A DNA stretch of 63,915 nt, counting the filler, from Candidatus Hydrogenedentota bacterium (GTDB lineage Bacteria; JBFMHD01): assembly GCA_040752395.1 (NCBI GenBank). It is 8 parts of 8 records of this genome, joined end to end, with 100 filler letters (N's around TTAATTAATTAA, not from the genome) between each part and the next. Parts side by side here need not be neighbours in the genome. Positions count along the whole stretch, not along the records: positions 18,758 to 24,884 come from JBFMHD010000169.1; positions 24,985 to 45,664 come from JBFMHD010000017.1; positions 45,765 to 51,865 come from JBFMHD010000170.1; positions 51,966 to 58,002 come from JBFMHD010000171.1; 4 more parts are not named here. The stretch is one strand, 5' to 3'. The notes beneath the pieces are model-generated. The model saw only the letters and a list, made by a program, of their open reading frames with translations, did not search any database and was not told the origin of the DNA. Positions 1-63,915 of this stretch are shown here, in pieces; within the stretch, counting starts at the first letter, position 1, and each line of letters begins with the position of its first letter. Both the position numbers and the translations under genes were made by a program.

Positions 1-2
1 GT

Positions 3-56
3 CAGAACAGGATACGCCAGGATGGAACCCGGGTTCAGATTGTAAAGGGGTTATAA
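3..56 (+). CDS. C-terminal fragment of a probable RND membrane-fusion protein (window edge)
   Basis: Frame 3 reads QNRIRQDGTRVQIVKGL*, typical of MFP C-termini, and ends just before an RND permease. Confidence 0.45.
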   Translation, partial: QNRIRQDGTRVQIVKGL

Positions 57-59
57 TTG

Positions 60-3000
60 ATGAGGATACCTAAGTTTGCAGTAAGCCAGCCCGTGACAAT
101 AATAATGCTTTTCTTAGGTATCTGTCTGCTAGGTATTGTCTCTTTGACAAAATTACCCATAGATATGTTCCCTGATATAGAGCCTCCCGTAGCCTCGGTT
201 TTAACTTTCTGGCCCGGCTCAAGCGCGACTGATATAGAGAGCGAGATCACAGAGAAACTTGAGGATTATCTTAATACAGTGAATAATTTGGAGACACTTA
301 CCTCAAAATCTCTGGATAATTTTTCAGGTATATTCTGTAAATTTGAGTGGGGTACAGATATGGATATTGCAACAAATGATATAAGAGACAGACTTGAGTT
401 TGCCAAGAATGAACTACCAGATGATGCGCACACCCCGATGATCTTTAGATTCACCTCTGCAACTGCTCCGATAATGTTTATGACTATATCAAGCAGTGAA
501 AAAACCTGGCCCAGACTTTATCATCTTGTTGACAGATTGATTGCTGATGAACTCAAACGAATACCCGGTGTAGGAACAATTGAAATTTATGGCGGACTGA
601 GGCGGAGGATAAACGTATATTTTGATATAAAAAAAATAGAAGGGTACGGTCTATCCATTGATAAAATTAACGATATTTTAGAGAAAGAAAATTTGAATCT
701 GCCATCGGGTAGTATAAAATCAGGTGCTACAGAATATTTCCTACGGGTTCCTGCCCGGTTCAGGTCGATTGATGAGATAAAAAATATTGTGGTAGGTTAT
801 TTTGCTAATAGAGCTGTTTATTTAAAGGATATTGCCGGGGTAAAAGATGATTTTAAACCGCTGGAGATGAATGGATGGAGTAATGGGAAGAGAGCTCTTA
901 TCTTAATTTTACAAAAACAAAGCGGGAAAAATACGGTGGAGATTTCAAGAAGGATAAGAGATAGATTAGAAGAGATTAAAAACAATTTGCCACAGGATGT
1001 GGAGATATCGATAGCTATGGATATGGCAGAGAATATTTTAAACGCGATAAAAAATCTGAAGAATACTTTATACTGGGCAATATTTCTGGTAATACTTGTC
1101 ACATTAATATTTCTAAGAAGAATAAGATCATCGTTAATTATAGCATTGGTTTTACCATTCACTTTAATTATACCATTTATCTTTATATATCTTGGAGAAT
1201 ATACGATTAATGTCATCTCATTATTATCAATAGCTGTGGCTTCAGGGATCGTTGTTGATAATGGTATAGTTGTGCTTGAGAATATTATAAGACATTTTGA
1301 GACCAAGGGTGAGATAAGGTCTTCATCGGTTTTGGGTGCAGGTGAGGTAGGCAGAGCTATCACGGCCTCAAGTATGACGACTATTGTGGTATTCTTACCT
1401 CTTATTTTTGTAAAAGGGCTGGCAGGAATTATGTTCAAACAGCTCGGGTATATAATTATAATTACCGTACTTGCCTCGCTTGGTACAGCTTTAACTCTTA
1501 TACCGATGTTGGCGTCCCGATGGATTACGTCTACGCCGGAGTTGCTTAAAAAGAGAAAAGGGTTAAGCGGTACAATTTATAAAATAACAGAAGATTTGTT
1601 TAAATTTTTAGAGAGATGTTATGGTAATTTACTTAGTTGGTCTCTTAGTCATAGAAAAACAGTTTTAATTCTTGCTATCTCAATATTTATAAGCAGCGTT
1701 TCATTAATACCATTCATCTCAACATCATTTCTACCTGAAGTTGATTCAGGTGATGTTAGTGTTGTTTTCCGTCTCGTAGAGGGAACCAGGATAGAAGAAA
1801 CTAACCGGGTTGTGGAATCGGTTATGGATGATATCAAAGATATTGTTAAGAAACAAGAGATAAAGAATACATTTGCTTTTAATGGGAGTACAGAGAAAGG
1901 TATTGGTATTGCGCTCGGGTTTGAGGAAGGGGCTAATTGTGGAGAGGTGGGGTTTAAGCTTGTGGACCGAAGTAAAAGAAATAGATCTGCCATAGAGATA
2001 GCTAATCTTTTAAGAGAAAGAGTAAAAAAGATTCCAGGGGTTTCAAAGCTCAAGGTGACCGCAATAAGCCCGCTTACCGCTATAATGAGGGGTTGGCAGA
2101 AACCTATCTCAATTGAGGTTCAGGGATCAATTATGGAGGACAACCTGAATTTTGCTGAAAAGCTTGTCACCTGTATGAAGACGATTCCCGGGCTTGTGGA
2201 TATAGAGATAAGCCAGAAGAATCCTCGACCTGAGTTATGGCTGGAGATAGATAGAGAGAAGATAGCGTCACTTGGCTTAAATGTCCCAATGATCGGTTTA
2301 ACATTGAGAAACTATTTTTACGGGAAAGAAGTAACCGAGTTCAGAGATGGTGGAGAAAGTTTTGATATTTTTACCAGGTTTACGGAAAACGATAAAGATA
2401 GACTGAAAAACCTTATGCAGGCTCCTGTTTTTACGCCGGATGGGAGAATGATAAGATTAAGAAATATTGCACGAGTTGTAGATGGTAGAGGACCGATTGA
2501 GATCCAGCGGAAGAATAGACAGAATATTATCATGGTTAATGCTGACATATATGGCCGTTCGCTGGGAGAGGTGACACAGGATATACAGAAAGCACTTAGG
2601 AAAATGGATATACCAAGCGGAGTCTCGATAAATTTTGGTGGCGAGGTAGAGGAACAGAGGAAGGCATTTAAAGACCTTATTATATTATTAATACTCGGGG
2701 TTGTGCTTGTATATATGGTGATGGCTTCTTTATTTGAGAACCTGAAAGACCCATTTATTATAATGTTTTCCGTACCGTTTGCTATAACCGGAGTTATTTA
2801 TACTTTTTATATTGCGGATATAACTTTATCATTAATCTCATTTATGGGTATTATTATGCTGACCGGTATTGTGGTGAATAATTCTATTATTCTTATAGAT
2901 TATATATATTTACTAAAGAAACAAGGATATGGGTTATTTGAAGCAATCATAGAAGGAGGCAGGAGAAGACTTAGACCAGTTTTAATGACAACTTTTACTA

Positions 3001-3185
3001 CGATATTTGCCTTACTTCCGATGGCATTTTTCAAAGGTATGGGTGCAGAGGTATGGGGCCCGCTTGGTATGACGATGTTGGGTGGGTTAGCGGTCTCAAC
3101 TCTTGTCACACTTATTCTTGTCCCAACAATGTATTATATGTTTAGAGTCCAGGGTAGCAGTGACACCAACCAAACTCATGGGTGA
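60..3185 (+). CDS. RND efflux transporter permease (AcrB/CzcA family)
   Basis: About 1040 aa; LPIDMFPDIEPP, GIVVDNGIVVLENI, RRLRPVLMTT motifs; two large periplasmic loops; ATG at 60 after TTG at 57. Confidence 0.95.
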   Translation: MRIPKFAVSQPVTIIMLFLGICLLGIVSLTKLPIDMFPDIEPPVASVLTFWPGSSATDIESEITEKLEDYLNTVNNLETLTSKSLDNFSGIFCKFEWGTDMDIATNDIRDRLEFAKNELPDDAHTPMIFRFTSATAPIMFMTISSSEKTWPRLYHLVDRLIADELKRIPGVGTIEIYGGLRRRINVYFDIKKIEGYGLSIDKINDILEKENLNLPSGSIKSGATEYFLRVPARFRSIDEIKNIVVGYFANRAVYLKDIAGVKDDFKPLEMNGWSNGKRALILILQKQSGKNTVEISRRIRDRLEEIKNNLPQDVEISIAMDMAENILNAIKNLKNTLYWAIFLVILVTLIFLRRIRSSLIIALVLPFTLIIPFIFIYLGEYTINVISLLSIAVASGIVVDNGIVVLENIIRHFETKGEIRSSSVLGAGEVGRAITASSMTTIVVFLPLIFVKGLAGIMFKQLGYIIIITVLASLGTALTLIPMLASRWITSTPELLKKRKGLSGTIYKITEDLFKFLERCYGNLLSWSLSHRKTVLILAISIFISSVSLIPFISTSFLPEVDSGDVSVVFRLVEGTRIEETNRVVESVMDDIKDIVKKQEIKNTFAFNGSTEKGIGIALGFEEGANCGEVGFKLVDRSKRNRSAIEIANLLRERVKKIPGVSKLKVTAISPLTAIMRGWQKPISIEVQGSIMEDNLNFAEKLVTCMKTIPGLVDIEISQKNPRPELWLEIDREKIASLGLNVPMIGLTLRNYFYGKEVTEFRDGGESFDIFTRFTENDKDRLKNLMQAPVFTPDGRMIRLRNIARVVDGRGPIEIQRKNRQNIIMVNADIYGRSLGEVTQDIQKALRKMDIPSGVSINFGGEVEEQRKAFKDLIILLILGVVLVYMVMASLFENLKDPFIIMFSVPFAITGVIYTFYIADITLSLISFMGIIMLTGIVVNNSIILIDYIYLLKKQGYGLFEAIIEGGRRRLRPVLMTTFTTIFALLPMAFFKGMGAEVWGPLGMTMLGGLAVSTLVTLILVPTMYYMFRVQGSSDTNQTHG

Positions 3186-3231
3186 AGGCTTTTGTTACCA
3201 GATAGATGAGTAAAAATTCTGTGCAAATTGT

Positions 3232-3262
3232 ATCTATCTTCCACTGAAACGTGAGACACTTT
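3232..3262. mobile_element. IS terminal-repeat remnant (IS3-like)
   Basis: CTGAAACGTGAGACACTTT recurs inverted at about 45964-45982 and resembles the left end at 36361. Confidence 0.45.
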
Positions 3263-3390
3263 TGTATTCTATAATTCAATGCCTGACACTGCCAAACTGG
3301 TAGTTTAATGACACTTTGTGGGAATCACCAAGGTCTGAAAACGGAGTGAATGCGTAATCAATTGCAAGATCAGAAAACCGAAAACCCGCT

Positions 3391-3418
3391 TATTTACACA
3401 ATTTTTCTATTGACATCC
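3391..3418. mobile_element. IS end remnant (IS256-like TTTACACA...TTGACA)
   Basis: 28-bp exact duplicate of 18857-18884. Confidence 0.55.
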
Positions 3419-3546
3419 AATTCTGTTAAGGCTGTTAACGGCTTTAAGAGTTTTTATACTTAATTAAGGAAGAATATGCCCTTTTTTATTTCTTTTCAAT
3501 ATTCAATTTGCACTAAACTTTATACATTATCTCATCCCACTATCAC

Positions 3547-3575
3547 TTGACTTTTTAATATTCAGTCGATAGATT
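3547..3575 (+). promoter_or_regulatory. sigma70-type promoter, probable leaderless asnB mRNA
   Basis: TTGACT-17bp-TAGATT, ATG 6 bp downstream, no SD. Confidence 0.5.
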
Positions 3576-3581
3576 TTAGAT

Positions 3582-5480
3582 ATGTGTGGTATTTGTGGTG
3601 TATTTGCCTATAAAGATAAACAGATAGAAAAAGAAAAGTTATTACTGATGACACGCGCTCTGTCTCATCGTGGACCTGACGATGAGGGAGTCTTTATAAA
3701 TAATGAAATAGCTTTGGGACATCGAAGATTATCAATTATTGATTTAGATACAGGTGCACAGCCTATATTCAATGAGGATTCTAAGATTGTTGTTATTTTC
3801 AATGGTGAGATATACAATTATATTGAATTAAGAGATGAATTAATTAATAGAGGTCATATTTTTAGAACAAAATCAGATACTGAGGTACTTGTTCATCTTT
3901 ATGAAGATAAAAGAGAGAGGATGCTTCATCATTTGAATGGGATGTTTGCGTTTGCTATCTTTGATAATAACAACAAAGAACTATTTCTTGCACGGGATCG
4001 GGTTGGCAAAAAGCCGATAATTTATTCTAATACCAAAAACAGGTTATATTTTGCTTCAGAATTAAAATCGCTTCTAATTAGCGATGATATAAAGCGAGAG
4101 GTTAACACTGAAAAAATATCCGCATATTTAAAATGGCAATATATACCCTCCCCATATACCGCAATAAAAAACGTATATAAACTTCCAGCAGGCCATTTTT
4201 TAAAATGCGATAAAAACGGCTATATAAAGATTGTAAGATACTGGTATCCACCAGATGAAGAAGACTATTTTCTAAATTATGAGGAAACAAAAGAGAGATT
4301 AAGAGAAATTTTATTAGATGCGGTTAAGATCAGGTTAAGGAGTGACGTTGAGCTCGGTGCTTTTTTATCAGGTGGTGTTGATTCAAGCATCGTTGTTGCT
4401 CTTATAAAAAAGATTGCAGGCAATGTAAAAACTTTTACTATTGGGTTTTCTGAATCTGATTTTGATGAAAGTCAATATGCTGAATTTGTTAGAAGACAAT
4501 GGGATACGGACCATACAACACGGATTGTCAGTGCCGATATAAGAAGTGTTATAGAAAAAATTACATATTTTTATGATGAACCTTTTGGTGACTCAAGCTC
4601 AATCCCTACATATCTCGTCTCAAAAGAGACAAGTAATGATGTTAAGGTGGCTTTATCTGGTGATGGCGGTGATGAATTGTTCGCAGGATATCCAAGATAC
4701 AAAGGAGCTTATTTTTTAAATGTATTAGCCAAAACACCAGAATTTATCAGAAACGCAATTCTTAAAGTATTACCCCCAAATATCCCCACGCCAGAAGAAT
4801 ACACTGGTTTTATGAGGAATCTTTATAGATTTTATAGAGCATTAGAAGTAGTAAATAAAGATGAAAGAGATAGATATATAAGATTTATTATTATATTTGA
4901 TGAGGTTTTACGTAATTCATTACTTCTTCCACATTTAAGAACCAAGGAAGATGATTTTGTAGAAAGAATTTATTCACAGAATAAATTCAAAACATTAATA
5001 AGTCGTGCAGAATACGCCGATTTGTTAAGTTATTTAACCTGCGATATTTTATATAAAGTTGATATAGCTTCGATGTCGAATTCCTTAGAGGTGAGGTGCC
5101 CGTTACTTGATTACAGAATTATCGAACTTGCTATGAAGTTGCCCTCAAATTGGAAATTTAGAAATTTAGTATCAAAATATATATTAAAAGATATCTTTAG
5201 TGATTTATATCCAATGAAATTTTACAATAGACCAAAACGAGGGTTTGCATTACCACTTACTCACTGGTTTAGAACCGAGTTAAAAGATATAGTTTTTGAT
5301 TGTTTGTTTTCAAAGAAGAGTTTAGAAAGAGGGTATTTTAATCAGGATATTTTAAGAATGTTATGGGAACAGCATCAAAGTAAGAGATTTGACCATAGTG
5401 CAAGACTATGGACACTTGTTAGTCTTGAGTTATGGCACAGGAGGTATATCGATTGTAACCCCATCAGTTATAGGTGGTGA
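3582..5480 (+). CDS. asnB: Asparagine synthase (glutamine-hydrolyzing)-family amidotransferase
   Basis: MCGICG Ntn start, HRGPDD, GHRRLSIIDL, FLSGGVDSS, LSGDGGDE. Confidence 0.95.
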   Translation: MCGICGVFAYKDKQIEKEKLLLMTRALSHRGPDDEGVFINNEIALGHRRLSIIDLDTGAQPIFNEDSKIVVIFNGEIYNYIELRDELINRGHIFRTKSDTEVLVHLYEDKRERMLHHLNGMFAFAIFDNNNKELFLARDRVGKKPIIYSNTKNRLYFASELKSLLISDDIKREVNTEKISAYLKWQYIPSPYTAIKNVYKLPAGHFLKCDKNGYIKIVRYWYPPDEEDYFLNYEETKERLREILLDAVKIRLRSDVELGAFLSGGVDSSIVVALIKKIAGNVKTFTIGFSESDFDESQYAEFVRRQWDTDHTTRIVSADIRSVIEKITYFYDEPFGDSSSIPTYLVSKETSNDVKVALSGDGGDELFAGYPRYKGAYFLNVLAKTPEFIRNAILKVLPPNIPTPEEYTGFMRNLYRFYRALEVVNKDERDRYIRFIIIFDEVLRNSLLLPHLRTKEDDFVERIYSQNKFKTLISRAEYADLLSYLTCDILYKVDIASMSNSLEVRCPLLDYRIIELAMKLPSNWKFRNLVSKYILKDIFSDLYPMKFYNRPKRGFALPLTHWFRTELKDIVFDCLFSKKSLERGYFNQDILRMLWEQHQSKRFDHSARLWTLVSLELWHRRYIDCNPISYRW

Positions 5481-5738
5481 AGAAATAAGAAGTGAGAAGT
5501 GAGAAGTATCAGAAAAAAGAGGCAAGAAGCGAGAAGCAAGAAACGGTGTAACACAGAGTTGGTACCATCGATTAAAAAATTTACTTGCTAGTTTTTTATA
5601 TTTATGATAAACTGAAGATGTAGTGAACAGGACTCAAGACTTTTCAGCAGGCTACGGGCTTTTGGCTACAGCCGGCTGGAGACTGAAGAGCCCGAAGTCT
5701 GAAGCCTAATTATTAAAGTCACAACGTTTTTCAGTGGG
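5453..5738 (+). repeat. Mosaic heptamer-hairpin intergenic element (degenerate copy)
   Basis: AGAAGTG and GCAAGAA heptamers, GACTCAAGACTTTTCAGCAGG, CAGCCGGCTG palindrome, degenerate TATTAAAGTCACAACGTTTTTCAG end. Confidence 0.85.
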
Positions 5739-6168
5739 GTGTATTAAATTGGCTGCGGAAGCACTTAAGCAAGGGATAGAGAAACTTTATTTACGAAAAG
5801 GTAAAGCCGGGCTTCGTGAGGCTGAAAATAGTTTAAGAGAACTATTAAAAAATGAGTCTGTTGCGAAGTACAAAAGGGCACAAGCCAGACTATTGCTCGG
5901 ACTTATAAATTCAAAATTACATAACATAGATAAATCTCTTGAAGAATTGAATATATTTTTAAAAGAGTTTAATGATTACAAAGATGAATGCAATCTCGCA
6001 AAATTTCAAATAGATACCCTGTTAAAATTACGTAAGAAAGAGAAAAAAGATACAGAATATCATGGTTATATAAAGGGTGAGTTACACGTTGCTGAAGAGA
6101 GTTTCTATGAAAAGATACGTATACCGCTGATACAGAGCGCTATTTTAATCTTAATAGTTTTTTTAGGG
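5734..6168 (+). CDS. Hypothetical TPR-like protein, truncated by contig end
   Basis: Helical TPR-like pattern followed by a hydrophobic segment; runs into N gap; start uncertain. Confidence 0.55.
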
Positions 6169-6268
6169 NNNNNNNNNNNNNNNNNNNNNNNNNNNNNNNN
6201 NNNNNNNNNNNNTTAATTAATTAANNNNNNNNNNNNNNNNNNNNNNNNNNNNNNNNNNNNNNNNNNNN
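6169..6268. other. Artificial contig linker
   Basis: N44-TTAATTAATTAA-N44. Confidence 0.99.
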
Positions 6269-6335
<67 letters not shown>

Positions 6336-6369
6336 AAAGTAAGATATGAGTGGTTACGTTTGCATTGTG

Positions 6370-7317
6370 TTAATTTTTATTAAAGACTTCTGGTTCTGAA
6401 ACAATGATCTCAACATAAGGCATAATGGTTTTCAGGAATTCAAGATAAATTTGTTTACGTGTGATGGAGGTAGACGATTTGTATACTTTGAGTTTATTCT
6501 TGAACCGTTCGGTCTCGCCCTGTGCCTGCATAATGGTCTTCTTTTTATAGGATTCAGCCTCGGTTTTCAGTCTGTTTGCTTTAGACTCTGCTTTTGATAT
6601 CTCCTCGTTTCTGTAGGATTCAGCCTGGCTGATAACTTTATTCCGGTCAATTTTTGCGTTAATCACGTCGTCAAAGAACTGCTGGACCTTTGACGGCGGC
6701 CGCACGTTCTTTATCTCCACTGCGGTCACGTTTAATCCCGAATGCTCCATATCAAGTACACCCCGCAACTTGAACCTTATGTAATCTTCCATCTCTTTTT
6801 TGCCGTAGGTAAGCACTTTGTCAACATCAAGCCGGGAAATACAATGTATGATGGCGTTGGCCGTGGAATGGTAAAGTATGTCGCAAGCATTGGTAACATA
6901 AAACAGGTATTTTACCGGGTCAGATATATTGTACTGTATCACACACTCAATGTTGACGATGTTATTGTCACCGGTAATACAATAGGAAACCAGACCGGTT
7001 TTTTTATAAAAATCTGATGAAGCAGAACCCGGGTCAGTGCCTGGAAAGAAATCGTCAATAACTATACGGTGCGAAAGTTTGACAGGCACTTTTTTTATTG
7101 TATCCACAGGCCAGGGCAGAGAATAATGTATACCCGGCTGCACTTCTGACTCAATTATTTTGCCGAACCTGAGAATAACCCCAACTTCGTTTGACGAGAT
7201 TGAATATATACCTGAAAGAACGTATATTATAAATAGGGCAATTGCTACATGTTTGATAAATTTCTGTAAATCCACTAAGAGTATTCTGGTCAACTGGCTG
7301 CTGAAAAAAATTCTCAT
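6370..7317 (-). CDS. hflK: HflK-like SPFH/band-7 protease modulator
   Basis: TM segment, GVILRFGK, PGIHYSLPWP, ITGDNNIV, RPPSKVQQFFDDVINA, AEGE-like coiled coil. Confidence 0.9.
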   Translation of the reverse strand: MRIFFSSQLTRILLVDLQKFIKHVAIALFIIYVLSGIYSISSNEVGVILRFGKIIESEVQPGIHYSLPWPVDTIKKVPVKLSHRIVIDDFFPGTDPGSASSDFYKKTGLVSYCITGDNNIVNIECVIQYNISDPVKYLFYVTNACDILYHSTANAIIHCISRLDVDKVLTYGKKEMEDYIRFKLRGVLDMEHSGLNVTAVEIKNVRPPSKVQQFFDDVINAKIDRNKVISQAESYRNEEISKAESKANRLKTEAESYKKKTIMQAQGETERFKNKLKVYKSSTSITRKQIYLEFLKTIMPYVEIIVSEPEVFNKN

Positions 7318-8189
7318 TTCTGTTTATAATCCGATAAATATTTGAATAGTTCTGACCTTGTTGAGAGTATCAGAGTACTTTTGTTTTTAAGTATCTCCTG
7401 GTAAGTGTCCAGAGATTTAAGAAACTCAAAAAACTCAGGTTCCTGGGCATAAACACTGGCATAGGTTTTGAACGCCTCTTTGTCTCCCTGACCTTTGATT
7501 ATCTCGGCTTCCTTATAAGCCTCAGAAATTATACGTGAGACCTCTTTATCAGCTTCGGCCCTTATACGTTCGGCTTCCTGCTGACCTTCAGCCCTGAATT
7601 TGCGTGCCTCTTTCTCTCTTTCCGCACGCATACGTAAATATACTGATTCAGCAACAATTGAAGGATATAAGATTCTCCTGATACCGACCGAGACAATCTC
7701 TATACCATACTCCTGTTTTGACTTGGTGTTTGCATTAGTAAGTATGGTGGACTCTATCTGCTCGAGTTTGAGGTTTTCAGGTAGAGTGTTTATTATGTTT
7801 TCAATCGAGTAGTCACCAAGGGTGCTGCCAAGATAAGAATTGATCATATCGCTTATCTTCTGCTCAGCTGTAACCCGGGTTGATAAAGACTGTAGGAAGA
7901 GGAGTGGGTTATCTATCTTCCAGCAGATGAAACAGGATAATATGACTGGATTTTTATCGCCGAGCAGAAGCTGAATCGGCTGTGTAGTGAACACGTCAAT
8001 TTTTGCGTCAAGATAATTCACGGTTTGAAGAAAAAACGGCAGTTTGAAGTACAGACCAGGGGCTTTAATGATTCTGACAGGTTTCCCGAACTGGGTAAGT
8101 ACCGCATATTTTCCCGCAGGCACTACAAAAGTGATTGAATATATGATGACTATTAATATAACCAAAGAAATAATAACGCGTTTAAACAT
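7314..8189 (-). CDS. hflC: HflC-like SPFH protein
   Basis: VLTQFGKP, PGLYFKLP, VYLRMRAERE, RAEG, PEFFEFLKSL. Confidence 0.92.
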   Translation of the reverse strand: MFKRVIISLVILIVIIYSITFVVPAGKYAVLTQFGKPVRIIKAPGLYFKLPFFLQTVNYLDAKIDVFTTQPIQLLLGDKNPVILSCFICWKIDNPLLFLQSLSTRVTAEQKISDMINSYLGSTLGDYSIENIINTLPENLKLEQIESTILTNANTKSKQEYGIEIVSVGIRRILYPSIVAESVYLRMRAEREKEARKFRAEGQQEAERIRAEADKEVSRIISEAYKEAEIIKGQGDKEAFKTYASVYAQEPEFFEFLKSLDTYQEILKNKSTLILSTRSELFKYLSDYKQK

Positions 8190-8202
8190 AAAAATTCTCC
8201 TG

Positions 8203-9885
8203 TTATGGATTTATTTTGTCCTTGTTTACTTTCAAAAAGTCCAGCCATATTTGTGGAACGCCTGCATCTGGGTCTACGATAATTTTACGATTGTCACGTA
8301 CATAATCCTTTATGCTTGAAAGAAAAATTACTTTTTGTATCACGGGTCTGTTCATCCTGTAACCCTGGATCTGTTCTGAAAACCGTCTGGTGTCACCAGT
8401 TGAACGATTGGTTTTATCAATCACATAAGACTCGGCTTTTTTTATATCACGATATGCAGTGCTCTGAGACTGTGGCAGGGAACTGTTTTTATAAGCATAA
8501 GCCTCGTTTATAAAGGTTTCTTTTTCCTGCATCGACGCTATCACTTTCTCGAACGAATCACCTATAGAGATCGGTGGATGAATATCTTTTATGTTTACAG
8601 AGACCACATTCAAACCGCTTTTTATTTTATCGAGTTTTTCCTGCAGACAGGCTGAAGCATAGGATGAAAGTTCGTTTCTGAAACCGGTCACGATATCATA
8701 AAAAGATTTTTCGGAAAATATTTCAGTGAATACATTATGAGCAATCATATCTATAAGTTTTGCGTTATTCCTGTGAAGATAATAATAATCATAAACGTTC
8801 TTTATGGTATAGTGTATTGTAACGTAGGGATAAAAATAATTGTTATCACCAGAGATAAATGGTTCATCGGTACCGTGTTTTACGGTCCAGAGAAGAGCGT
8901 ATGCATCCTTATCCGGTATGTTACCAACGTCTACAATGCTTATTCTCTTTGTCTGAATTTTCATTACCTTGTCAAAAGGGAAGGGTAGTTTGAAATGCAG
9001 CCCCGGACCAACTGGTTTCTCGAAAGATAGTGGTTTACCCAACCGTTCAATGATAGCCTCGCTTGATATATCAACAACATAGACCGAGGTTGATAGATAT
9101 GAGATGATAATCATCGCAGGGATAACGTATTTAACAAAATATATAAACCATCGATAATACCTGCTGGATTCGATATCTATGTGAAAAATTTTGTCTATTG
9201 TACCCAACAGGTTGAGATACGTGTTTTTATCAGACAAATACGCAATAATCTCGCGTGTTTTGTACTGGAAGAATTGTTTGGTATCTTTTTTGAATATATA
9301 CAGAGTGGTGCTCACAAGAGTCTCGATGGCATAGAAAAATATGAATATGCCGATGAGCAGAGCCACGAATCTGTCTATGTTTAATCCTGCTGCGTAGAGT
9401 ATCAGAGAGAACCCGGTAAGCAGTGACGAGGTCATATCTGCTTTGGCATGCATGCCATCGGACATAAGACCCGGCGAACTCTCCTCCAGGCCGATAGTAA
9501 GTTCGAACCTGTGAACAACATAGTTCCCAAATGAAAATATTATGAATAGTATACCCGCTTCTACCGGATAATCTATTTTAACTGAACCATACTTTACAAC
9601 CTGAATAAATATGTTCAGTGCTATAAAAAACAGAAGCAGACCTATGAGCAGTGAGATAATACATTCAGGGTCTTTTAACCTGCTTTCTTTTGCTGGTTTA
9701 TCCTTTTTTCTGAGTCTGATTGAGATAAGCACACCCACAGACGTGACTATATCACTGAACGAGTGAAGTGTTTCAGCAAGAATAGCAAGACTGCCAGACA
9801 AAATATACGCGCCGTATTTAAGCACCGTGAGTATAATGTTAAGGAACAAAGCCATTGAAGCAGCTTTATAAGAAGTATGACTCAT
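8203..9885 (-). CDS. Fusion of a cation diffusion facilitator TM domain and an HflK-like SPFH domain
   Basis: N-terminus has GSLAILAETLHSFSD and SDGMHAKAD (CDF TM2/TM5); C-terminus has ERLGKP, GPGLHFKLPFP, SGDNN, DIHPP. Confidence 0.88.
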   Translation of the reverse strand: MSHTSYKAASMALFLNIILTVLKYGAYILSGSLAILAETLHSFSDIVTSVGVLISIRLRKKDKPAKESRLKDPECIISLLIGLLLFFIALNIFIQVVKYGSVKIDYPVEAGILFIIFSFGNYVVHRFELTIGLEESSPGLMSDGMHAKADMTSSLLTGFSLILYAAGLNIDRFVALLIGIFIFFYAIETLVSTTLYIFKKDTKQFFQYKTREIIAYLSDKNTYLNLLGTIDKIFHIDIESSRYYRWFIYFVKYVIPAMIIISYLSTSVYVVDISSEAIIERLGKPLSFEKPVGPGLHFKLPFPFDKVMKIQTKRISIVDVGNIPDKDAYALLWTVKHGTDEPFISGDNNYFYPYVTIHYTIKNVYDYYYLHRNNAKLIDMIAHNVFTEIFSEKSFYDIVTGFRNELSSYASACLQEKLDKIKSGLNVVSVNIKDIHPPISIGDSFEKVIASMQEKETFINEAYAYKNSSLPQSQSTAYRDIKKAESYVIDKTNRSTGDTRRFSEQIQGYRMNRPVIQKVIFLSSIKDYVRDNRKIIVDPDAGVPQIWLDFLKVNKDKINP

Positions 9886-9914
9886 TTGTAACCCACCATT
9901 TAATTTATTAAATT

Positions 9915-10010
9915 GAGTGGGCGGAATGTTTTTAGGCCGCTAACCACTTGAAATCGTGTGAAATAATTTCTTGAAGAAGTGAGATAGTTCAGAGTATATT
10001 TTCCCGCCCA
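9915..10010. mobile_element. Degenerate MITE related to 17899-18079
   Basis: Shares AACCACTTGAAATCGTGT-N-AAATA and a GAG-start end; imperfect IR TGGGCGGAA / TTCCCGCCCA. Confidence 0.6.
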
Positions 10011-10754
10011 TTATTCCCTTTTTACGATCTTTTCAAATACGTAACTCTCCCCATTCCATTTGTATATTTCATCCTTTTCAGGAAAACGAACAACCATTTC
10101 CCAGAAACCATACATACCCTGAACTTCAGCAAGGTCTATCAGAAGAACCTGAGGTTTAAGTATATCTTTGACGCCTAAATCAGATCTTAATGTATAATCC
10201 CAGATTTTTTTAAACTCATTTGAGATGTATCTGTATATTTCTGTGCTGTAAACAAGCTGGTTCCGGTCAGGGTCAATATATTGATACTCTATGAGAAGTT
10301 CCGAGAGGTTGTCCTCAGAACTTACATTGATAATCCTGAAATCCGTGGAATCGCAGTTATATTTTTTGTCTATTTTAAATAACGGTTTTAACCCCATAGA
10401 AGTCTTATCAATGATAAAAAAGGAGGATAACAGGTCAACAACCATTTCAACTACTATCTCTGGTTCAGGGTCATTATCCATATTTCCATCCAGACAGTTG
10501 ACACCTGATATTTTGCATTCAGAGCCATCCTCCCAGATAAACCAGCGCTCATCTTTATTCATAGCATCAGGGTATGCAGCAAGTATAATGTCTTTGTTTG
10601 TATAATCCAGTTTTTTAAGCAAGTCAGGAACCTTTTTTTTGCTGGTCGCTGGCTTGGGTTTTATAATCTCTACTTTCTCTTTTTTGCCGCAGTCAAGACA
10701 CATAAGGATTAATACAAAAACAGTAATGAATTTATAGTAAGTTCGATTCAGCAT
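10011..10754 (-). CDS. Hypothetical lipoprotein
   Basis: Hydrophobic signal ending LMCLDC-GKKEK; start moved to ATG 10754 downstream of a TTGACT-17-TATGAT promoter. Confidence 0.7.
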   Translation of the reverse strand: MLNRTYYKFITVFVLILMCLDCGKKEKVEIIKPKPATSKKKVPDLLKKLDYTNKDIILAAYPDAMNKDERWFIWEDGSECKISGVNCLDGNMDNDPEPEIVVEMVVDLLSSFFIIDKTSMGLKPLFKIDKKYNCDSTDFRIINVSSEDNLSELLIEYQYIDPDRNQLVYSTEIYRYISNEFKKIWDYTLRSDLGVKDILKPQVLLIDLAEVQGMYGFWEMVVRFPEKDEIYKWNGESYVFEKIVKRE

Positions 10755-10764
10755 AGTTGGATGC

Positions 10765-10793
10765 ATCATAGAAAAAACAGTATAAAAAGTCAA
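10765..10793 (-). promoter_or_regulatory. sigma70-type promoter of the lipoprotein gene
   Basis: TTGACT-17bp-TATGAT on the minus strand. Confidence 0.55.
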
Positions 10794-10908
10794 GCAGAAA
10801 CTTGCTTCTTGCTTTTTTTGTTATCTTGCCTTTAAATAAAGGCAAATAAATTTGCAATTTGCTTACCCAACTTTTTTATGAACTCAATCGTATTATAGGT
10901 AGCAGTAA

Positions 10909-11391
10909 ATGAATGTGATTATCGATAAAGAGACGAGGTTTACGGAAATTTATGAACGGTTTGGAGACGGGGTTTATAAATTTATTTTGTCAATGATAGG
11001 GGATTATGATGATTCAAATGATATTTTTCAGAACGTATTTACAAAAATATATGAAAAGATTGAGAGCCTTAATGATGAAAGAAACGTTAAATCTTATATA
11101 TTTACTATCACTAAAAATAAGACGCTGGATTATCTCAAGTCCAGAAAATCTCATACAATTGATATTGAATCAGCAAAAGAATTATGTACGCAAGATCCAG
11201 ATATCAACCTGCTTCTTGACTTAAATAAGGCGGTAGAAACTCTCTTCCCACGTGAAAAGGAGATATTTGAGATGAAATATTTCTTCGGGTATAAAATTAT
11301 TGAGATAGCAAATATATTGAATATCTCCGAAGGCGCTGTGAAACGATATTTGTTTGACGCAACATATAAGATCAGGGATATATTAAAATGA
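10909..11391 (+). CDS. ECF RNA polymerase sigma factor
   Basis: DIFQNVF, YIFTITKNKTLDYLK (region 2); EIANILNISEGAVKRYL (region 4). Confidence 0.93.
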   Translation: MNVIIDKETRFTEIYERFGDGVYKFILSMIGDYDDSNDIFQNVFTKIYEKIESLNDERNVKSYIFTITKNKTLDYLKSRKSHTIDIESAKELCTQDPDINLLLDLNKAVETLFPREKEIFEMKYFFGYKIIEIANILNISEGAVKRYLFDATYKIRDILK

Positions 11392-11840
11392 AAAAGTGCG
11401 ATTATTACAGAGAGCAGATCATATTAAAATTCTACGATGAAAAATTTGATGCGGAATTAAGCCTGCATTTGTCAGAATGTGATAAATGCAGAACGTTTGA
11501 ATCTGAATTAAATCAAAAGCTTAATATAAAAATTGTGAGCGTAGATTTTAACAGAATAAAATCAGATATTGTAGAAACAAAAAGGGTTCTAAAACGTTTG
11601 AGATTTGGGCTTTGGATCTTTGCTGCGGCAGCTGGTATCGTATTAACTTTTTCTTTAGTGTATTTTTATTATATATCACAACCACCTAATCAAAATATGT
11701 GGATAGCTCAAAACAAAACGAGCAAAATAATTGATGAGGGTGTTGATGATATAGATTTCAGCATATTGGAATCTGATTTTGATATGCTGGAGGAAAAACT
11801 CGATCTTTTATTAGAGGAGGACGAAAATGAAGAGATTTAA
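11388..11840 (+). CDS. Zinc-finger (HxxxCxxC) membrane anti-sigma factor
   Basis: HLSECDKC plus one TM helix; overlaps the sigma stop. Confidence 0.8.
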   Translation: MKKCDYYREQIILKFYDEKFDAELSLHLSECDKCRTFESELNQKLNIKIVSVDFNRIKSDIVETKRVLKRLRFGLWIFAAAAGIVLTFSLVYFYYISQPPNQNMWIAQNKTSKIIDEGVDDIDFSILESDFDMLEEKLDLLLEEDENEEI

Positions 11841-12231
11841 TTTTTTATCTGGTTTGATTACGTTTGTTCTAATCTTAGGATTAGCTATGCACGCAGATGC
11901 TGCAAAAAACTGGAAAGCAAAAACTAAAGATAAAACACAAGACCCAAAGATAACTGAATACAGAAACCAGCTTCAGCCCATCAGGGATGAAATTAAAGAT
12001 TTAGTTAAAGAATATCGTAAAGCAAGCGAATCAGACAAACCAGCTATTAAAACACAGATAAGAGATAAGGTATCTGAAATGTTTGATATACGTATCCAGA
12101 TGCTTGAATACCGAATTTCAGCGTTTCAAACCAAGGTTAATGAAATCAAAACAAATAAAGATTCTCTGATAGATCAGAAGCTTGATAAGTTTTTATCAAA
12201 AAGTGGGAATAAAAAGAAAAACAAAGATTAG
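11827..12231 (+). CDS. Secreted helical protein (Spy/CpxP-like accessory)
   Basis: Signal peptide ending AHA/ADA-like; coiled coil; third gene of the ECF operon. Confidence 0.65.
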   Translation: MKRFNFLSGLITFVLILGLAMHADAAKNWKAKTKDKTQDPKITEYRNQLQPIRDEIKDLVKEYRKASESDKPAIKTQIRDKVSEMFDIRIQMLEYRISAFQTKVNEIKTNKDSLIDQKLDKFLSKSGNKKKNKD

Positions 12232-12424
12232 AAATCAGTCTAATCAGTCTATAGAGTCAAAACCCATGACTTTTCAGCTGAAGCCAGTAGTCTGTAGCTT
12301 GAAGCCAACATCCTTTAAAAAATTCAGAATGCGGAATGCTGAAATGTGTAGTCATCAGTCTTATCCTGACTCACGACTCTCGACTCCCGGCCCCAAAGCC
12401 CAAAACGCCGCCCCCGAATATGAC
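12232..12424. repeat. Mosaic heptamer element, degenerate, at contig end
   Basis: GACTTTTCAG, GAAGCCAACATCCTTTAAAAAA (inverse copy at about 33891-33912), GACTCACGACTCTCGACTC. Confidence 0.8.
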
Positions 12425-12524
12425 NNNNNNNNNNNNNNNNNNNNNNNNNNNNNNNNNNNNNNNNNNNNTTAATTAATTAANNNNNNNNNNNNNNNNNNNN
12501 NNNNNNNNNNNNNNNNNNNNNNNN
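12425..12524. other. Artificial contig linker
   Basis: N44-TTAATTAATTAA-N44. Confidence 0.99.
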
Positions 12525-12960
12525 CTTACCTTTGTTCTGGATGATACATTGATACCGAAATGGGGTAAAAAAAATACACGGGTGCGGTATCCATTTCAAT
12601 CATGCGGCAAAACAAAATGAAAGCTCGTATATCTACGGACACAATTGGGTCTTTTTGGCGCTTATTCATTTTTCAAACACCGTAAGTAAATGGCTTTGTT
12701 TTCCTCTGATTTCCAGAATGTATATACCGGAAAAATCTCATACTTCCAAACAACCGTATCATTCACGTATCGATATTGGAGTCGAAATAATCTCTCGGCT
12801 TAAAAGTACGTTAAAAGCCCATTTTATTGTGGTCGCGGACGCTTTTTATGCAAAATGTGCCCTTATACGTTATTGCATTAAAGAACAGATTATCTTTATT
12901 AGCCGTTTACGTATTGATGCCGTGTTGTATGATGAGATTAAACGTCAAAAAAGTAAATGA
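12525..12960 (+). pseudogene. IS701-family DDE transposase fragment with frameshift
   Basis: VLDDTLIPKWGKK, then a frame change at the A8 run 12567-12574 to YGHNWV...VVADAFY...ISRLRIDAVLY; premature stop. Confidence 0.8.
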
Positions 12961-13109
12961 CCGTATTTTTCTCACGAATTTTTATACCTTTGCCCAAAAT
13001 CTGAAAAAAATAACTAACCTCTTAAATAGTGGCCGAATTAAAGTGAAATTTGCTTCTATTTGCCCAAATAAGCCATTTTTTGAACTTAGGTTAAAGTGCG
13101 GAACTTGGG
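12961..13109. mobile_element. Probable IS right-end remnant
   Basis: Follows the transposase relic and ends AAAGTGCGGAACTTGGG, an IS-terminus-like sequence; family not assignable. Confidence 0.35.
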
Positions 13110-13125
13110 CAAGGAGATGGTAGAA

Positions 13126-14058
13126 TCACGGACGAACGTCAAATGGTATGCCTAAAGAGCCTGGCGCACTCAAGCTGTATTTAAATCTTTTGCTCGAAGC
13201 AATAATAAGAACAAGTATTGTAAAAATATACGGCAACATATTAAGGATAAATGGTGAGATATTTGTGCCAATAGCCTGGATCCGTAACTGAACCGCATTA
13301 ATTCCACCAAAAAGATATGCACCTAAAAATGCTTTATAAGGGTCCCAACTTGAAAAAATAACTAAAGCTATCGCTATCCAACCACGACCCGATGTCATAT
13401 TCTCTATAAAAATATGAGTATAAACAATAGATAAATATGCACCACCAATGCTCGTTAAAATACAACCAGTGATAACACAAATATACCGGACCTTGATAAC
13501 ATCTATCCCAATTGTGTCAGAGGCTACAGGATTATCACCCACAAATCTTATAATAAGCCCGGCTTTTGTTTTGTATAATAGTACACCTGTTATTATAACT
13601 ATAATATAAGAAAAATAAATTAAAATATCAGCATTAAATAGTACAGCACCTAAAAATGGAATGCTACTTAAATAAGGCAAAGAGACCGGATTAAGACCTG
13701 TGATTGTCTTCCCTATCATATCTTTTCCTAAATAAGAACTTACACCCATCCCTAATATTACCATAACAAGACCAGCTACTATTTGGTTAGCACGTAAACT
13801 TATACAGAATATTGAATAGACTATACCAATGAATATTCCACAAACAATAGCTACTATTATACCTAAATAAGGGTTTTCAAAATAGAATGTTCCTATAAAT
13901 CCGGAGAAAGCGCCTATAAGCATAATGCCCTCAAGCCCTAAATTAAGTACACCGCTTCTCTCAGTTATAATCTCACCTAAAGTAGCATAAAGTATAGGGG
14001 TACCAGATTTTATAGCAGCAGCCAGCAAAATAATTAAAACAGAATAAAAGTTATCCAT
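13126..14058 (-). CDS. Nucleoside ABC transporter permease (CUT2)
   Basis: ERSGVLNLGLEGIM, GRGWIAIALVIF, MLPY motifs. Confidence 0.93.
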   Translation of the reverse strand: MDNFYSVLIILLAAAIKSGTPILYATLGEIITERSGVLNLGLEGIMLIGAFSGFIGTFYFENPYLGIIVAIVCGIFIGIVYSIFCISLRANQIVAGLVMVILGMGVSSYLGKDMIGKTITGLNPVSLPYLSSIPFLGAVLFNADILIYFSYIIVIITGVLLYKTKAGLIIRFVGDNPVASDTIGIDVIKVRYICVITGCILTSIGGAYLSIVYTHIFIENMTSGRGWIAIALVIFSSWDPYKAFLGAYLFGGINAVQLRIQAIGTNISPFILNMLPYIFTILVLIIASSKRFKYSLSAPGSLGIPFDVRP

Positions 14059-14064
14059 CTAAAA

Positions 14065-15126
14065 TTACCTGTTTTCTCGTTGGAATGTCAGAATGTAATT
14101 ACTGAATATCTCCAAGCCTAAAATCGAGAATAAAAGAGCGGCCTCAAAGATTCGTACAATCGCGGCCGGGATATGCATTGTAATCTGCATCGCATCTCCG
14201 CCTACCTCCATAGCACCGAATAAGAATGAGACTAATATTATTAATCCGATTTTTCTTTTACATAGCCACGCGATTATAATACCAGTATATCCATAGGAAG
14301 AGGAGATATCAGGCTGTAATCTATGAATAATTCCTGAGACCTCAAACATACCACATATGCCGGCAATCCCACCTGATATTAACATCACGATCACGATATT
14401 TTTAGTTATATCCATACCTGCATACAAAGCAGCTTCTTTATTACAACCAATGATTTTCATTTCATAACCAAAAGTAGTTTTATTAATAACGATATATACT
14501 ATCACAGCAATTATAAGAGAGAGAAAAACGCCGAGATGGATTCTTGAATCAAAGAAAAGTGGTAAATGGCAGTCACCGGGGAAAAAATGTGTATATGGGA
14601 ACCCATCTTTTCCTTTCCAGGGTCCATAGATAAAGTAATTAACAAATAGGATTGCGATATAGTTTAAAAGGAGTGTAGAGATGATATCATTAACATTAGA
14701 GATAATTTTTAGTAAAGCAGGGATAAGAGCCCATAAAGCGCCACCACAAAATCCTGCTAAGAACATAAGAGGTAATTTTAATTCACTCGGTATCCACTCA
14801 AGTTTTAAAGCGATAAAAGAAGCGAAAAAAGCACCGATATATAACTGACCCTCAGCGCCAATGTTCCACAACATCATAATAGCAGCGAAACAGACAGATA
14901 GTGAACACAAAATCAGAGGTGATGTTTTTACTATAACCTCAGTTAAAGCATGTTTACTAAAAAAAGCACCCCGAATTATCTCTTTATAAACATAGAAAGG
15001 ATTAAATCCCGATGCATAAAATAACAGACCTGTAATAAATAAAGAGAAGAGTATTGAAAAGAAGAGTATCTTAATGTGTATAAATTTAGATTGGTCTGTT
15101 CTTCTCTTAAATGAGAGCTTGATCAT
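14065..15126 (-). CDS. Nucleoside ABC transporter permease (CUT2)
   Basis: WNIGAEGQLYIGA, STLLLNYIA, YGYTGIIIAWL. Confidence 0.93.
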   Translation of the reverse strand: MIKLSFKRRTDQSKFIHIKILFFSILFSLFITGLLFYASGFNPFYVYKEIIRGAFFSKHALTEVIVKTSPLILCSLSVCFAAIMMLWNIGAEGQLYIGAFFASFIALKLEWIPSELKLPLMFLAGFCGGALWALIPALLKIISNVNDIISTLLLNYIAILFVNYFIYGPWKGKDGFPYTHFFPGDCHLPLFFDSRIHLGVFLSLIIAVIVYIVINKTTFGYEMKIIGCNKEAALYAGMDITKNIVIVMLISGGIAGICGMFEVSGIIHRLQPDISSSYGYTGIIIAWLCKRKIGLIILVSFLFGAMEVGGDAMQITMHIPAAIVRIFEAALLFSILGLEIFSNYILTFQRENR

Positions 15127-16675
15127 TTTTTATTCCCAGCATAAGGTTGCCGATTTTTTTAATATCTATATTTTCATTATTAAAGATACCCATTAGCTCT
15201 CCTTTAAATATCACACCGAAGCGATTACTAATAGCTAATATTTCGTCTAAATCCTCTGAGATAAGAAAGATGGTTATATTATGATTACTTGAATCAATCA
15301 GGAGTTGATGAATAAAATTAGAGGATGCGAGGTCGAGACCATGTGTTGGGTTAACAGCAATGATAACAGATGGTTTAGTAGCGAGTTCACGTGCTAAAAT
15401 CAGTTTCTGGATATTACCGCCACTTAAATGACTGAGTGGTATCCTGGTTCCAGAGCAGACCACTTTATAATCTTTTATTAGTTTTTCTGTGAAAACTTCA
15501 GATTCTTTCTTTTTAATAAAATTAAATCTCGAGAAACTGTTAGATTTATAAAATCTTAACAACACATTTTCAGTAACAGTGCAATCACTTACGCAACCAG
15601 TCTTTATTCTATCAGGTGGTATCAGAGTAACGGCTTTCTTAATTATATCTGAAGTAGAATTATTTGATATATTTTCATAGTTTATCAAAATCTCACCGTC
15701 TTCAATTTTTGTTAGTCCAAAGAGAGCTTTTGCAATCTCATCCTGACCATTACCTGAAACACCAGCAAGCCCGAATATCTCGCCCCTTTTTATTTTTAAA
15801 TTAAAATTTTTGACACTTGTAACATTACGGATATTTTTTAATGTCAGATTATTGATAACAATACTTTTTTCTATCCTGTTTTGTTCGAGACCGCGGTTGG
15901 AGTAAGGTGGGGTATGGATCGGCTCTATTTTTTCATCAAACATCAATGCAGACAATGTTTCTTTATTCACATCTGAGATAGTCAGAGTTGCAACAAGTTT
16001 ACCTTTTTTTAAAACACTTATGCGATCAGAGATTTGAAGCACCTCGTTTAATTTATGAGATATAAAAATAATTGAGTGGCCATTAGCTTTTAATTTGTTG
16101 ATTATCAAGAATAATTTTTTAGTTTCCATGGGTGTTAGAATAGATGTTGGCTCATCAAGTATTAATATTTTAGCTTCAGAGATTAAAACCTTAAGGATTT
16201 CTACTTTTTGTTGTTCACCAACTGAAAGCTCATATATTTTTCTATCTAACTCAACTTCAAGATTATATTCTCGTGATATCTCTTCTATTTTTTTTATGAT
16301 ATCTTTTCTATAGATAAGGAAAGGGAGATTCTTTAAACTGAATATAACATTTTCAAAGACAGTCAAATTTTCTACAAGCATAAAATGCTGGTAAACCATT
16401 CCTATACCGTATTTATGAGCATCTCTCGGAGAATTTATGTTTATTTTTTGTAGAAGCGGTTCGCAACCTGACTCTGTATCGATATAAATATTACCAGAAT
16501 CCGGTTTTATTCTGCCTGAAAGAATGTTCATCAACGTCGTTTTACCAGCACCGTTCTCACCTAAAAGAGAATGTACCTCAGCTCTATTTAGTGAGAAACT
16601 AATATTATTACAAGCGATTACATCCGGGAACTTTTTTGTTATGTTTTTTATTTCAAGGACAGTGGTTAATACCAT
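15107..16675 (-). CDS. Nucleoside ABC transporter ATP-binding protein (tandem NBD)
   Basis: GENGAGKT, LSVGEQQKVEILK, ILDEPT, LSGGNIQK; start moved to ATG 16675 because the upstream extension is repeat DNA. Confidence 0.93.
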   Translation of the reverse strand: MVLTTVLEIKNITKKFPDVIACNNISFSLNRAEVHSLLGENGAGKTTLMNILSGRIKPDSGNIYIDTESGCEPLLQKININSPRDAHKYGIGMVYQHFMLVENLTVFENVIFSLKNLPFLIYRKDIIKKIEEISREYNLEVELDRKIYELSVGEQQKVEILKVLISEAKILILDEPTSILTPMETKKLFLIINKLKANGHSIIFISHKLNEVLQISDRISVLKKGKLVATLTISDVNKETLSALMFDEKIEPIHTPPYSNRGLEQNRIEKSIVINNLTLKNIRNVTSVKNFNLKIKRGEIFGLAGVSGNGQDEIAKALFGLTKIEDGEILINYENISNNSTSDIIKKAVTLIPPDRIKTGCVSDCTVTENVLLRFYKSNSFSRFNFIKKKESEVFTEKLIKDYKVVCSGTRIPLSHLSGGNIQKLILARELATKPSVIIAVNPTHGLDLASSNFIHQLLIDSSNHNITIFLISEDLDEILAISNRFGVIFKGELMGIFNNENIDIKKIGNLMLGIKNDQALI

Positions 16676-16678
16676 TAT

Positions 16679-16743
16679 TTGTAACCCATCAGTTACTAGA
16701 TGGTGAAGAAATAAGAAGTGAGAAGTATCAAAAAAAGAAGCAA
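16679..16743 (+). repeat. Repeat unit also present at the asnB 3' end
   Basis: TTGTAACCCATCAGTTA...TGGTGAAGAAATAAGAAGTGAGAAGTATCA matches 5453-5525. Confidence 0.85.
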
Positions 16744-16745
16744 TA

Positions 16746-17840
16746 TTATTCTGGAATTTTACCAACGATATTATCTACAAAATAGTTCATTGATAAAAGT
16801 TCTGTATCTGTATGAGAGACGCCATCTTTAAGTATAAGTCTTCCATTCTGGTCTTTTATAGGTCCTGTAAAAATTTTATTTTTACCCAGAACTATATCCT
16901 GAGTTTTTTGTTCGATGAATACTTTTAATTCTTCAGATACGAGGTCTGTGATCGTTGCAAGTTTTACCACACCGGATTCTATCCCCCAGTAATAATCACA
17001 GGAGCTCCATATACCTTCTTTTACTCTCTTAACAACATCTATATAAATAGGCGACCAGTCCCAGATAGGGGCTGTGACATAACTTGTAGGAGCATATTTT
17101 TTGCCGTAATCTGAATCGTAACCAAATGACAATTTGCCGCGTTCCATCGCAGCCTGTAGTGGTGCTGGTGAATCAGCTCCTGTGGATATAATATCAGCAC
17201 CTATGTCTAAAAGCGAGTTAGCAGCATCTTTTTCTTTAGCAGGATCATACCAGCTGTTTATCCAGACAATGTGTACCTTGGCTTTTGGGTTCGTTTCTTT
17301 TACACCTAAAGCAAATGCATTTATAAGCCGTATAACCTCAGGTATTGGATGCGGCGCTACATAACCGATGATATTAGTCTTAGTAAGTTTACCCGACATA
17401 AGACCAGCTAAATATTTAGGTTGCTCCATTCTTCCGAAATACGTGCCGACATTAGATGCTCTTTTATAGCCTGAGCAATGCATAAAAACAACATCCGGAT
17501 ATTTAGAGGCTACGTTAATAGTTGGGTCCATATATCCGAAACTTGTTGTAAAAATTATTTTATAACCGTTTTCAGCATATTGTGTAATCACGCGTTCAGC
17601 ATCAGGTCCTTCTTTTACAGATTCAATGTAAGAGGTTTCGATATCAGGAAAGGTTTCCTGTAATTTGAGACGGCCCTGTTCATGAGCATACGTCCAGCCA
17701 CCGTCACCAATAGGACCAACATACACAAACGCAACTTTTAGTTTGGTAGCTGGTGAAATAATCTGTTCTTGTTTTTTCGCACAGGATAATAAGATACATA
17801 AACCTATAACTAAAACTAAAAATAACTTTTGTTCAGTCAT
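16746..17840 (-). CDS. BMP-family ABC substrate-binding lipoprotein (purine nucleoside type)
   Basis: Lipobox LLSC; VYVGPIGDGGWTYAH, TSFGYMD, WYDP. Confidence 0.95.
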   Translation of the reverse strand: MTEQKLFLVLVIGLCILLSCAKKQEQIISPATKLKVAFVYVGPIGDGGWTYAHEQGRLKLQETFPDIETSYIESVKEGPDAERVITQYAENGYKIIFTTSFGYMDPTINVASKYPDVVFMHCSGYKRASNVGTYFGRMEQPKYLAGLMSGKLTKTNIIGYVAPHPIPEVIRLINAFALGVKETNPKAKVHIVWINSWYDPAKEKDAANSLLDIGADIISTGADSPAPLQAAMERGKLSFGYDSDYGKKYAPTSYVTAPIWDWSPIYIDVVKRVKEGIWSSCDYYWGIESGVVKLATITDLVSEELKVFIEQKTQDIVLGKNKIFTGPIKDQNGRLILKDGVSHTDTELLSMNYFVDNIVGKIPE

Positions 17841-17898
17841 AAATAAAACTCCAATCTTTACGCCGCTACCGACCTCTTCTTTGTGTCTTATTTAAAAT

Positions 17899-18079
17899 GA
17901 GAGGTCGGGATGTCTTTGGTCCACAAACCACTTGAAATCGTGTAAAATACATTTTCCGACTACTCATCCTGTCTTTGACCCCAGACGAAATGAAGTGAAA
18001 GATGGGGGATCTTACAAGATTTTTCAGACCTTTGGGCTTCAGGATGAGCAGTCGGAGAAAAAAACTTGCCGGACCGCTC
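17899..18079. mobile_element. MITE with 9-bp target duplication (IS256/ISLre2-like ends)
   Basis: Ends GAGAGGTCGGGA and revcomp GAGCGGTCCGGCA; ATTTAAAAT at 17890-17898 and 18080-18088; inner 17-bp IR. Confidence 0.8.
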
Positions 18080-18264
18080 ATTTAAAATATACCTATAAAC
18101 AGTTGGTTATGTCAAAACTAAATTTTATAGGCGATACAAACAAGCCTTCATTCTTCTGCAAGTTCTACCCACTTTAGTTTAGTGTCTAATATCTAAGGTA
18201 TTGGTTCGTCACTTATTGGCTGGATAGTTATCAATGTTATGAATAGAAAATCGGCAATTAAGTA

Positions 18265-18293
18265 TTGACATAATTGATGATAAAAGGTATAAT
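18265..18293 (+). promoter_or_regulatory. Consensus sigma70 promoter
   Basis: TTGACA-17bp-TATAAT. Confidence 0.8.
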
Positions 18294-18321
18294 ATTATTA
18301 AAATTTAATGAGGTTCCGTAA

Positions 18322-18657
18322 ATGAAAGATGAATTAAGAGAGATATTTCAAACACTTTTTATACCTGAACTGGAAAAAATACAGATTGATATATCAGGAT
18401 TAAAAGCAACAATGACCCAAATGTCAGAACGGATATCTGACATAAATCAGCATATTATACGGCTTGATACGCGTCTTGATGAGACAAATCAACGCATAGA
18501 TGAGACAAATCAACGCATAGATATTCTTGAACAGAAACTGAGTGCAAGGATAGATGAAACAAATCAACGCATAGATATTCTTGAACAGAAACTGAGTGCA
18601 AGGATAGATGAAACAAATCAACGCATAGATATTCTTGAACAGAAACTGAGTCTAATG
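18322..18657 (+). CDS. Coiled-coil tandem-repeat protein, truncated by contig end
   Basis: DETNQRI x2, then (DETNQRIDILEQKLSARI)n encoded by near-perfect 54-bp repeats; SD GAGG. Confidence 0.8.
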
Positions 18658-18757
18658 NNNNNNNNNNNNNNNNNNNNNNNNNNNNNNNNNNNNNNNNNNN
18701 NTTAATTAATTAANNNNNNNNNNNNNNNNNNNNNNNNNNNNNNNNNNNNNNNNNNNN
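18658..18757. other. Artificial contig linker
   Basis: N44-TTAATTAATTAA-N44. Confidence 0.99.
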
Positions 18758-18856
18758 TCTAGAACACTCAAAAATATAAGAGATATTCCAGATAGCCTCT
18801 CTTCACCTAAGCTTGTAAGCACTATTATACACTATTGCTTTCTTTATCACTCTTTT

Positions 18857-18884
18857 TATTTACACAATTTTTCTATTGACATCC
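18857..18884. mobile_element. IS end remnant
   Basis: Identical to 3391-3418; near a contig start. Confidence 0.55.
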
Positions 18885-19171
18885 CCTTCTTTTTCCCATA
18901 TTTCTTAAGTCTCAAGACAAATTCAGAGTCTTCTGCACAATAGAGGGATTCATCAAATCCACCCAAATCTTTGAATGTTTCCTTTTCTGTAAAGATTAAA
19001 CCTCCCCATGATACCCGATAACCACATACCAGGATATTTTGTTATACAGTATGAATTCATAGGAAATTTGATTTGACATAGTTAAGCGAAGAATAGAGAA
19101 AATAGCAGAAAAAGTCAAGATGAAATTAAAGTCGTGAAATTATTATGGCCGCAAAGTCTTTGAGAAAAGAG

Positions 19172-20128
19172 TTAATATTTAAATGTAGCTGAGACTGAAA
19201 GAAAATTGCTCCTTAGTGAGTCATAATCAGTTGAACCAGGTAAGTCACAACACCCAAAGTCAAGGCTTAAATCTTTATAATTGATACCTATCCCACCACT
19301 TAATATCCCTTCCTCAATACCAAAACGTAATTTAATTGAGTCCCTTAACCTATACTCTAACCCCGCACCATAATAATCATCAATATCATTGAAAGTATAA
19401 CTGATGCTGAGTGTTATGTTATCACTTTTTTCATTAAATCCGAAATCAAACGCGAACCCTAAAGAAATATCGTGTGGAATTTTTTCAGATATTTTATTTA
19501 TCTTTATTGATTGTTCTGCAAGATTCCGAATAACGATACCAAATCTTTTTTTATGATCAGAAGAGATATTACCTGCCAGACCAAAAGATATATCAAAGAC
19601 CGAATCTTGATAAGTAAATAATCTCTGATGATAATAATTTATTGAAGCACCTATATATAATTTATTCAATTTTCGCATATAGCTTAAAACCGCTAAATCC
19701 TCGGTCATTGATGCTATGCCTGTGATTGAACCAAAAGCATCTGTAGTATAAATATTATTGCTTTCCAATCTGGTGCATAAAATCCCCAGGCTTTGTTCTC
19801 CCTCAGATTTATTAAACCATGTTATTGGCGTGCCATAAGCAAAGTAATATATATCTTCATCTTTATGCAGTTTCATTGAGCCGAGTATAAGCTCAGAATT
19901 CATAGACACAAACGATGCAGGATTAAAATAGATTACGCTTACTGAATTATCAAGGGCTATTGTGCTGTTGCCCAGAGACTGTTCACGCGGGAACGAGGCA
20001 AAATCCCTGACAATAAGAGGCACACCACCCTCCCGACCTGCTTCAGGATAGAGTGCGTTTCCAAAAAAAGATTGCAATATAATTTGAATGATAATTAATA
20101 AACAGATATAAAATTTTTTCATAGGCAT
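19172..20128 (-). CDS. PorV/PorQ-family outer-membrane beta-barrel
   Basis: Signal peptide; PREQSLGNSTIALDNSVSVIYFNPASF matches the PorV/FadL-type N-terminal motif; beta-strand C-terminus ending TFKY. Confidence 0.8.
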   Translation of the reverse strand: MPMKKFYICLLIIIQIILQSFFGNALYPEAGREGGVPLIVRDFASFPREQSLGNSTIALDNSVSVIYFNPASFVSMNSELILGSMKLHKDEDIYYFAYGTPITWFNKSEGEQSLGILCTRLESNNIYTTDAFGSITGIASMTEDLAVLSYMRKLNKLYIGASINYYHQRLFTYQDSVFDISFGLAGNISSDHKKRFGIVIRNLAEQSIKINKISEKIPHDISLGFAFDFGFNEKSDNITLSISYTFNDIDDYYGAGLEYRLRDSIKLRFGIEEGILSGGIGINYKDLSLDFGCCDLPGSTDYDSLRSNFLSVSATFKY

Positions 20129-22482
20129 TACCTCGCTATCATAATTTTCCAGAGGACTGGCTTACAATTATTAACACTGAACAGCACATAATACACACCG
20201 TTTGGACAGATACGACCATTACGTGTAATACCAGACCAGTTTATATCAAGTGATATATTAGCTATAATAGTTCCTGCTATTTCAAAAATAGGTCGTGAAC
20301 GTAAGTCTATTATCTTTAATAAATAATTACCGTCATTAGAAGATAACGCTCTAAATATAATAGGGAATTCTGTATGCGGATTCGATAAAGACCTGATTTG
20401 AATAGCAGTGGAACTATTTACTATAAGAAGTCCATAAATACTGAAATGAGTTAAAGTTACTGTGATTGTTTTGTTTACAAAATCAATATCTTCGTAAGTA
20501 GATATAATTTCCCATGCTTGAGTTGCCTCGTTGTAATATGCTATACGTTCATTACCAGCCACTGATTCAAGATAGAAGGTTGCAGTTACCGTTTGTGTTA
20601 ATGAATCGTTTAAATTTGTACCTGCTGTATCATAAACGTCTATCTGGTAGGTAACATAAAGTGTATCAGTACCTACTCTGAAATTGGGTGTCTGAGATTT
20701 AGTTATAACAGGGTTTAACCACTTATTTTCCTCACCAAAAGTAAGAGTGACATTATTACCATCAACATAAGGTGCGACACCACCAGAATCAGGGAGATAT
20801 ACCCGCATACTGTACTCTGTATCTACTCCGAGTAAATTACCATCGATATCACTTACTTGGGCCCTAATCTTTACATAGTATGTATGACCTGGTTTATAAT
20901 CGTAAGTAATAAAGATTTTTTTTGGAGTAGGATCAAATATTATCCTGGCTTGAACCTTGTTTGTTGTGGTGTCTTCAGCTACCGATATATATACTAACGA
21001 TGAAGTATCTATTAATTTTGTTGAAGTAAATGATATAGTTTTGGTCTCAGATAAAAAGACAATCGGAGTTAAATTTGAGATTGAATCAGATGTTATTTCA
21101 AATGGTGTGGTATCTGAGGTTGTTGTTGCGGTAGCTAAGGTTGTTTTTGTTGTGGTATCTGAGGCTGTTGTTGTGGTATCTGAGGCTGTTGTTGTGGTAG
21201 CGCTAGTTGCAGCGGCTGCTAAACCCACATCAACTACGGAGCTACTATTGTTCTCGTATATCTCAAAAATAACAACATCATTATCAGTTATTCCTACAAT
21301 AGCTATGTCATTGTCACCATCAGTATCAAGATTGGCCCAAATAGCATTACCCTCATATATGCCCATATAATTTATTACAGGTTCAGTATCCTTTGTAAAA
21401 GTACCATTATTATTCTTAAAAATAGCAAAACTCGGGACACCTGATCTGTCTATTCCTGTAAATAAAAGGTCCAAATCAGTATCACCATCATAGTTACCAA
21501 AACGAGCAGATGATCTCGTAGCGCCATATACATCATAAACGTCGGATGTAGATTCTAATCGAGTAAAATTAAAGTTCCCGTTGTTCCGTAAGATTATTGC
21601 ATCAGGCACATAGTCGTAATTCTCACCACTAACAACAAGATCAATCAGACCATCATTATTAAAATCGCCTGCATCTAATTCACCGTAAACTAAACTACCA
21701 CCAGAATCAACCAGTGGTTCTGAGATAACACTAAATGCATCATTTCCACTATTTTTGATAATAATTAATCTATAATTTCCTGCTCTATTTTCTCCGGTAC
21801 AGGCAAGGTCTAAATCTCCATCATTATCAAAATCAGCCCAGTCTAACCAACCACAACCAAGTCCATCAATGTAATCAGTTGCAGGGTCATTTGCTGGTTC
21901 TGATACTTTTCCCCAGGTTTGTGTTGTTGTGTCATATTTATAAATATGCAGAATAAAACCATCGTTAATATCAACTCCCATTAAAGCAATATCTAAATAA
22001 CCATCTTTATTATAATCTCCAAAAGATGCATAACATTGTTGTATATATGCTTCATTACCTTGCAGTGGTTGATTAATTTCAGTAAAGCTTCCAGTATCAT
22101 TACGGAATACTGAAAAAAAGTTACCGCTCAGTATAATGTCTGTATCTTTATCATTATCATAATCACCGAGATTCAGTTTGAAATCACGATACTTACTATT
22201 ATTATTATTATTAATAACTGGTTCAGCAGCTTTTATAAACTGATAATTTCCTTTATTATTAAATATCATAAGTCTCCCAACAAGGGTAACATCATAGCCA
22301 GCGACAACAAGGTCAAGGTCACCGTCATTATCCATATCGCCACTTTCCACTTTGCCATAACAGATACCTTGACCATCGTCTAACATCGGTGAAGTTTTAT
22401 AATTCCAAGCAGCATAAATATTTGATTCAGAGAAAAATAGCGCTATAATCATTAATACAAGAGTGCGTTTGAAATAGCCCAT
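20128..22482 (-). CDS. Secreted FG-GAP/VCBS repeat protein with Thr-rich linker, Ig-like domains and T9SS/FlgD-like C-terminal domain
   Basis: Seven GDxDxDGDxD repeats; TTTASD linker; LTHFSIY; C-terminal NP...IIDLRSR...WSG...NGVYY...KIMIAR. Confidence 0.88.
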   Translation of the reverse strand: MGYFKRTLVLMIIALFFSESNIYAAWNYKTSPMLDDGQGICYGKVESGDMDNDGDLDLVVAGYDVTLVGRLMIFNNKGNYQFIKAAEPVINNNNNSKYRDFKLNLGDYDNDKDTDIILSGNFFSVFRNDTGSFTEINQPLQGNEAYIQQCYASFGDYNKDGYLDIALMGVDINDGFILHIYKYDTTTQTWGKVSEPANDPATDYIDGLGCGWLDWADFDNDGDLDLACTGENRAGNYRLIIIKNSGNDAFSVISEPLVDSGGSLVYGELDAGDFNNDGLIDLVVSGENYDYVPDAIILRNNGNFNFTRLESTSDVYDVYGATRSSARFGNYDGDTDLDLLFTGIDRSGVPSFAIFKNNNGTFTKDTEPVINYMGIYEGNAIWANLDTDGDNDIAIVGITDNDVVIFEIYENNSSSVVDVGLAAAATSATTTTASDTTTTASDTTTKTTLATATTTSDTTPFEITSDSISNLTPIVFLSETKTISFTSTKLIDTSSLVYISVAEDTTTNKVQARIIFDPTPKKIFITYDYKPGHTYYVKIRAQVSDIDGNLLGVDTEYSMRVYLPDSGGVAPYVDGNNVTLTFGEENKWLNPVITKSQTPNFRVGTDTLYVTYQIDVYDTAGTNLNDSLTQTVTATFYLESVAGNERIAYYNEATQAWEIISTYEDIDFVNKTITVTLTHFSIYGLLIVNSSTAIQIRSLSNPHTEFPIIFRALSSNDGNYLLKIIDLRSRPIFEIAGTIIANISLDINWSGITRNGRICPNGVYYVLFSVNNCKPVLWKIMIAR
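21106..21199. repeat. 21-bp coding tandem repeat (Thr-rich linker)
   Basis: GTTGTGGTATCTGAGGCTGTT units. Confidence 0.8.
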
Positions 22483-22489
22483 ACTTAAT

Positions 22490-22634
22490 CTCCTCTGAAA
22501 AACATTGTAACTCTAATAATATCAAATAGAAGCAAGAAGCAAGAGGCAAGAAGCAAGATAACGCAAGAACGCAATAGTGTAGAGCGCAAACCGCGTTCAT
22601 GAGTACTCCTATGAAAAGTCTTGAGTCTTGGGTC
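22490..22634 (-). repeat. Mosaic element supplying the SD of the FG-GAP gene
   Basis: Revcomp reads GACTTTTCATAGGAGTACTCATG-REP-(CTTGCTT)n-TATTAGAGTTACAATGTTTTTCAGAGGAG-7nt-ATG. Confidence 0.9.
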
Positions 22635-22646
22635 TACTAAAGAGAA

Positions 22647-22662
22647 AGCAAGGCATATGCCA
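22647..22662 (-). promoter_or_regulatory. sigma54 (-24/-12) promoter
   Basis: TGGCATATGCCTTGCT, GG-N10-GC. Confidence 0.75.
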
Positions 22663-22818
22663 GTTTTGTTGGAGGAATTAATTCTAATATTTGTAGGATT
22701 TAATTTCTTTTATTAAGTGTGATATAGATTTTAATTTTTCACTTTGATAAAGATGAACTCAAATTTTTATCAAAATGAGAAGTAACATCCAGGCGAATAT
22801 CTAATGGTTATTATTTTA

Positions 22819-24360
22819 TTATATAGGTGTGATTTCAATTCTTTTTGATTGTTTATTTTCTTTGAACACACAGTATCTGGACTCAGTGTTTAAACAAATG
22901 GACTCGTTACCGATACTGATTTTAGAGCCTGGGAAGGCTGTATCCATAACTTTTACATAGCCTAAAACATTCGAGTATGCTCCCTGCATCAGTTTCTCTT
23001 CGTCCTCTTTAAGTTGGAAGATACGATATTTTACAGCGACCAGAGTTTTCTTTAATTGTATAAGCTTGTCTCTTTTTTCTGGTGGCAGTGCATTTAAATT
23101 TTTAATAAAATGTTCAAAGTCATAAATTACTTTTTCGATTTTATCTTGTTTCTGGATAAGATCAGCCATCTCCAATGATATTGCTTCAATCTTTTTGAGT
23201 ATATCAAGTGATATACCTATGTAAATCTCGGTTTTTGTACCGACATAAGACCCGATAAATTTTGCCCTGACACTGTCTTTTGCTTTAATAGTTCCGCCTA
23301 TTATAAACCCTTTCCCTTCCTCTACCACTACATCGCCCCCTGATAATATGTTACTATGTAGTATAGCAGATTTTACCACAACTTTTTCGCCTGCAATAAT
23401 GTTTGCATTCTCGATAAATTTAGCTTCAACTATCTTTGCTGCACTGATCAGTCCTTTTCCACTACCCTGTATTCCTTGTTTTATGATAACGCTTCCATTT
23501 ATACTTTTTATTATAGCGGCTTCGACACCACCACCAATAGAAATATTCCCATCAGCTTCTAAGTATAAACCGCTACGAACATAGCCTTTTATCTCTATAT
23601 CACCAGAGAAAGTCAGATTACCAAGAGAGACATCGAGGTCAGCTGGAATAAAATAGTATTTCTTGATTGTAAGAAGTTTACCGTCCCAATAGGCCTGACC
23701 GTTTATCAATGATGTTACTACGTTGGTATCCGGGTTATATTTAAAGTCTTCACAAAGATTTAATTCAAGATTTTTTGTTGGTGGTGGTTTGATTGCTTTC
23801 CCTTTTACTGTAATACCATCAGTGCCTTTATCTTCTGGATGGCAGATTAGTATAATCTCATCTTTATTCACAGGTTTAATGCTTTTACCTGTGGAATCAA
23901 ACTCTATTTTCCATTCCAACCAGCCATCTTTACCAGCTACAGGATCTTTTTGTCGAGCTATAACCATATCCTTAATAATGTCGAGGTTTTCGTGTTTTTT
24001 TATTACTTCTTTTAGATTTTCTTCAATAATACCAAACTTGACACCATTTTGGTTTAATTCCTGAAGCAGTGTTGCTCTATCAATAGACTTTCCATTCCCT
24101 ATAGGTGGGAATAGGTCAATAGAGGCATAACTTTCATCTTTGCTTATTTTAACTTTAAGTTCAGCATCCTTTGATGGCAATACCTTATAATTGTCTTTTA
24201 CAAGATTAAAGAGTTCTTTTTGAACCTCTATATTAGTATGCCCAATATTTTCTATAATCTCTCTTATTTCTTTATCTGTGGCCAGGGAACCATCCCTCTC
24301 GAGTTCTGTAAGTATCAGATCAGTATCAATCAATAAATGATCAAGTTGATTGGGATTCAT
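22819..24360 (-). CDS. FapA/DUF342 family protein (flagellar assembly)
   Basis: PPIGNGK, GVKFGI, GNLTFSGDIEIKG, beta-helix repeats, IIGG...GTKT, coiled coil. Confidence 0.9.
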   Translation of the reverse strand: MNPNQLDHLLIDTDLILTELERDGSLATDKEIREIIENIGHTNIEVQKELFNLVKDNYKVLPSKDAELKVKISKDESYASIDLFPPIGNGKSIDRATLLQELNQNGVKFGIIEENLKEVIKKHENLDIIKDMVIARQKDPVAGKDGWLEWKIEFDSTGKSIKPVNKDEIILICHPEDKGTDGITVKGKAIKPPPTKNLELNLCEDFKYNPDTNVVTSLINGQAYWDGKLLTIKKYYFIPADLDVSLGNLTFSGDIEIKGYVRSGLYLEADGNISIGGGVEAAIIKSINGSVIIKQGIQGSGKGLISAAKIVEAKFIENANIIAGEKVVVKSAILHSNILSGGDVVVEEGKGFIIGGTIKAKDSVRAKFIGSYVGTKTEIYIGISLDILKKIEAISLEMADLIQKQDKIEKVIYDFEHFIKNLNALPPEKRDKLIQLKKTLVAVKYRIFQLKEDEEKLMQGAYSNVLGYVKVMDTAFPGSKISIGNESICLNTESRYCVFKENKQSKRIEITPI

Positions 24361-24583
24361 AATATTTACCCTCCTTTTTATTAAAGTTGAAACTATTTAT
24401 ATAATTCCTTTCATTAAGTAGGAGGATAATGGTATCATAATAGATTCCAAAAAGTCGAAGAAATCTATCAAGTTCTTGTGAAATTTTTTTTGTATCATCA
24501 CAATAAATTAATGTTGAGATGGTTTTCAATGAAGCCAGTAATTCGCTTTTTATAGAACTAACAAATTTTTTAGTGTCATTCAT
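24341..24583 (-). CDS. Hypothetical small protein upstream of fapA
   Basis: Strong SD GAGGAGG; overlaps the fapA start. Confidence 0.65.
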   Translation of the reverse strand: MNDTKKFVSSIKSELLASLKTISTLIYCDDTKKISQELDRFLRLFGIYYDTIILLLNERNYINSFNFNKKEGKYYESQST

Positions 24584-24626
24584 CTTGATTTACCTCCTCT
24601 TTTTTAATAAACTCTACTAAAATAAG

Positions 24627-24642
24627 AGCAAAGGGTGTGCCA
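24627..24642 (-). promoter_or_regulatory. sigma54 (-24/-12) promoter
   Basis: TGGCACACCCTTTGCT, GG-N10-GC. Confidence 0.8.
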
Positions 24643-24884
24643 TAATTTTAATTCTTTAGTTAGCAATATTTTTTATTTAAGATACAAGTTTTGTATGAAA
24701 AGATTATTTTCATTTTGATAATTAAATATTGATATAAACAGGGTTTTTATGTATATTACTATACTTTAGCAGAAAATAAGTCAATGGATTTCATTTAAGC
24801 AGCCATTTTCAAGGTATTAAATAATGATTCTAATTTTTTATGGTTCACAGGGAAGTGATATAAACTATCAAAAATTAATTAGTG

Positions 24885-24984
24885 NNNNNNNNNNNNNNNN
24901 NNNNNNNNNNNNNNNNNNNNNNNNNNNNTTAATTAATTAANNNNNNNNNNNNNNNNNNNNNNNNNNNNNNNNNNNNNNNNNNNN
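24885..24984. other. Artificial contig linker
   Basis: N44-TTAATTAATTAA-N44. Confidence 0.99.
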
Positions 24985-25106
24985 AACAGGACTCGAGACT
25001 CAAGACTCAAGACTCAAGACTTTTCATAGGGGGCTCCAGCCGGCTGTAGTCCGTAGCCCGTAGCCTGTACCCCGAATTATTAGAGTTACAGCGTTTTTCA
25101 GAGGAG
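24985..25106 (+). repeat. Mosaic element supplying the SD of moxR
   Basis: (GACTCAA)n-TTTTCATAGGGG-CAGCCGGCTG-(TAGCCCG)-TTATTAGAGTTACAGCGTTTTTCAGAGGAG. Confidence 0.92.
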
Positions 25107-25116
25107 GGACTATTCT

Positions 25117-26100
25117 ATGTCTTTACAAGAGATTCAAGAAAGAGTTGAAAAAGAGAGTATTTTTGTAGAAGAGATATTTAATGAGATGAAGAAAGTCATA
25201 GTAGGTCAGCAAAAGTTGATCGAGCGATTGATTATTGGGCTGATTTCAAGGGGCCACATTTTAATCGAGGGTGTGCCAGGACTTGCTAAAACATTAGCTT
25301 GTTTATCTTTATCAAAGATAGCTGATTTAAAGTTTCAGCGGATCCAATTCACACCGGATTTACTTCCTGCTGATTTAACAGGTAGTCTTATATATAATTA
25401 TCAGAAAGCTGAATTTACAGTAAGAAAAGGGCCTATCTTTACAAACATACTGTTAGCTGATGAGATCAACCGTTCGCCTGCAAAGGTTCAGAGTGCTTTA
25501 CTTGAGGCTATGCAGGAGCGAAGAGTAACTATCGGTGAAGATACTTTCAATCTACCTGAGCCATTTTTTGTTCTTGCTACTGAAAATCCGATAGAGCAGG
25601 AAGGAACGTATCCTTTACCCGAGGCACAGGTCGACAGGTTTATGCTTAAAGTTGTTATTACCTATCCTGAGGTTGAAGAAGAAAAAATAATAATTGATCG
25701 AGCCTATGAGATAGAGAGTATCAAACTTAATAAAGTTATTAGTCCTGAGAGATTAGTCAAGGTAAGGGATGTTATTCAAAGTATATACTGTGATGATAAG
25801 ATAAAGGATTATGTGGTAGATTTAGTTCGGGCCACAAGGGAGCCTGAAAAATTTGGGTTTTCTTCTTTCAAAGACCTTATTGAGTATGGTGCTTCACCGC
25901 GAGCTTCAATATATCTTATTCAGTGTGCCAGGGCATTAGCATTTATGAGACATAGAGGTTTTGTTACACCCGAAGACATTAAGGCAATAGGCAGAGATAT
26001 TTTAAGACACAGGATAATTCTCAGTTATGAAGCTGAGGCTGAGAATGTTACAGCAGATAATATTATTGATAAGTTATTTGATACGATCCAGGTACCATAG
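25117..26100 (+). CDS. moxR: MoxR-family AAA+ ATPase
   Basis: EGVPGLAKT, RIQFTPDLLPAD, LADEINR, EQEGTYPLPEAQ, GASPR. Confidence 0.96.
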   Translation: MSLQEIQERVEKESIFVEEIFNEMKKVIVGQQKLIERLIIGLISRGHILIEGVPGLAKTLACLSLSKIADLKFQRIQFTPDLLPADLTGSLIYNYQKAEFTVRKGPIFTNILLADEINRSPAKVQSALLEAMQERRVTIGEDTFNLPEPFFVLATENPIEQEGTYPLPEAQVDRFMLKVVITYPEVEEEKIIIDRAYEIESIKLNKVISPERLVKVRDVIQSIYCDDKIKDYVVDLVRATREPEKFGFSSFKDLIEYGASPRASIYLIQCARALAFMRHRGFVTPEDIKAIGRDILRHRIILSYEAEAENVTADNIIDKLFDTIQVP

Positions 26101-26220
26101 GGGTTAGAAGTAAGAAGTGAGAAGTGAGAAGTAAGATAACTGAAAGAAAGAAAGGGTTAAGGTTAGGGTTGAGGTTGAGGAAGGAAAAAGAAAGATAACA
26201 AGAGGCAAGATAAAGAAACT
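26101..26220 (+). repeat. Purine-rich heptamer/hexamer repeat insert
   Basis: AGAAGTG x3, AGGTTG units, GAGGCAAGATAA. Confidence 0.75.
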
Positions 26221-26253
26221 ATACCAAAGCATGAAAAAATACCGGGGTTTTAC

Positions 26254-27129
26254 GTGGCAAGTGAGATTATTAAAAAAGTCAAAAAGATAGAGATTACCTC
26301 AAAAAAGTTAGTGAATGAATTTTTTGGTGGTGAGTATCATTCTGTATTTAAAGGTCAGGGGATTGAATTTCAGGAAGTAAGGGAGTATGTTCCGGGAGAT
26401 GAAGTAAAGAACATAGACTGGAATGTCACTGCTCGTATCGGGATGCCATACATTAAGAAATTTCACGAAGAAAGAGAACTCACTTTAATGATCGCTCTTG
26501 ATCTCTCAGGTACCCAGATTTTCGGGTCTGGCTCATTATTAAAACGTGAGGTTGCAGGTGAGATAGCAGCGGCTGTGGCATTCTCAGCTCTTAAAAATAA
26601 TGATAAAGTTGGCCTGCTTTTATTTACTGATAGAATAGAATTATTTATACCACCACGTAAAGGAACTAAACATATCCTGAGAATCCTTAGAGACTCGGTA
26701 TATTTTAAACCATCAGAGAAAAAAACAAGTATTACTCTTGCTTGTAATGTTTTAAATAGCGTATTAAAGCGTAAAGGCATTGTATTGTTTATATCTGATT
26801 TTCTTGATAATAATTTTGAGAAAGAAATCAAAACACTCTCAAAAAGACAGGATTTAATCCCTGTTATATTAAGAGATAAAAGAGAGGCAGAACCACCTGA
26901 CAGAGGGTTATTCAGACTCCTTAATCCTGAAACAGCAGATATTATGACAATAGATTTAGCAGATAAAAAAATTAAAGAATTCTATCTTAATAAGGTTAAC
27001 ACCCATTATAAAAATCTTAAAACAATGTTTGTTCAGACAGGGTGTATACCTGTGGAAATATTCACTGATACTGATTGGGTTAAAGTATTAAGAGTTTATT
27101 TTGAGAAACGAATAAAGAGAAGAAGATGA
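26254..27129 (+). CDS. DUF58 (vWA-associated) protein
   Basis: FKGQGIEFQEVREY.PGD, IDWNVTAR, EEREL, DLSGT, ISDF. Confidence 0.93.
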   Translation: MASEIIKKVKKIEITSKKLVNEFFGGEYHSVFKGQGIEFQEVREYVPGDEVKNIDWNVTARIGMPYIKKFHEERELTLMIALDLSGTQIFGSGSLLKREVAGEIAAAVAFSALKNNDKVGLLLFTDRIELFIPPRKGTKHILRILRDSVYFKPSEKKTSITLACNVLNSVLKRKGIVLFISDFLDNNFEKEIKTLSKRQDLIPVILRDKREAEPPDRGLFRLLNPETADIMTIDLADKKIKEFYLNKVNTHYKNLKTMFVQTGCIPVEIFTDTDWVKVLRVYFEKRIKRRR

Positions 27130-28079
27130 ATCTGATTAAAAGATTCAAAGAACTTACTGCTTTTTTATTTATTATTCCGACGATAGTGTTAGGGTTCCCA
27201 CTTGAGAGTGAAATAACCCCAGAGCAAGGGTATATAGGCGACACTTTTCTTTTAAATATCAATGTAAAACCATCTGCTTCTCAGTCTATCCTTGAATATC
27301 AGTACGATTTAGCCGAAGATAATTTTGATATTATTGACAAACAAACCTCGAATCCCGGGGGCGGAATACAGGAGACATATACATTGATAAGTTTTAATAC
27401 TGGTCGGTTAAGCCCAGGAGAGGTGAATTTAGTTTTACTTAATTCAACAGATGGGTCTACCGAGCCTTTTAAAATAACGTTACAGGATATAAATATAAAA
27501 TCTGTATTACAGGATAAAGCTGATACAATAAATATATATCCTGAAAGAGAGCCTGTAGCTATTAATAAATCGTATAAATATTTTATGAAAATGATATTTT
27601 TTATTTCCGGAATTATACTACTGATTTTGATAATGGTTATACTTATAAAAAAATATGCTTCAAAATTTATTAAAAAAGTTAAAAAAGAGATTATTGACCC
27701 GAGAACAGCTTATGAAATGGCATTAGATAGATTAGAGGAGATAAGAAAGAAGGATTATATAGGTAGCGGTTTGATCAAAGAGTATTACATAGAGGTACTG
27801 AATGTTTTGAGAATATATCTATCAGAGGTTTCGGGCCGAGGATTGCTTTCAGATACGATGGAAGAAGCGATGGGGGTCTTCAGAGATATTGTTTTAAATA
27901 ACGAATTCACAGAGATAAAAGACATATATTTTGAGGCCTGGATGGTAAAATTTGCAAAATATTATCCAGAGAAAGATAATATAAAGAGTTTCATTGACAG
28001 AGTTGAGGATTGGATAAAATCTTATTACAAGAGAACAAAAGAGGAATCACAAAATGCAGTTAGCTCAAAGCGGATTTAA
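27126..28079 (+). CDS. Bat-operon membrane protein (BatD-like N-terminus)
   Basis: Signal peptide, TM segment, AYEMAL...KEYY...VKFAK motif; operon position. Confidence 0.75.
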   Translation: MNLIKRFKELTAFLFIIPTIVLGFPLESEITPEQGYIGDTFLLNINVKPSASQSILEYQYDLAEDNFDIIDKQTSNPGGGIQETYTLISFNTGRLSPGEVNLVLLNSTDGSTEPFKITLQDINIKSVLQDKADTINIYPEREPVAINKSYKYFMKMIFFISGIILLILIMVILIKKYASKFIKKVKKEIIDPRTAYEMALDRLEEIRKKDYIGSGLIKEYYIEVLNVLRIYLSEVSGRGLLSDTMEEAMGVFRDIVLNNEFTEIKDIYFEAWMVKFAKYYPEKDNIKSFIDRVEDWIKSYYKRTKEESQNAVSSKRI

Positions 28080-29037
28080 AATATTACTCTTAGTCATTAT
28101 TTTATTCATAATTGCTATTATATTTCGAGAAAGGAGACGAGTAACCATACCCTTTTCAGGGTTATGGTTCTTAACAGATTATAAGAGTAAAAGAAGTCTT
28201 TTAAAGTATTTAACTGATTTATTGAGGATACTTGGAATTATTTTTCTTGTTATTGCTTTAGCAAGACCTCAGCGTGTTGAAAAGGGACTCTATTCTCATA
28301 TAGAGGGTGTGGATATCGTTTTAGTTTTAGATAGGTCCGGGAGTATGATATCAGAAGATTTTAAACCTAAAAACAGGCTTGATACAGCAAAAAATGTTAT
28401 CTCTGAATTTATTGATAAACGTCAGAATGACAGAATAGGGCTTGTTATTTTTGCAAGGAATAGCTATCTACAAGCACCTTTAACACTTGACCATGCAATA
28501 ATTAAAAAAGTCCTGGATAAAGTTGAGATAGCTCAAGGCGAAGAAGACGGAACTGCCATAGGAATGGGACTTATGAATGGGATCAACAGACTGAAAAATT
28601 CAAATGCTAAAAGTAAAATTATAATACTGTTAACAGATGGTGTAAACAATGCAGGTGCGGTTGACCCACAAACCGCTGCGAAAGTCGCTGAAGCCTATAA
28701 TATTAAAATTTACACAATTGGGGTCGGTACTGAAGGCTATGCACCAGTCCCTTTTTATCATCCGATATTTGGGAAGGTTTATCAGAATGTAAAGGTTGAG
28801 ATAGATGAAGAAATTTTAACTAAAATATCTGAGATAACACGAGGTGTTTTTTATAGAGCCACTAATCCTCAGAGACTTCGTCAAATATATAATGAGATAG
28901 ATAAACTTGAAAAAAGCAAATATGAGCAAAAAATTACAAATTATAAAGAAGAGTATTTTGTATTTGCGTTCATCGGATTATTGTTTTTATTTGTTGAGAT
29001 TCTTTTAAGAAATACGTTATTTCTCGAGATATTTTAA
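28054..29037 (+). CDS. batA: vWA domain protein BatA
   Basis: ALARPQ, DRSGSM, PLTLD, GTAIG, LLTDG, IYTIGVG. Confidence 0.92.
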   Translation: MQLAQSGFKILLLVIILFIIAIIFRERRRVTIPFSGLWFLTDYKSKRSLLKYLTDLLRILGIIFLVIALARPQRVEKGLYSHIEGVDIVLVLDRSGSMISEDFKPKNRLDTAKNVISEFIDKRQNDRIGLVIFARNSYLQAPLTLDHAIIKKVLDKVEIAQGEEDGTAIGMGLMNGINRLKNSNAKSKIIILLTDGVNNAGAVDPQTAAKVAEAYNIKIYTIGVGTEGYAPVPFYHPIFGKVYQNVKVEIDEEILTKISEITRGVFYRATNPQRLRQIYNEIDKLEKSKYEQKITNYKEEYFVFAFIGLLFLFVEILLRNTLFLEIF

Positions 29038-29430
29038 CCAGTTACTTTTTTAGATGAGTTTTCATGAGCACTTTTGTGCTCTACACCTAACCCCCAGAAT
29101 ATGTGAAAAAATTGTAGTGAGCATCTTTAGATGCGTCTGCAAAGGCACAAAGGCAGACAGTACGATGAAAAAGATAGGAGTTAGGAGTTCGTGATAATAG
29201 ATCCGAGCTCCGAGCTTCGAACTTTTTCAGAGGAGTACTCATGAACACGGTTTGCGCTCTACACTATTGGGTTATTGCGTTTTTGCGCTCTACACAAAGG
29301 ATGAAAAACTAAAGATGATATGAAAAGAGTCACAAGTCGCAAGTCGTGAGTCAAAACAGGACTCAAGACTCAAGACTTTTCAGCAGGCTCCGGGCTTCGG
29401 GCTACAGCCGGCAGGAGCCCAAAGCCCGGA
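29038..29430 (+). repeat. Long mosaic element between batA and batB
   Basis: Two TGAAAA-heptamer hairpin-TTTTCA cassettes separated by the GAGGAGTACTCATG-REP core. Confidence 0.92.
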
Positions 29431-29442
29431 AGAAGGAACACT

Positions 29443-30444
29443 ATGGAATTTTATAGACAAGAAATGTGGTTTATTTTACTGATACCGATTTTATGTATTT
29501 TTATTATACTTTATGGTAGAACTAAACTAAAGGACTTACGAAATAGATTCGCAAACTTAAACACTTTATTTAAAAGCGGTTATAAAAAACCATCAAAAAC
29601 TATCCTTAAACCATTATTATTAATTACCGCTATGTTTTTTATTAGTATCAGTCTTTTACAGCCACAATGGGGTACTAAACCCGAAACATTTATAATTCAG
29701 GGGCTTGATATGATGGTAGTATTTGATATTTCTGTCAGTATGCTTGCTAATGATGTCTATCCTGATAGAATCAGTTTCGCTAAACAGGTCATTACTGATG
29801 TTATTGATAGTTTAGGGAATGACAGAGTAGGGTTAATCGGGTTTGCAGGCAAACCTTATTATTTCTGCCCGCTTACAGTAGATTATGAGGCGTTTAAATT
29901 ATATCTTGATGCTATGACAGTTCAGGATGTTCCTGTACAGGGGACTGCTATGGATTTAAGTTTGCAATTAGCAGAAGAAGTGCTTGAAAAGAGCGAGGGC
30001 AAGTACAGGATTATTTTGCTTGTATCTGATGGTGAAGACCATTCAGAAGAGACAATGGATATTGGGCGGGATTTACAAAAAAAGGGGATACTTATCTTTA
30101 CTGTTGGTATTGGCACTATCGAGGGTGGACCAATCTCTTTATCAAATATCGGTAAAGCGGGCTACAAAAAAGATAAAAAAGGCAACGTTGTAATGAGTAG
30201 CTTAAACGAAAAACTACTTTATGAGATTGCCGAAACTACTTACGGTGGTTATTTCAGAGCAACACAGACTCTCGAAACTATAGATTTGCTTAAAAAAGAA
30301 TTGTCATTATTAAAACGCGGTAAGATTAAGGAAGAAAAAGTTACAAGAAAAAAGGATAGATTTCAGATACCTTTATTTATAGGTATTATTCTTATATCGC
30401 TTGAATTTTTACTTATCGAGAGAGGGATTGAAGATGAAGAATAG
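29443..30444 (+). CDS. batB: vWA domain protein BatB
   Basis: PQWG, DISVSM, PLTVD, QGT, SDGEDH, VGIGT. Confidence 0.9.
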   Translation: MEFYRQEMWFILLIPILCIFIILYGRTKLKDLRNRFANLNTLFKSGYKKPSKTILKPLLLITAMFFISISLLQPQWGTKPETFIIQGLDMMVVFDISVSMLANDVYPDRISFAKQVITDVIDSLGNDRVGLIGFAGKPYYFCPLTVDYEAFKLYLDAMTVQDVPVQGTAMDLSLQLAEEVLEKSEGKYRIILLVSDGEDHSEETMDIGRDLQKKGILIFTVGIGTIEGGPISLSNIGKAGYKKDKKGNVVMSSLNEKLLYEIAETTYGGYFRATQTLETIDLLKKELSLLKRGKIKEEKVTRKKDRFQIPLFIGIILISLEFLLIERGIEDEE

Positions 30445-31090
30445 GATAGGTTCCTTGTTATTAATTATTTTTTTATGTGGGTTTATAGACCCTGTATACG
30501 ATAAAAATGAAAAAGCTATGGATTTATATAAAGCTAAAAACTATGTGGAATCATCAAAGCTATTTAAAGAAGTAGATAGGTCGAACAGAGATAAAACAGG
30601 GTTTAATTTGGGGACATCATTAATAAATGAAGGCAAGATCGATGAGGGTATCACTTTTCTTTCCAGAGAATTGAATAAGACAAAAGATAAAAATTATATC
30701 TCTGATATTTATTATAATATTGGTAATGGATATTATAAAGAGGGCAAATATGATAAAGCTGTAGAAAATTATAAAAATTCATTAAAATTCAATCCTGATA
30801 AGATTGATGCTAAAACAAACCTCGAACTGGCATTGATGAAATTGAAAGAGACAAACAAGGATCAAAAAAAAGAAGATAAAAAACAAAATAAGGATGATAA
30901 AGATAAAGAGGACAAAAATAAAAGTAAACAAGAAAAGCAGCACAGCCAGAAACAACAAAAACAAGAGCAGGGAAAAATGTCATTAGAAGATGCCAAAAGA
31001 ATGGTTGACTCATTTGACCAGAAAAAGATTAATTTAATGCCTTTAAAAGAGATTAAGGTACAACCAAAAAAGATTGAAAAAGACTGGTAG
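30434..31090 (+). CDS. batC: TPR protein BatC
   Basis: YYNIGN TPRs, NLELA, K/D/Q-rich linker, C-terminal EKDW. Confidence 0.88.
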   Translation: MKNRIGSLLLIIFLCGFIDPVYDKNEKAMDLYKAKNYVESSKLFKEVDRSNRDKTGFNLGTSLINEGKIDEGITFLSRELNKTKDKNYISDIYYNIGNGYYKEGKYDKAVENYKNSLKFNPDKIDAKTNLELALMKLKETNKDQKKEDKKQNKDDKDKEDKNKSKQEKQHSQKQQKQEQGKMSLEDAKRMVDSFDQKKINLMPLKEIKVQPKKIEKDW

Positions 31091-31093
31091 AAA

Positions 31094-32857
31094 GTGGCTA
31101 CAAAACGTATGAAAAACCTGTTATTTATTATTTCACAATTCTTATTTCTTATCTCTTTTAATTATTGTTATGGGTTCAGTATTGATGTTAGTTGTGATAA
31201 AAGGGCTATCACTATCAATGAATCTGTGCGGCTTACTATATCTGTAGTCAATGCTGATAATCCTCCACCAAGCCCGAATTTTTTTAAAAACCCTGAAGGA
31301 TTTGATGTAAGTTATGGTGGTATGCAGCAGTTTCATCAAACCCAATGGATCAATGGGAGAATAAGTTCTGAAAAACGCTATATTTATTCGTTTGAATTAT
31401 CACCTAAAAAGACAGGTAAATTTACTATAGGTCCTTTTGAGATTATTATAGGGAACGAAAAACAGAGTTCACCTGCTATTGAAATAACTATTAGTGAGGC
31501 ACCACAACAAGCTGACCCTGTGATAATAAAGACTCAATTAAACAAAAAATCAGTTTATCCTGGTGAACCAGTCTCTTTAGATGTAATTATCGGTTATTTC
31601 CCTGAGGTTACGATTCAACAAGGACAATTATCAAATTTTCAGGTCCAGGGCGCACAGGTAGATAAAATCAGCGGTGATAATCCACCTGAAGAAAGAGATG
31701 TATATTATGGAAGAGAATATATTATAAGAAGATTTAGATATAGAATTATTCCGAACATCGAGGGTGAGATAGAGATACCTTCAATTACATTTACATATAC
31801 CCAGGCTGTGAGAGTGAAGAGCAGGTTTTCTGACCCGTTTTTTGATGATTTCGATATCTTTGGTAGAACGCAACTTGTTCAGAATACAGTAAGAACATTG
31901 CCTTTTAAATTAAAGGTAAAGAATTTTCCAGCTAAAAATAAACCTGCTGATTTTAGCGGAGCTACGGGTAAATTTGATATTAAATTAGAGATAAATAAAG
32001 AGATATTAAAAACAAATGAGCCTGCAACATTACGTATCATTATTAGCGGTGAGGGGAACTTAAGTTCAGCAAACGATATTGTGGTCCCTTTGATGCCTGA
32101 TTTTAAAGTCTATCCTCTGCAATTGATTGACAAAGAATCTAATATTAATAAGAAAGTATTTGAAGTTGTTGTTATTCCAATAGCAGAGGGAGAAAAGACC
32201 ATCCCCTCATTTTTATTCAGTTATTTTGACCTTGAAAAAGAAGACTATTATACAAAAAGAACAGAGCCAAAAAAGATTAATATTATAGAGGGTGAGAAAA
32301 AAGATGAAGGATTATCGTATATATATCAACCCCAGGTTAAGCAGCAAGTTAAAGTATTAAGCGAAGATATAAGATATATACGCGAGCCTCAAATATTAAA
32401 AAACCAGAAGAATAAATTGAGTCTTCTAACAATAATTGGTTATATGAGCACATCACTTTTATTTTATGGTCTATGTATAACTTATGATGTTCGACGTAAA
32501 CGTTTTGAGACTGATATAAGATTTGCTTTAATAGTTGAGACTGAGGAAAATCTAAATGAGGTCATTAAAGAATTAAAAAGGCTCAAACCTGATAAAAGAA
32601 TTATTACAAAACTCTATAATAATTTAACTGAATATATTTCTGTGATATTATTCAGTAGAAAAGGGAGTTTTGATACATATCTATTAGAAGAAAGATTGCA
32701 TAACCTCGGTATACAGGATGAAGACATACTAAAAATAAAAGATTTTATAAAAAGACTCGAGTTGTCAAGTTTTGGAACTGAACCGATAAATCTTACCAAG
32801 GATGATATTTTGTCAAGACTGAAAGATATCTTTAAAATATTAAACTCTCTATTATGA
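31094..32857 (+). CDS. batD: BatD family protein
   Basis: Tandem Ig-like BatD domains, INGRISS, FSGATGKF, GEGNL, FSYFD. Confidence 0.9.
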   Translation: MATKRMKNLLFIISQFLFLISFNYCYGFSIDVSCDKRAITINESVRLTISVVNADNPPPSPNFFKNPEGFDVSYGGMQQFHQTQWINGRISSEKRYIYSFELSPKKTGKFTIGPFEIIIGNEKQSSPAIEITISEAPQQADPVIIKTQLNKKSVYPGEPVSLDVIIGYFPEVTIQQGQLSNFQVQGAQVDKISGDNPPEERDVYYGREYIIRRFRYRIIPNIEGEIEIPSITFTYTQAVRVKSRFSDPFFDDFDIFGRTQLVQNTVRTLPFKLKVKNFPAKNKPADFSGATGKFDIKLEINKEILKTNEPATLRIIISGEGNLSSANDIVVPLMPDFKVYPLQLIDKESNINKKVFEVVVIPIAEGEKTIPSFLFSYFDLEKEDYYTKRTEPKKINIIEGEKKDEGLSYIYQPQVKQQVKVLSEDIRYIREPQILKNQKNKLSLLTIIGYMSTSLLFYGLCITYDVRRKRFETDIRFALIVETEENLNEVIKELKRLKPDKRIITKLYNNLTEYISVILFSRKGSFDTYLLEERLHNLGIQDEDILKIKDFIKRLELSSFGTEPINLTKDDILSRLKDIFKILNSLL

Positions 32858-32945
32858 TCACCTCTGCTTTTTACGTGGATAATTCGCTCTTGCAGAACGG
32901 CATAGCAGATAACAGACGGCAGAATGGGTTAAGGCACTGCCTTAT
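32855..32945 (-). repeat. Inverted copy of the 106-bp TAAGGCAGTGCCTTA element
   Basis: Revcomp is homologous to 57870-57960. Confidence 0.85.
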
Positions 32946-32958
32946 TAGACAAGGTAAA

Positions 32959-33711
32959 ATGAAAAGGATTATTTTTTATTTTTTGCTGATTTTATTTGGG
33001 TATCGTAATTTAGTATCTGCAAATAATGAAGCACTTTTTGAGAATGCAAATAAATTGTATAAAGAAGACAGGTTTAATGAAGCATTGCTACTTTATTTAG
33101 AGCTGATTGATAAAGGTATTACAAACGTTGATTTATATTATAATCTTGCAAATACCTATTACCGCATTAATGATTCTGGTTATGCTATTTATTGGTGGAA
33201 GAAAGCTTTAAAATTAAGACCCAATAACGAGGATATAAAACATAATTTACGTATCGCTGAGAAGAAGATACTTGATGAATTTATATATACTGAAGATATA
33301 GTTGAGACATTACAGAAAAACATATCTTCAAAAATTACTATCTATCAATCACAGATTATGTTTTTATCTTTATTCTTGATATTTTTTATATACCTTGGGA
33401 TTATGCGATTAAGGCGGGTTAAAAGGAGAAGGATTTATAGACGGGTAAGAAATTTTATATTTGTGTTATTAGTAATCAGTTCAGCATTATGCATCTGGCG
33501 AATATGGTATGAAGAAAATTACGTATATGGCGTAATATTAGTTGAGAGTGTAAATGCAGTATCAGAACCAAAAGGGGACGCTTCTGTTATCTCGATTATA
33601 CATAAAGGATTAACTCTTCGTGTCTTTGGCATTAAAGATGATTTTTATCAGGTATTACTACCTGGCAATATTCTTTGCTATTTAAAAAAAGATAGCCTTG
33701 GCATTATATAG
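32959..33711 (+). CDS. batE: TPR/SH3 protein BatE
   Basis: Signal peptide, LYYNLANTYY TPR, two TMs, SH3b-like end; start moved to ATG 32959. Confidence 0.85.
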   Translation: MKRIIFYFLLILFGYRNLVSANNEALFENANKLYKEDRFNEALLLYLELIDKGITNVDLYYNLANTYYRINDSGYAIYWWKKALKLRPNNEDIKHNLRIAEKKILDEFIYTEDIVETLQKNISSKITIYQSQIMFLSLFLIFFIYLGIMRLRRVKRRRIYRRVRNFIFVLLVISSALCIWRIWYEENYVYGVILVESVNAVSEPKGDASVISIIHKGLTLRVFGIKDDFYQVLLPGNILCYLKKDSLGII

Positions 33712-34001
33712 AAGCAAGGGGCAAGATAACGGAAAGAAAGACAACGAAGGGCACAGAGTAGTGAGGGTCACAAGACCCGTTCGAAGGAGTACCCATGAGC
33801 GCGGTTTGCGCTCTACACTATTGAGTTATTGGGTTATTGCGTTCTAAATTCTGGCTGTTGACTACAGATCTCATCATTCCGCATTCCGCATTTTTTAAAG
33901 GATGTTGGCTTCAGGCTCCGGGCTTTTGGCTCCAGCCGGCTGTAGTCCGTAGCCCGTAGCCTGTACCCCGAATTATTAGAGTTACAGCGTTTTTCAGAGG
34001 A
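33712..34001 (+). repeat. Mosaic element upstream of the GC-rich gene
   Basis: GGAGTACCCATG-REP, (ATTCCGC)n, CAGCCGGCTG hairpin; 3' part essentially identical to about 25032-25105. Confidence 0.92.
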
Positions 34002-34004
34002 TGT

Positions 34005-36248
34005 ATGGCAAATAGTGTGCGAGATGCTCAGTCTTTCCACTACATCTGTTGTCAAATAAGATGTCTACTTCTGGTTACGTTGATAATCGCTGCTGCCCTT
34101 GTTGTCTTCTATTGCGATGTTGTCGTTGGATCACGGACTATTTCTACTGCTTCTGCATCTTTTGGTGTCACGCCAACAGGGCCAGTTGTTCGTGACGGTG
34201 CTCCGCTCTGCTCTCCGCACGTTCGCGACCCAGGAGCCTCGCTACAGCATGACGAAGCTTGGGGAGCGTTCTTGCACCGTGCCTGGATGGCTGGTGCTAT
34301 ACCGCTCTGGAACCCTCACCAGGGTCTCGGTGCACCACTACTTGCAAACGGCCAGTCAGCTGTTCTATCGCCTCTCCGAGCTATCTACATGGCCGTTCAA
34401 GCCAATGAGCGGATGGCTGACCTTTACCTCTTGCTCCGGCTTTTGATCGCAGGTTTAGGTGGATTCCTTTTCGCACGCTCGATCGGGGCATGTTCGGGTG
34501 GAGGCATCCTGGCCGGCATTCTTGTGGCACTATCGGGTCCATTCACAATAAACGCCCACGCGCCGATCATGGAATCAGACCTTTGGGCGCCATGGTTACT
34601 TTGGGCAGCGGATGAGACAGCCACGGGCCACCGGCGAGGTCCGATAGTGCTTGCTCTGGTCTGCGCATTCGACGCGCTTGGAGGCTACCTCGAGTCAACG
34701 CTTTTACACATCATTGGCGCAGCTGCGTGGGGAGTAATAAGAGTAGCGACCGCTTCGCCACGTGGAGCCCGTATACAATGTCTTGTCAACCTCGCCTTAG
34801 GTTTAACAGTTGGTGTGGGTCTGGCAGCGCCAACTGTCCTCTCAGTTGCGGAATTTCTCTCGCGAGGTCAGACAGTGCACATCGGTGTAGAGGGTCTCGC
34901 CATTTACTCACCGCAGATGGTAGTCTCAATAGTTGCCCCGAGCGATCAGTTCGTTCCGATCTTCGAAGCGATGCCGTTCATTGGAGCAGCTTTACTTACC
35001 GTCGTCGTTCTTGGCCTTGCCGCCGGTACAGCACCTACTAATATACGGGTCCTCCTCGGCGGTGCTATTGCTCTCATTATTGCGAAAAATTTTGGTCTGC
35101 CCGGCCTCCATGAAGCACTTGCTTCGATCCCGCTCCTCGACCGCGTATATTTCCCAAAACACACACTCGGCCTACTTGTGCCGCTTCTCACAGCAGCAGC
35201 CGCGCTCAGCGTCGAATCAATTGGTAGAGGTGGCGTCAGTCGACAAGCTGCAATCACAGCGGCACTCATCGCAATGGTCAGTGTTGTAGCGTTTTACTTT
35301 GTTTGGCGACTTACCTTTGTTGCTTCGCACGATATACATCCTTCAATTGATGAGGCTATCCGTCGTGCCTCGCTTGCCGACGGCTTTCTTGCCATCCTTG
35401 CCAGCGGTGCCGTCATCATAACCAACCATCGGCCACGTCTTGCCGCGGTGCTTGTCATCACTGTCCTTATTGCAGAAGCGGGCAGCTTTGTTACTGGTCG
35501 GGAGCGGCCTGAACGTGTCACACGCTGGGACCCACCTGCGTGGGTTGAGCAACTTCCTCCTGGCAAGTATCGCGTCCTTCCTGTTGACGGAGACCTGTAT
35601 CCAAATACGGCAAGCGCTTTAGGAATATACGACATTCAGATCATAGACGCAATCTACGACCGTGGTTTTACCGACGTTGCCAGGCGAATTGCCCCTAGCT
35701 TTCACGAGCGTCTCCTGGGCTCAAACATTCTGTTCCATAGCGATGACGCGGCACGCCTACTTGGGTCTCTTAGTGTTCGTATCCTCATTGCTCGGTCGAC
35801 TAAGCCAGGTGACCCATGGCGACCGATTTCTAACATTCCGCCATGGACACTTTACGAGAATCCATATGCGCTCGAGATGGTTCGATTAGAGGGGGGGAAC
35901 GTCAGTCTCATTGACGAGGGACCAAATCACCGCAAGTATATCGTCGAGTCCTCTGGCGGCCTTCTAATCGAGGCAGAAGCGTATGATCCCGGCTGGTGTG
36001 CAACTATTGACGACCAAGACGCTGATGTGCAACAGACCGATCTATTCTTACGAGCAATTGAGGTACCCGCAGGTAAGCACGTTGTCGTGACACGATATCG
36101 GCCACTGCCGTTCATAGCAGGCCTCGCTATCTCAGTACTTTCTCTCATCGTTGGTACACCGCTTCTCTACGTCCGTGCAATTAGAAGCAGAACCGATACC
36201 AGTTTAAACTCACTAAAAGAAGCCAGAGTCCCCAACCAGATTGATTAA
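34005..36248 (+). CDS. YfhO-like polytopic membrane protein (GT-C-type glycosyltransferase), GC-rich
   Basis: PLWNPHQGLGAPLLAN N-terminal motif, many TMs, YDPGWCATID...RAIEVPAGKHVV.. C-terminus; exact start uncertain. Confidence 0.85.
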   Translation: MANSVRDAQSFHYICCQIRCLLLVTLIIAAALVVFYCDVVVGSRTISTASASFGVTPTGPVVRDGAPLCSPHVRDPGASLQHDEAWGAFLHRAWMAGAIPLWNPHQGLGAPLLANGQSAVLSPLRAIYMAVQANERMADLYLLLRLLIAGLGGFLFARSIGACSGGGILAGILVALSGPFTINAHAPIMESDLWAPWLLWAADETATGHRRGPIVLALVCAFDALGGYLESTLLHIIGAAAWGVIRVATASPRGARIQCLVNLALGLTVGVGLAAPTVLSVAEFLSRGQTVHIGVEGLAIYSPQMVVSIVAPSDQFVPIFEAMPFIGAALLTVVVLGLAAGTAPTNIRVLLGGAIALIIAKNFGLPGLHEALASIPLLDRVYFPKHTLGLLVPLLTAAAALSVESIGRGGVSRQAAITAALIAMVSVVAFYFVWRLTFVASHDIHPSIDEAIRRASLADGFLAILASGAVIITNHRPRLAAVLVITVLIAEAGSFVTGRERPERVTRWDPPAWVEQLPPGKYRVLPVDGDLYPNTASALGIYDIQIIDAIYDRGFTDVARRIAPSFHERLLGSNILFHSDDAARLLGSLSVRILIARSTKPGDPWRPISNIPPWTLYENPYALEMVRLEGGNVSLIDEGPNHRKYIVESSGGLLIEAEAYDPGWCATIDDQDADVQQTDLFLRAIEVPAGKHVVVTRYRPLPFIAGLAISVLSLIVGTPLLYVRAIRSRTDTSLNSLKEARVPNQID

Positions 36249-36360
36249 CCATTATCAGTTCTACGGGGGAGTTAAATTATGCTTATTATAAATTCCCTAC
36301 AACTCAAAAGAATGAGGATAAAACATCAATAAAATGTGACAGAATTGATGAGTAAGGATA

Positions 36361-36445
36361 TATACTGCTCCCCTGATTAGAATGGTCAGGTCAAAATGTG
36401 CCGAAAATTTACTAAAAAACGTCTCGACAAACGGGGAGCACTACA
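36361..36445. mobile_element. Short IS3-like MITE
   Basis: IR TATACTGCTCCCC and revcomp TGTAGTGCTCCCC. Confidence 0.6.
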
Positions 36446-36544
36446 AGAGAAGAAAGAAAAGGGAAATTTATACAGTAATTTCTTGACATAAAAAAGTTAA
36501 AATTAGATTATATAAAAGTTTAAAATGTAAAAGGTATAAAAGAC

Positions 36545-36982
36545 ATGGCATTTAAAAAGACCTATCATCAAAAGAAAGAAACGATAGAGAAAAAGTGGTA
36601 TGTATTTAATGCAGAAGGGAAAACACTTGGCAGATTCGCTTCTAAAATAGCTATGATTTTGCAAGGCAAAAATAAAGCTATTTATACACCATCGGTTAAT
36701 TGCGGTGATTATGTTATTGTAGTTAATGCTGAGAAAATAAAGCTTACAGGTAATAAACTTAGAGATAAGGTTTATATCTCTCATACTTTTTACCCCGGTG
36801 GTTTAAAAGAAACGCCGATGAGTAGAATAATGGAGAAATATCCTGAGAGAATTATTGAATTAGCAGTTAAGAGGATGTTACCTAAAACTAATCTTGGCAG
36901 ACTTATGTTAAAGAAACTTAAGATTTACAAAGGACCAGAGCATCCTCATAAGGCTCAGCAGCCTGAAGCTATTGAATTGTAA
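36545..36982 (+). CDS. rplM: 50S ribosomal protein L13
   Basis: LGRFAS, GDYVIVVNA, YPGGLK, MLPK, HPHKAQQP. Confidence 0.98.
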   Translation: MAFKKTYHQKKETIEKKWYVFNAEGKTLGRFASKIAMILQGKNKAIYTPSVNCGDYVIVVNAEKIKLTGNKLRDKVYISHTFYPGGLKETPMSRIMEKYPERIIELAVKRMLPKTNLGRLMLKKLKIYKGPEHPHKAQQPEAIEL

Positions 36983-37200
36983 ATTGTAAATTGCAAAATG
37001 GAATCAGTTTAGGGAGTCAAAGAGTCGTGAGTCACAAGTCGCAAGTCGTGAGTCAAAACAGGACTCGAGACTCAAGACTTTTCATAGGGGGCTCCAGCCG
37101 GCTGTAATCTGTAGCCTGTCCTGATACTTCTTACTTTTTCCGTTATCTTGCTTCTTGTTTCTACTTGATATTATTAGAGTTACAACGTTTTTCAGAGGAG
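36983..37200 (+). repeat. Mosaic element between rplM and rpsI
   Basis: GAGTC/GACTC hairpin, CAGCCGGCTG, TTATTAGAGTTACAACGTTTTTCAGAGGAG. Confidence 0.92.
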
Positions 37201-37209
37201 GTTTTTAGC

Positions 37210-37602
37210 TTGTTATTAGATAGTGGTTTAGTGACAGGGAGACGAAAAGAATCAGTAGCAAAAGTAAGATTGATTTCCGGTACAGGAAAGATTGATATTA
37301 ATGGTCGTAGCCTTGAAGAATATTTTGGAAGAAGAACCCTGAGAATGATTATTATGCAGCCATTGAATCTTATTCAGGGTGAAACAAAATATGATCTCTG
37401 GGCAAGAATTAAAGGAGGCGGGTTATCGGGCCAGGCTGGCGCTCTTCGATTAGGGATAGCAAGAGCTATTGCAAAGATTAATCCTGAAATCAGGAAATCT
37501 TTAAGGGAGACTGGGATGTTAACGAGGGATCCGAGAGAGGTTGAACGAAAAAAATACGGACATAGAAAAGCACGCAAATCTACTCAATATAGAAAAAGAT
37601 AA
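37210..37602 (+). CDS. rpsI: 30S ribosomal protein S9
   Basis: TGRRK, GGGLSGQAGA, LTRDPREVERKK, QYRKR; TTG 37210 after GAGGAGG gives 130 aa. Confidence 0.97.
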   Translation: MLLDSGLVTGRRKESVAKVRLISGTGKIDINGRSLEEYFGRRTLRMIIMQPLNLIQGETKYDLWARIKGGGLSGQAGALRLGIARAIAKINPEIRKSLRETGMLTRDPREVERKKYGHRKARKSTQYRKR

Positions 37603-37619
37603 TAGGAGGAAGCATTAAT

Positions 37620-38018
37620 ATGGAATGGGTAATAACATTTGTTACGCTTGTGGCAGGTTGTATTACAATAATCTGGTTTATACGTGATGTAAGGAAAGAG
37701 AATAGTAAATTATTAAAATCTATGTTTGATGTTCAGAAGACGTCACTTGATGTTCAGAAGACGTCACTTGATGTACAGAAGACATCACTTGATGTACAGA
37801 GAGAAGTAGCACAAATACTTTTAAAGATAGAAGAAGGTCAACGTGAAATGACTAAAATATTGAGCGAGGGCCAACGTGAAATGACTAAAATATTAGAAAG
37901 CCACCGTGAGGGTTTTAGAGTGTTAAGCGAGGGTCAATGTGAAATGACTAAAATATTAAGCGGTGATATGACAAAATTGGGTGAAATATTCGAGAGGGTT
38001 GCATTTGCACACAAGTAG
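37620..38018 (+). CDS. Membrane-anchored coiled-coil repeat protein
   Basis: N-terminal TM; (DVQKTSL)x3 and EGQREMTKILS repeats; SD AGGAGG. Confidence 0.8.
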   Translation: MEWVITFVTLVAGCITIIWFIRDVRKENSKLLKSMFDVQKTSLDVQKTSLDVQKTSLDVQREVAQILLKIEEGQREMTKILSEGQREMTKILESHREGFRVLSEGQCEMTKILSGDMTKLGEIFERVAFAHK

Positions 38019-38095
38019 AAAGAATAAAAGGTGGGAGAGCATTCACTATTCTGAATTTTTTCATAAAGTGAAAGAAGAGTAAATAGAGAAAAATA

Positions 38096-38124
38096 TTGAC
38101 AGAAGTTAAGGTACGAGATAAAAT
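38096..38124 (+). promoter_or_regulatory. sigma70 promoter of metK
   Basis: TTGACA-17bp-TAAAAT. Confidence 0.7.
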
Positions 38125-38146
38125 AGATACAAAAATTTATTAAAAG

Positions 38147-39316
38147 GTGTTTTCTATGGTTGAGAGAAAGATATTTACCTCTGAATCTGTTTCAATAGGT
38201 CATCCGGATAAGATGTGTGACAGGATATCTGATGCTATCCTTGATGCATATTTAGAACAAGACCCTTACAGTCGGGTTGCTTGCGAATGCTTAACAAAGA
38301 CCGGTATGGTTGTTGTTGCTGGAGAGATTACCTCGAAAGGCAGTGTCTCGATTTCAGATGTGGTAAGAGAAACAGTAAAAGAGATAGGCTACGATTCAAG
38401 TGATAAAGGGTTTGATTATAAGTCATGTTCTGTGCTCGTTGCATTAGAGAAGCAATCTCCTGATATAAGCCAGGGTGTGACAGAGGGCGAGGGCTTACAT
38501 AAAGAGCAGGGTGCTGGTGACCAGGGTATGATGTTCGGGTATGCTGTTAATGAAACGACTGAACTTATGCCATTACCCATACTTCTTGCTCATAAACTTG
38601 TTCTTAGACTCAAGGAAGTAAGAGAACAAGGAATTTTGCCGTATCTTGGGCCTGATGGTAAATCTCAAGTAAGTATAGAATATGAAGGCAGAGAACCTGT
38701 TAGAGTTGATAGTGTTGTTGTATCTAACCAGCATCGAGCCGATGTCACATTAGAACAGATACGAAAAGAGATTATAGAAAATGTTATCAAACCTGTTATA
38801 CCGCCGGAATTTTTTGATAAGAATACAAAATATCACGTTAATCCCACTGGTAGATTTGTTCTTGGTGGACCACTTGCTGACTGTGGTTTAACGGGAAGAA
38901 AAATAATCGTTGATACCTATGGTGGTCGTGGTCGGCATGGTGGTGGTTGTTTCAGTGGTAAAGACCCAACAAAGGTTGATAGGTCTGCTGCTTACGCCGC
39001 TCGTTATGTAGCAAAAAATATTGTAGCAGCTGGGCTAGCTAAAGAATGTGAGGTTCAGGTCGCTTATGCTATAGGTGTCGCTGAACCTGTTTCTATATCT
39101 GTCACTACTTTTGGGACCGGTGTAGTTCCTGATGAGAGGCTTATAAAACTTATAAGAGAGCAATTTGATTTAAGACCAAAAGCTGTCATTGATATCTTGA
39201 AATTAAGGAGACCGATTTACAAACTGACGTCGTTTGGTGGTCATTTTGGTAGAGAACTACCTGAGTTTACGTGGGAAAAAACGGATAGAGCGGAAATATT
39301 AAAAAAAGCGGTTTGA
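38147..39316 (+). CDS. metK: S-adenosylmethionine synthetase
   Basis: [39 protein letters not shown] (ATG 38156 is an alternative start). Confidence 0.98.
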
Positions 39317-39324
39317 GGTATTTT

Positions 39325-40587
39325 ATGGATTACGATATAAAAGATATTTCTTTAAGCAAGCAGGGTAAAAAGAGGGTCGAGTGGGCAGATAAAGATATGC
39401 CTGTGCTCGCTATAATCCGTAAGAGGTTTGAAAAACAGAAACCATTAAGAAATAAAAGGATGTCCGCATGTTTACACATAACAGCTGAGACAGCTAATCT
39501 CGCAAGAACACTAAAAAGCGGTGGTGCAGAACTGGTATTATGTGCGAGTAACCCGTTATCGACTCAGGATGATGTTGCCGCTTCTCTTGTTAATGATTAC
39601 GGTATCCCTGTTTTTGCTATTAAAGGTGAAGATAATAAAACCTATTACAACCATATAATATCTGCAATCAATCATAAACCTGATATTACAATGGATGATG
39701 GAGCGGATTTAGTATTTACTATTCATTCAAAATTTAAAAACATAGCGAGAAGGGTTATTGCAAGTATGGAAGAGACAACGACCGGTGTTATCAGGTTACG
39801 TGCTATGGAAAGAGACGGGGCTTTGAGGATACCGGTATTTGCAGTTAATGATGCTACGTGTAAATTTATGTTTGATAACAGGTATGGAACAGGACAGAGT
39901 ACAGTTGATGGTATAATAAGAGCGACTGATATTCTTTTAGCGGGTAAGAATGTTGTTATAGCAGGTTATGGCTGGTGTGGCCGGGGGGTGGCTTTAAGAA
40001 TGAAAGGGATGGGAGCGAATGTAATTATTACAGAGGTGGATCCTGTAAAAGCGATTGAAGCAGCTATGGATGGATTCAGAGTAATGAAGATGATAGATGC
40101 AGTGAAGATAGCTGATTTAATTTGTACGCTTACAGGAGATATAAATGTTGTGAGTACTGAACATTTTAGAGTTATGAAAGATGGCTGTATACTCTGTAAT
40201 TCAGGCCATTTTAATGTTGAGATAGATATACCTGCTTTAACAAGGATGTCCAGGAAGATTATAAAAAATGTAAGAAATAATGTTGTTGATAGATATATTC
40301 TTTATAATGGCAAAAGCATCAATCTTCTTGCTGAAGGGAGGCTCATTAATTTAGCGGCTGCTGAGGGTCACCCGGCAAGTGTTATGGATATGAGTTTTGC
40401 GATACAGGCTTTAACAACAGAGTATGCTGTAGAAAACAGAAGGAAACTCCAAAAAAAAGTTTATGATGTACCAGACGAGATAAACGAGACCGTAGCAAAA
40501 CTTAAACTTAAGTCTATGAACATTGAAATTGACACACTTACCAGAGAACAGCAGGGATATCTGAATACATGGAAGATGGGAACATAG
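39325..40587 (+). CDS. ahcY: Adenosylhomocysteinase
   Basis: CLHITAETA, EETTTG, FDNRYGTGQS, GYGWCGRG, GHP. Confidence 0.98.
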   Translation: MDYDIKDISLSKQGKKRVEWADKDMPVLAIIRKRFEKQKPLRNKRMSACLHITAETANLARTLKSGGAELVLCASNPLSTQDDVAASLVNDYGIPVFAIKGEDNKTYYNHIISAINHKPDITMDDGADLVFTIHSKFKNIARRVIASMEETTTGVIRLRAMERDGALRIPVFAVNDATCKFMFDNRYGTGQSTVDGIIRATDILLAGKNVVIAGYGWCGRGVALRMKGMGANVIITEVDPVKAIEAAMDGFRVMKMIDAVKIADLICTLTGDINVVSTEHFRVMKDGCILCNSGHFNVEIDIPALTRMSRKIIKNVRNNVVDRYILYNGKSINLLAEGRLINLAAAEGHPASVMDMSFAIQALTTEYAVENRRKLQKKVYDVPDEINETVAKLKLKSMNIEIDTLTREQQGYLNTWKMGT

Positions 40588-40662
40588 TCCAGCATCATTT
40601 CGCATTTTTGTAATCCACAAAGCGGTGCAGGATAAATTAAAACGTCGATGTGGTGCTACTAA

Positions 40663-42771
40663 ATGAAAAAGAAGTCTCTTGAAACTAAATATTATAAAGA
40701 GGATAAAGGGTTACGTGATAGTTTACAATTATATGAGAAATTAATAGATTTTGTTACTGCGATACACTCTACCCTTGATTTCGATAGATTGATAAATCTT
40801 TTATTGAATAAAATATTACAGATACTCCAGGCCGAGGTAGGGACGCTTTTACTTTTTGATAGAACAGGTGTTTTGTATCCAAGGGCATGGTTCGGGATTG
40901 AAGAAGATATAATTAATAAGTTATATATTGGTAAAGAAGGTGTAAAACTTTCTTCACTATTACTAACTACAGAAAAAGTTGAATATTTCAATGATGTCAT
41001 AGTTAGAGACGATACAAAAGTTTTTATAAAAAACCTTTTAATAATCCCACTTATGGATGGCGAAAAACATTTAAGTACGATTATAATCGCAAACAGAACA
41101 GATTCTATCATAGATGAAAAGATCGTTATAGAATACATAAAAAGTCAGGTGACCATTGCCGTGAAAAACGCTTATAAGGTTTTGAACACAGAAGAAACAT
41201 TATCTGAAATAGCAACACTATATGATTACACACAGGTATTACAGCAAGCAGCCAATTTTGAAGAGATGGCTACTTATACATTAAATACCTTTGAGTCTAT
41301 ATTTGGGTTCAGAGGTGTTTTTGTTGAATTAGTTATAGATAAAGAAAAAGTAGAAAGATATAAGGGGCTGAATAAAGATGAGCTCGATTTTATAAATATA
41401 ATTATGGAAAAAGGGCAGTTCCCTTTTATGTCAAACGAGGATAAATTTGTTTTAATGGTGGAGGTTAAAGGTGCGGAAAGGATTTATGGGTATGTTTATT
41501 GCAGTAAAGAGAAAGTTCCAAATTACAGAGTTGATTCTTTTTATAAAAGTTTATCATTATTCTCCGAACAACTTGCTCTGTATATTGAAAGGTTACGGAT
41601 ATATTTAGAAGCACAAAAGAGTGGATTCATAGAATTTGCAAAGATCGAGGATTTAGCTCACACTAAAGGGATTAGTGAAGACCTACTTTATAGATATTTT
41701 GGCAGGATTTTAGATGAATTACCAGTTGGTATCTTTCTTGTAGATGTTGCAAACTTTTCTATAATATTCAACAGAGAATTTAAGAGATTGTTTAATATTG
41801 ATATTTTTTATCCGCACCAGGATAAAAGAGGGTTATTAAGAGACATTATCGGTGAAGAAATTTATGATGCTTTCTTAAAAGTATCTAAAGATGAAATCCA
41901 GCGATTTTATAAAGAGTTCGAAAAAGCTATTGAGGTAGATAATAAAATTATTTTCGATATAAATTTAAGCCAGATAAAAAATACAAAAAATGAATTATCA
42001 TACGTTGTAGGGATTGTAAGGGATATCTCGGGTCAGAAAAAGATAGAAGAGGGTTTAAGAAGAGCTGAGAGGCTTGCTGCACTCGGCGAATTATCACTCG
42101 GAGTCGCACATGAAATAAAAAATCCGCTCACATCAATAAAGGGATTTTCTCAATTGTTAACACAAAAATCTACTGAACCTGGATTTATTGATAAATACGT
42201 GAAAATTATAACTGATGAGGTAGAAAGACTCAATCATATTGTTGAGGAGTTGATTAGTTTCGCAAGACCGGGTCCTATTGAGATATCAAAAATCGAAATA
42301 GATACTTTAATTAATAGAATAGCCTCGTTACTTAGTAGAGAATTTGAAAAATATAATATTGTTTTCCAAAAAGAGTTTGATGGTTCTATAAAAAAGATAG
42401 AAGCTGATGAATCCCAGCTTACGCAGGTATTACTGAATGTGTTTTTAAATAGTATCCAGGCAATGCAGAAGAACGGCGGGTTACTAAAAGTTTCTGTTAA
42501 ACCGCCTTCTAATGATGAATTAAGAAAATATAATATTGGTGCTGATTATTATATAATATCTGTTCATGATACCGGCATAGGTATCCCACAGGAAAATCTT
42601 AATAAGTTATTTAACCCGTTTTTTACAACCAAAGAAAATGGAACGGGGCTCGGATTATCTATCTCACTTAGAATTATAGAAAAGCATAATGGTAAGATTG
42701 ACGTTGAGAGTGAACCTGGTTATGGAACTACTTTTAAGATTATTTTACCACAAAAATTAGGATTGCAATAA
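40663..42771 (+). CDS. Cytoplasmic GAF/PAS sensor histidine kinase
   Basis: AHEIKNPL H-box, QVLLN N-box, DTGIG, FNPFFTTK, GTGLGL. Confidence 0.95.
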   Translation: MKKKSLETKYYKEDKGLRDSLQLYEKLIDFVTAIHSTLDFDRLINLLLNKILQILQAEVGTLLLFDRTGVLYPRAWFGIEEDIINKLYIGKEGVKLSSLLLTTEKVEYFNDVIVRDDTKVFIKNLLIIPLMDGEKHLSTIIIANRTDSIIDEKIVIEYIKSQVTIAVKNAYKVLNTEETLSEIATLYDYTQVLQQAANFEEMATYTLNTFESIFGFRGVFVELVIDKEKVERYKGLNKDELDFINIIMEKGQFPFMSNEDKFVLMVEVKGAERIYGYVYCSKEKVPNYRVDSFYKSLSLFSEQLALYIERLRIYLEAQKSGFIEFAKIEDLAHTKGISEDLLYRYFGRILDELPVGIFLVDVANFSIIFNREFKRLFNIDIFYPHQDKRGLLRDIIGEEIYDAFLKVSKDEIQRFYKEFEKAIEVDNKIIFDINLSQIKNTKNELSYVVGIVRDISGQKKIEEGLRRAERLAALGELSLGVAHEIKNPLTSIKGFSQLLTQKSTEPGFIDKYVKIITDEVERLNHIVEELISFARPGPIEISKIEIDTLINRIASLLSREFEKYNIVFQKEFDGSIKKIEADESQLTQVLLNVFLNSIQAMQKNGGLLKVSVKPPSNDELRKYNIGADYYIISVHDTGIGIPQENLNKLFNPFFTTKENGTGLGLSISLRIIEKHNGKIDVESEPGYGTTFKIILPQKLGLQ

Positions 42772-42820
42772 TTAAATAAATAAGTAAAATTAATATTTAA
42801 CTTTTCAGAGGAGAAAGAAA

Positions 42821-44221
42821 GTGAAACACAAGATACAGGTCGTTGATGATGATAAGAATATACGTGAGTTGTTTAAAAATGTCTTCTCTGATGAATTTGA
42901 GGTAATATTAAGCGAAGATGGTATTAAGGGTTTAAAAGATTTTGAAAAAGAATTACCAGAGCTTGTGCTCCTTGACATCAGAATGCCTGAAATGGATGGA
43001 ATTATTGTTCTTGAGAAAATCAAAGCAATAGCACCAGATACCCACGTCATAATGATTACAGCAATAAAAGATACGAAAACCGCAATAGAAGCAATGAAGA
43101 AAGGTGCTTATGATTATCTTATTAAACCCATTGATATAGAAGAACTAAAAATACAGGCAAGACGTATCTTAGAAAAGATAAATTTAGAAAAAGAAGTAAA
43201 AACATTAAGGGAAACTATCACGGAAAAATACAGCTTAAATAAAATAATAGGTAAATCACAAGGGATGCAAAAAGTTTTCGATATGATATTAAAAGTCAAG
43301 GATAACGATTCATCAGTATTGATACGGGGTGAGAGCGGAACAGGTAAAGAATTAGTTGCAAGAGCCATACATTTTAATGGACACAGATTCAATAAACCTT
43401 TTATAGCTGTTAATGCAGCTGCCATACCTGAACAACTCCTCGAGAGTGAGTTGTTTGGACATGAAAAGGGAGCGTTTACCGGCGCGATAAATCGAAGGAT
43501 AGGCAGATTTGAACAGGCTAATGAAGGAACTTTATTTCTTGATGAAATAGGGAACCTGAAACCCGATCTACAGGCTAAACTATTACGCGTAATCCAAGAA
43601 AGAGAGATAGAACGAGTTGGTGGTGATAAACCCATAGCTGTTGATATAAGATTAATTTGCGCAACAAGTATTGACTTAGAAGAAGCTGTCAAAAAAGGAG
43701 TGTTCAGACAGGATTTATATTTCCGAGTTAATGTCATACCCATAGAATTGCCACCACTAAGACACAAAATTGAAGACTTAGAGTTACTTGTAGAACATTT
43801 TATTAAATTAATGAATCAGAGGTTCGGGTTAAAGATTACAAACATCGATGAAGAAGGCATAAAATTTATGAAGAAATATTCCTGGCCAGGTAATGTGCGG
43901 GAACTGGAACATATGATCGAAAGATTATTTGTAGTATTTGGGAGAGAGAAAAAATTGTTTACTTATGCTGATATAAAATTTATTTTAAGTCGGGTAGAAG
44001 ACATATCTTCTCAAGAAGGGATGTTTTTACCACTTGGTAAGACCCTAAATGATGCCTCTTTGCTTTATATTAAATCTACCTACTTAACTAACAATAAAAG
44101 TTTAAAAAAGACAGCTGATATCCTTGATATAAATAGAAAAACTTTAAGAAACAAACTTAAGGTCCTGGGCCTTATTGAAAATGAAAAGGAAGAGGAAATG
44201 ATTGATGATGAGACCGCTTGA
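42821..44221 (+). CDS. sigma54-dependent response regulator (NtrC family)
   Basis: Receiver domain, GESGTGKE, GAFTGA, FLDEIG, WPGNVREL, Fis-type HTH. Confidence 0.96.
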   Translation: MKHKIQVVDDDKNIRELFKNVFSDEFEVILSEDGIKGLKDFEKELPELVLLDIRMPEMDGIIVLEKIKAIAPDTHVIMITAIKDTKTAIEAMKKGAYDYLIKPIDIEELKIQARRILEKINLEKEVKTLRETITEKYSLNKIIGKSQGMQKVFDMILKVKDNDSSVLIRGESGTGKELVARAIHFNGHRFNKPFIAVNAAAIPEQLLESELFGHEKGAFTGAINRRIGRFEQANEGTLFLDEIGNLKPDLQAKLLRVIQEREIERVGGDKPIAVDIRLICATSIDLEEAVKKGVFRQDLYFRVNVIPIELPPLRHKIEDLELLVEHFIKLMNQRFGLKITNIDEEGIKFMKKYSWPGNVRELEHMIERLFVVFGREKKLFTYADIKFILSRVEDISSQEGMFLPLGKTLNDASLLYIKSTYLTNNKSLKKTADILDINRKTLRNKLKVLGLIENEKEEEMIDDETA

Positions 44222-45392
44222 AGATATAAAAATACTTGATTTATCGAGAGTTCTTGCGGGACCTTATGCTACCCAAATACTTGGTGATTTCGGAGCGGAA
44301 ATAATCAAGGTTGAGATGCCTAAAAAAGGTGATGATACCAGATATTTCGGACCCCCTTTTGAAAATAATGAATCCGCCTATTTCTTAGCCATAAATAGAA
44401 ATAAAAAAAGTATAACAATAAATATAAAAAATGAAAGAGGCATCGAAATATTACATAGATTATTGAAGATATCAGATGTTCTTGTCGAAAACTTTAGACC
44501 AGGTACCTTAGATAAACTTGGTCTGGATTATAATTCATTAAAAGACAAATATCCTAAGTTGGTTTATGTCTCTATCTCAGGGTTCGGTCATACAGGACCA
44601 TTAAAAGATAAACCAGGCTATGATTTAGCTGTTCAGGGTATGAGCGGTATAATGGATATTACAGGACCGGAAAATGGGATGCCTTATAAAGTGGGAACTT
44701 CTATTGCTGACATTATTGCTGGTATATATGCCGTTATAGGAACTTTGCTTGCGTTGAGGGTAAAAGAGAAGACAGGTAAAGGTCAAAAAGTTGATATCTC
44801 TATGCTTGATGGTCAGGTCTCTTTATTGACCTATCAGGCGGGTATTTATTTTATGACAGGCAAATCACCGAAACGTAAAGGAAATCAGCATCCAACAATA
44901 TGTCCTTATGAGACATTTGAAACTAAAGATGGATACCTTAATATCGCAGTGGGGAACGATAACCTGTGGATAAGTTTCTGTGAAATTGTTGGTTTAGAGG
45001 AAATTGTTAATGATGAGAGATTCAAGACTAATCCACAAAGAGTAAAAAACAGAGATATTTTATTTCCACTTATTCAAGAAAAATTAAAATCAAAGAAGCG
45101 GGATGAATGGCTTGAGATATTTGATAAAGAGGGTCTACCAGCAGGACCGATTTATTCAGTATCTGAGGTACTTAATCATCCTCAAGTAAAAGCAAGAGAG
45201 ATGATAAAAGAACTGGATCATCCGGCAATCAAAAAAATGAAAACCACAGGTATCCCTGTAAAATTAAGTGACACACCAGGCAGAATTTTAACCCCGCCGC
45301 CTTTACTTGGGGAACATACCCACTCTTTATTATTATCACTGGGTTATAGTGAACAAGAAATAGAGGAGCTGAGAGAACAAGGGATAGTATAA
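44202..45392 (+). CDS. Class III CoA transferase (CaiB/BaiF)
   Basis: DLSRVLAGP, NRNKKS, ENFRPG, GYD, PPLLGEHT. Confidence 0.95.
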   Translation: MMMRPLEDIKILDLSRVLAGPYATQILGDFGAEIIKVEMPKKGDDTRYFGPPFENNESAYFLAINRNKKSITINIKNERGIEILHRLLKISDVLVENFRPGTLDKLGLDYNSLKDKYPKLVYVSISGFGHTGPLKDKPGYDLAVQGMSGIMDITGPENGMPYKVGTSIADIIAGIYAVIGTLLALRVKEKTGKGQKVDISMLDGQVSLLTYQAGIYFMTGKSPKRKGNQHPTICPYETFETKDGYLNIAVGNDNLWISFCEIVGLEEIVNDERFKTNPQRVKNRDILFPLIQEKLKSKKRDEWLEIFDKEGLPAGPIYSVSEVLNHPQVKAREMIKELDHPAIKKMKTTGIPVKLSDTPGRILTPPPLLGEHTHSLLLSLGYSEQEIEELREQGIV

Positions 45393-45664
45393 AAAAGATA
45401 AGAGCGTAGAATTTAGGAGACAGGAGACAGAAGACAGGAAGTTAAAGAGTCGAGAGTCGTGAGTCAAAAAACACAAAAAATCGGGAAAAACCGGAGAAAA
45501 ACGAAAAAAAACTGGACGGTTCTGGTTTTTCTTGTTTCTGCATTCCGCATTCTTACTGATACTTCTCACTTCTCACTTTTCAGAGTAGGCACAAAGGCAC
45601 AAAGGCACAATTGAAAATTGAAGATTGGAAATTGTAAATTGCAAAATTAACGAAAAAACAACGG
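45393..45664. repeat. Mosaic heptamer element at contig end
   Basis: AGGAGAC, GAGTCGA, CATTCCG, CTTCTCA, AAGGCAC and AAATTGN units. Confidence 0.88.
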
Positions 45665-45764
45665 NNNNNNNNNNNNNNNNNNNNNNNNNNNNNNNNNNNN
45701 NNNNNNNNTTAATTAATTAANNNNNNNNNNNNNNNNNNNNNNNNNNNNNNNNNNNNNNNNNNNN
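45665..45764. other. Artificial contig linker
   Basis: N44-TTAATTAATTAA-N44. Confidence 0.99.
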
Positions 45765-45960
45765 GCCGGCTGGAGCCAAAAGCCAAAAGCCTGCTGAAAA
45801 GTCTTGAGTCTTGAGTCTCGAGTCCTGTTTTGACTCACGACTTGCGACTCACGACTCTTTTCATATCATCTTTAGTTTTTCATCCTTTGTGTAGAGCGCA
45901 AAAACGCAATAACCCAATAACCCAATAGTGTAGAGCGCAACCCGCGCTCATGAGTACTCC
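45765..45960 (-). repeat. Inverted copy of the 29230-29410 element
   Basis: Near-identical reverse complement including the REP GTAGAGCGCAACCCGCGCTC. Confidence 0.92.
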
Positions 45961-46022
45961 TTTAAAGTGTCTCACGTTTCAGGGGAGTAATATATTCCCA
46001 TTTCTTCTCCACCTATAACTGA

Positions 46023-46111
46023 GAACCTGTGAAAAAATTAGACTTTTTTAGAAAACAGGGAGTGATAATAAAAGAGTTACCCGGTATTAATGATGATTAT
46101 TTCACAGGTTC
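46023..46111. mobile_element. 89-bp MITE with TGA target duplication (IS5-family-like)
   Basis: Perfect 12-bp IR GAACCTGTGAAA/TTTCACAGGTTC flanked by TGA on both sides. Confidence 0.75.
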
Positions 46112-46274
46112 TGAGGGAATACTTTCAAGGTGTTTCAATAATTTCCTTGCTTTTTATATAAATAATATATAAAATTTAGATAGTTACAGAATTACAGCGA
46201 GGAGACTGCTGCAGTTCGTGACTTGAGGTCTGAAGCCCGGAATAAAGAGACAAGACTTTTTATAGGAAGTTTTT

Positions 46275-47165
46275 ATGATTAGCAGGCGTAAATTTATTAT
46301 TGGTAGCGCTTTAACCTTCGCTGCACCCTCTATATTTATTAAAAGAGGGCTTAATGCTTATAATGATTTTACAAGATTAACTCTGCTACATACTAATGAT
46401 ATGCATTCACATATAGAACCTATCAAAGGCGGGAAATATGATGGGTTGGGTGGCTGCGCAAGAAGAATGACGCTTATAAAGAGGTTACGTAATAACAATA
46501 CTTTATTACTTGATGCTGGTGATGTTATTCAGGGAACGCCTTATTTTAATTTTTATAAAGGCGAGATAGAGTTTAAATCAATGACAGCTATGGGGTATGA
46601 TGTAATGACAATAGGTAATCACGAGTTTGATGCTGATATAGAGGGGATGAGACGAAATTTTAAAAAATTTGCTAAATTTGAGATAGTTAATTCTAATTAT
46701 AAAATAGAAGATGAATACTTAAGAAACAGGGTCAAGGATTATGTTGTGCGGAATTTTGGTAATGTCAGGGTTGGGATCTTTGGACTCGGGATAAAGCTTC
46801 AGGGGCTTGTCTCAGATAATATTTGCGAAGGGTTTGAATATACTTCTCCTTTAGAAAATGTTGATAGAGTTGTTAAAATATTAAGAAAGAAAGAAAAAGT
46901 TGATTTTATTATCTGTATCTCGCATCTTGGGTTAACAGGTTATGATAAAGAATGTGGTGATAGAGATATAGCAGAAAGAGTAAGAGGGATAGATTTAATT
47001 ATAGGTGGGCACACTCATACATTTATGGAACAGCCAGAATTGATTAAAGATACCTATATATTTCAGGTGGGATTTGCAGGAATAATTCTTGGCAGACTGG
47101 ATTTTACATTTGATAAAAACAAGAAATTAGTCTCTCTTCAAACTAAAAAATATACAATCTGTTAG
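46275..47165 (+). CDS. Tat-exported metallophosphatase (5'-nucleotidase N-terminal domain only)
   Basis: SRRKFI; HTNDMH, DAGD, GNHEFD, SHLG, GGHTH. Confidence 0.9.
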   Translation: MISRRKFIIGSALTFAAPSIFIKRGLNAYNDFTRLTLLHTNDMHSHIEPIKGGKYDGLGGCARRMTLIKRLRNNNTLLLDAGDVIQGTPYFNFYKGEIEFKSMTAMGYDVMTIGNHEFDADIEGMRRNFKKFAKFEIVNSNYKIEDEYLRNRVKDYVVRNFGNVRVGIFGLGIKLQGLVSDNICEGFEYTSPLENVDRVVKILRKKEKVDFIICISHLGLTGYDKECGDRDIAERVRGIDLIIGGHTHTFMEQPELIKDTYIFQVGFAGIILGRLDFTFDKNKKLVSLQTKKYTIC

Positions 47166-47174
47166 AAAGTTATT

Positions 47175-48461
47175 ATGAACAAAGATACTTTGATAAATTT
47201 ATTAAGAAAGAAGGAGATAATAGGCACAGTAAAAAAAGTTGCCAGGACCGAGGGTATTGAGGTACCAGAGCTTGCTGATTTGATACTAAACAGCAGAGTT
47301 GTTATACCATGTAATATTCTTAATAGAGACAGACTAAAAGTATGTGGTATCGGTGAAAAATTAAGAGTTAAAATAAATGCTAATATAGGTACATCTCCTG
47401 ATTGCCATAATCTTGATGTAGAGATAGCTAAAGCCAGGACCGCTGTTAAGTACGGCAGTGATACTTTAATGGATTTATCCATTGGAGGAGATGTATATAA
47501 AATATTAAAGGGGATAAGAGAAACGGTTGACATACCACTTGGCACAGTTCCGGTTTATACCGCATCCGTAAAAGCAAAAGAGAAATATGGTGTTTCATCT
47601 AAAATTACTGAAGATGATTTATTTGAAAGTGTAGAAAGGCATTGTGAGATTGGCGTTGATTTCATAACAGTTCATTGTGGAGTGACCCGGAAAGTATTAG
47701 AGATATTAAAAAATAAAAAGAGGATATTAAACATAGTGAGTCGGGGAGGCGCTTTACTTGCTAATTTTATGTTGAAAAACGATTGCGAGAACCCATTCTA
47801 CGAAAAATTTGATAGATTGCTTGATATTGCAGCTTGTTATGATGTTACGTTAAGTTTAGGTGATGGTTTAAGACCCGGCTGTATTGAAGATGCGACTGAT
47901 ACGCCGCAGATCGAAGAGATGATAGTTTTATCACAACTCGCTAAAAGAGCAGCAACAAGAGGTGTTCAAGTAATGATTGAGGGACCAGGTCATATACCAT
48001 TAAATGAGATTGAGACCAACATAAAAATACAGAAATCTTTATGTAATGGAGCACCATTTTATGTTCTTGGTCCGCTTGTAACAGACGTAGCTGTTGGCTA
48101 TGATCACATTGCTTCAGCGATTGGCAGTGCTTTAGCGGGTTTAGCAGGTGCTGATTTTTTATGTTATGTGACACCTGCTGAACATCTCGGACTACCAACC
48201 ATTGAAGATGTTAAAACAGGTGTTATAGCTTCTAAAATAGCTGCACATAGTGTTAACATCGCACGTGGATTTAAAGATGCAAGAGAAAGAGATAGATTAA
48301 TGGCTATCGCAAGACAGAAACTTGACTGGGAAAAACAATTTGAGCTCGCATTTGACCAGGAAATCCCAAAAGAAAAAAGAAATAAAATTTTACCAGTAGA
48401 TGAAGAATTATGCTCTATGTGCGGTGAATACTGTGCTATTTTGGCTTCTAAGAATTTATGA
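47175..48461 (+). CDS. thiC: Phosphomethylpyrimidine synthase
   Basis: KINANIG, MDLS, GTVPVY, SRGG, LGDGLRPG, EGPGH, CSMCGEYC. Confidence 0.95.
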   Translation: MNKDTLINLLRKKEIIGTVKKVARTEGIEVPELADLILNSRVVIPCNILNRDRLKVCGIGEKLRVKINANIGTSPDCHNLDVEIAKARTAVKYGSDTLMDLSIGGDVYKILKGIRETVDIPLGTVPVYTASVKAKEKYGVSSKITEDDLFESVERHCEIGVDFITVHCGVTRKVLEILKNKKRILNIVSRGGALLANFMLKNDCENPFYEKFDRLLDIAACYDVTLSLGDGLRPGCIEDATDTPQIEEMIVLSQLAKRAATRGVQVMIEGPGHIPLNEIETNIKIQKSLCNGAPFYVLGPLVTDVAVGYDHIASAIGSALAGLAGADFLCYVTPAEHLGLPTIEDVKTGVIASKIAAHSVNIARGFKDARERDRLMAIARQKLDWEKQFELAFDQEIPKEKRNKILPVDEELCSMCGEYCAILASKNL

Positions 48462-49408
48462 ATCGGCTCCCAAATTATTTAAGACTATCTATAACTGATA
48501 GATGCAATTTAAGATGCAAATATTGTATCGGGACCTTTGTCTATTTAAAAAGAGAAGAAATTCTTACTCTTGAAGAACTTTATAGAACCTCTTATCTTTT
48601 TTCAAGATGCGGGATTGATAAATTAAGAATAACTGGCGGTGAACCGCTTGTAAGAAAAGGTGCTACAGAATTAATTAATAAAATTACTGAGTCTGAGCTA
48701 TTTAATGACATATCTCTAACCACTAACGGAATGTTATTAGAAGAAAAGGCTGATGAATTGTTTAAAGCCGGTATAAGAAGACTTAATATCAGTCTCGCTA
48801 CACTTGATAATGAAGAGTATTACGGATTAACAGGCGGAGATTTGAACAAGGTTTTAAGAGGGATAAATTTAGCAAAAACCACTGGCTTTGAATCGATCAA
48901 GATAAATGTTGTATTATGGAAAGGACTACAAGAGAACGAGATCAACAATTGGATAGAATTTTCACAAAAGAATAATTTAACAGTACGATTTATCGAACAG
49001 ATGCCGATTGAATCAGGGATGTTTATTCAGGAACAATGGCCACGAACTACGGCAGGGAATGTTTTAGAGATAATAAGAAATAAATATATAATTGAAAAGA
49101 TAGATATTAAAGGTGCAGGACCCGCTTCTTATTATAAATTGAGAGAAAAAAAAGTAGTGTTTGGTATTATCAATTCTATGGACCATAATCAATGTCTTAC
49201 CTGCAACAGGATAAGAGTCTCAGCAAAAGGTGAATTAAGGTATTGCCTTTTTCAGGATGATTGCGTAGATTTGAAATACATTTTACGGAATGAAAAAGAT
49301 GATGAAAAATTAATTGAGATGTTGAAAAAAATAGTTTCTAATAAGGTGTCGTACAAAAATAATAATCCTCGAATATTATCACAACCTATGTCCTATATAG
49401 GAGGATAG
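48458..49408 (+). CDS. moaA: GTP 3',8-cyclase
   Basis: CNLRCKYC, TGGEP, CLTCNRIR...C, C-terminal IGG. Confidence 0.96.
   Translation: MNRLPNYLRLSITDRCNLRCKYCIGTFVYLKREEILTLEELYRTSYLFSRCGIDKLRITGGEPLVRKGATELINKITESELFNDISLTTNGMLLEEKADELFKAGIRRLNISLATLDNEEYYGLTGGDLNKVLRGINLAKTTGFESIKINVVLWKGLQENEINNWIEFSQKNNLTVRFIEQMPIESGMFIQEQWPRTTAGNVLEIIRNKYIIEKIDIKGAGPASYYKLREKKVVFGIINSMDHNQCLTCNRIRVSAKGELRYCLFQDDCVDLKYILRNEKDDEKLIEMLKKIVSNKVSYKNNNPRILSQPMSYIGG
49314..49408 (+). repeat. Direct repeat copy 1 (moaA 3' end)
   Basis: 95 bp, 7 mismatches and no indels versus 50416-50510. Confidence 0.95.
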
Positions 49409-49587
49409 ACGAAATTCTGTAAATCTCGAATTATAAATTGAAGATTGCAAATTGTAAATTTTAAAATGAAACAAGAGGCTTGGCACCTACTGATGAATTA
49501 TAAATTGTAGATTGGAAACTCGGGAGTTAAAATCGGGGAATTGCCTTCGGCAACTTCGTGAATACAAGACGATAAATAAAAGATTTT

Positions 49588-49917
49588 TTATATTAATGGA
49601 ATGTCCTTACGACTTTTTAGGATTTCAGAGAGGATACTTGCTTTTTCTGGTTTCTGGTATTCATCCCAAAAAATACACCGCGGTTCAATGTTATAATCTA
49701 CCTTGGCCGCATAATGAAAAAGAGATGCTGTAATATTTATTCTATTACTTCCAGCCAGCTTATCAACTACTACTCCTACATCAATATCACTATCTTTTGA
49801 TACTTTCCCTTTTGCATAGGATCCATATATAAACACTTTTTTTACAGAATAAATATCTTTAATCAATAAATAAAATTGCCTGACTTTTTCCTTAATTAAA
49901 TCTTTCTTTTTAACCAT
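49588..49917 (-). CDS. Minimal nucleotidyltransferase (MNT) antitoxin
   Basis: IYGSYAKG...SDIDV. Confidence 0.9.
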   Translation of the reverse strand: MVKKKDLIKEKVRQFYLLIKDIYSVKKVFIYGSYAKGKVSKDSDIDVGVVVDKLAGSNRINITASLFHYAAKVDYNIEPRCIFWDEYQKPEKASILSEILKSRKDIPLI

Positions 49918-50285
49918 TTAAACAAACTCCTGGTTTTTCTTAAAATCTCAAACGATCTTTTTTTTGTTAAACTTTTAAATAATTCTTTGATTGTTTCGGT
50001 ATATCTTGATTCAAGGTAATAGGAATTCAGCAATTCAACAAATGTTAGCTCGCTTTCTTTAATCATTGATGCAATTGATGTTAAGTTAATTAATTTTATT
50101 AAATTATGAGTATACGGTGGTGTTTTATTATTTTCTTTTACATAAATTGCTTTTAATATTTTCTCTATTGCCTGCTGGCAGGTGAATGCCACATAAAGGT
50201 ATCTCCTGGATTTATACATATGTTTAGCAGTTTTTAAGTCATATTCTGCAATAATCATCCAATTTTTAACTATTTTTTCACTCAT
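49896..50285 (-). CDS. HEPN domain protein
   Basis: AEYDL, QQAIEKILKA, PYTHNL, SRY; overlaps MNT. Confidence 0.9.
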   Translation of the reverse strand: MSEKIVKNWMIIAEYDLKTAKHMYKSRRYLYVAFTCQQAIEKILKAIYVKENNKTPPYTHNLIKLINLTSIASMIKESELTFVELLNSYYLESRYTETIKELFKSLTKKRSFEILRKTRSLFKWLKRKI

Positions 50286-50415
50286 AAACTACCTCTAAAT
50301 CTATAAATTTTCTGTTTTTCAATATCATGATACATTACCAATAAATTTACTATATTTTTGAAAAGCTATCAAATATTTTATTTGATTTGCGTATACATGA
50401 AATGAAAAAAAATAG

Positions 50416-50510
50416 TTGAAATGTTGAAAAAAATAGTTTTTAATAAGGCGTCGTACAAAAATAATAATCCTCGGATATTATCGCAACCTATGTCCTGGAT
50501 AGGAGGATAG
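50416..50510 (+). repeat. Direct repeat copy 2 (duplicate moaA 3' end abutting moaC)
   Basis: Encodes ...SQPMSWIGG* and ends GGAGGATAG-ATG. Confidence 0.95.
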
Positions 50511-51005
50511 ATGAAACTACCTACAAAGTTCAGTCACTTAACTAAATCTGGGGATGCTCGAATGGTCTCAATATCAAATAAAGAGAAAACGCATCGAATT
50601 GCTATCTCAAAAGCTGAAATAAAAATTAATAAAAAAACAATGAATTTAATACTTAAAAATGAGATCCCCAAGGGCGATATCTTTAGTGTCTCTCGAAACG
50701 CAGGTATTATGGCAGTTAAGAAAACAGCAGAATATATTATTTTAGCACACCCTTTAAATATTACAGCTATTAATATAGACTTTAATATAAATAAAAAAAT
50801 GTCTATCATAGAGGTTGAGGTACGGGTTGAGGCTTTTGACAGGACTGGTGTTGAGATGGAATCGCTTGTTGGAGCAACAGCTGCTTGTTTAAATCTTTAT
50901 GATATGATAAAATCTGTTGATAAATCCGCAAGAATAAATAATATTCGTCTTGTGTATAAAAAAGGTGGTAAAAGTGGCGAGTATATTAGACCGCCTCAAC
51001 TTTAG
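50511..51005 (+). CDS. moaC: Cyclic pyranopterin monophosphate synthase
   Basis: ARMV, KGD, AGIMAVKKT, TGVEME, YDMIKSVDK, KKGGKSG. Confidence 0.95.
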   Translation: MKLPTKFSHLTKSGDARMVSISNKEKTHRIAISKAEIKINKKTMNLILKNEIPKGDIFSVSRNAGIMAVKKTAEYIILAHPLNITAINIDFNINKKMSIIEVEVRVEAFDRTGVEMESLVGATAACLNLYDMIKSVDKSARINNIRLVYKKGGKSGEYIRPPQL

Positions 51006-51053
51006 ACTCTGGACTGATAACTTTTTAAAGCAAGGCATAGGATAAAAGTATAG

Positions 51054-51542
51054 ATGTTAAGAAATTGTTCTATAATTACAGTATCAACCTCGAGAAAAAG
51101 TTTAAAAGTCGATAAATCGGGTAATATCATTCAGAGTTTTTTGAAAAAAAATTACCCTGATCTTAAAATTAACAGATTTATTGTAAAAGATAACGAAAAA
51201 ATTATATTTACGTTATTAAAAAGAAGAGTTATTCTTAAAGATGATTTAGTCCTGACAACTGGTGGGACAGGTTTAAGCCCTGATGACGTGACACCCGAGG
51301 CTACTATGAGAGTTATTAAAAAAGAGGTACCGGCTGTGATTCTCTCGTTGATACTTCCTTTTATTAAAAAGATACCAACCTCTGCACTATCAAGAGCAAA
51401 AGCAGGAATAGCCGGTAAAACATTCATCGTAAATTTACCCGGCTCTCCTTTGGCCTGTAGAGACCAGATGAAAATATTATTAAAATATCTTAACCATGCA
51501 ATGGGAAAAATACAGGGCGATAAGACACCTTGTAGAGTTTGA
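51054..51542 (+). CDS. mog: MogA/MoaB family molybdopterin adenylyltransferase
   Basis: DKSG, TTGGTGLSPDDVTPEAT, LSRA, NLPGSP. Confidence 0.88.
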   Translation: MLRNCSIITVSTSRKSLKVDKSGNIIQSFLKKNYPDLKINRFIVKDNEKIIFTLLKRRVILKDDLVLTTGGTGLSPDDVTPEATMRVIKKEVPAVILSLILPFIKKIPTSALSRAKAGIAGKTFIVNLPGSPLACRDQMKILLKYLNHAMGKIQGDKTPCRV

Positions 51543-51703
51543 TTATGTTTGGATTATTTGATAGACTTTTCAAAAGAGAAAAAAGGGTGTCCCCGATTAG
51601 AAATGTCGCCTGGCTTATCTCGATAAGACTCTATATTTTTTTCACTATTTTAGTGATAATATTATTAATTTATCTATTTATTTTTATCTAATTGAATTCA
51701 GTC

Positions 51704-51865
51704 TGTAACCACTCAGGTATAGATGATATAATAGAGGCAAGAAGCAAGATAACGGAAAGAAAGATAACGAAAGGCCCAGAGGCACAAAGTATGAAAAACT
51801 AAAGATGATATGTTGGCTTCAGGCTCCGGGCTTCGGGCTCCAGCCGGCTGTAGTCCGTAGCCTGT
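51704..51865 (+). repeat. Mosaic element at contig end
   Basis: GCAAGAAGCAAGATAACGGAAAG, ATGAAAAACTAAAGATGATATG, CAGCCGGCTG hairpin. Confidence 0.9.
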
Positions 51866-51965
51866 NNNNNNNNNNNNNNNNNNNNNNNNNNNNNNNNNNN
51901 NNNNNNNNNTTAATTAATTAANNNNNNNNNNNNNNNNNNNNNNNNNNNNNNNNNNNNNNNNNNNN
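51866..51965. other. Artificial contig linker
   Basis: N44-TTAATTAATTAA-N44. Confidence 0.99.
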
Positions 51966-52161
51966 GTCGTGAGTCAAAACAGGACTCGAGACTCAAGACT
52001 CAAGACTCAAGACTTTTCAGCAGGCTCCGGGCTTCGGGCTCCAGCCGGCTGTAGTCCGTAGCCTGTAGCCTGTAGCCTGTCCTGATACCTCTCACTTCTT
52101 CCGTTATCTTGCTTCTTGCTTCTATTTGATATTATTAGAGTTACAACGTTTTTCAGAGGAG
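51966..52161 (+). repeat. Mosaic element supplying the SD of udp
   Basis: Same modules as 37045-37200, ending TTTTTCAGAGGAG. Confidence 0.92.
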
Positions 52162-52169
52162 GGTTATGT

Positions 52170-52925
52170 ATGCAAAAGAATAAAGAATATCATATTGGAC
52201 TTGGTAAAGGTGATATAGGTAAATATGTTTTGCTACCTGGAGACCCGGGTAGAGTCCCTATAATCGCTTCATATTTCGATAAAGCTAAAGAGGTTGCGTT
52301 TAACCGTGAATATCGTACGTTTACCGGTTATGTTGACAGCATAAAGATATCATCGACCTCGACTGGTATCGGCTGTCCCTCGACTGCGATCGCTGTCGAA
52401 GAACTCATTAAATGTGGTGCTGAAGTTTTTATAAGAATAGGTACAGCTGGTGCCTTACAGAAAGAAGTGAAATTAGGTGACGTTACCATTACAACTGCTT
52501 CTGTAAGAGAAGAAGGTACCACTCGCCAGTACGTGCCTCTGAGTTATCCTGCGGTCGCTGACCTCGACGTAACCCTGGCATTACGGGAAGCTGCAAAAAG
52601 ATTAAAGATACGTGCTCATACCGGTATCTCGCATTGTAAAGATGCGTTTTATACCGAAGGTAAAGACATGGATGAACTACCAAACGGTATTATCACACGC
52701 CAGAAATGGGATGCCTGGTATAAATCCAATGTGCTCTCCACCTCAATGGAATCAGCAGCACTCTTTGTAGTATCATCCATAAGAAAGAAAAAAGCAGGTG
52801 AGGTTATGGCTATAATCGGACTTACTTATGATGATGCACCTATTGTAAAAAAAGTAGGTATCGACGAAGCTATCAGAGTAGCGATCGAATCAGTTAAAAT
52901 ATTGAATAAAGAAATGAAGATTTAA
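52170..52925 (+). CDS. udp: Uridine phosphorylase family nucleoside phosphorylase
   Basis: YHIGL, LPGDPGR, NREY, STGIGCPS, RIGTAG, MESAA; start moved to ATG 52170. Confidence 0.85.
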   Translation: MQKNKEYHIGLGKGDIGKYVLLPGDPGRVPIIASYFDKAKEVAFNREYRTFTGYVDSIKISSTSTGIGCPSTAIAVEELIKCGAEVFIRIGTAGALQKEVKLGDVTITTASVREEGTTRQYVPLSYPAVADLDVTLALREAAKRLKIRAHTGISHCKDAFYTEGKDMDELPNGIITRQKWDAWYKSNVLSTSMESAALFVVSSIRKKKAGEVMAIIGLTYDDAPIVKKVGIDEAIRVAIESVKILNKEMKI

Positions 52926-52947
52926 GTCGAGCTCAGAATAATAGGTC

Positions 52948-54165
52948 TTAATTAATCCTCATTGCTTCTTTATCAACAACCTTGCCATGACTGATGGTAT
53001 AAAGCGGCTGTTTGTGATACATAAATGTCTCGTAAACTGATTTTGCATCAAGCACCACGAGATGCGCATCATTACCCTCTTTCAGCCCATACTTTTTTAT
53101 ATTCATAGCCCTTGCTGCATCAATGGTTATCATATCATACACTTTCTCCATCTCGCCGAAGGTGGTCATCCAGAGCAAATGAATATTTAAAAACCCGACT
53201 TCAAGCTGACTATTCTGACCAAAAGGATAGTAAGCGTCAGCGATATCATCCTGTCCAAAAACCACAAGCGCATTTTCAGCTATCATCTCTTTCACTTTTG
53301 CGTGCAAAGGTCCTGTATGCGGGTCACTGACCACACCGAGCTCGGCTTTCTTAAGAAGCGCGACAAGTTTTCTGAAATATGGTTCAGGATACAGCCCCAT
53401 AGCTCTTGCATGATGCGCAAGAGAACGGCCTATCCTTTCCTCTTCCAGTGTTTTCAAGGTGAGCATTTCAAGGGTACGCAGTCCCGGGTCACCTGCGTCG
53501 TCAACCAGCATCGAAATATCTGCATCGTATTGTTTGGCTATTTTCATCATCTGGTTTATATGTTCCTGTGCGTCTTTATCCGTGTATTCGATCCATGGTA
53601 TACCGCCAACCACATTGGCACCGAGGTCCATCGCTTTTTTAATAAGGTCAGTGGTTCCCGGTTCACGCACAACGCCATCCTGCGGGAATGCAACAACCTG
53701 GACATCTACGATACCTTTGAATTCGTCTCTTGCTTTGAGTAGTGCTTTGAGCCCGATAAGTTTTGCTTTCGAGTCAACATCAGCAAATGCCCGCAGATGC
53801 GTTGTGCCGTTTAATGCCGCGAGCTTTAACGCTTTCCTCACGTTCTCTATAATCCATCTCTCGTCATACCTCTCTTTTATACGTGCAGCCAGTTCTATAG
53901 CAGTCATGGCAGCACCCATATCTTTGCCGTGGTATGATTTCAAAGCAAGTTCATCCATCATAGTCAGCGTATAAACCTTACATAAATGCAGGTGTGGATT
54001 GACAAATGATTCGGTAACAAGATTCCCTGCGGCATTGATTTCAGAACCCCCTTTCTCTTTTATCTTTTTCTCGATCTTTTTAATCACTCCTTTACTGATA
54101 CCAATATCAACTTTTGATTTACTGGTTCTTATTTTTGCATTACGAATAATAATGTCGTATACCAT
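52948..54165 (-). CDS. Cytosine deaminase-like metal-dependent amidohydrolase
   Basis: NPHLHLCK, VVAFPQDG, VGGIP, GQDDIADAYYPFG; start moved to ATG 54165. Confidence 0.88.
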   Translation of the reverse strand: MVYDIIIRNAKIRTSKSKVDIGISKGVIKKIEKKIKEKGGSEINAAGNLVTESFVNPHLHLCKVYTLTMMDELALKSYHGKDMGAAMTAIELAARIKERYDERWIIENVRKALKLAALNGTTHLRAFADVDSKAKLIGLKALLKARDEFKGIVDVQVVAFPQDGVVREPGTTDLIKKAMDLGANVVGGIPWIEYTDKDAQEHINQMMKIAKQYDADISMLVDDAGDPGLRTLEMLTLKTLEEERIGRSLAHHARAMGLYPEPYFRKLVALLKKAELGVVSDPHTGPLHAKVKEMIAENALVVFGQDDIADAYYPFGQNSQLEVGFLNIHLLWMTTFGEMEKVYDMITIDAARAMNIKKYGLKEGNDAHLVVLDAKSVYETFMYHKQPLYTISHGKVVDKEAMRIN

Positions 54166-54173
54166 CGTAAGAC

Positions 54174-54462
54174 CTCCTCTGAAAAACATTGTAACTCTAA
54201 TGATATCAAGTAGAAGCAAGAGGCAAGAAAACGTCTGAATCTCCTCTGAAAAACTTCGCAACCCTAATAATTTGGGCTACAGGCTACAGGCTACGGACTC
54301 CAGCCAGGTGGAGCAAAAAGCCCAAAGCCTGCTGAAAAGTCTTGAGTCTCGAGTCCTGTTTTGACTCACGACTTGCGACTCACGACTCTTTTTATATCAT
54401 CTTTAGTTTTTCATACGTTGTGTAGAGCGCAACCCGCGCTCATGTTGACTCCTATGAAAAAG
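54174..54462 (-). repeat. Mosaic element with two TTTTCAGAGGAG ends
   Basis: Revcomp carries REP, GAGTC/GACTC hairpin and two SD modules (54174-54203, 54241-54270). Confidence 0.92.
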
Positions 54463-54469
54463 TTACAAG

Positions 54470-54949
54470 TTAGATTCTACGACCTTTTAAATATTTTTGT
54501 GCTAATTTAGCTCCCTCGAAAATCGCTTCGTAACCCGTACATCTGCAAAAATGCTGAACAAGTTTATCTGTAATTTCATCTTCGGTTGCATCGATATTTT
54601 TAGTGTACAAAGCATAGAGTTCCATAACTATTCCCGGTATACAGAACCCGCATTGTACCGCACCGGCATCAATAAGAGCTTTCTGTACCGAATGAAGTTC
54701 TGTGCCTTTACATAATCCTTCTATTGTTACCACCTCTGCGCCATCCAGTTTTGATGCAGGTATTATACAACTTTTTTTTGCGTCACCGTTTATAACAACC
54801 ATGCAAGCACCACAGGTAGCATCATCGCATCCTTTTTTAGTACCTGTCAGGTCAAGATAATCACGTAACACATCTATAGCTCGTTCCCAGCCCTGTATCT
54901 CAACACTTCTTTTTACACCATTAACCGTAAAATTTATCTTCGTACCCAT
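54470..54949 (-). CDS. [2Fe-2S] subunit of a xanthine dehydrogenase-family enzyme
   Basis: GTKKGCDDATCGAC, TIEGL, QCGFC, CRCTGY. Confidence 0.95.
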   Translation of the reverse strand: MGTKINFTVNGVKRSVEIQGWERAIDVLRDYLDLTGTKKGCDDATCGACMVVINGDAKKSCIIPASKLDGAEVVTIEGLCKGTELHSVQKALIDAGAVQCGFCIPGIVMELYALYTKNIDATEDEITDKLVQHFCRCTGYEAIFEGAKLAQKYLKGRRI

Positions 54950-55000
54950 TATTGTCCCTCCTATGACAAGTTAAAAGTTAAAAGGTAAAAGTAAAGAATA

Positions 55001-57325
55001 TCATATCATCTCCTTTTCTGCGAGAGCCTGTTTTATTTTTTCAGGAGTGACAGGGATTTCATAGAATTCTACACCTATAGCATCGTATATCGCATTCAGT
55101 ATTGCTGGTGCTACACCAATCACCGGATGTTCCCCTATGCCTCGAGCCCCAAAGGGTCCTATCTCCTCTGGTGTCTCAACAAACTCTACCGTATATTTTC
55201 GTGGTGCATCTTTTATATTTGGGAACCGGTATTTTGCAAAAAACGGATTCAGTATTTTACCTTGAGAATCAAACTTGATCTCCTCATATAAAGTAGCACC
55301 AACCGCCATCATCACACCTCCTACAACCTGACCTCTTAGTTGTTTGGGGTTGATTACACGTCCCACATCAAACGATGATACAAAATGGTCAATTATTATC
55401 TTGCCTGTCTTTTTCTCTATTCTTATCTCGCAGGCCTGTGCACCAAAAGTATATGAAACCCCCATAGTACCCTGTCCATTCGCATCAGGGTTTGAATAAC
55501 GCGGTAAACGACAATCCGAGGTTGTCTGTACTACCTCGCCAATGGTCATACCATTCTCACACATGTATCCTTGCGCAATCTGGCTCACTGCTACACTCGC
55601 ACTCGGGTCATGCCGCAAAAAAACATACTCGCCGTCATATCCCAGCATATCAACATCACAGCGTAACACCTGGGCTGCTGTCTCTTTTAACTTTTGTATT
55701 GCTTTTTCACAGGCACGAACCACCGCCCGACCACCCTGGATTGTAAACATCGAACCTATGGTCTGCCATTCCCAGGGCGAGAACTGGGTATCTATCTCGG
55801 TATAAACCCTGATTCTTTCAGGAGCTATCTTCAGGGTTTCAGCTGCTACCTGTCTTACAACGGTTCGTAGCCCCTGGCCTACCTCAGCACCACTCATATT
55901 AATCGAGACACTGCCATCGACATTAAATTTTAGATAACATCCTTTTGAAGAGAACGGCGCACCTTTTGGTGATTTCATCAGTCCGGCAAAACCTCGACCA
56001 TAATAATAATCATCGTCCTGTTTTGGTTTTGGTTTTGAAAATACTATATTTTTCACAATCTCAGCACATTTTTTTACGTCGCCATTCGATTCCCACAGGT
56101 TTTCACCAAGCGATGTTTTTTTGCCCGGTCCTAAATAATTTTTTTCACGTAACTCAAACGGGCACATATTAAGTTTTCGAGCAAGTATATCCATAAGCCG
56201 TTCCGTGGCGAACTGTGTTTCCTCATGGCCGTATCCACGATAGGCACCCACTGGCGGTGTGTTGGTATATACCGAGTAGCCTTCAAGATAACAGTTTGGA
56301 TATTCATAAACACCAGTAGAGTTATGAGTTGCGCCGATTAGAATATGAACTGCAGTATCTGCATATGCACCCGCAGATTGATATACCGTGGTCTTTAAAG
56401 CAGTAAGTTTACCATCCTTTCTTGCGCCTATTTTCATAATGGTTCTTATGCCATGACCTAACAGCGTACTTGTAAAATCTTCTTTACGCGAAGCTACCCA
56501 TTTTACCGGTCTGCCAGGAACAAAACTTGCTATATACGCTATGGTCTGCTCTACTGTGATATCCGATTTATATCCAAAACAACCTCCAAGTTCAGGAATA
56601 TGCACCCGTACGTCTGAAATCGGAAGACCATACACCCGCGCAATATCCTCTCTTATAATAAACGGACAGATTGATGAAGACCAGATTTCTATGGTTTTAT
56701 CTTCGTGGAACCATACTATAGAACCATGAGGTTCAATCGCAGCGCAGGAACCATATGGATAATAAAACTCTCCCTCTACCACTACATCTGCTTCCTTAAA
56801 TCCTTTCTCAATATCGCCTTTTTTTAAAGTATATGTATTGGCAATATTTGTGCCTGGTATGGGACCTATGCCAGGCAGATGCCAGAACTCACCACTGTTT
56901 TCATGTATCAGCATAGCATCCTTTTTCATAGCCTCACGTGCGTCTATATATACTGGTAAAGGTTCATATTCTACTTTTATTTTTTTCATAGCCTGGTTTG
57001 CAAGATATGGGTTCTCCGCAATAACTGCAGCCAGTGGTTCGCCAATATGACGTACCCTGTCAACAGCCATAGGTGTTAAATCTCGTATATTATCACCATA
57101 TCTGAAATTACATCCTTTGCCTGTCACTACTTTTACTACACCATCGCATCTTTCAGCCTCTTTAGTATCTATGGAAATAATTTTAGCATGAGCATATTCG
57201 GGCCGTAGAATCGCAGTATGCAACATCCCATGCAGTTTTATATCAGCAAGAAAAAACGCTTTACCTGTAACTTTTTTAACAGCATCCGGCCGCGGGATAT
57301 CCTTGCCAATATATTTAAACTCCAT
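55001..57325 (-). CDS. Xanthine dehydrogenase-family molybdopterin-binding subunit
   Basis: KVTGKA, GGCFGYK, AYRGYG, EVGQG, GPFGARGIGE; ATG 57325 with SD GGAGGAG. Confidence 0.95.
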   Translation of the reverse strand: MEFKYIGKDIPRPDAVKKVTGKAFFLADIKLHGMLHTAILRPEYAHAKIISIDTKEAERCDGVVKVVTGKGCNFRYGDNIRDLTPMAVDRVRHIGEPLAAVIAENPYLANQAMKKIKVEYEPLPVYIDAREAMKKDAMLIHENSGEFWHLPGIGPIPGTNIANTYTLKKGDIEKGFKEADVVVEGEFYYPYGSCAAIEPHGSIVWFHEDKTIEIWSSSICPFIIREDIARVYGLPISDVRVHIPELGGCFGYKSDITVEQTIAYIASFVPGRPVKWVASRKEDFTSTLLGHGIRTIMKIGARKDGKLTALKTTVYQSAGAYADTAVHILIGATHNSTGVYEYPNCYLEGYSVYTNTPPVGAYRGYGHEETQFATERLMDILARKLNMCPFELREKNYLGPGKKTSLGENLWESNGDVKKCAEIVKNIVFSKPKPKQDDDYYYGRGFAGLMKSPKGAPFSSKGCYLKFNVDGSVSINMSGAEVGQGLRTVVRQVAAETLKIAPERIRVYTEIDTQFSPWEWQTIGSMFTIQGGRAVVRACEKAIQKLKETAAQVLRCDVDMLGYDGEYVFLRHDPSASVAVSQIAQGYMCENGMTIGEVVQTTSDCRLPRYSNPDANGQGTMGVSYTFGAQACEIRIEKKTGKIIIDHFVSSFDVGRVINPKQLRGQVVGGVMMAVGATLYEEIKFDSQGKILNPFFAKYRFPNIKDAPRKYTVEFVETPEEIGPFGARGIGEHPVIGVAPAILNAIYDAIGVEFYEIPVTPEKIKQALAEKEMI

Positions 57326-57393
57326 ATATCTCCTCCAGTAGTTTAGTATATTAAAGAATAATAATATGTAATTATTCGTCAAGATTTTTCTGG

Positions 57394-57422
57394 TTGACTT
57401 TTACGATAGGTTTTTCTATAAA
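57394..57422 (+). promoter_or_regulatory. sigma70 promoter, probable leaderless cdd mRNA
   Basis: TTGACT-17bp-TATAAA, ATG 6 bp downstream, no SD. Confidence 0.55.
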
Positions 57423-57428
57423 GTCTTT

Positions 57429-57872
57429 ATGAAAAAAATTGAGTATGCTACTTTAACTGAGATAGAAAAAAAACTAATTATAGAAGCGATAAAGACACGT
57501 GAGAATGCATATTCTCCTTATTCACAATATAAAGTTGGTGCCGCGGTTCTTGATATTAATAATAATATACATACAGGCTGTAATGTAGAAAGTGCAGATT
57601 ATACATTGACCACCCACGCTGAAATGTTAGCAATAGATTCAATGGTAAAATCTGGTGTTACAAAGGTAAAAGAGGTTGCGGTGGTTGTAAAATCAGATGT
57701 AGGTTATGGATTCCCCTGTGGTCTATGTAGACAGAAGATCCGTGAGTTCGCTTTAAACGATGATATTATAATATATGGGGTCAATCTTGACCGAGACAAA
57801 AAAATAAAGGATGTTTACAGTGCTTTACTGAGTGAACTACTCCCTGGTTCTTTTGGCCCTGAGTTTCTATAA
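57429..57872 (+). CDS. cdd: Cytidine deaminase
   Basis: AYSPYS, VGAA, GCNVE, HAE, PCGLCRQ, LLPGSFG. Confidence 0.95.
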   Translation: MKKIEYATLTEIEKKLIIEAIKTRENAYSPYSQYKVGAAVLDINNNIHTGCNVESADYTLTTHAEMLAIDSMVKSGVTKVKEVAVVVKSDVGYGFPCGLCRQKIREFALNDDIIIYGVNLDRDKKIKDVYSALLSELLPGSFGPEFL

Positions 57873-58002
57873 GGCAGTGCCTTAACCCATTCTGCCATTT
57901 GAAATCTGCTATGCCATACTGCAAAGACAAATTCTACTCGGAAAAAGTAAAAACCATCTTTGCCAAAGAGACGGATAAGGCAGTGCCTTAACCCATTCTG
58001 CC
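57870..58002 (+). repeat. 106-bp-period tandem element with palindromic head TAAGGCAGTGCCTTA
   Basis: 27-bp identity at 57870-57896 and 57976-58002; truncated by contig end. Confidence 0.85.
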
Positions 58003-58102
58003 NNNNNNNNNNNNNNNNNNNNNNNNNNNNNNNNNNNNNNNNNNNNTTAATTAATTAANNNNNNNNNNNNNNNNNNNNNNNNNNNNNNNNNNNNNNNNNN
58101 NN
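58003..58102. other. Artificial contig linker
   Basis: N44-TTAATTAATTAA-N44. Confidence 0.99.
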
Positions 58103-58160
58103 AAACTATTTTTCTCAGTCAGTTTTCTGAAAAACCTCCTTTTTGAAAAAATGGGATTTT

Positions 58161-61100
58161 TTAAAATATCCATTCGAATCTGGAGTTAAAGCCGAGCGTG
58201 TATTTATCCTGACCGCTCCTTACTTTATCCTGATAATAGCCGCCATTCCCGCTGAAACTTATGTTTATATTCTGCCGCACCCTGTAACTCGCTCCTAAAT
58301 CGAAATTATAATTCCGCGTATCTGTTGTCTTTTTATTATTCTCCTTATGCGTTGTAAAATCGCCCGAGGTTCCACCGGATATTGTAAATTGATTCTGTAT
58401 CTCAATCCCCTTCTTCTTTAATGGCACTTTTATGAAGAACGGTTTATCCATTGAATAGTTGAACCTAAGAGATGGAGACAATTTCTTATCAATTGTTGGA
58501 ACAGAGTTAGGTGCTTTTGACAGAGACTCTGACCTTGAGTAGTTCATATTATAAACAGTATTAAAATTCGAGGTCCATTGAAAGTTCCAGGTCAGTGATG
58601 GCGTAAAACTCTTGCTCTTACTTGAAACATTCTCATTCTCAGAGAAACTGAATCTACTCGATAGATACGTGGATTGCGTCTTCCTGCCAAGCCATTTCCA
58701 GACCTGACCAACATTAAGATTTAAACTCATACCATAATTTAAAGCATCACTAACAGATTCACTACTTAGATCCAGCAAATTATTGGTTATTTTAGAGACA
58801 TTGTATGAGATACTTAATGGTTGTATCGTATAAATGTTGCCATCATAATTGTGTGTTATAACAGTGGATGCACTCTGCCTGTTTGATGAAATATAATCTG
58901 TATTAAACTCTATTTTAGACTCTTCAAACGGGAATAATCTCTTTCTAATATAATCTTTGTAAATAGAGGAAAAACTCACTCCGCCCTGTAAATTATTATA
59001 TGAAGCTGATAACGCTCTTTTGTAGCTGTATCTTATATCAATAAATTTAAGAAACTTTATTAATTCTGCCGGATAGATCCCGAGTGAAAAATCGAAATTA
59101 CCAGTAAGCCCGGCACTCTTTATCTTATATTGAGCACCAGTAACTCTGCTAAAACTCTCATTATAACCACCTGTTATATTTACTAAAGGGTCAAAGCCTT
59201 TGTATTTCATAAAATCTAAAGAGAATATAACATTGTGGTTTCTGTTTTTAAGTCCATCATACCCTAAAGTTAAATTAGATATAGTCTTCTCACTATTCTG
59301 AGAACCTGAATAACCGTATGTTAGCCAGTTAAAAACCCTGTTCTGGAAAGAGTAAGAATAGTTCTCGGTAGCTGTTTTAGTAAATTCTATCTGGTTAGTT
59401 CTTGAACCGGTATAATAATGGGTTCTGTTATCAGAGTTATTGTAATTACATGATGTATTGAACGATAGTTGTTGACCTATAGGAATAATTTTAAACATTT
59501 TTTTATTAAAAGTATAACTATAACCTGTACTCAGAGATAGAGTGGAATTATCACTTTTTTGTTTATCTTTTTTATAATTTTGTGAGTTATCATTATCTGA
59601 GTATGAAGCAGATACAGTCGGTAGTCTCCAGACTGTGAGACCGCCTGATAAAGACCTGTTTATACTTTTAACCTCACCGAGATCAGAGCGTTTCACTGTT
59701 TCTATATTTTCCTCAAGTTTGGATTCGTTTTCTTGCCATGAGAAATTGAGAGGTAAAGATATACGCCATTTAGACGGGATAAAATTCTCTATCGCTGTAT
59801 TCCCTGATAGAGATTTTGATTTTTGATCTGTATTCACATAAGTATTTGTAACAGGATTATTTATCATCCCAACCCCTCTAAAATCACCGCCTACGTTTCT
59901 AAAACCGCCACTCAGTGACAAATACTTTCCAAATTGCGTAGAGAAAGACAACTTATTAGCACTCCCATCATCTTTTATGATATCTGTTAAAACTATCTCA
60001 TTCAGCCATAGTTCCCCACTTGTTATAGTGACAGCTGTATCTTGATTTTCGAGGATAATTTTAATCTGTTTTATTGTATGTAAACTCGGGTCCCCTAATA
60101 TGGTATAATTACCTGAAAGAGTTGTATCGGTGCTTATAACACCACCCGCAAGCCGCTGAGTTAAAATGTTTTTTACATCATCGAGTTTTATCGTCTCTTT
60201 TGTCCATGTATTAAAAGCAACATTATTTAAATCTGTTGTGTACTGAATATAATTATTATTATCTGCACCGAATTGTAGATGAAGGAGTGGTTCTTTAGGT
60301 AATGCACTGACTTTACGATAAAGATAAAACTCAAGTATCCTATAGTCTGAGAAATCCATAGAACGACTGAAACTAAACCCGCCACCAAGATTTGAGAAAT
60401 CACGTGTAGCGCTCCCTTTTGATGATGGCGGTAGCGAATAAGAAATCTTAAGCGCCTGTTCTTTAACACCAGCTTCTAACCCGTGAATACTCCTGAAATA
60501 ATTATTCTCAACATAGTCTGCATCCTTCTCTGAATTAACAGAAAAGATGACCACGCTATCCTTTAAATCGTCATCCTCAAAATTTGAACCTATGATGCTA
60601 AAATAATCAAAATAAACTGATAACTGTCCGAGGTTTACTGCGGTATTTTTATATATTGTAATTCTTACATCTTTTACAGTTGTTAATGTTGGAGAATTAA
60701 TTTCTGCGGTATCACCATCAATCGGTATCAAAAATCCGAACCACCTGATAGTACCAACACTGGTAAAATTAATATCCACTGTTCTGTTTAAATACGTTTT
60801 CAGTAAATCACCGTAAACAAAATATTTGTTAATACTATCAAGCGAGCCATCATTATCAAGGTCTTCAGAATCAAGGATTCCATTGGGTTTCCCACCTATC
60901 ATCCCCTTCACAATGCCACCAACATTTATTCCCACATCCTCACCTGGATTTAATATATCGTCTCCATTAATATCTTCATCATCGAGTCCATCGTTATCAG
61001 CATCTTCCTGAATAAGTCCGAGTTCTATATAGATTTCAAGATTTGAGGTATCTGTACCTGCTGGTACGCCGAGCCAGAATTCAATCGAGGTATAATCAGA

Positions 61101-63908
61101 GATATCCTGAGTATATCTACCTATCTGGGTTCTGATAGAAGCCCATTGGGTATCAGTTGCATTTGAAAAATCCATCCTGAAACAAAGTGAATTCTGGACT
61201 TCGCCAGCAGGCAGGGTTGCATTATGACCAATATCTTTTATTACTTCTAAATAAGCATTCCCGAAAGTACCTGCTCTATTTGATTGCGGAAGAATAGTTC
61301 CTATACTCGGGATATATGGTGGTGGTGCCGGGATATAGGGGTCTTCGCTTACTGATAAATTTATGTCTTTATCAATATCTTCGAAATCTTCTACGCTCGC
61401 AGAGCCATAAGTATTAGGTTCGCGAATGCTTTTTGCATACTCACCCTGTAATGATATATTAAAAAAATCAGCCCATTTATACGAAAAATCTTTTTCTCTG
61501 AACCTGTTCAAACCATCAATAAGTAAATGCAAGGGTCTCAATGAACCATTAATATCAAAGAGCGATAATTCATCAGGCTGGGTGAATGCATCTGGTATCT
61601 CATCTGGTTTACTTGAAAAATCTTTTAGTAAAGTAGCACCTAAATTTATGTTGCTATTAAAATCGATCTCTGTTCTTGAACCGATGAGCGTTCTTTCATA
61701 AATGCCGCCAAAAGGTGAGTATTCATAGTGTATAACAACTTTACTTGTGGGTTTAATAAGATTAGGGTCAAAAAATTGTATAAGACCTACATCATAATCA
61801 ATAAAATAATCAACCTCTCTCTGTTTCTTTACGCCGTCAACTAAAACTATCTCACTCCCCTCGATTATATCAAACCCGAGAATAAATGTATTTCTTGCGC
61901 TTTGGAATTCTAAATGGAAATCATATTGGTTCTGGTTTATATCCGGGAAAGCCTTATCGTAGATCTCAGTATCAGAAAGCGCTCTTACCACGGGGTCAGC
62001 GTCATCAGTAAGGTCAAATGGTCTTGTATCACCAAGCGGATTATTAACATCGATCCCGCGAAAATCAATAATCCCGAGTTCATAATTAATAAATTCAGGG
62101 TCGATATGTTCATCCTTATCCTTATCAAGCCCGAAATGCTGAATATACGGTACATTAAGCGAAGAAATATCAGAACCATTTCTATCTCTTATCTCGAGCA
62201 CGAAATTATTGGGATTAATAAGAGTGGCACCGATATTATAGATTGTTCTTAACTGATATTTTAAATATTTAGAATAGTCAGTAAGTATCTCTGGTTTAAT
62301 AAGCAATGGTGTATCTGTTCCTACAGTGGAACCACCCTTTCTTGAAAAACTTACAGCTATAACATCATCCTGATCAATACTTTTCTGCATAATAATAATG
62401 CCGTCAGAACCATCAACAGTAAAATCTATCCCATTAAATAAAATGTCGAAATTGCCCTGATAAACATCGGTATCATTCTGCACTTTAAAGTTATAGAGAG
62501 TACTTGTTTTATCTGTTGCAGCGTTTCTATCATCAAGATATACATTAACATTTGAGATAGGTAATTTCGTGGGGTCGAACTCAAGAACAAAATATTGCAT
62601 AGAGACAAAATTTCGAGCAGGTATATTAACTTCCTGGAACTCATTCTGTCCTGTGAATTCTTTTAATGCAGAGACACCCTTAGTCTTTGTTCCGGCAGCT
62701 GTAAAAAATAATCTATCAGCCTGGATACCCATAAAATCAAAGTCTCTTACAGTAACGCTACCAAGCACACCGAACAAACTCTTATTGAACATAGCGAACT
62801 CGGTGCTGCCAAGATTCATACTAACGTCACCGAATTGAGCATCGTATGTTACATCGCCATATCTTGTTGATCGTTCTCGACCGACATAGTTTATACTTAT
62901 CTGCTGTCTATTTTTATTTTCCTGTGAATCATCAAAATTAACGCTTATATCGATATGGTCATCTTCAGGTGGTCCTATTCTTCCCTGTACTCTCACCTGG
63001 AGCTGTTGTTTTATGTCAAGGTCGCCCTCAACATCTTCTCTACCTTCCTGCTTTTCTTTGTATTTTGTAACAGAATAAGCTGCCTCAATAGTTTTTCTAC
63101 CTGTGATACTTAGCTGTGATTTAAAAGGCAGTTCCCATTCAAGTCTTTCGCCGACCCTGCGTTTTTTTTCAGCTTCTTTTTTCTCTTTAAGATAATCTTT
63201 AAATCTTCTCCATACGCTCTTATATTCAATTGGCGGTTCTTCTTCACCTTCAGGGAGACGGCGATAGAGCGGTGGGATACGATTAAATTCAAGGTCTATT
63301 TCTGATGGTATGAAGATCTCCTCTTTATCTTTAAGCTTTTCTATCTTTAAAGGTTCTGGTTCTTTAAATTCTGGCAGAGGTTCCTTTATTTCTTCTATTT
63401 TAACCTCTTCTTTAACTTCTTTTTGTATCTTCTCCTCTTTTTTTTCTTTATAAAATTCCTCATATTCTTCTTTTTCTTTTTCTTTGGTCTCAGTCGGTTT
63501 AATAGCTCTCATTTTAAATTTTAATTCACGTTGGTCTTCAAGGAACTTATTCTGTATCTCATCGAATCGCCTGATTTTAGCGGTTCTACACAGGAAATAT
63601 ATTTTTTCATATATCTTATTGAGTTCTAACATTAATTCATCTTTATATTTATCATCATAAATCCTGCTTTTGATTGATTTAATAACCTCAGAATATGCGT
63701 TGATCGCTTCTTCTAAGCAGTTTTCATATTCTTTTAAATCCTTGTCTTTAACCATTCGTCCCGTTTCTTCCCACGTTTCAGCAGTTTGCAACCATATTTT
63801 CTCGAGAGCAGTGTAAATAATACGTTTATTGTTAAATGGAAAAAGTATTTCGGGTATAAACAATAAAAATATTATTAAAATTTTTAGTCTTATATAATAA
63901 AATAACAT
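58161..63908 (-). CDS. SprA-like giant outer-membrane beta-barrel (T9SS translocon homologue)
   Basis: QQLQVRVQGRIG, VNFDD, GSEIVLVDG..REVDYFIDY..G, EDING/DSEDLDNDG, WLNEI, long amphipathic beta-strand C-terminal third ending FEWIF. Confidence 0.75.
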   Translation of the reverse strand: MLFYYIRLKILIIFLLFIPEILFPFNNKRIIYTALEKIWLQTAETWEETGRMVKDKDLKEYENCLEEAINAYSEVIKSIKSRIYDDKYKDELMLELNKIYEKIYFLCRTAKIRRFDEIQNKFLEDQRELKFKMRAIKPTETKEKEKEEYEEFYKEKKEEKIQKEVKEEVKIEEIKEPLPEFKEPEPLKIEKLKDKEEIFIPSEIDLEFNRIPPLYRRLPEGEEEPPIEYKSVWRRFKDYLKEKKEAEKKRRVGERLEWELPFKSQLSITGRKTIEAAYSVTKYKEKQEGREDVEGDLDIKQQLQVRVQGRIGPPEDDHIDISVNFDDSQENKNRQQISINYVGRERSTRYGDVTYDAQFGDVSMNLGSTEFAMFNKSLFGVLGSVTVRDFDFMGIQADRLFFTAAGTKTKGVSALKEFTGQNEFQEVNIPARNFVSMQYFVLEFDPTKLPISNVNVYLDDRNAATDKTSTLYNFKVQNDTDVYQGNFDILFNGIDFTVDGSDGIIIMQKSIDQDDVIAVSFSRKGGSTVGTDTPLLIKPEILTDYSKYLKYQLRTIYNIGATLINPNNFVLEIRDRNGSDISSLNVPYIQHFGLDKDKDEHIDPEFINYELGIIDFRGIDVNNPLGDTRPFDLTDDADPVVRALSDTEIYDKAFPDINQNQYDFHLEFQSARNTFILGFDIIEGSEIVLVDGVKKQREVDYFIDYDVGLIQFFDPNLIKPTSKVVIHYEYSPFGGIYERTLIGSRTEIDFNSNINLGATLLKDFSSKPDEIPDAFTQPDELSLFDINGSLRPLHLLIDGLNRFREKDFSYKWADFFNISLQGEYAKSIREPNTYGSASVEDFEDIDKDINLSVSEDPYIPAPPPYIPSIGTILPQSNRAGTFGNAYLEVIKDIGHNATLPAGEVQNSLCFRMDFSNATDTQWASIRTQIGRYTQDISDYTSIEFWLGVPAGTDTSNLEIYIELGLIQEDADNDGLDDEDINGDDILNPGEDVGINVGGIVKGMIGGKPNGILDSEDLDNDGSLDSINKYFVYGDLLKTYLNRTVDINFTSVGTIRWFGFLIPIDGDTAEINSPTLTTVKDVRITIYKNTAVNLGQLSVYFDYFSIIGSNFEDDDLKDSVVIFSVNSEKDADYVENNYFRSIHGLEAGVKEQALKISYSLPPSSKGSATRDFSNLGGGFSFSRSMDFSDYRILEFYLYRKVSALPKEPLLHLQFGADNNNYIQYTTDLNNVAFNTWTKETIKLDDVKNILTQRLAGGVISTDTTLSGNYTILGDPSLHTIKQIKIILENQDTAVTITSGELWLNEIVLTDIIKDDGSANKLSFSTQFGKYLSLSGGFRNVGGDFRGVGMINNPVTNTYVNTDQKSKSLSGNTAIENFIPSKWRISLPLNFSWQENESKLEENIETVKRSDLGEVKSINRSLSGGLTVWRLPTVSASYSDNDNSQNYKKDKQKSDNSTLSLSTGYSYTFNKKMFKIIPIGQQLSFNTSCNYNNSDNRTHYYTGSRTNQIEFTKTATENYSYSFQNRVFNWLTYGYSGSQNSEKTISNLTLGYDGLKNRNHNVIFSLDFMKYKGFDPLVNITGGYNESFSRVTGAQYKIKSAGLTGNFDFSLGIYPAELIKFLKFIDIRYSYKRALSASYNNLQGGVSFSSIYKDYIRKRLFPFEESKIEFNTDYISSNRQSASTVITHNYDGNIYTIQPLSISYNVSKITNNLLDLSSESVSDALNYGMSLNLNVGQVWKWLGRKTQSTYLSSRFSFSENENVSSKSKSFTPSLTWNFQWTSNFNTVYNMNYSRSESLSKAPNSVPTIDKKLSPSLRFNYSMDKPFFIKVPLKKKGIEIQNQFTISGGTSGDFTTHKENNKKTTDTRNYNFDLGASYRVRQNINISFSGNGGYYQDKVRSGQDKYTLGFNSRFEWIF

Positions 63909-63915
63909 AAATTTT

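Follow-up and report, generated by a model that had tools for sequence, protein, structure and literature searches.

A mosaic intergenic repeat ending in a Shine-Dalgarno motif a few nucleotides before unrelated genes of a Candidatus Hydrogenedentota bacterium

Introduction

Genes as different as moxR, rpsI and the uridine phosphorylase gene (udp) are preceded in this genome by the same short sequence, which ends in GAGGAG close to the start codon. The first-pass annotation took this sequence for the end of a repeat that supplies the ribosome-binding site (RBS) of unrelated genes, either by donating it or by inserting at Shine-Dalgarno (SD) sites that were already there. Two questions follow: whether the motif serves as the SD of these genes, and whether the repeat brought it to them. 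The material is the window, that is the whole stretch of DNA analysed, which consists of 8 contigs (64 kb) joined by 100-nt linkers, so that two genes with a linker between them are not neighbours. With one 2.2-kb contig added, the sample of copies is small. The host, an uncultured and deep-branching bacterium, belongs to a lineage without close sequenced relatives, with 66% identity to the nearest L13 and 72% to the nearest MoxR.

Results and Discussion

Copies of the repeat end

The 29-mer TATTAGAGTTACARYGTTTTTCAGAGGAG gave six matches at up to three mismatches in the window and none in 100 shuffles, and the shorter TTTTCAGAGGAG occurred 12 times at up to one mismatch, against 0.5 expected. 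The half of the end without the SD, used as the query, recovered the same eight copies in the window, so the ascertainment is not circular; this 5' half was accompanied by the SD half in 8/8 true copies. Scans of the collection added one true copy outside the window, in an independent assembly (L001). The sites in the window are as follows, with the 29-mer match in brackets.

22490..22520, minus strand: 31-nt end, long form (22490-22518), GAGGAG 7 nt before the ATG (22482) of the FG-GAP gene
25076..25106, plus strand: 31-nt end, short form (25078-25106), GAGGAG 10 nt before the ATG (25117) of moxR
33972..34002, plus strand: 31-nt end, short form, GAGGAT variant (33974-34002), 2 nt before the ATG (34005) of the YfhO-like gene
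37170..37200, plus strand: 31-nt end, long form (37172-37200), 9 nt before the TTG (37210) of rpsI
52131..52161, plus strand: 31-nt end, long form (52133-52161), 8 nt before the ATG (52170) of udp
54174..54204, minus strand: 31-nt end, long form (54174-54202), 8 nt before the ATG (54165) of the amidohydrolase gene
54241..54271, minus strand: nested, diverged end retaining GTTTTTCAGAGGAG, with a second long-form module and not a gene behind it
5709..5739, plus strand: degenerate end terminating in CAGTGGGG, 9 nt before an in-frame TTG (5749)
42802..42813, plus strand: solo TTTTCAGAGGAG, other repeat parts absent, 7 nt before the GTG (42821) of an NtrC-type regulator gene
45577: junction copy TTTTCAGAGTAG

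All the positions given in the first-pass annotation were correct to within 1 nt, including the bare motif before the NtrC gene and the degenerate copy said to precede 5734; the nested copy, the junction copy and three sites of the form TTTTCA[G/T]AGGAG had been missed. Mean pairwise identity among the eight copies was about 1.0 from -31 to 0, fell to 0.57 at +1 and +2, and was at background from +3. Because identity ends right after GAGGAG, the repeat includes the SD but not the start codons. The motif was constant across repeat ends except for GAGGAT at the YfhO-like gene, and about 25 nt on the 5' side of the SD were also invariant among the copies.

Position relative to start codons

In seven of the eight copies of the window, and in the L001 copy, where the spacing is 9 nt, a co-oriented start codon follows the end after 2-10 nt. 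Random intergenic placement at 2-12 nt before a co-oriented start has a probability of 0.026, which gives binomial P values of 3e-10 for 6/6 and about 7e-11 for 7/8. Orientation relative to the downstream gene was strict, and the genes behind the end had no common function. The spacers attaagt, ggactattct, gtttttagc, ggttatgt, gtcttacg and gtggataac contained no second SD. In all the sequence reached the descriptive claim held, the repeat end being the sole SD-like motif at working distance before unrelated genes. No 16S rRNA gene is present in the window, so the anti-SD is not visible there. Canonical SDs are used by the organism, with a 4-mer in 16/42 of the other genes and a 5-mer in 10/42. 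Exact GAGGAG preceded just 2/42, so that native SDs of independent origin would not be expected to read GAGGAG in every case.

Five gene starts were compared with homologues (MoxR, S9, Udp, the amidohydrolase and NtrC). The moxR start was backed by homologues of 327-329 amino acids at about 100% coverage. In alignments with solved structures, residue 1 of Udp pairs with residue 1 of solved Udp chains, residue 3 of the amidohydrolase with residue 5 of chain 2qt3_A, and residue 5 of NtrC with residue 3 of chain 1ny5_A. The ORF at TTG 5749 is without a Pfam match and is interrupted by the contig end. Use of GAGGAT as the SD of the YfhO-like gene, 2 nt from the ATG, is doubtful.

Since the draft is fragmented, repeats could have been collapsed or mis-joined so that the junctions between repeat and gene are chimeric, and of the 14 internal contig ends, at least 7 do fall within repeat modules as the sequences read. 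We consider such an artefact very improbable. Every junction between a repeat end and a gene lies within one contig, is short enough to be spanned by single reads, and is different at every site; rplM and rpsI are expected neighbours, and the same type of junction was found in the independent assembly L001.

Modular architecture and predicted folding

A modular, mosaic intergenic repeat, oriented with transcription, has the 31-nt sequence as its fixed 3' terminus. In the full composite, a mini-ORF module with its own SD is followed by hairpin A and UUUUCA, hairpin B, optional pyrimidine-rich heptamers and the end, the terminal part being ATTATTAGAGTTACA-NN-GTTTTTCAGAGGAG.

29224..29269, plus strand: mini-ORF module on the 5' side of the composite (family D9), TTTTCAGAGGAG + 5 nt + ATG, encoding M[NS][AT][VG]CALH...; other copies 22606-22617 (minus), 54449-54460 (minus), 45909-45972 (minus) and within 33780-33820 (plus)
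37018..37086, plus strand: hairpin A with GAGTC/GACTC heptamer arms, then UUUUCA; other copies 29320-29386 (plus), 54330-54396 (minus), 51966-52016 (plus) and 45806-45861 (minus), partial at 24985-25026 (plus)
52016..52082, plus strand: hairpin B, GGCTCC... against GTAGCC heptamers; other copies 29383-29442 (plus), 33907-33968 (plus) and 54275-54331 (minus), truncated in 25024-25072 and 37084-37125
52082..52161, plus strand: long-form 3' module, CTTGCTT heptamers + 31-nt end; other copies 37125-37200 (plus), 22490-22575 (minus) and 54174-54240 (minus)

The three TTTTCA[G/T]AGGAG sites, at 22606-22617 (minus), 29224-29235 (plus) and 54449-54460 (minus), each lie 5 nt before a mini-ORF ATG inside the repeat. 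The mini-ORFs have 9-23 codons and stop at variable internal places. Hairpin A is predicted to fold at -18 to -24 kcal/mol (z -3.1 to -4.8), and hairpin B at -36.2 kcal/mol (z -4.6) and -28.4 kcal/mol (z -3.3). The 3' module is pyrimidine- and U-rich and is predicted to be unstructured (z +0.6 to +2.0 for the long form), also together with the start region (z +0.5 to +2.0); 197 and 199 of 200 shuffles folded at least as well. Attempts to find terminal inverted repeats in four composites were not successful, the only inverted repeats found being the internal hairpins. No transposase or recombinase was recognized among the 51 genes examined in the window, and no Y1 transposase was found there. 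The repeat interrupts rplM-rpsI, where the 227-nt spacer is composed of repeat modules, and a bat operon.

Donated or pre-existing Shine-Dalgarno sequences

From sequence comparison we give an even chance to the proposal that the repeat terminus is a shared translation-initiation leader which replaces native ribosome-binding sites. An unstructured U-rich stretch would close with a canonical SD (GAGGAG, often GAGGAGG), and this SD would stand in for the native RBS of the gene 7-10 nt downstream, rpsI included, while the upstream hairpins would work at the RNA level, stabilising the 3' end of the preceding gene's message or terminating it in part. We infer that ribosomes use the repeat-borne SD and that the repeat carried it to these sites while spreading. 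Donation is favored by the nested copy at 54241, which retains GAGGAG with no gene behind it, and by the sharing among the copies of a motif so rare in exact form before the other genes.

Alternatively, the element may end in ...GTTTTTCAG and insert into or beside an existing AGGAG-type SD, perhaps duplicating the target, the SD then being native or regenerated and the target harmless and abundant. This is a distinct but lesser possibility. In its favor, the SD, spacer and TTG start of rpsI are nearly the same in a distant relative without the repeat (L016), with AAGAGGAGGTTTTTAAATTG there and CAGAGGAGGTTTTTAGCTTG in the window; the SD at rpsI may thus predate the repeat, although the comparison relies on very distant relatives (about 52% identity in S9). 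AGGAG is found at the 5' border of 5/5 composites with the mini-ORF module and also at the 3' border, and at the nested site the same 14-mer stands on either side of a 53-nt insert, resembling a target duplication, but both features could instead belong to the modules themselves. At ntrC the solo TTTTCAGAGGAG could represent a site never occupied or since vacated; however, it already has the TTTTCA that targeted insertion would assign to the element. Also against insertion at existing sites, native SDs vary, so that most of the sites eligible here would have to be occupied, and the window yielded no recombinase or transposase.

Besides rpsI, further sites count against the shared leader itself: the solo TTTTCAGAGGAG before ntrC, with no other repeat part; the YfhO-like gene with its GAGGAT; and the composite at 29038-29442, which meets its gene without an end module.

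A possible regulatory function of the end

The end might also be kept for a trans-acting factor (S1, Csp, CsrA or a small RNA), in which case moxR, rpsI, udp and the others would form a post-transcriptional regulon, the long form perhaps being a unit of promoter and RBS as in Neisseria REP2. This is unlikely in our judgement; it does not exclude donation or targeting and would be additive to either. The roughly 25 invariant nucleotides 5' of the SD are more than an SD requires and the orientation is strict, but the invariance is explicable by recent spread alone, and the genes served share no function. Read by eye, TGATAT[TC]AT stands about 30 nt before GAGGAG in 4/4 long-form copies, and we take it to resemble an extended -10 box; a -35/-10 scan nevertheless placed no site in the end modules, with a total of 66 against 63.7 in shuffles. 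No Rfam family was matched in the window at gathering score. Comparable ideas have been proposed for the TAACTGA repeats (PMC4679880) and shown for REP2 (PMC3184786), as far as the portions of these papers drawn on here go.

Comparison with known repeats

The novelty implied by the first-pass annotation was overstated, as repeats carrying an RBS before unrelated genes are already described for Neisseria (REP2) and Borrelia (IR) in the available part of PMC3184786. These two, the TAACTGA repeats and MIRUs (mycobacterial interspersed repetitive units) come closest among the known systems, compared here within what the excerpted accounts state. REP2 (= CREN) is 120-150 bp long, is said to include a promoter, RBS and ATG, and drives a contact-induced regulon (Delihas 2011, PMC3184786). 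Like it, the present repeat is intergenic, lacks terminal inverted repeats, forms two stem-loops internally, nearer its 5' side, and places an RBS directly before many genes that are unrelated, in the orientation of each; this precedent of the same design counts for the shared-leader reading. Unlike REP2 as there described, it leaves the start codons outside, the sole ATG inside being that of the mini-ORF module, it yielded no promoter in its end modules by the -35/-10 scan, and upstream it consists of heptamer-based modules in a variable mosaic, the two being compared by description. The Borrelia plasmid IR is reported in the same text to lie immediately upstream of genes with a promoter, RBS, ATG and two stem-loops. 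The position, RBS and two stem-loops are matched here, whereas the Borrelia repeat is plasmid-borne and includes the ATG; no sign of a plasmid was seen in our sequence, and the start codons lie outside.

TAACTGA heptamer direct repeats occur in marine Beggiatoaceae, some Cyanobacteria and Bacteroidetes (MacGregor 2015, PMC4679880). According to the part of that paper at hand, they too are intergenic heptamers, mostly forward, a few nucleotides from the starts of unrelated genes, with a proposed translational role. They occupy the RBS position with little SD character, whereas here a non-tandem unique 31 nt ends in a canonical SD, the heptamers differ from TAACTGA, and the arrays lie upstream and do not abut the start codon. 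MIRUs are said to insert at start codons in gene orientation and to preserve downstream expression (PMC12548453, in the portion available), and the repeat studied here shares this position and orientation. In MIRUs a small ORF, overlapping the stop and the start of the genes on its two sides, is coupled at -4 nt; with mini-ORF stops that vary and spacers of 7-10 nt, such coupling is not the design here. REP/BIME and MITEs such as Correia are likewise intergenic mosaics that form hairpins and are able to carry regulatory signals, by the partial accounts used, but the present repeat differs from them in the lack of terminal inverted repeats, the strict gene orientation and the SD at the border. 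The first of these differences speaks against classification as a MITE. The short palindromes of REP/BIME are linked to a RAYT gene; here hairpin B is built of GTAGCC heptamers, and the window showed no Y1 transposase.

Meaning for gene expression and annotation

If ribosomes do use the repeat SD, a spreading repeat would have standardised initiation for unrelated genes, among them an essential ribosomal protein gene. Such a repeat would amount to an RBS cassette that is both natural and portable, and would illustrate how operons can take up repeats while the genes downstream stay expressed. It could also give rise to a regulon in one step, and would extend the Neisseria/Borrelia design to a lineage without close sequenced relatives. 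In its strongest and rather unlikely version, a mobile or recombining mosaic repeat with a complete, structure-free initiation cassette (in the long form perhaps with a promoter) would have overwritten the native RBSs of housekeeping genes, even inside rplM-rpsI, and dozens of unrelated genes sharing the 31-nt leader could be jointly controlled by one factor.

On the practical side, gene callers are prone to extending ORFs into the repeat. For rpsI, udp and the amidohydrolase gene, the repeat contains the first in-frame ATG, GTG or TTG of the ORF.

The repeat end carries the Shine-Dalgarno sequence

The 29-nt repeat end described in the first-pass annotation was found again at all six of its sites with 0 or 1 mismatch, where 0 matches were expected from 100 shuffles. 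Its core, GTTTTTCAGAGGAG, gave 11 matches in the window at up to 2 mismatches (0.76 expected), and TTTTCAGAGGAG gave 12 at up to 1 mismatch (0.5 expected). As a control for circularity, the window was searched with the upstream half alone, ATTATTAGAGTTACA, which lacks the Shine-Dalgarno (SD) sequence. This search returned 10 matches against 6.2 expected, and eight of them were true copies:

5709, ahead of the ORF at 5749
22506, ahead of the FG-GAP gene
25076, ahead of moxR
33972, ahead of the YfhO-like gene
37170, ahead of rpsI
52131, ahead of udp
54190, ahead of the amidohydrolase gene
54257, nested copy, 54241-54271(-), ahead of another repeat module and not of a gene

The remaining two, with 3 mismatches each and located within coding sequence, were taken as chance matches. 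All eight true copies run on into TTTTCAG-GG-type ends, so that the SD half is missing from none. Mean pairwise identity over the eight copies is about 1.0 between position -31 and the final G of GAGGAG, falls to 0.57 at the next two positions, +1 (mostly G) and +2 (mostly T), and is 0.18-0.39 farther on. The SD sequence is therefore part of the repeated block, which ends short of the start codons. Every copy is co-oriented with its downstream gene.

Start codons of the served genes

Pfam searches upheld the names FG-GAP, MoxR, L13, S9, NtrC-type sigma-54 activator, PNP/UDP phosphorylase and amidohydrolase; the YfhO-like name also found a Pfam match, confined to the C-terminal part of the protein. 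The distance from GAGGAG to the start codon is 7 nt for the FG-GAP gene, 10 for moxR, 2 for the YfhO-like gene, 9 for rpsI, 7 for ntrC, 8 for udp, 8 for the amidohydrolase gene and 9 for the ORF at 5749, and also 9 nt in L001, a copy found outside the window. The YfhO-like gene is the weak case, having the variant GAGGAT only 2 nt from its start. No second SD-like word was found in the spacers between GAGGAG and the starts, either in the window or in L001.

The assigned starts agree with homologous proteins. MoxR homologues are 327-329 aa long and are covered to about 100%. S9 read from the TTG at 37210 agrees with the S9 protein of G001, the genome that contains L001, in all seven residues that precede the conserved TGRRK motif; the G001 protein likewise starts at TTG. 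Residue 1 of Udp was aligned to residue 1 of solved Udp chains, residue 3 of the amidohydrolase to residue 5 of chain 2qt3_A, and residue 5 of NtrC to residue 3 of chain 1ny5_A. In the rpsI, udp and amidohydrolase ORFs the first in-frame ATG, GTG or TTG (37165, 52116 and 54261, respectively) is inside the repeat, so that 15-32 spurious N-terminal residues, translated from the repeat, may appear in automatic gene calls. A start codon is located 2-10 nt downstream of 10 of the 12 TTTTCAGAGGAG-like sites, comprising seven real genes and three repeat-internal mini-ORFs; the nested copy (54241) and one junction copy (45577) have no start codon at this distance.

Chance placement and native SD sequences

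Chance was modelled by placing an end at a random intergenic site on a random strand, with 51 gene models and an intergenic total of 7,020 bases. The probability of ending 2-12 nt ahead of a co-oriented start was 0.026 per placement. All six clean copies end in this interval (P = 3e-10), and with the degenerate and nested copies added the count is 7 of 8 (P = 7e-11). The feature is real and strongly non-random in the 64-kb window. Among the 42 non-served genes, a 4-mer of the AGGAGG family was present at -4 to -18 in 16 and a 5-mer in 10, and exact GAGGAG was present in two. Native SD sequences are common yet varied, and nine identical GAGGAG sequences are therefore hard to explain as independent native sites. 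An Rfam search of the window matched no family, and thus no 16S rRNA, the molecule that would bear the anti-SD.

Anatomy and predicted folding of the repeat

The intergenic regions bearing the end are mosaics of recurring modules, with TTTTCA as a frequent joint between them. A full composite opens with a mini-ORF module, (TTTTCA)NAGGAG followed by 5 nt and ATG, in which a putative ORF of 9-23 codons encodes M[NS][AT][VG]CALH... with variable stops. Its copies are:

22598-22621(-), mini-ORF module
29236-29300(+), mini-ORF module
33790-33820(+), mini-ORF module
45909-45972(-), mini-ORF module
54420-54448(-), mini-ORF module

An A/T-rich linker comes after this module. Hairpin A, built of GAGTC/GACTC heptamers, has predicted folding energies of -18 to -24 kcal/mol (z -3.1 to -4.8), with UUUUCA after it. 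In hairpin B, GGCTCC... is paired with GTAGCC heptamers, and the predicted energies are -36.2 kcal/mol (z -4.6) and -28.4 kcal/mol (z -3.3). In the short form, hairpin B is fused straight to the 31-nt end (moxR, the YfhO-like gene, L001, the nested copy and 5709); in the long form a CTTGCTT-heptamer stretch precedes the end (FG-GAP, rpsI, udp and amidohydrolase). No structure is predicted for the 3' module taken together with the start region: z is +0.5 to +2.0, and an equally good or better fold was obtained in 197 of 200 shuffles for rpsI and in 199 of 200 for udp. An accessible initiation region would be expected to lack structure in this way. Whole-spacer folds gave non-significant z values of -0.2 and -1.6, significance being limited to the separate hairpins.

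No terminal inverted repeats were found in four composites, and a classical MITE was rejected on this ground; none of the 51 genes of the window encodes a transposase. Of the 14 internal contig ends, read by eye, at least 7 fall in repeat modules, which suggests that copies of the family are numerous enough to interrupt assembly. The G+C content of the window is 35.8%. The contigs are joined by 100-nt linkers (44 N, TTAATTAATTAA, 44 N):

6169-6268, linker
12425-12524, linker
18658-18757, linker
24885-24984, linker
45665-45764, linker
51866-51965, linker
58003-58102, linker

Seven linkers mean eight contigs end to end, and genes across a linker are not syntenic. One stretch between two linkers measures 20,680 nt, exactly the longest-contig value recorded in the protein database for the MoxR and L13 of the window itself.

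Origin of the SD at the repeat border

The position of the SD could be explained either by its having been brought to the served genes by the repeat, or by insertion of the repeat at a pre-existing SD. The invariance of GAGGAG among the copies and its rarity among native SD sequences speak for the repeat as the source, as does the nested copy, which retains GAGGAG though no gene is behind it. Insertion at an existing SD is suggested by the region upstream of rpsI in L016, a locus from a distant relative, which reads AAGAGGAGGTTTTTAAATTG as against CAGAGGAGGTTTTTAGCTTG in the window, a pattern seen also in two further genomes of the L016 clade, so that the SD of rpsI may predate the repeat. This comparison covers relatives at great distance only, with the L014 row left out because it was on the wrong strand. 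The same explanation would account for AGGAG at the 5' border of all five composites with a mini-ORF module, likewise at the 3' border, for one 14-mer found on both sides of a 53-nt insert in the nested case, and for the solo TTTTCAGAGGAG ahead of ntrC. Under either explanation the predicted SD of the served genes is the one at the repeat border. The most likely reading of the repeat end is a translation-initiation leader borne by the repeat and shared among these genes.

Copies in other genomes

A scan of genome contigs with the SD-free half found at least one further locus, L001, with a short-form end 9 nt ahead of the ATG of a 24-codon ORF. It is the single copy in the 2.9-Mb genome G001, whose L13 is 57% identical to that of the window, and we infer that its contig, C128, is foreign to G001 and comes from an organism related to that of the window. 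The motif was absent from the other 24 of the 25 genomes of the G001 phylum. BLAST with a whole composite gave marginal matches of 22-28 nt only. Among 60 relatives of G001 the best L13 was 58% identical, and a close relative was therefore not reached. A scan of viral contigs for the motif gave 0 matches. The single match in metagenome contigs, inside coding sequence, was judged by eye to be due to chance. In the protein collection the nearest L13 and MoxR were 66% and 72% identical; the best named matches of both (about 65%) were from Brocadiales-type planctomycetes and several candidate phyla. A cyanobacterium or Beggiatoa as the source, suggested at first by the heptamers and the linker style, was rejected in view of these matches and of the sigma-54 activator in the window. 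Judged by these identities, the organism is without a close sequenced relative in the collections searched.

Comparison with described repeats

Neisseria REP2 is the closest design to the window repeat. REP2 is reported to be 120-150 bp long, without terminal inverted repeats and with two internal stem-loops; it carries a promoter, RBS and ATG, and 14 genes under common regulation each have it directly upstream (Delihas 2011, PMC3184786). The same review gives a like description of Borrelia IR repeats (PMC3184786). In the window repeat, by contrast, the ATG is outside, the promoter is only a candidate and the section ahead of the end is a mosaic of heptamers. The TAACTGA heptamer repeats of marine Beggiatoaceae are reported to lie forward and a few nt from start codons, without SD character (MacGregor 2015, PMC4679880). 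MIRUs are reported to insert at start codons and to bring a small ORF coupled to the gene (PMC12548453); MIRU-like coupling was rejected here on the variable mini-ORF stops and the spacers of 7-10 nt. The window family was not met in the literature, where comparison was by words and not by sequence, and it may already be described.

Composites within gene clusters

The rplM-rpsI spacer of the window is 227 nt long and made of repeat modules. In 12 distant genomes, with lengths counted by hand from locus listings, it was 2-31 nt in eight and more than 600 nt in one (L013), with 16 nt in G001 (L003) and about 130-150 nt in L012 and L016, where it holds that lineage's own heptamer hairpins. The latter two loci (genomes G003 and G005) are from a small candidate phylum of 25 species genomes; their hairpins parallel the window's design with unrelated sequence, and the native SD is retained after the rplM-rpsI hairpin. 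In the window, a 405-nt composite separates the batA-like gene from the next VWA gene in a moxR-DUF58-batA-batB-TPR-batD cluster. At such composites, either transcription continues past the hairpins or promoters are present in the modules. All four long forms carry TGATAT[TC]AT, which we take to resemble an extended -10 box. A -35/-10 scan found no site in the end modules and was non-discriminating (66 sites in total against 63.7 in shuffles); counts in the promoter and terminator scan were the same as in shuffles. The AGGGAG about 30 nt past the rplM stop, directly ahead of hairpin A, may be a native SD that was displaced, or it may simply belong to the heptamer array.

Other features of the window

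The reading frame at 58161-63914(-) stays open for at least 1,915 codons, runs off the window and has no Pfam match at E <= 1e-5. At 18496-18657, three tandem 54-nt units (93-100% identical) are located in an ORF cut by the contig end, which has a weak HSBP1-like match. A direct repeat of about 105 nt and about 91% identity, 49305-49414 and 50407-50516, comprises the last part of moaA together with the SD and the stop/start junction of moaC. Between its two copies is a gene pair, 49588-50285(-), encoding HEPN and MNT-type nucleotidyltransferase proteins. The arrangement resembles insertion of a toxin-antitoxin cassette between moaA and moaC, accompanied by target duplication.
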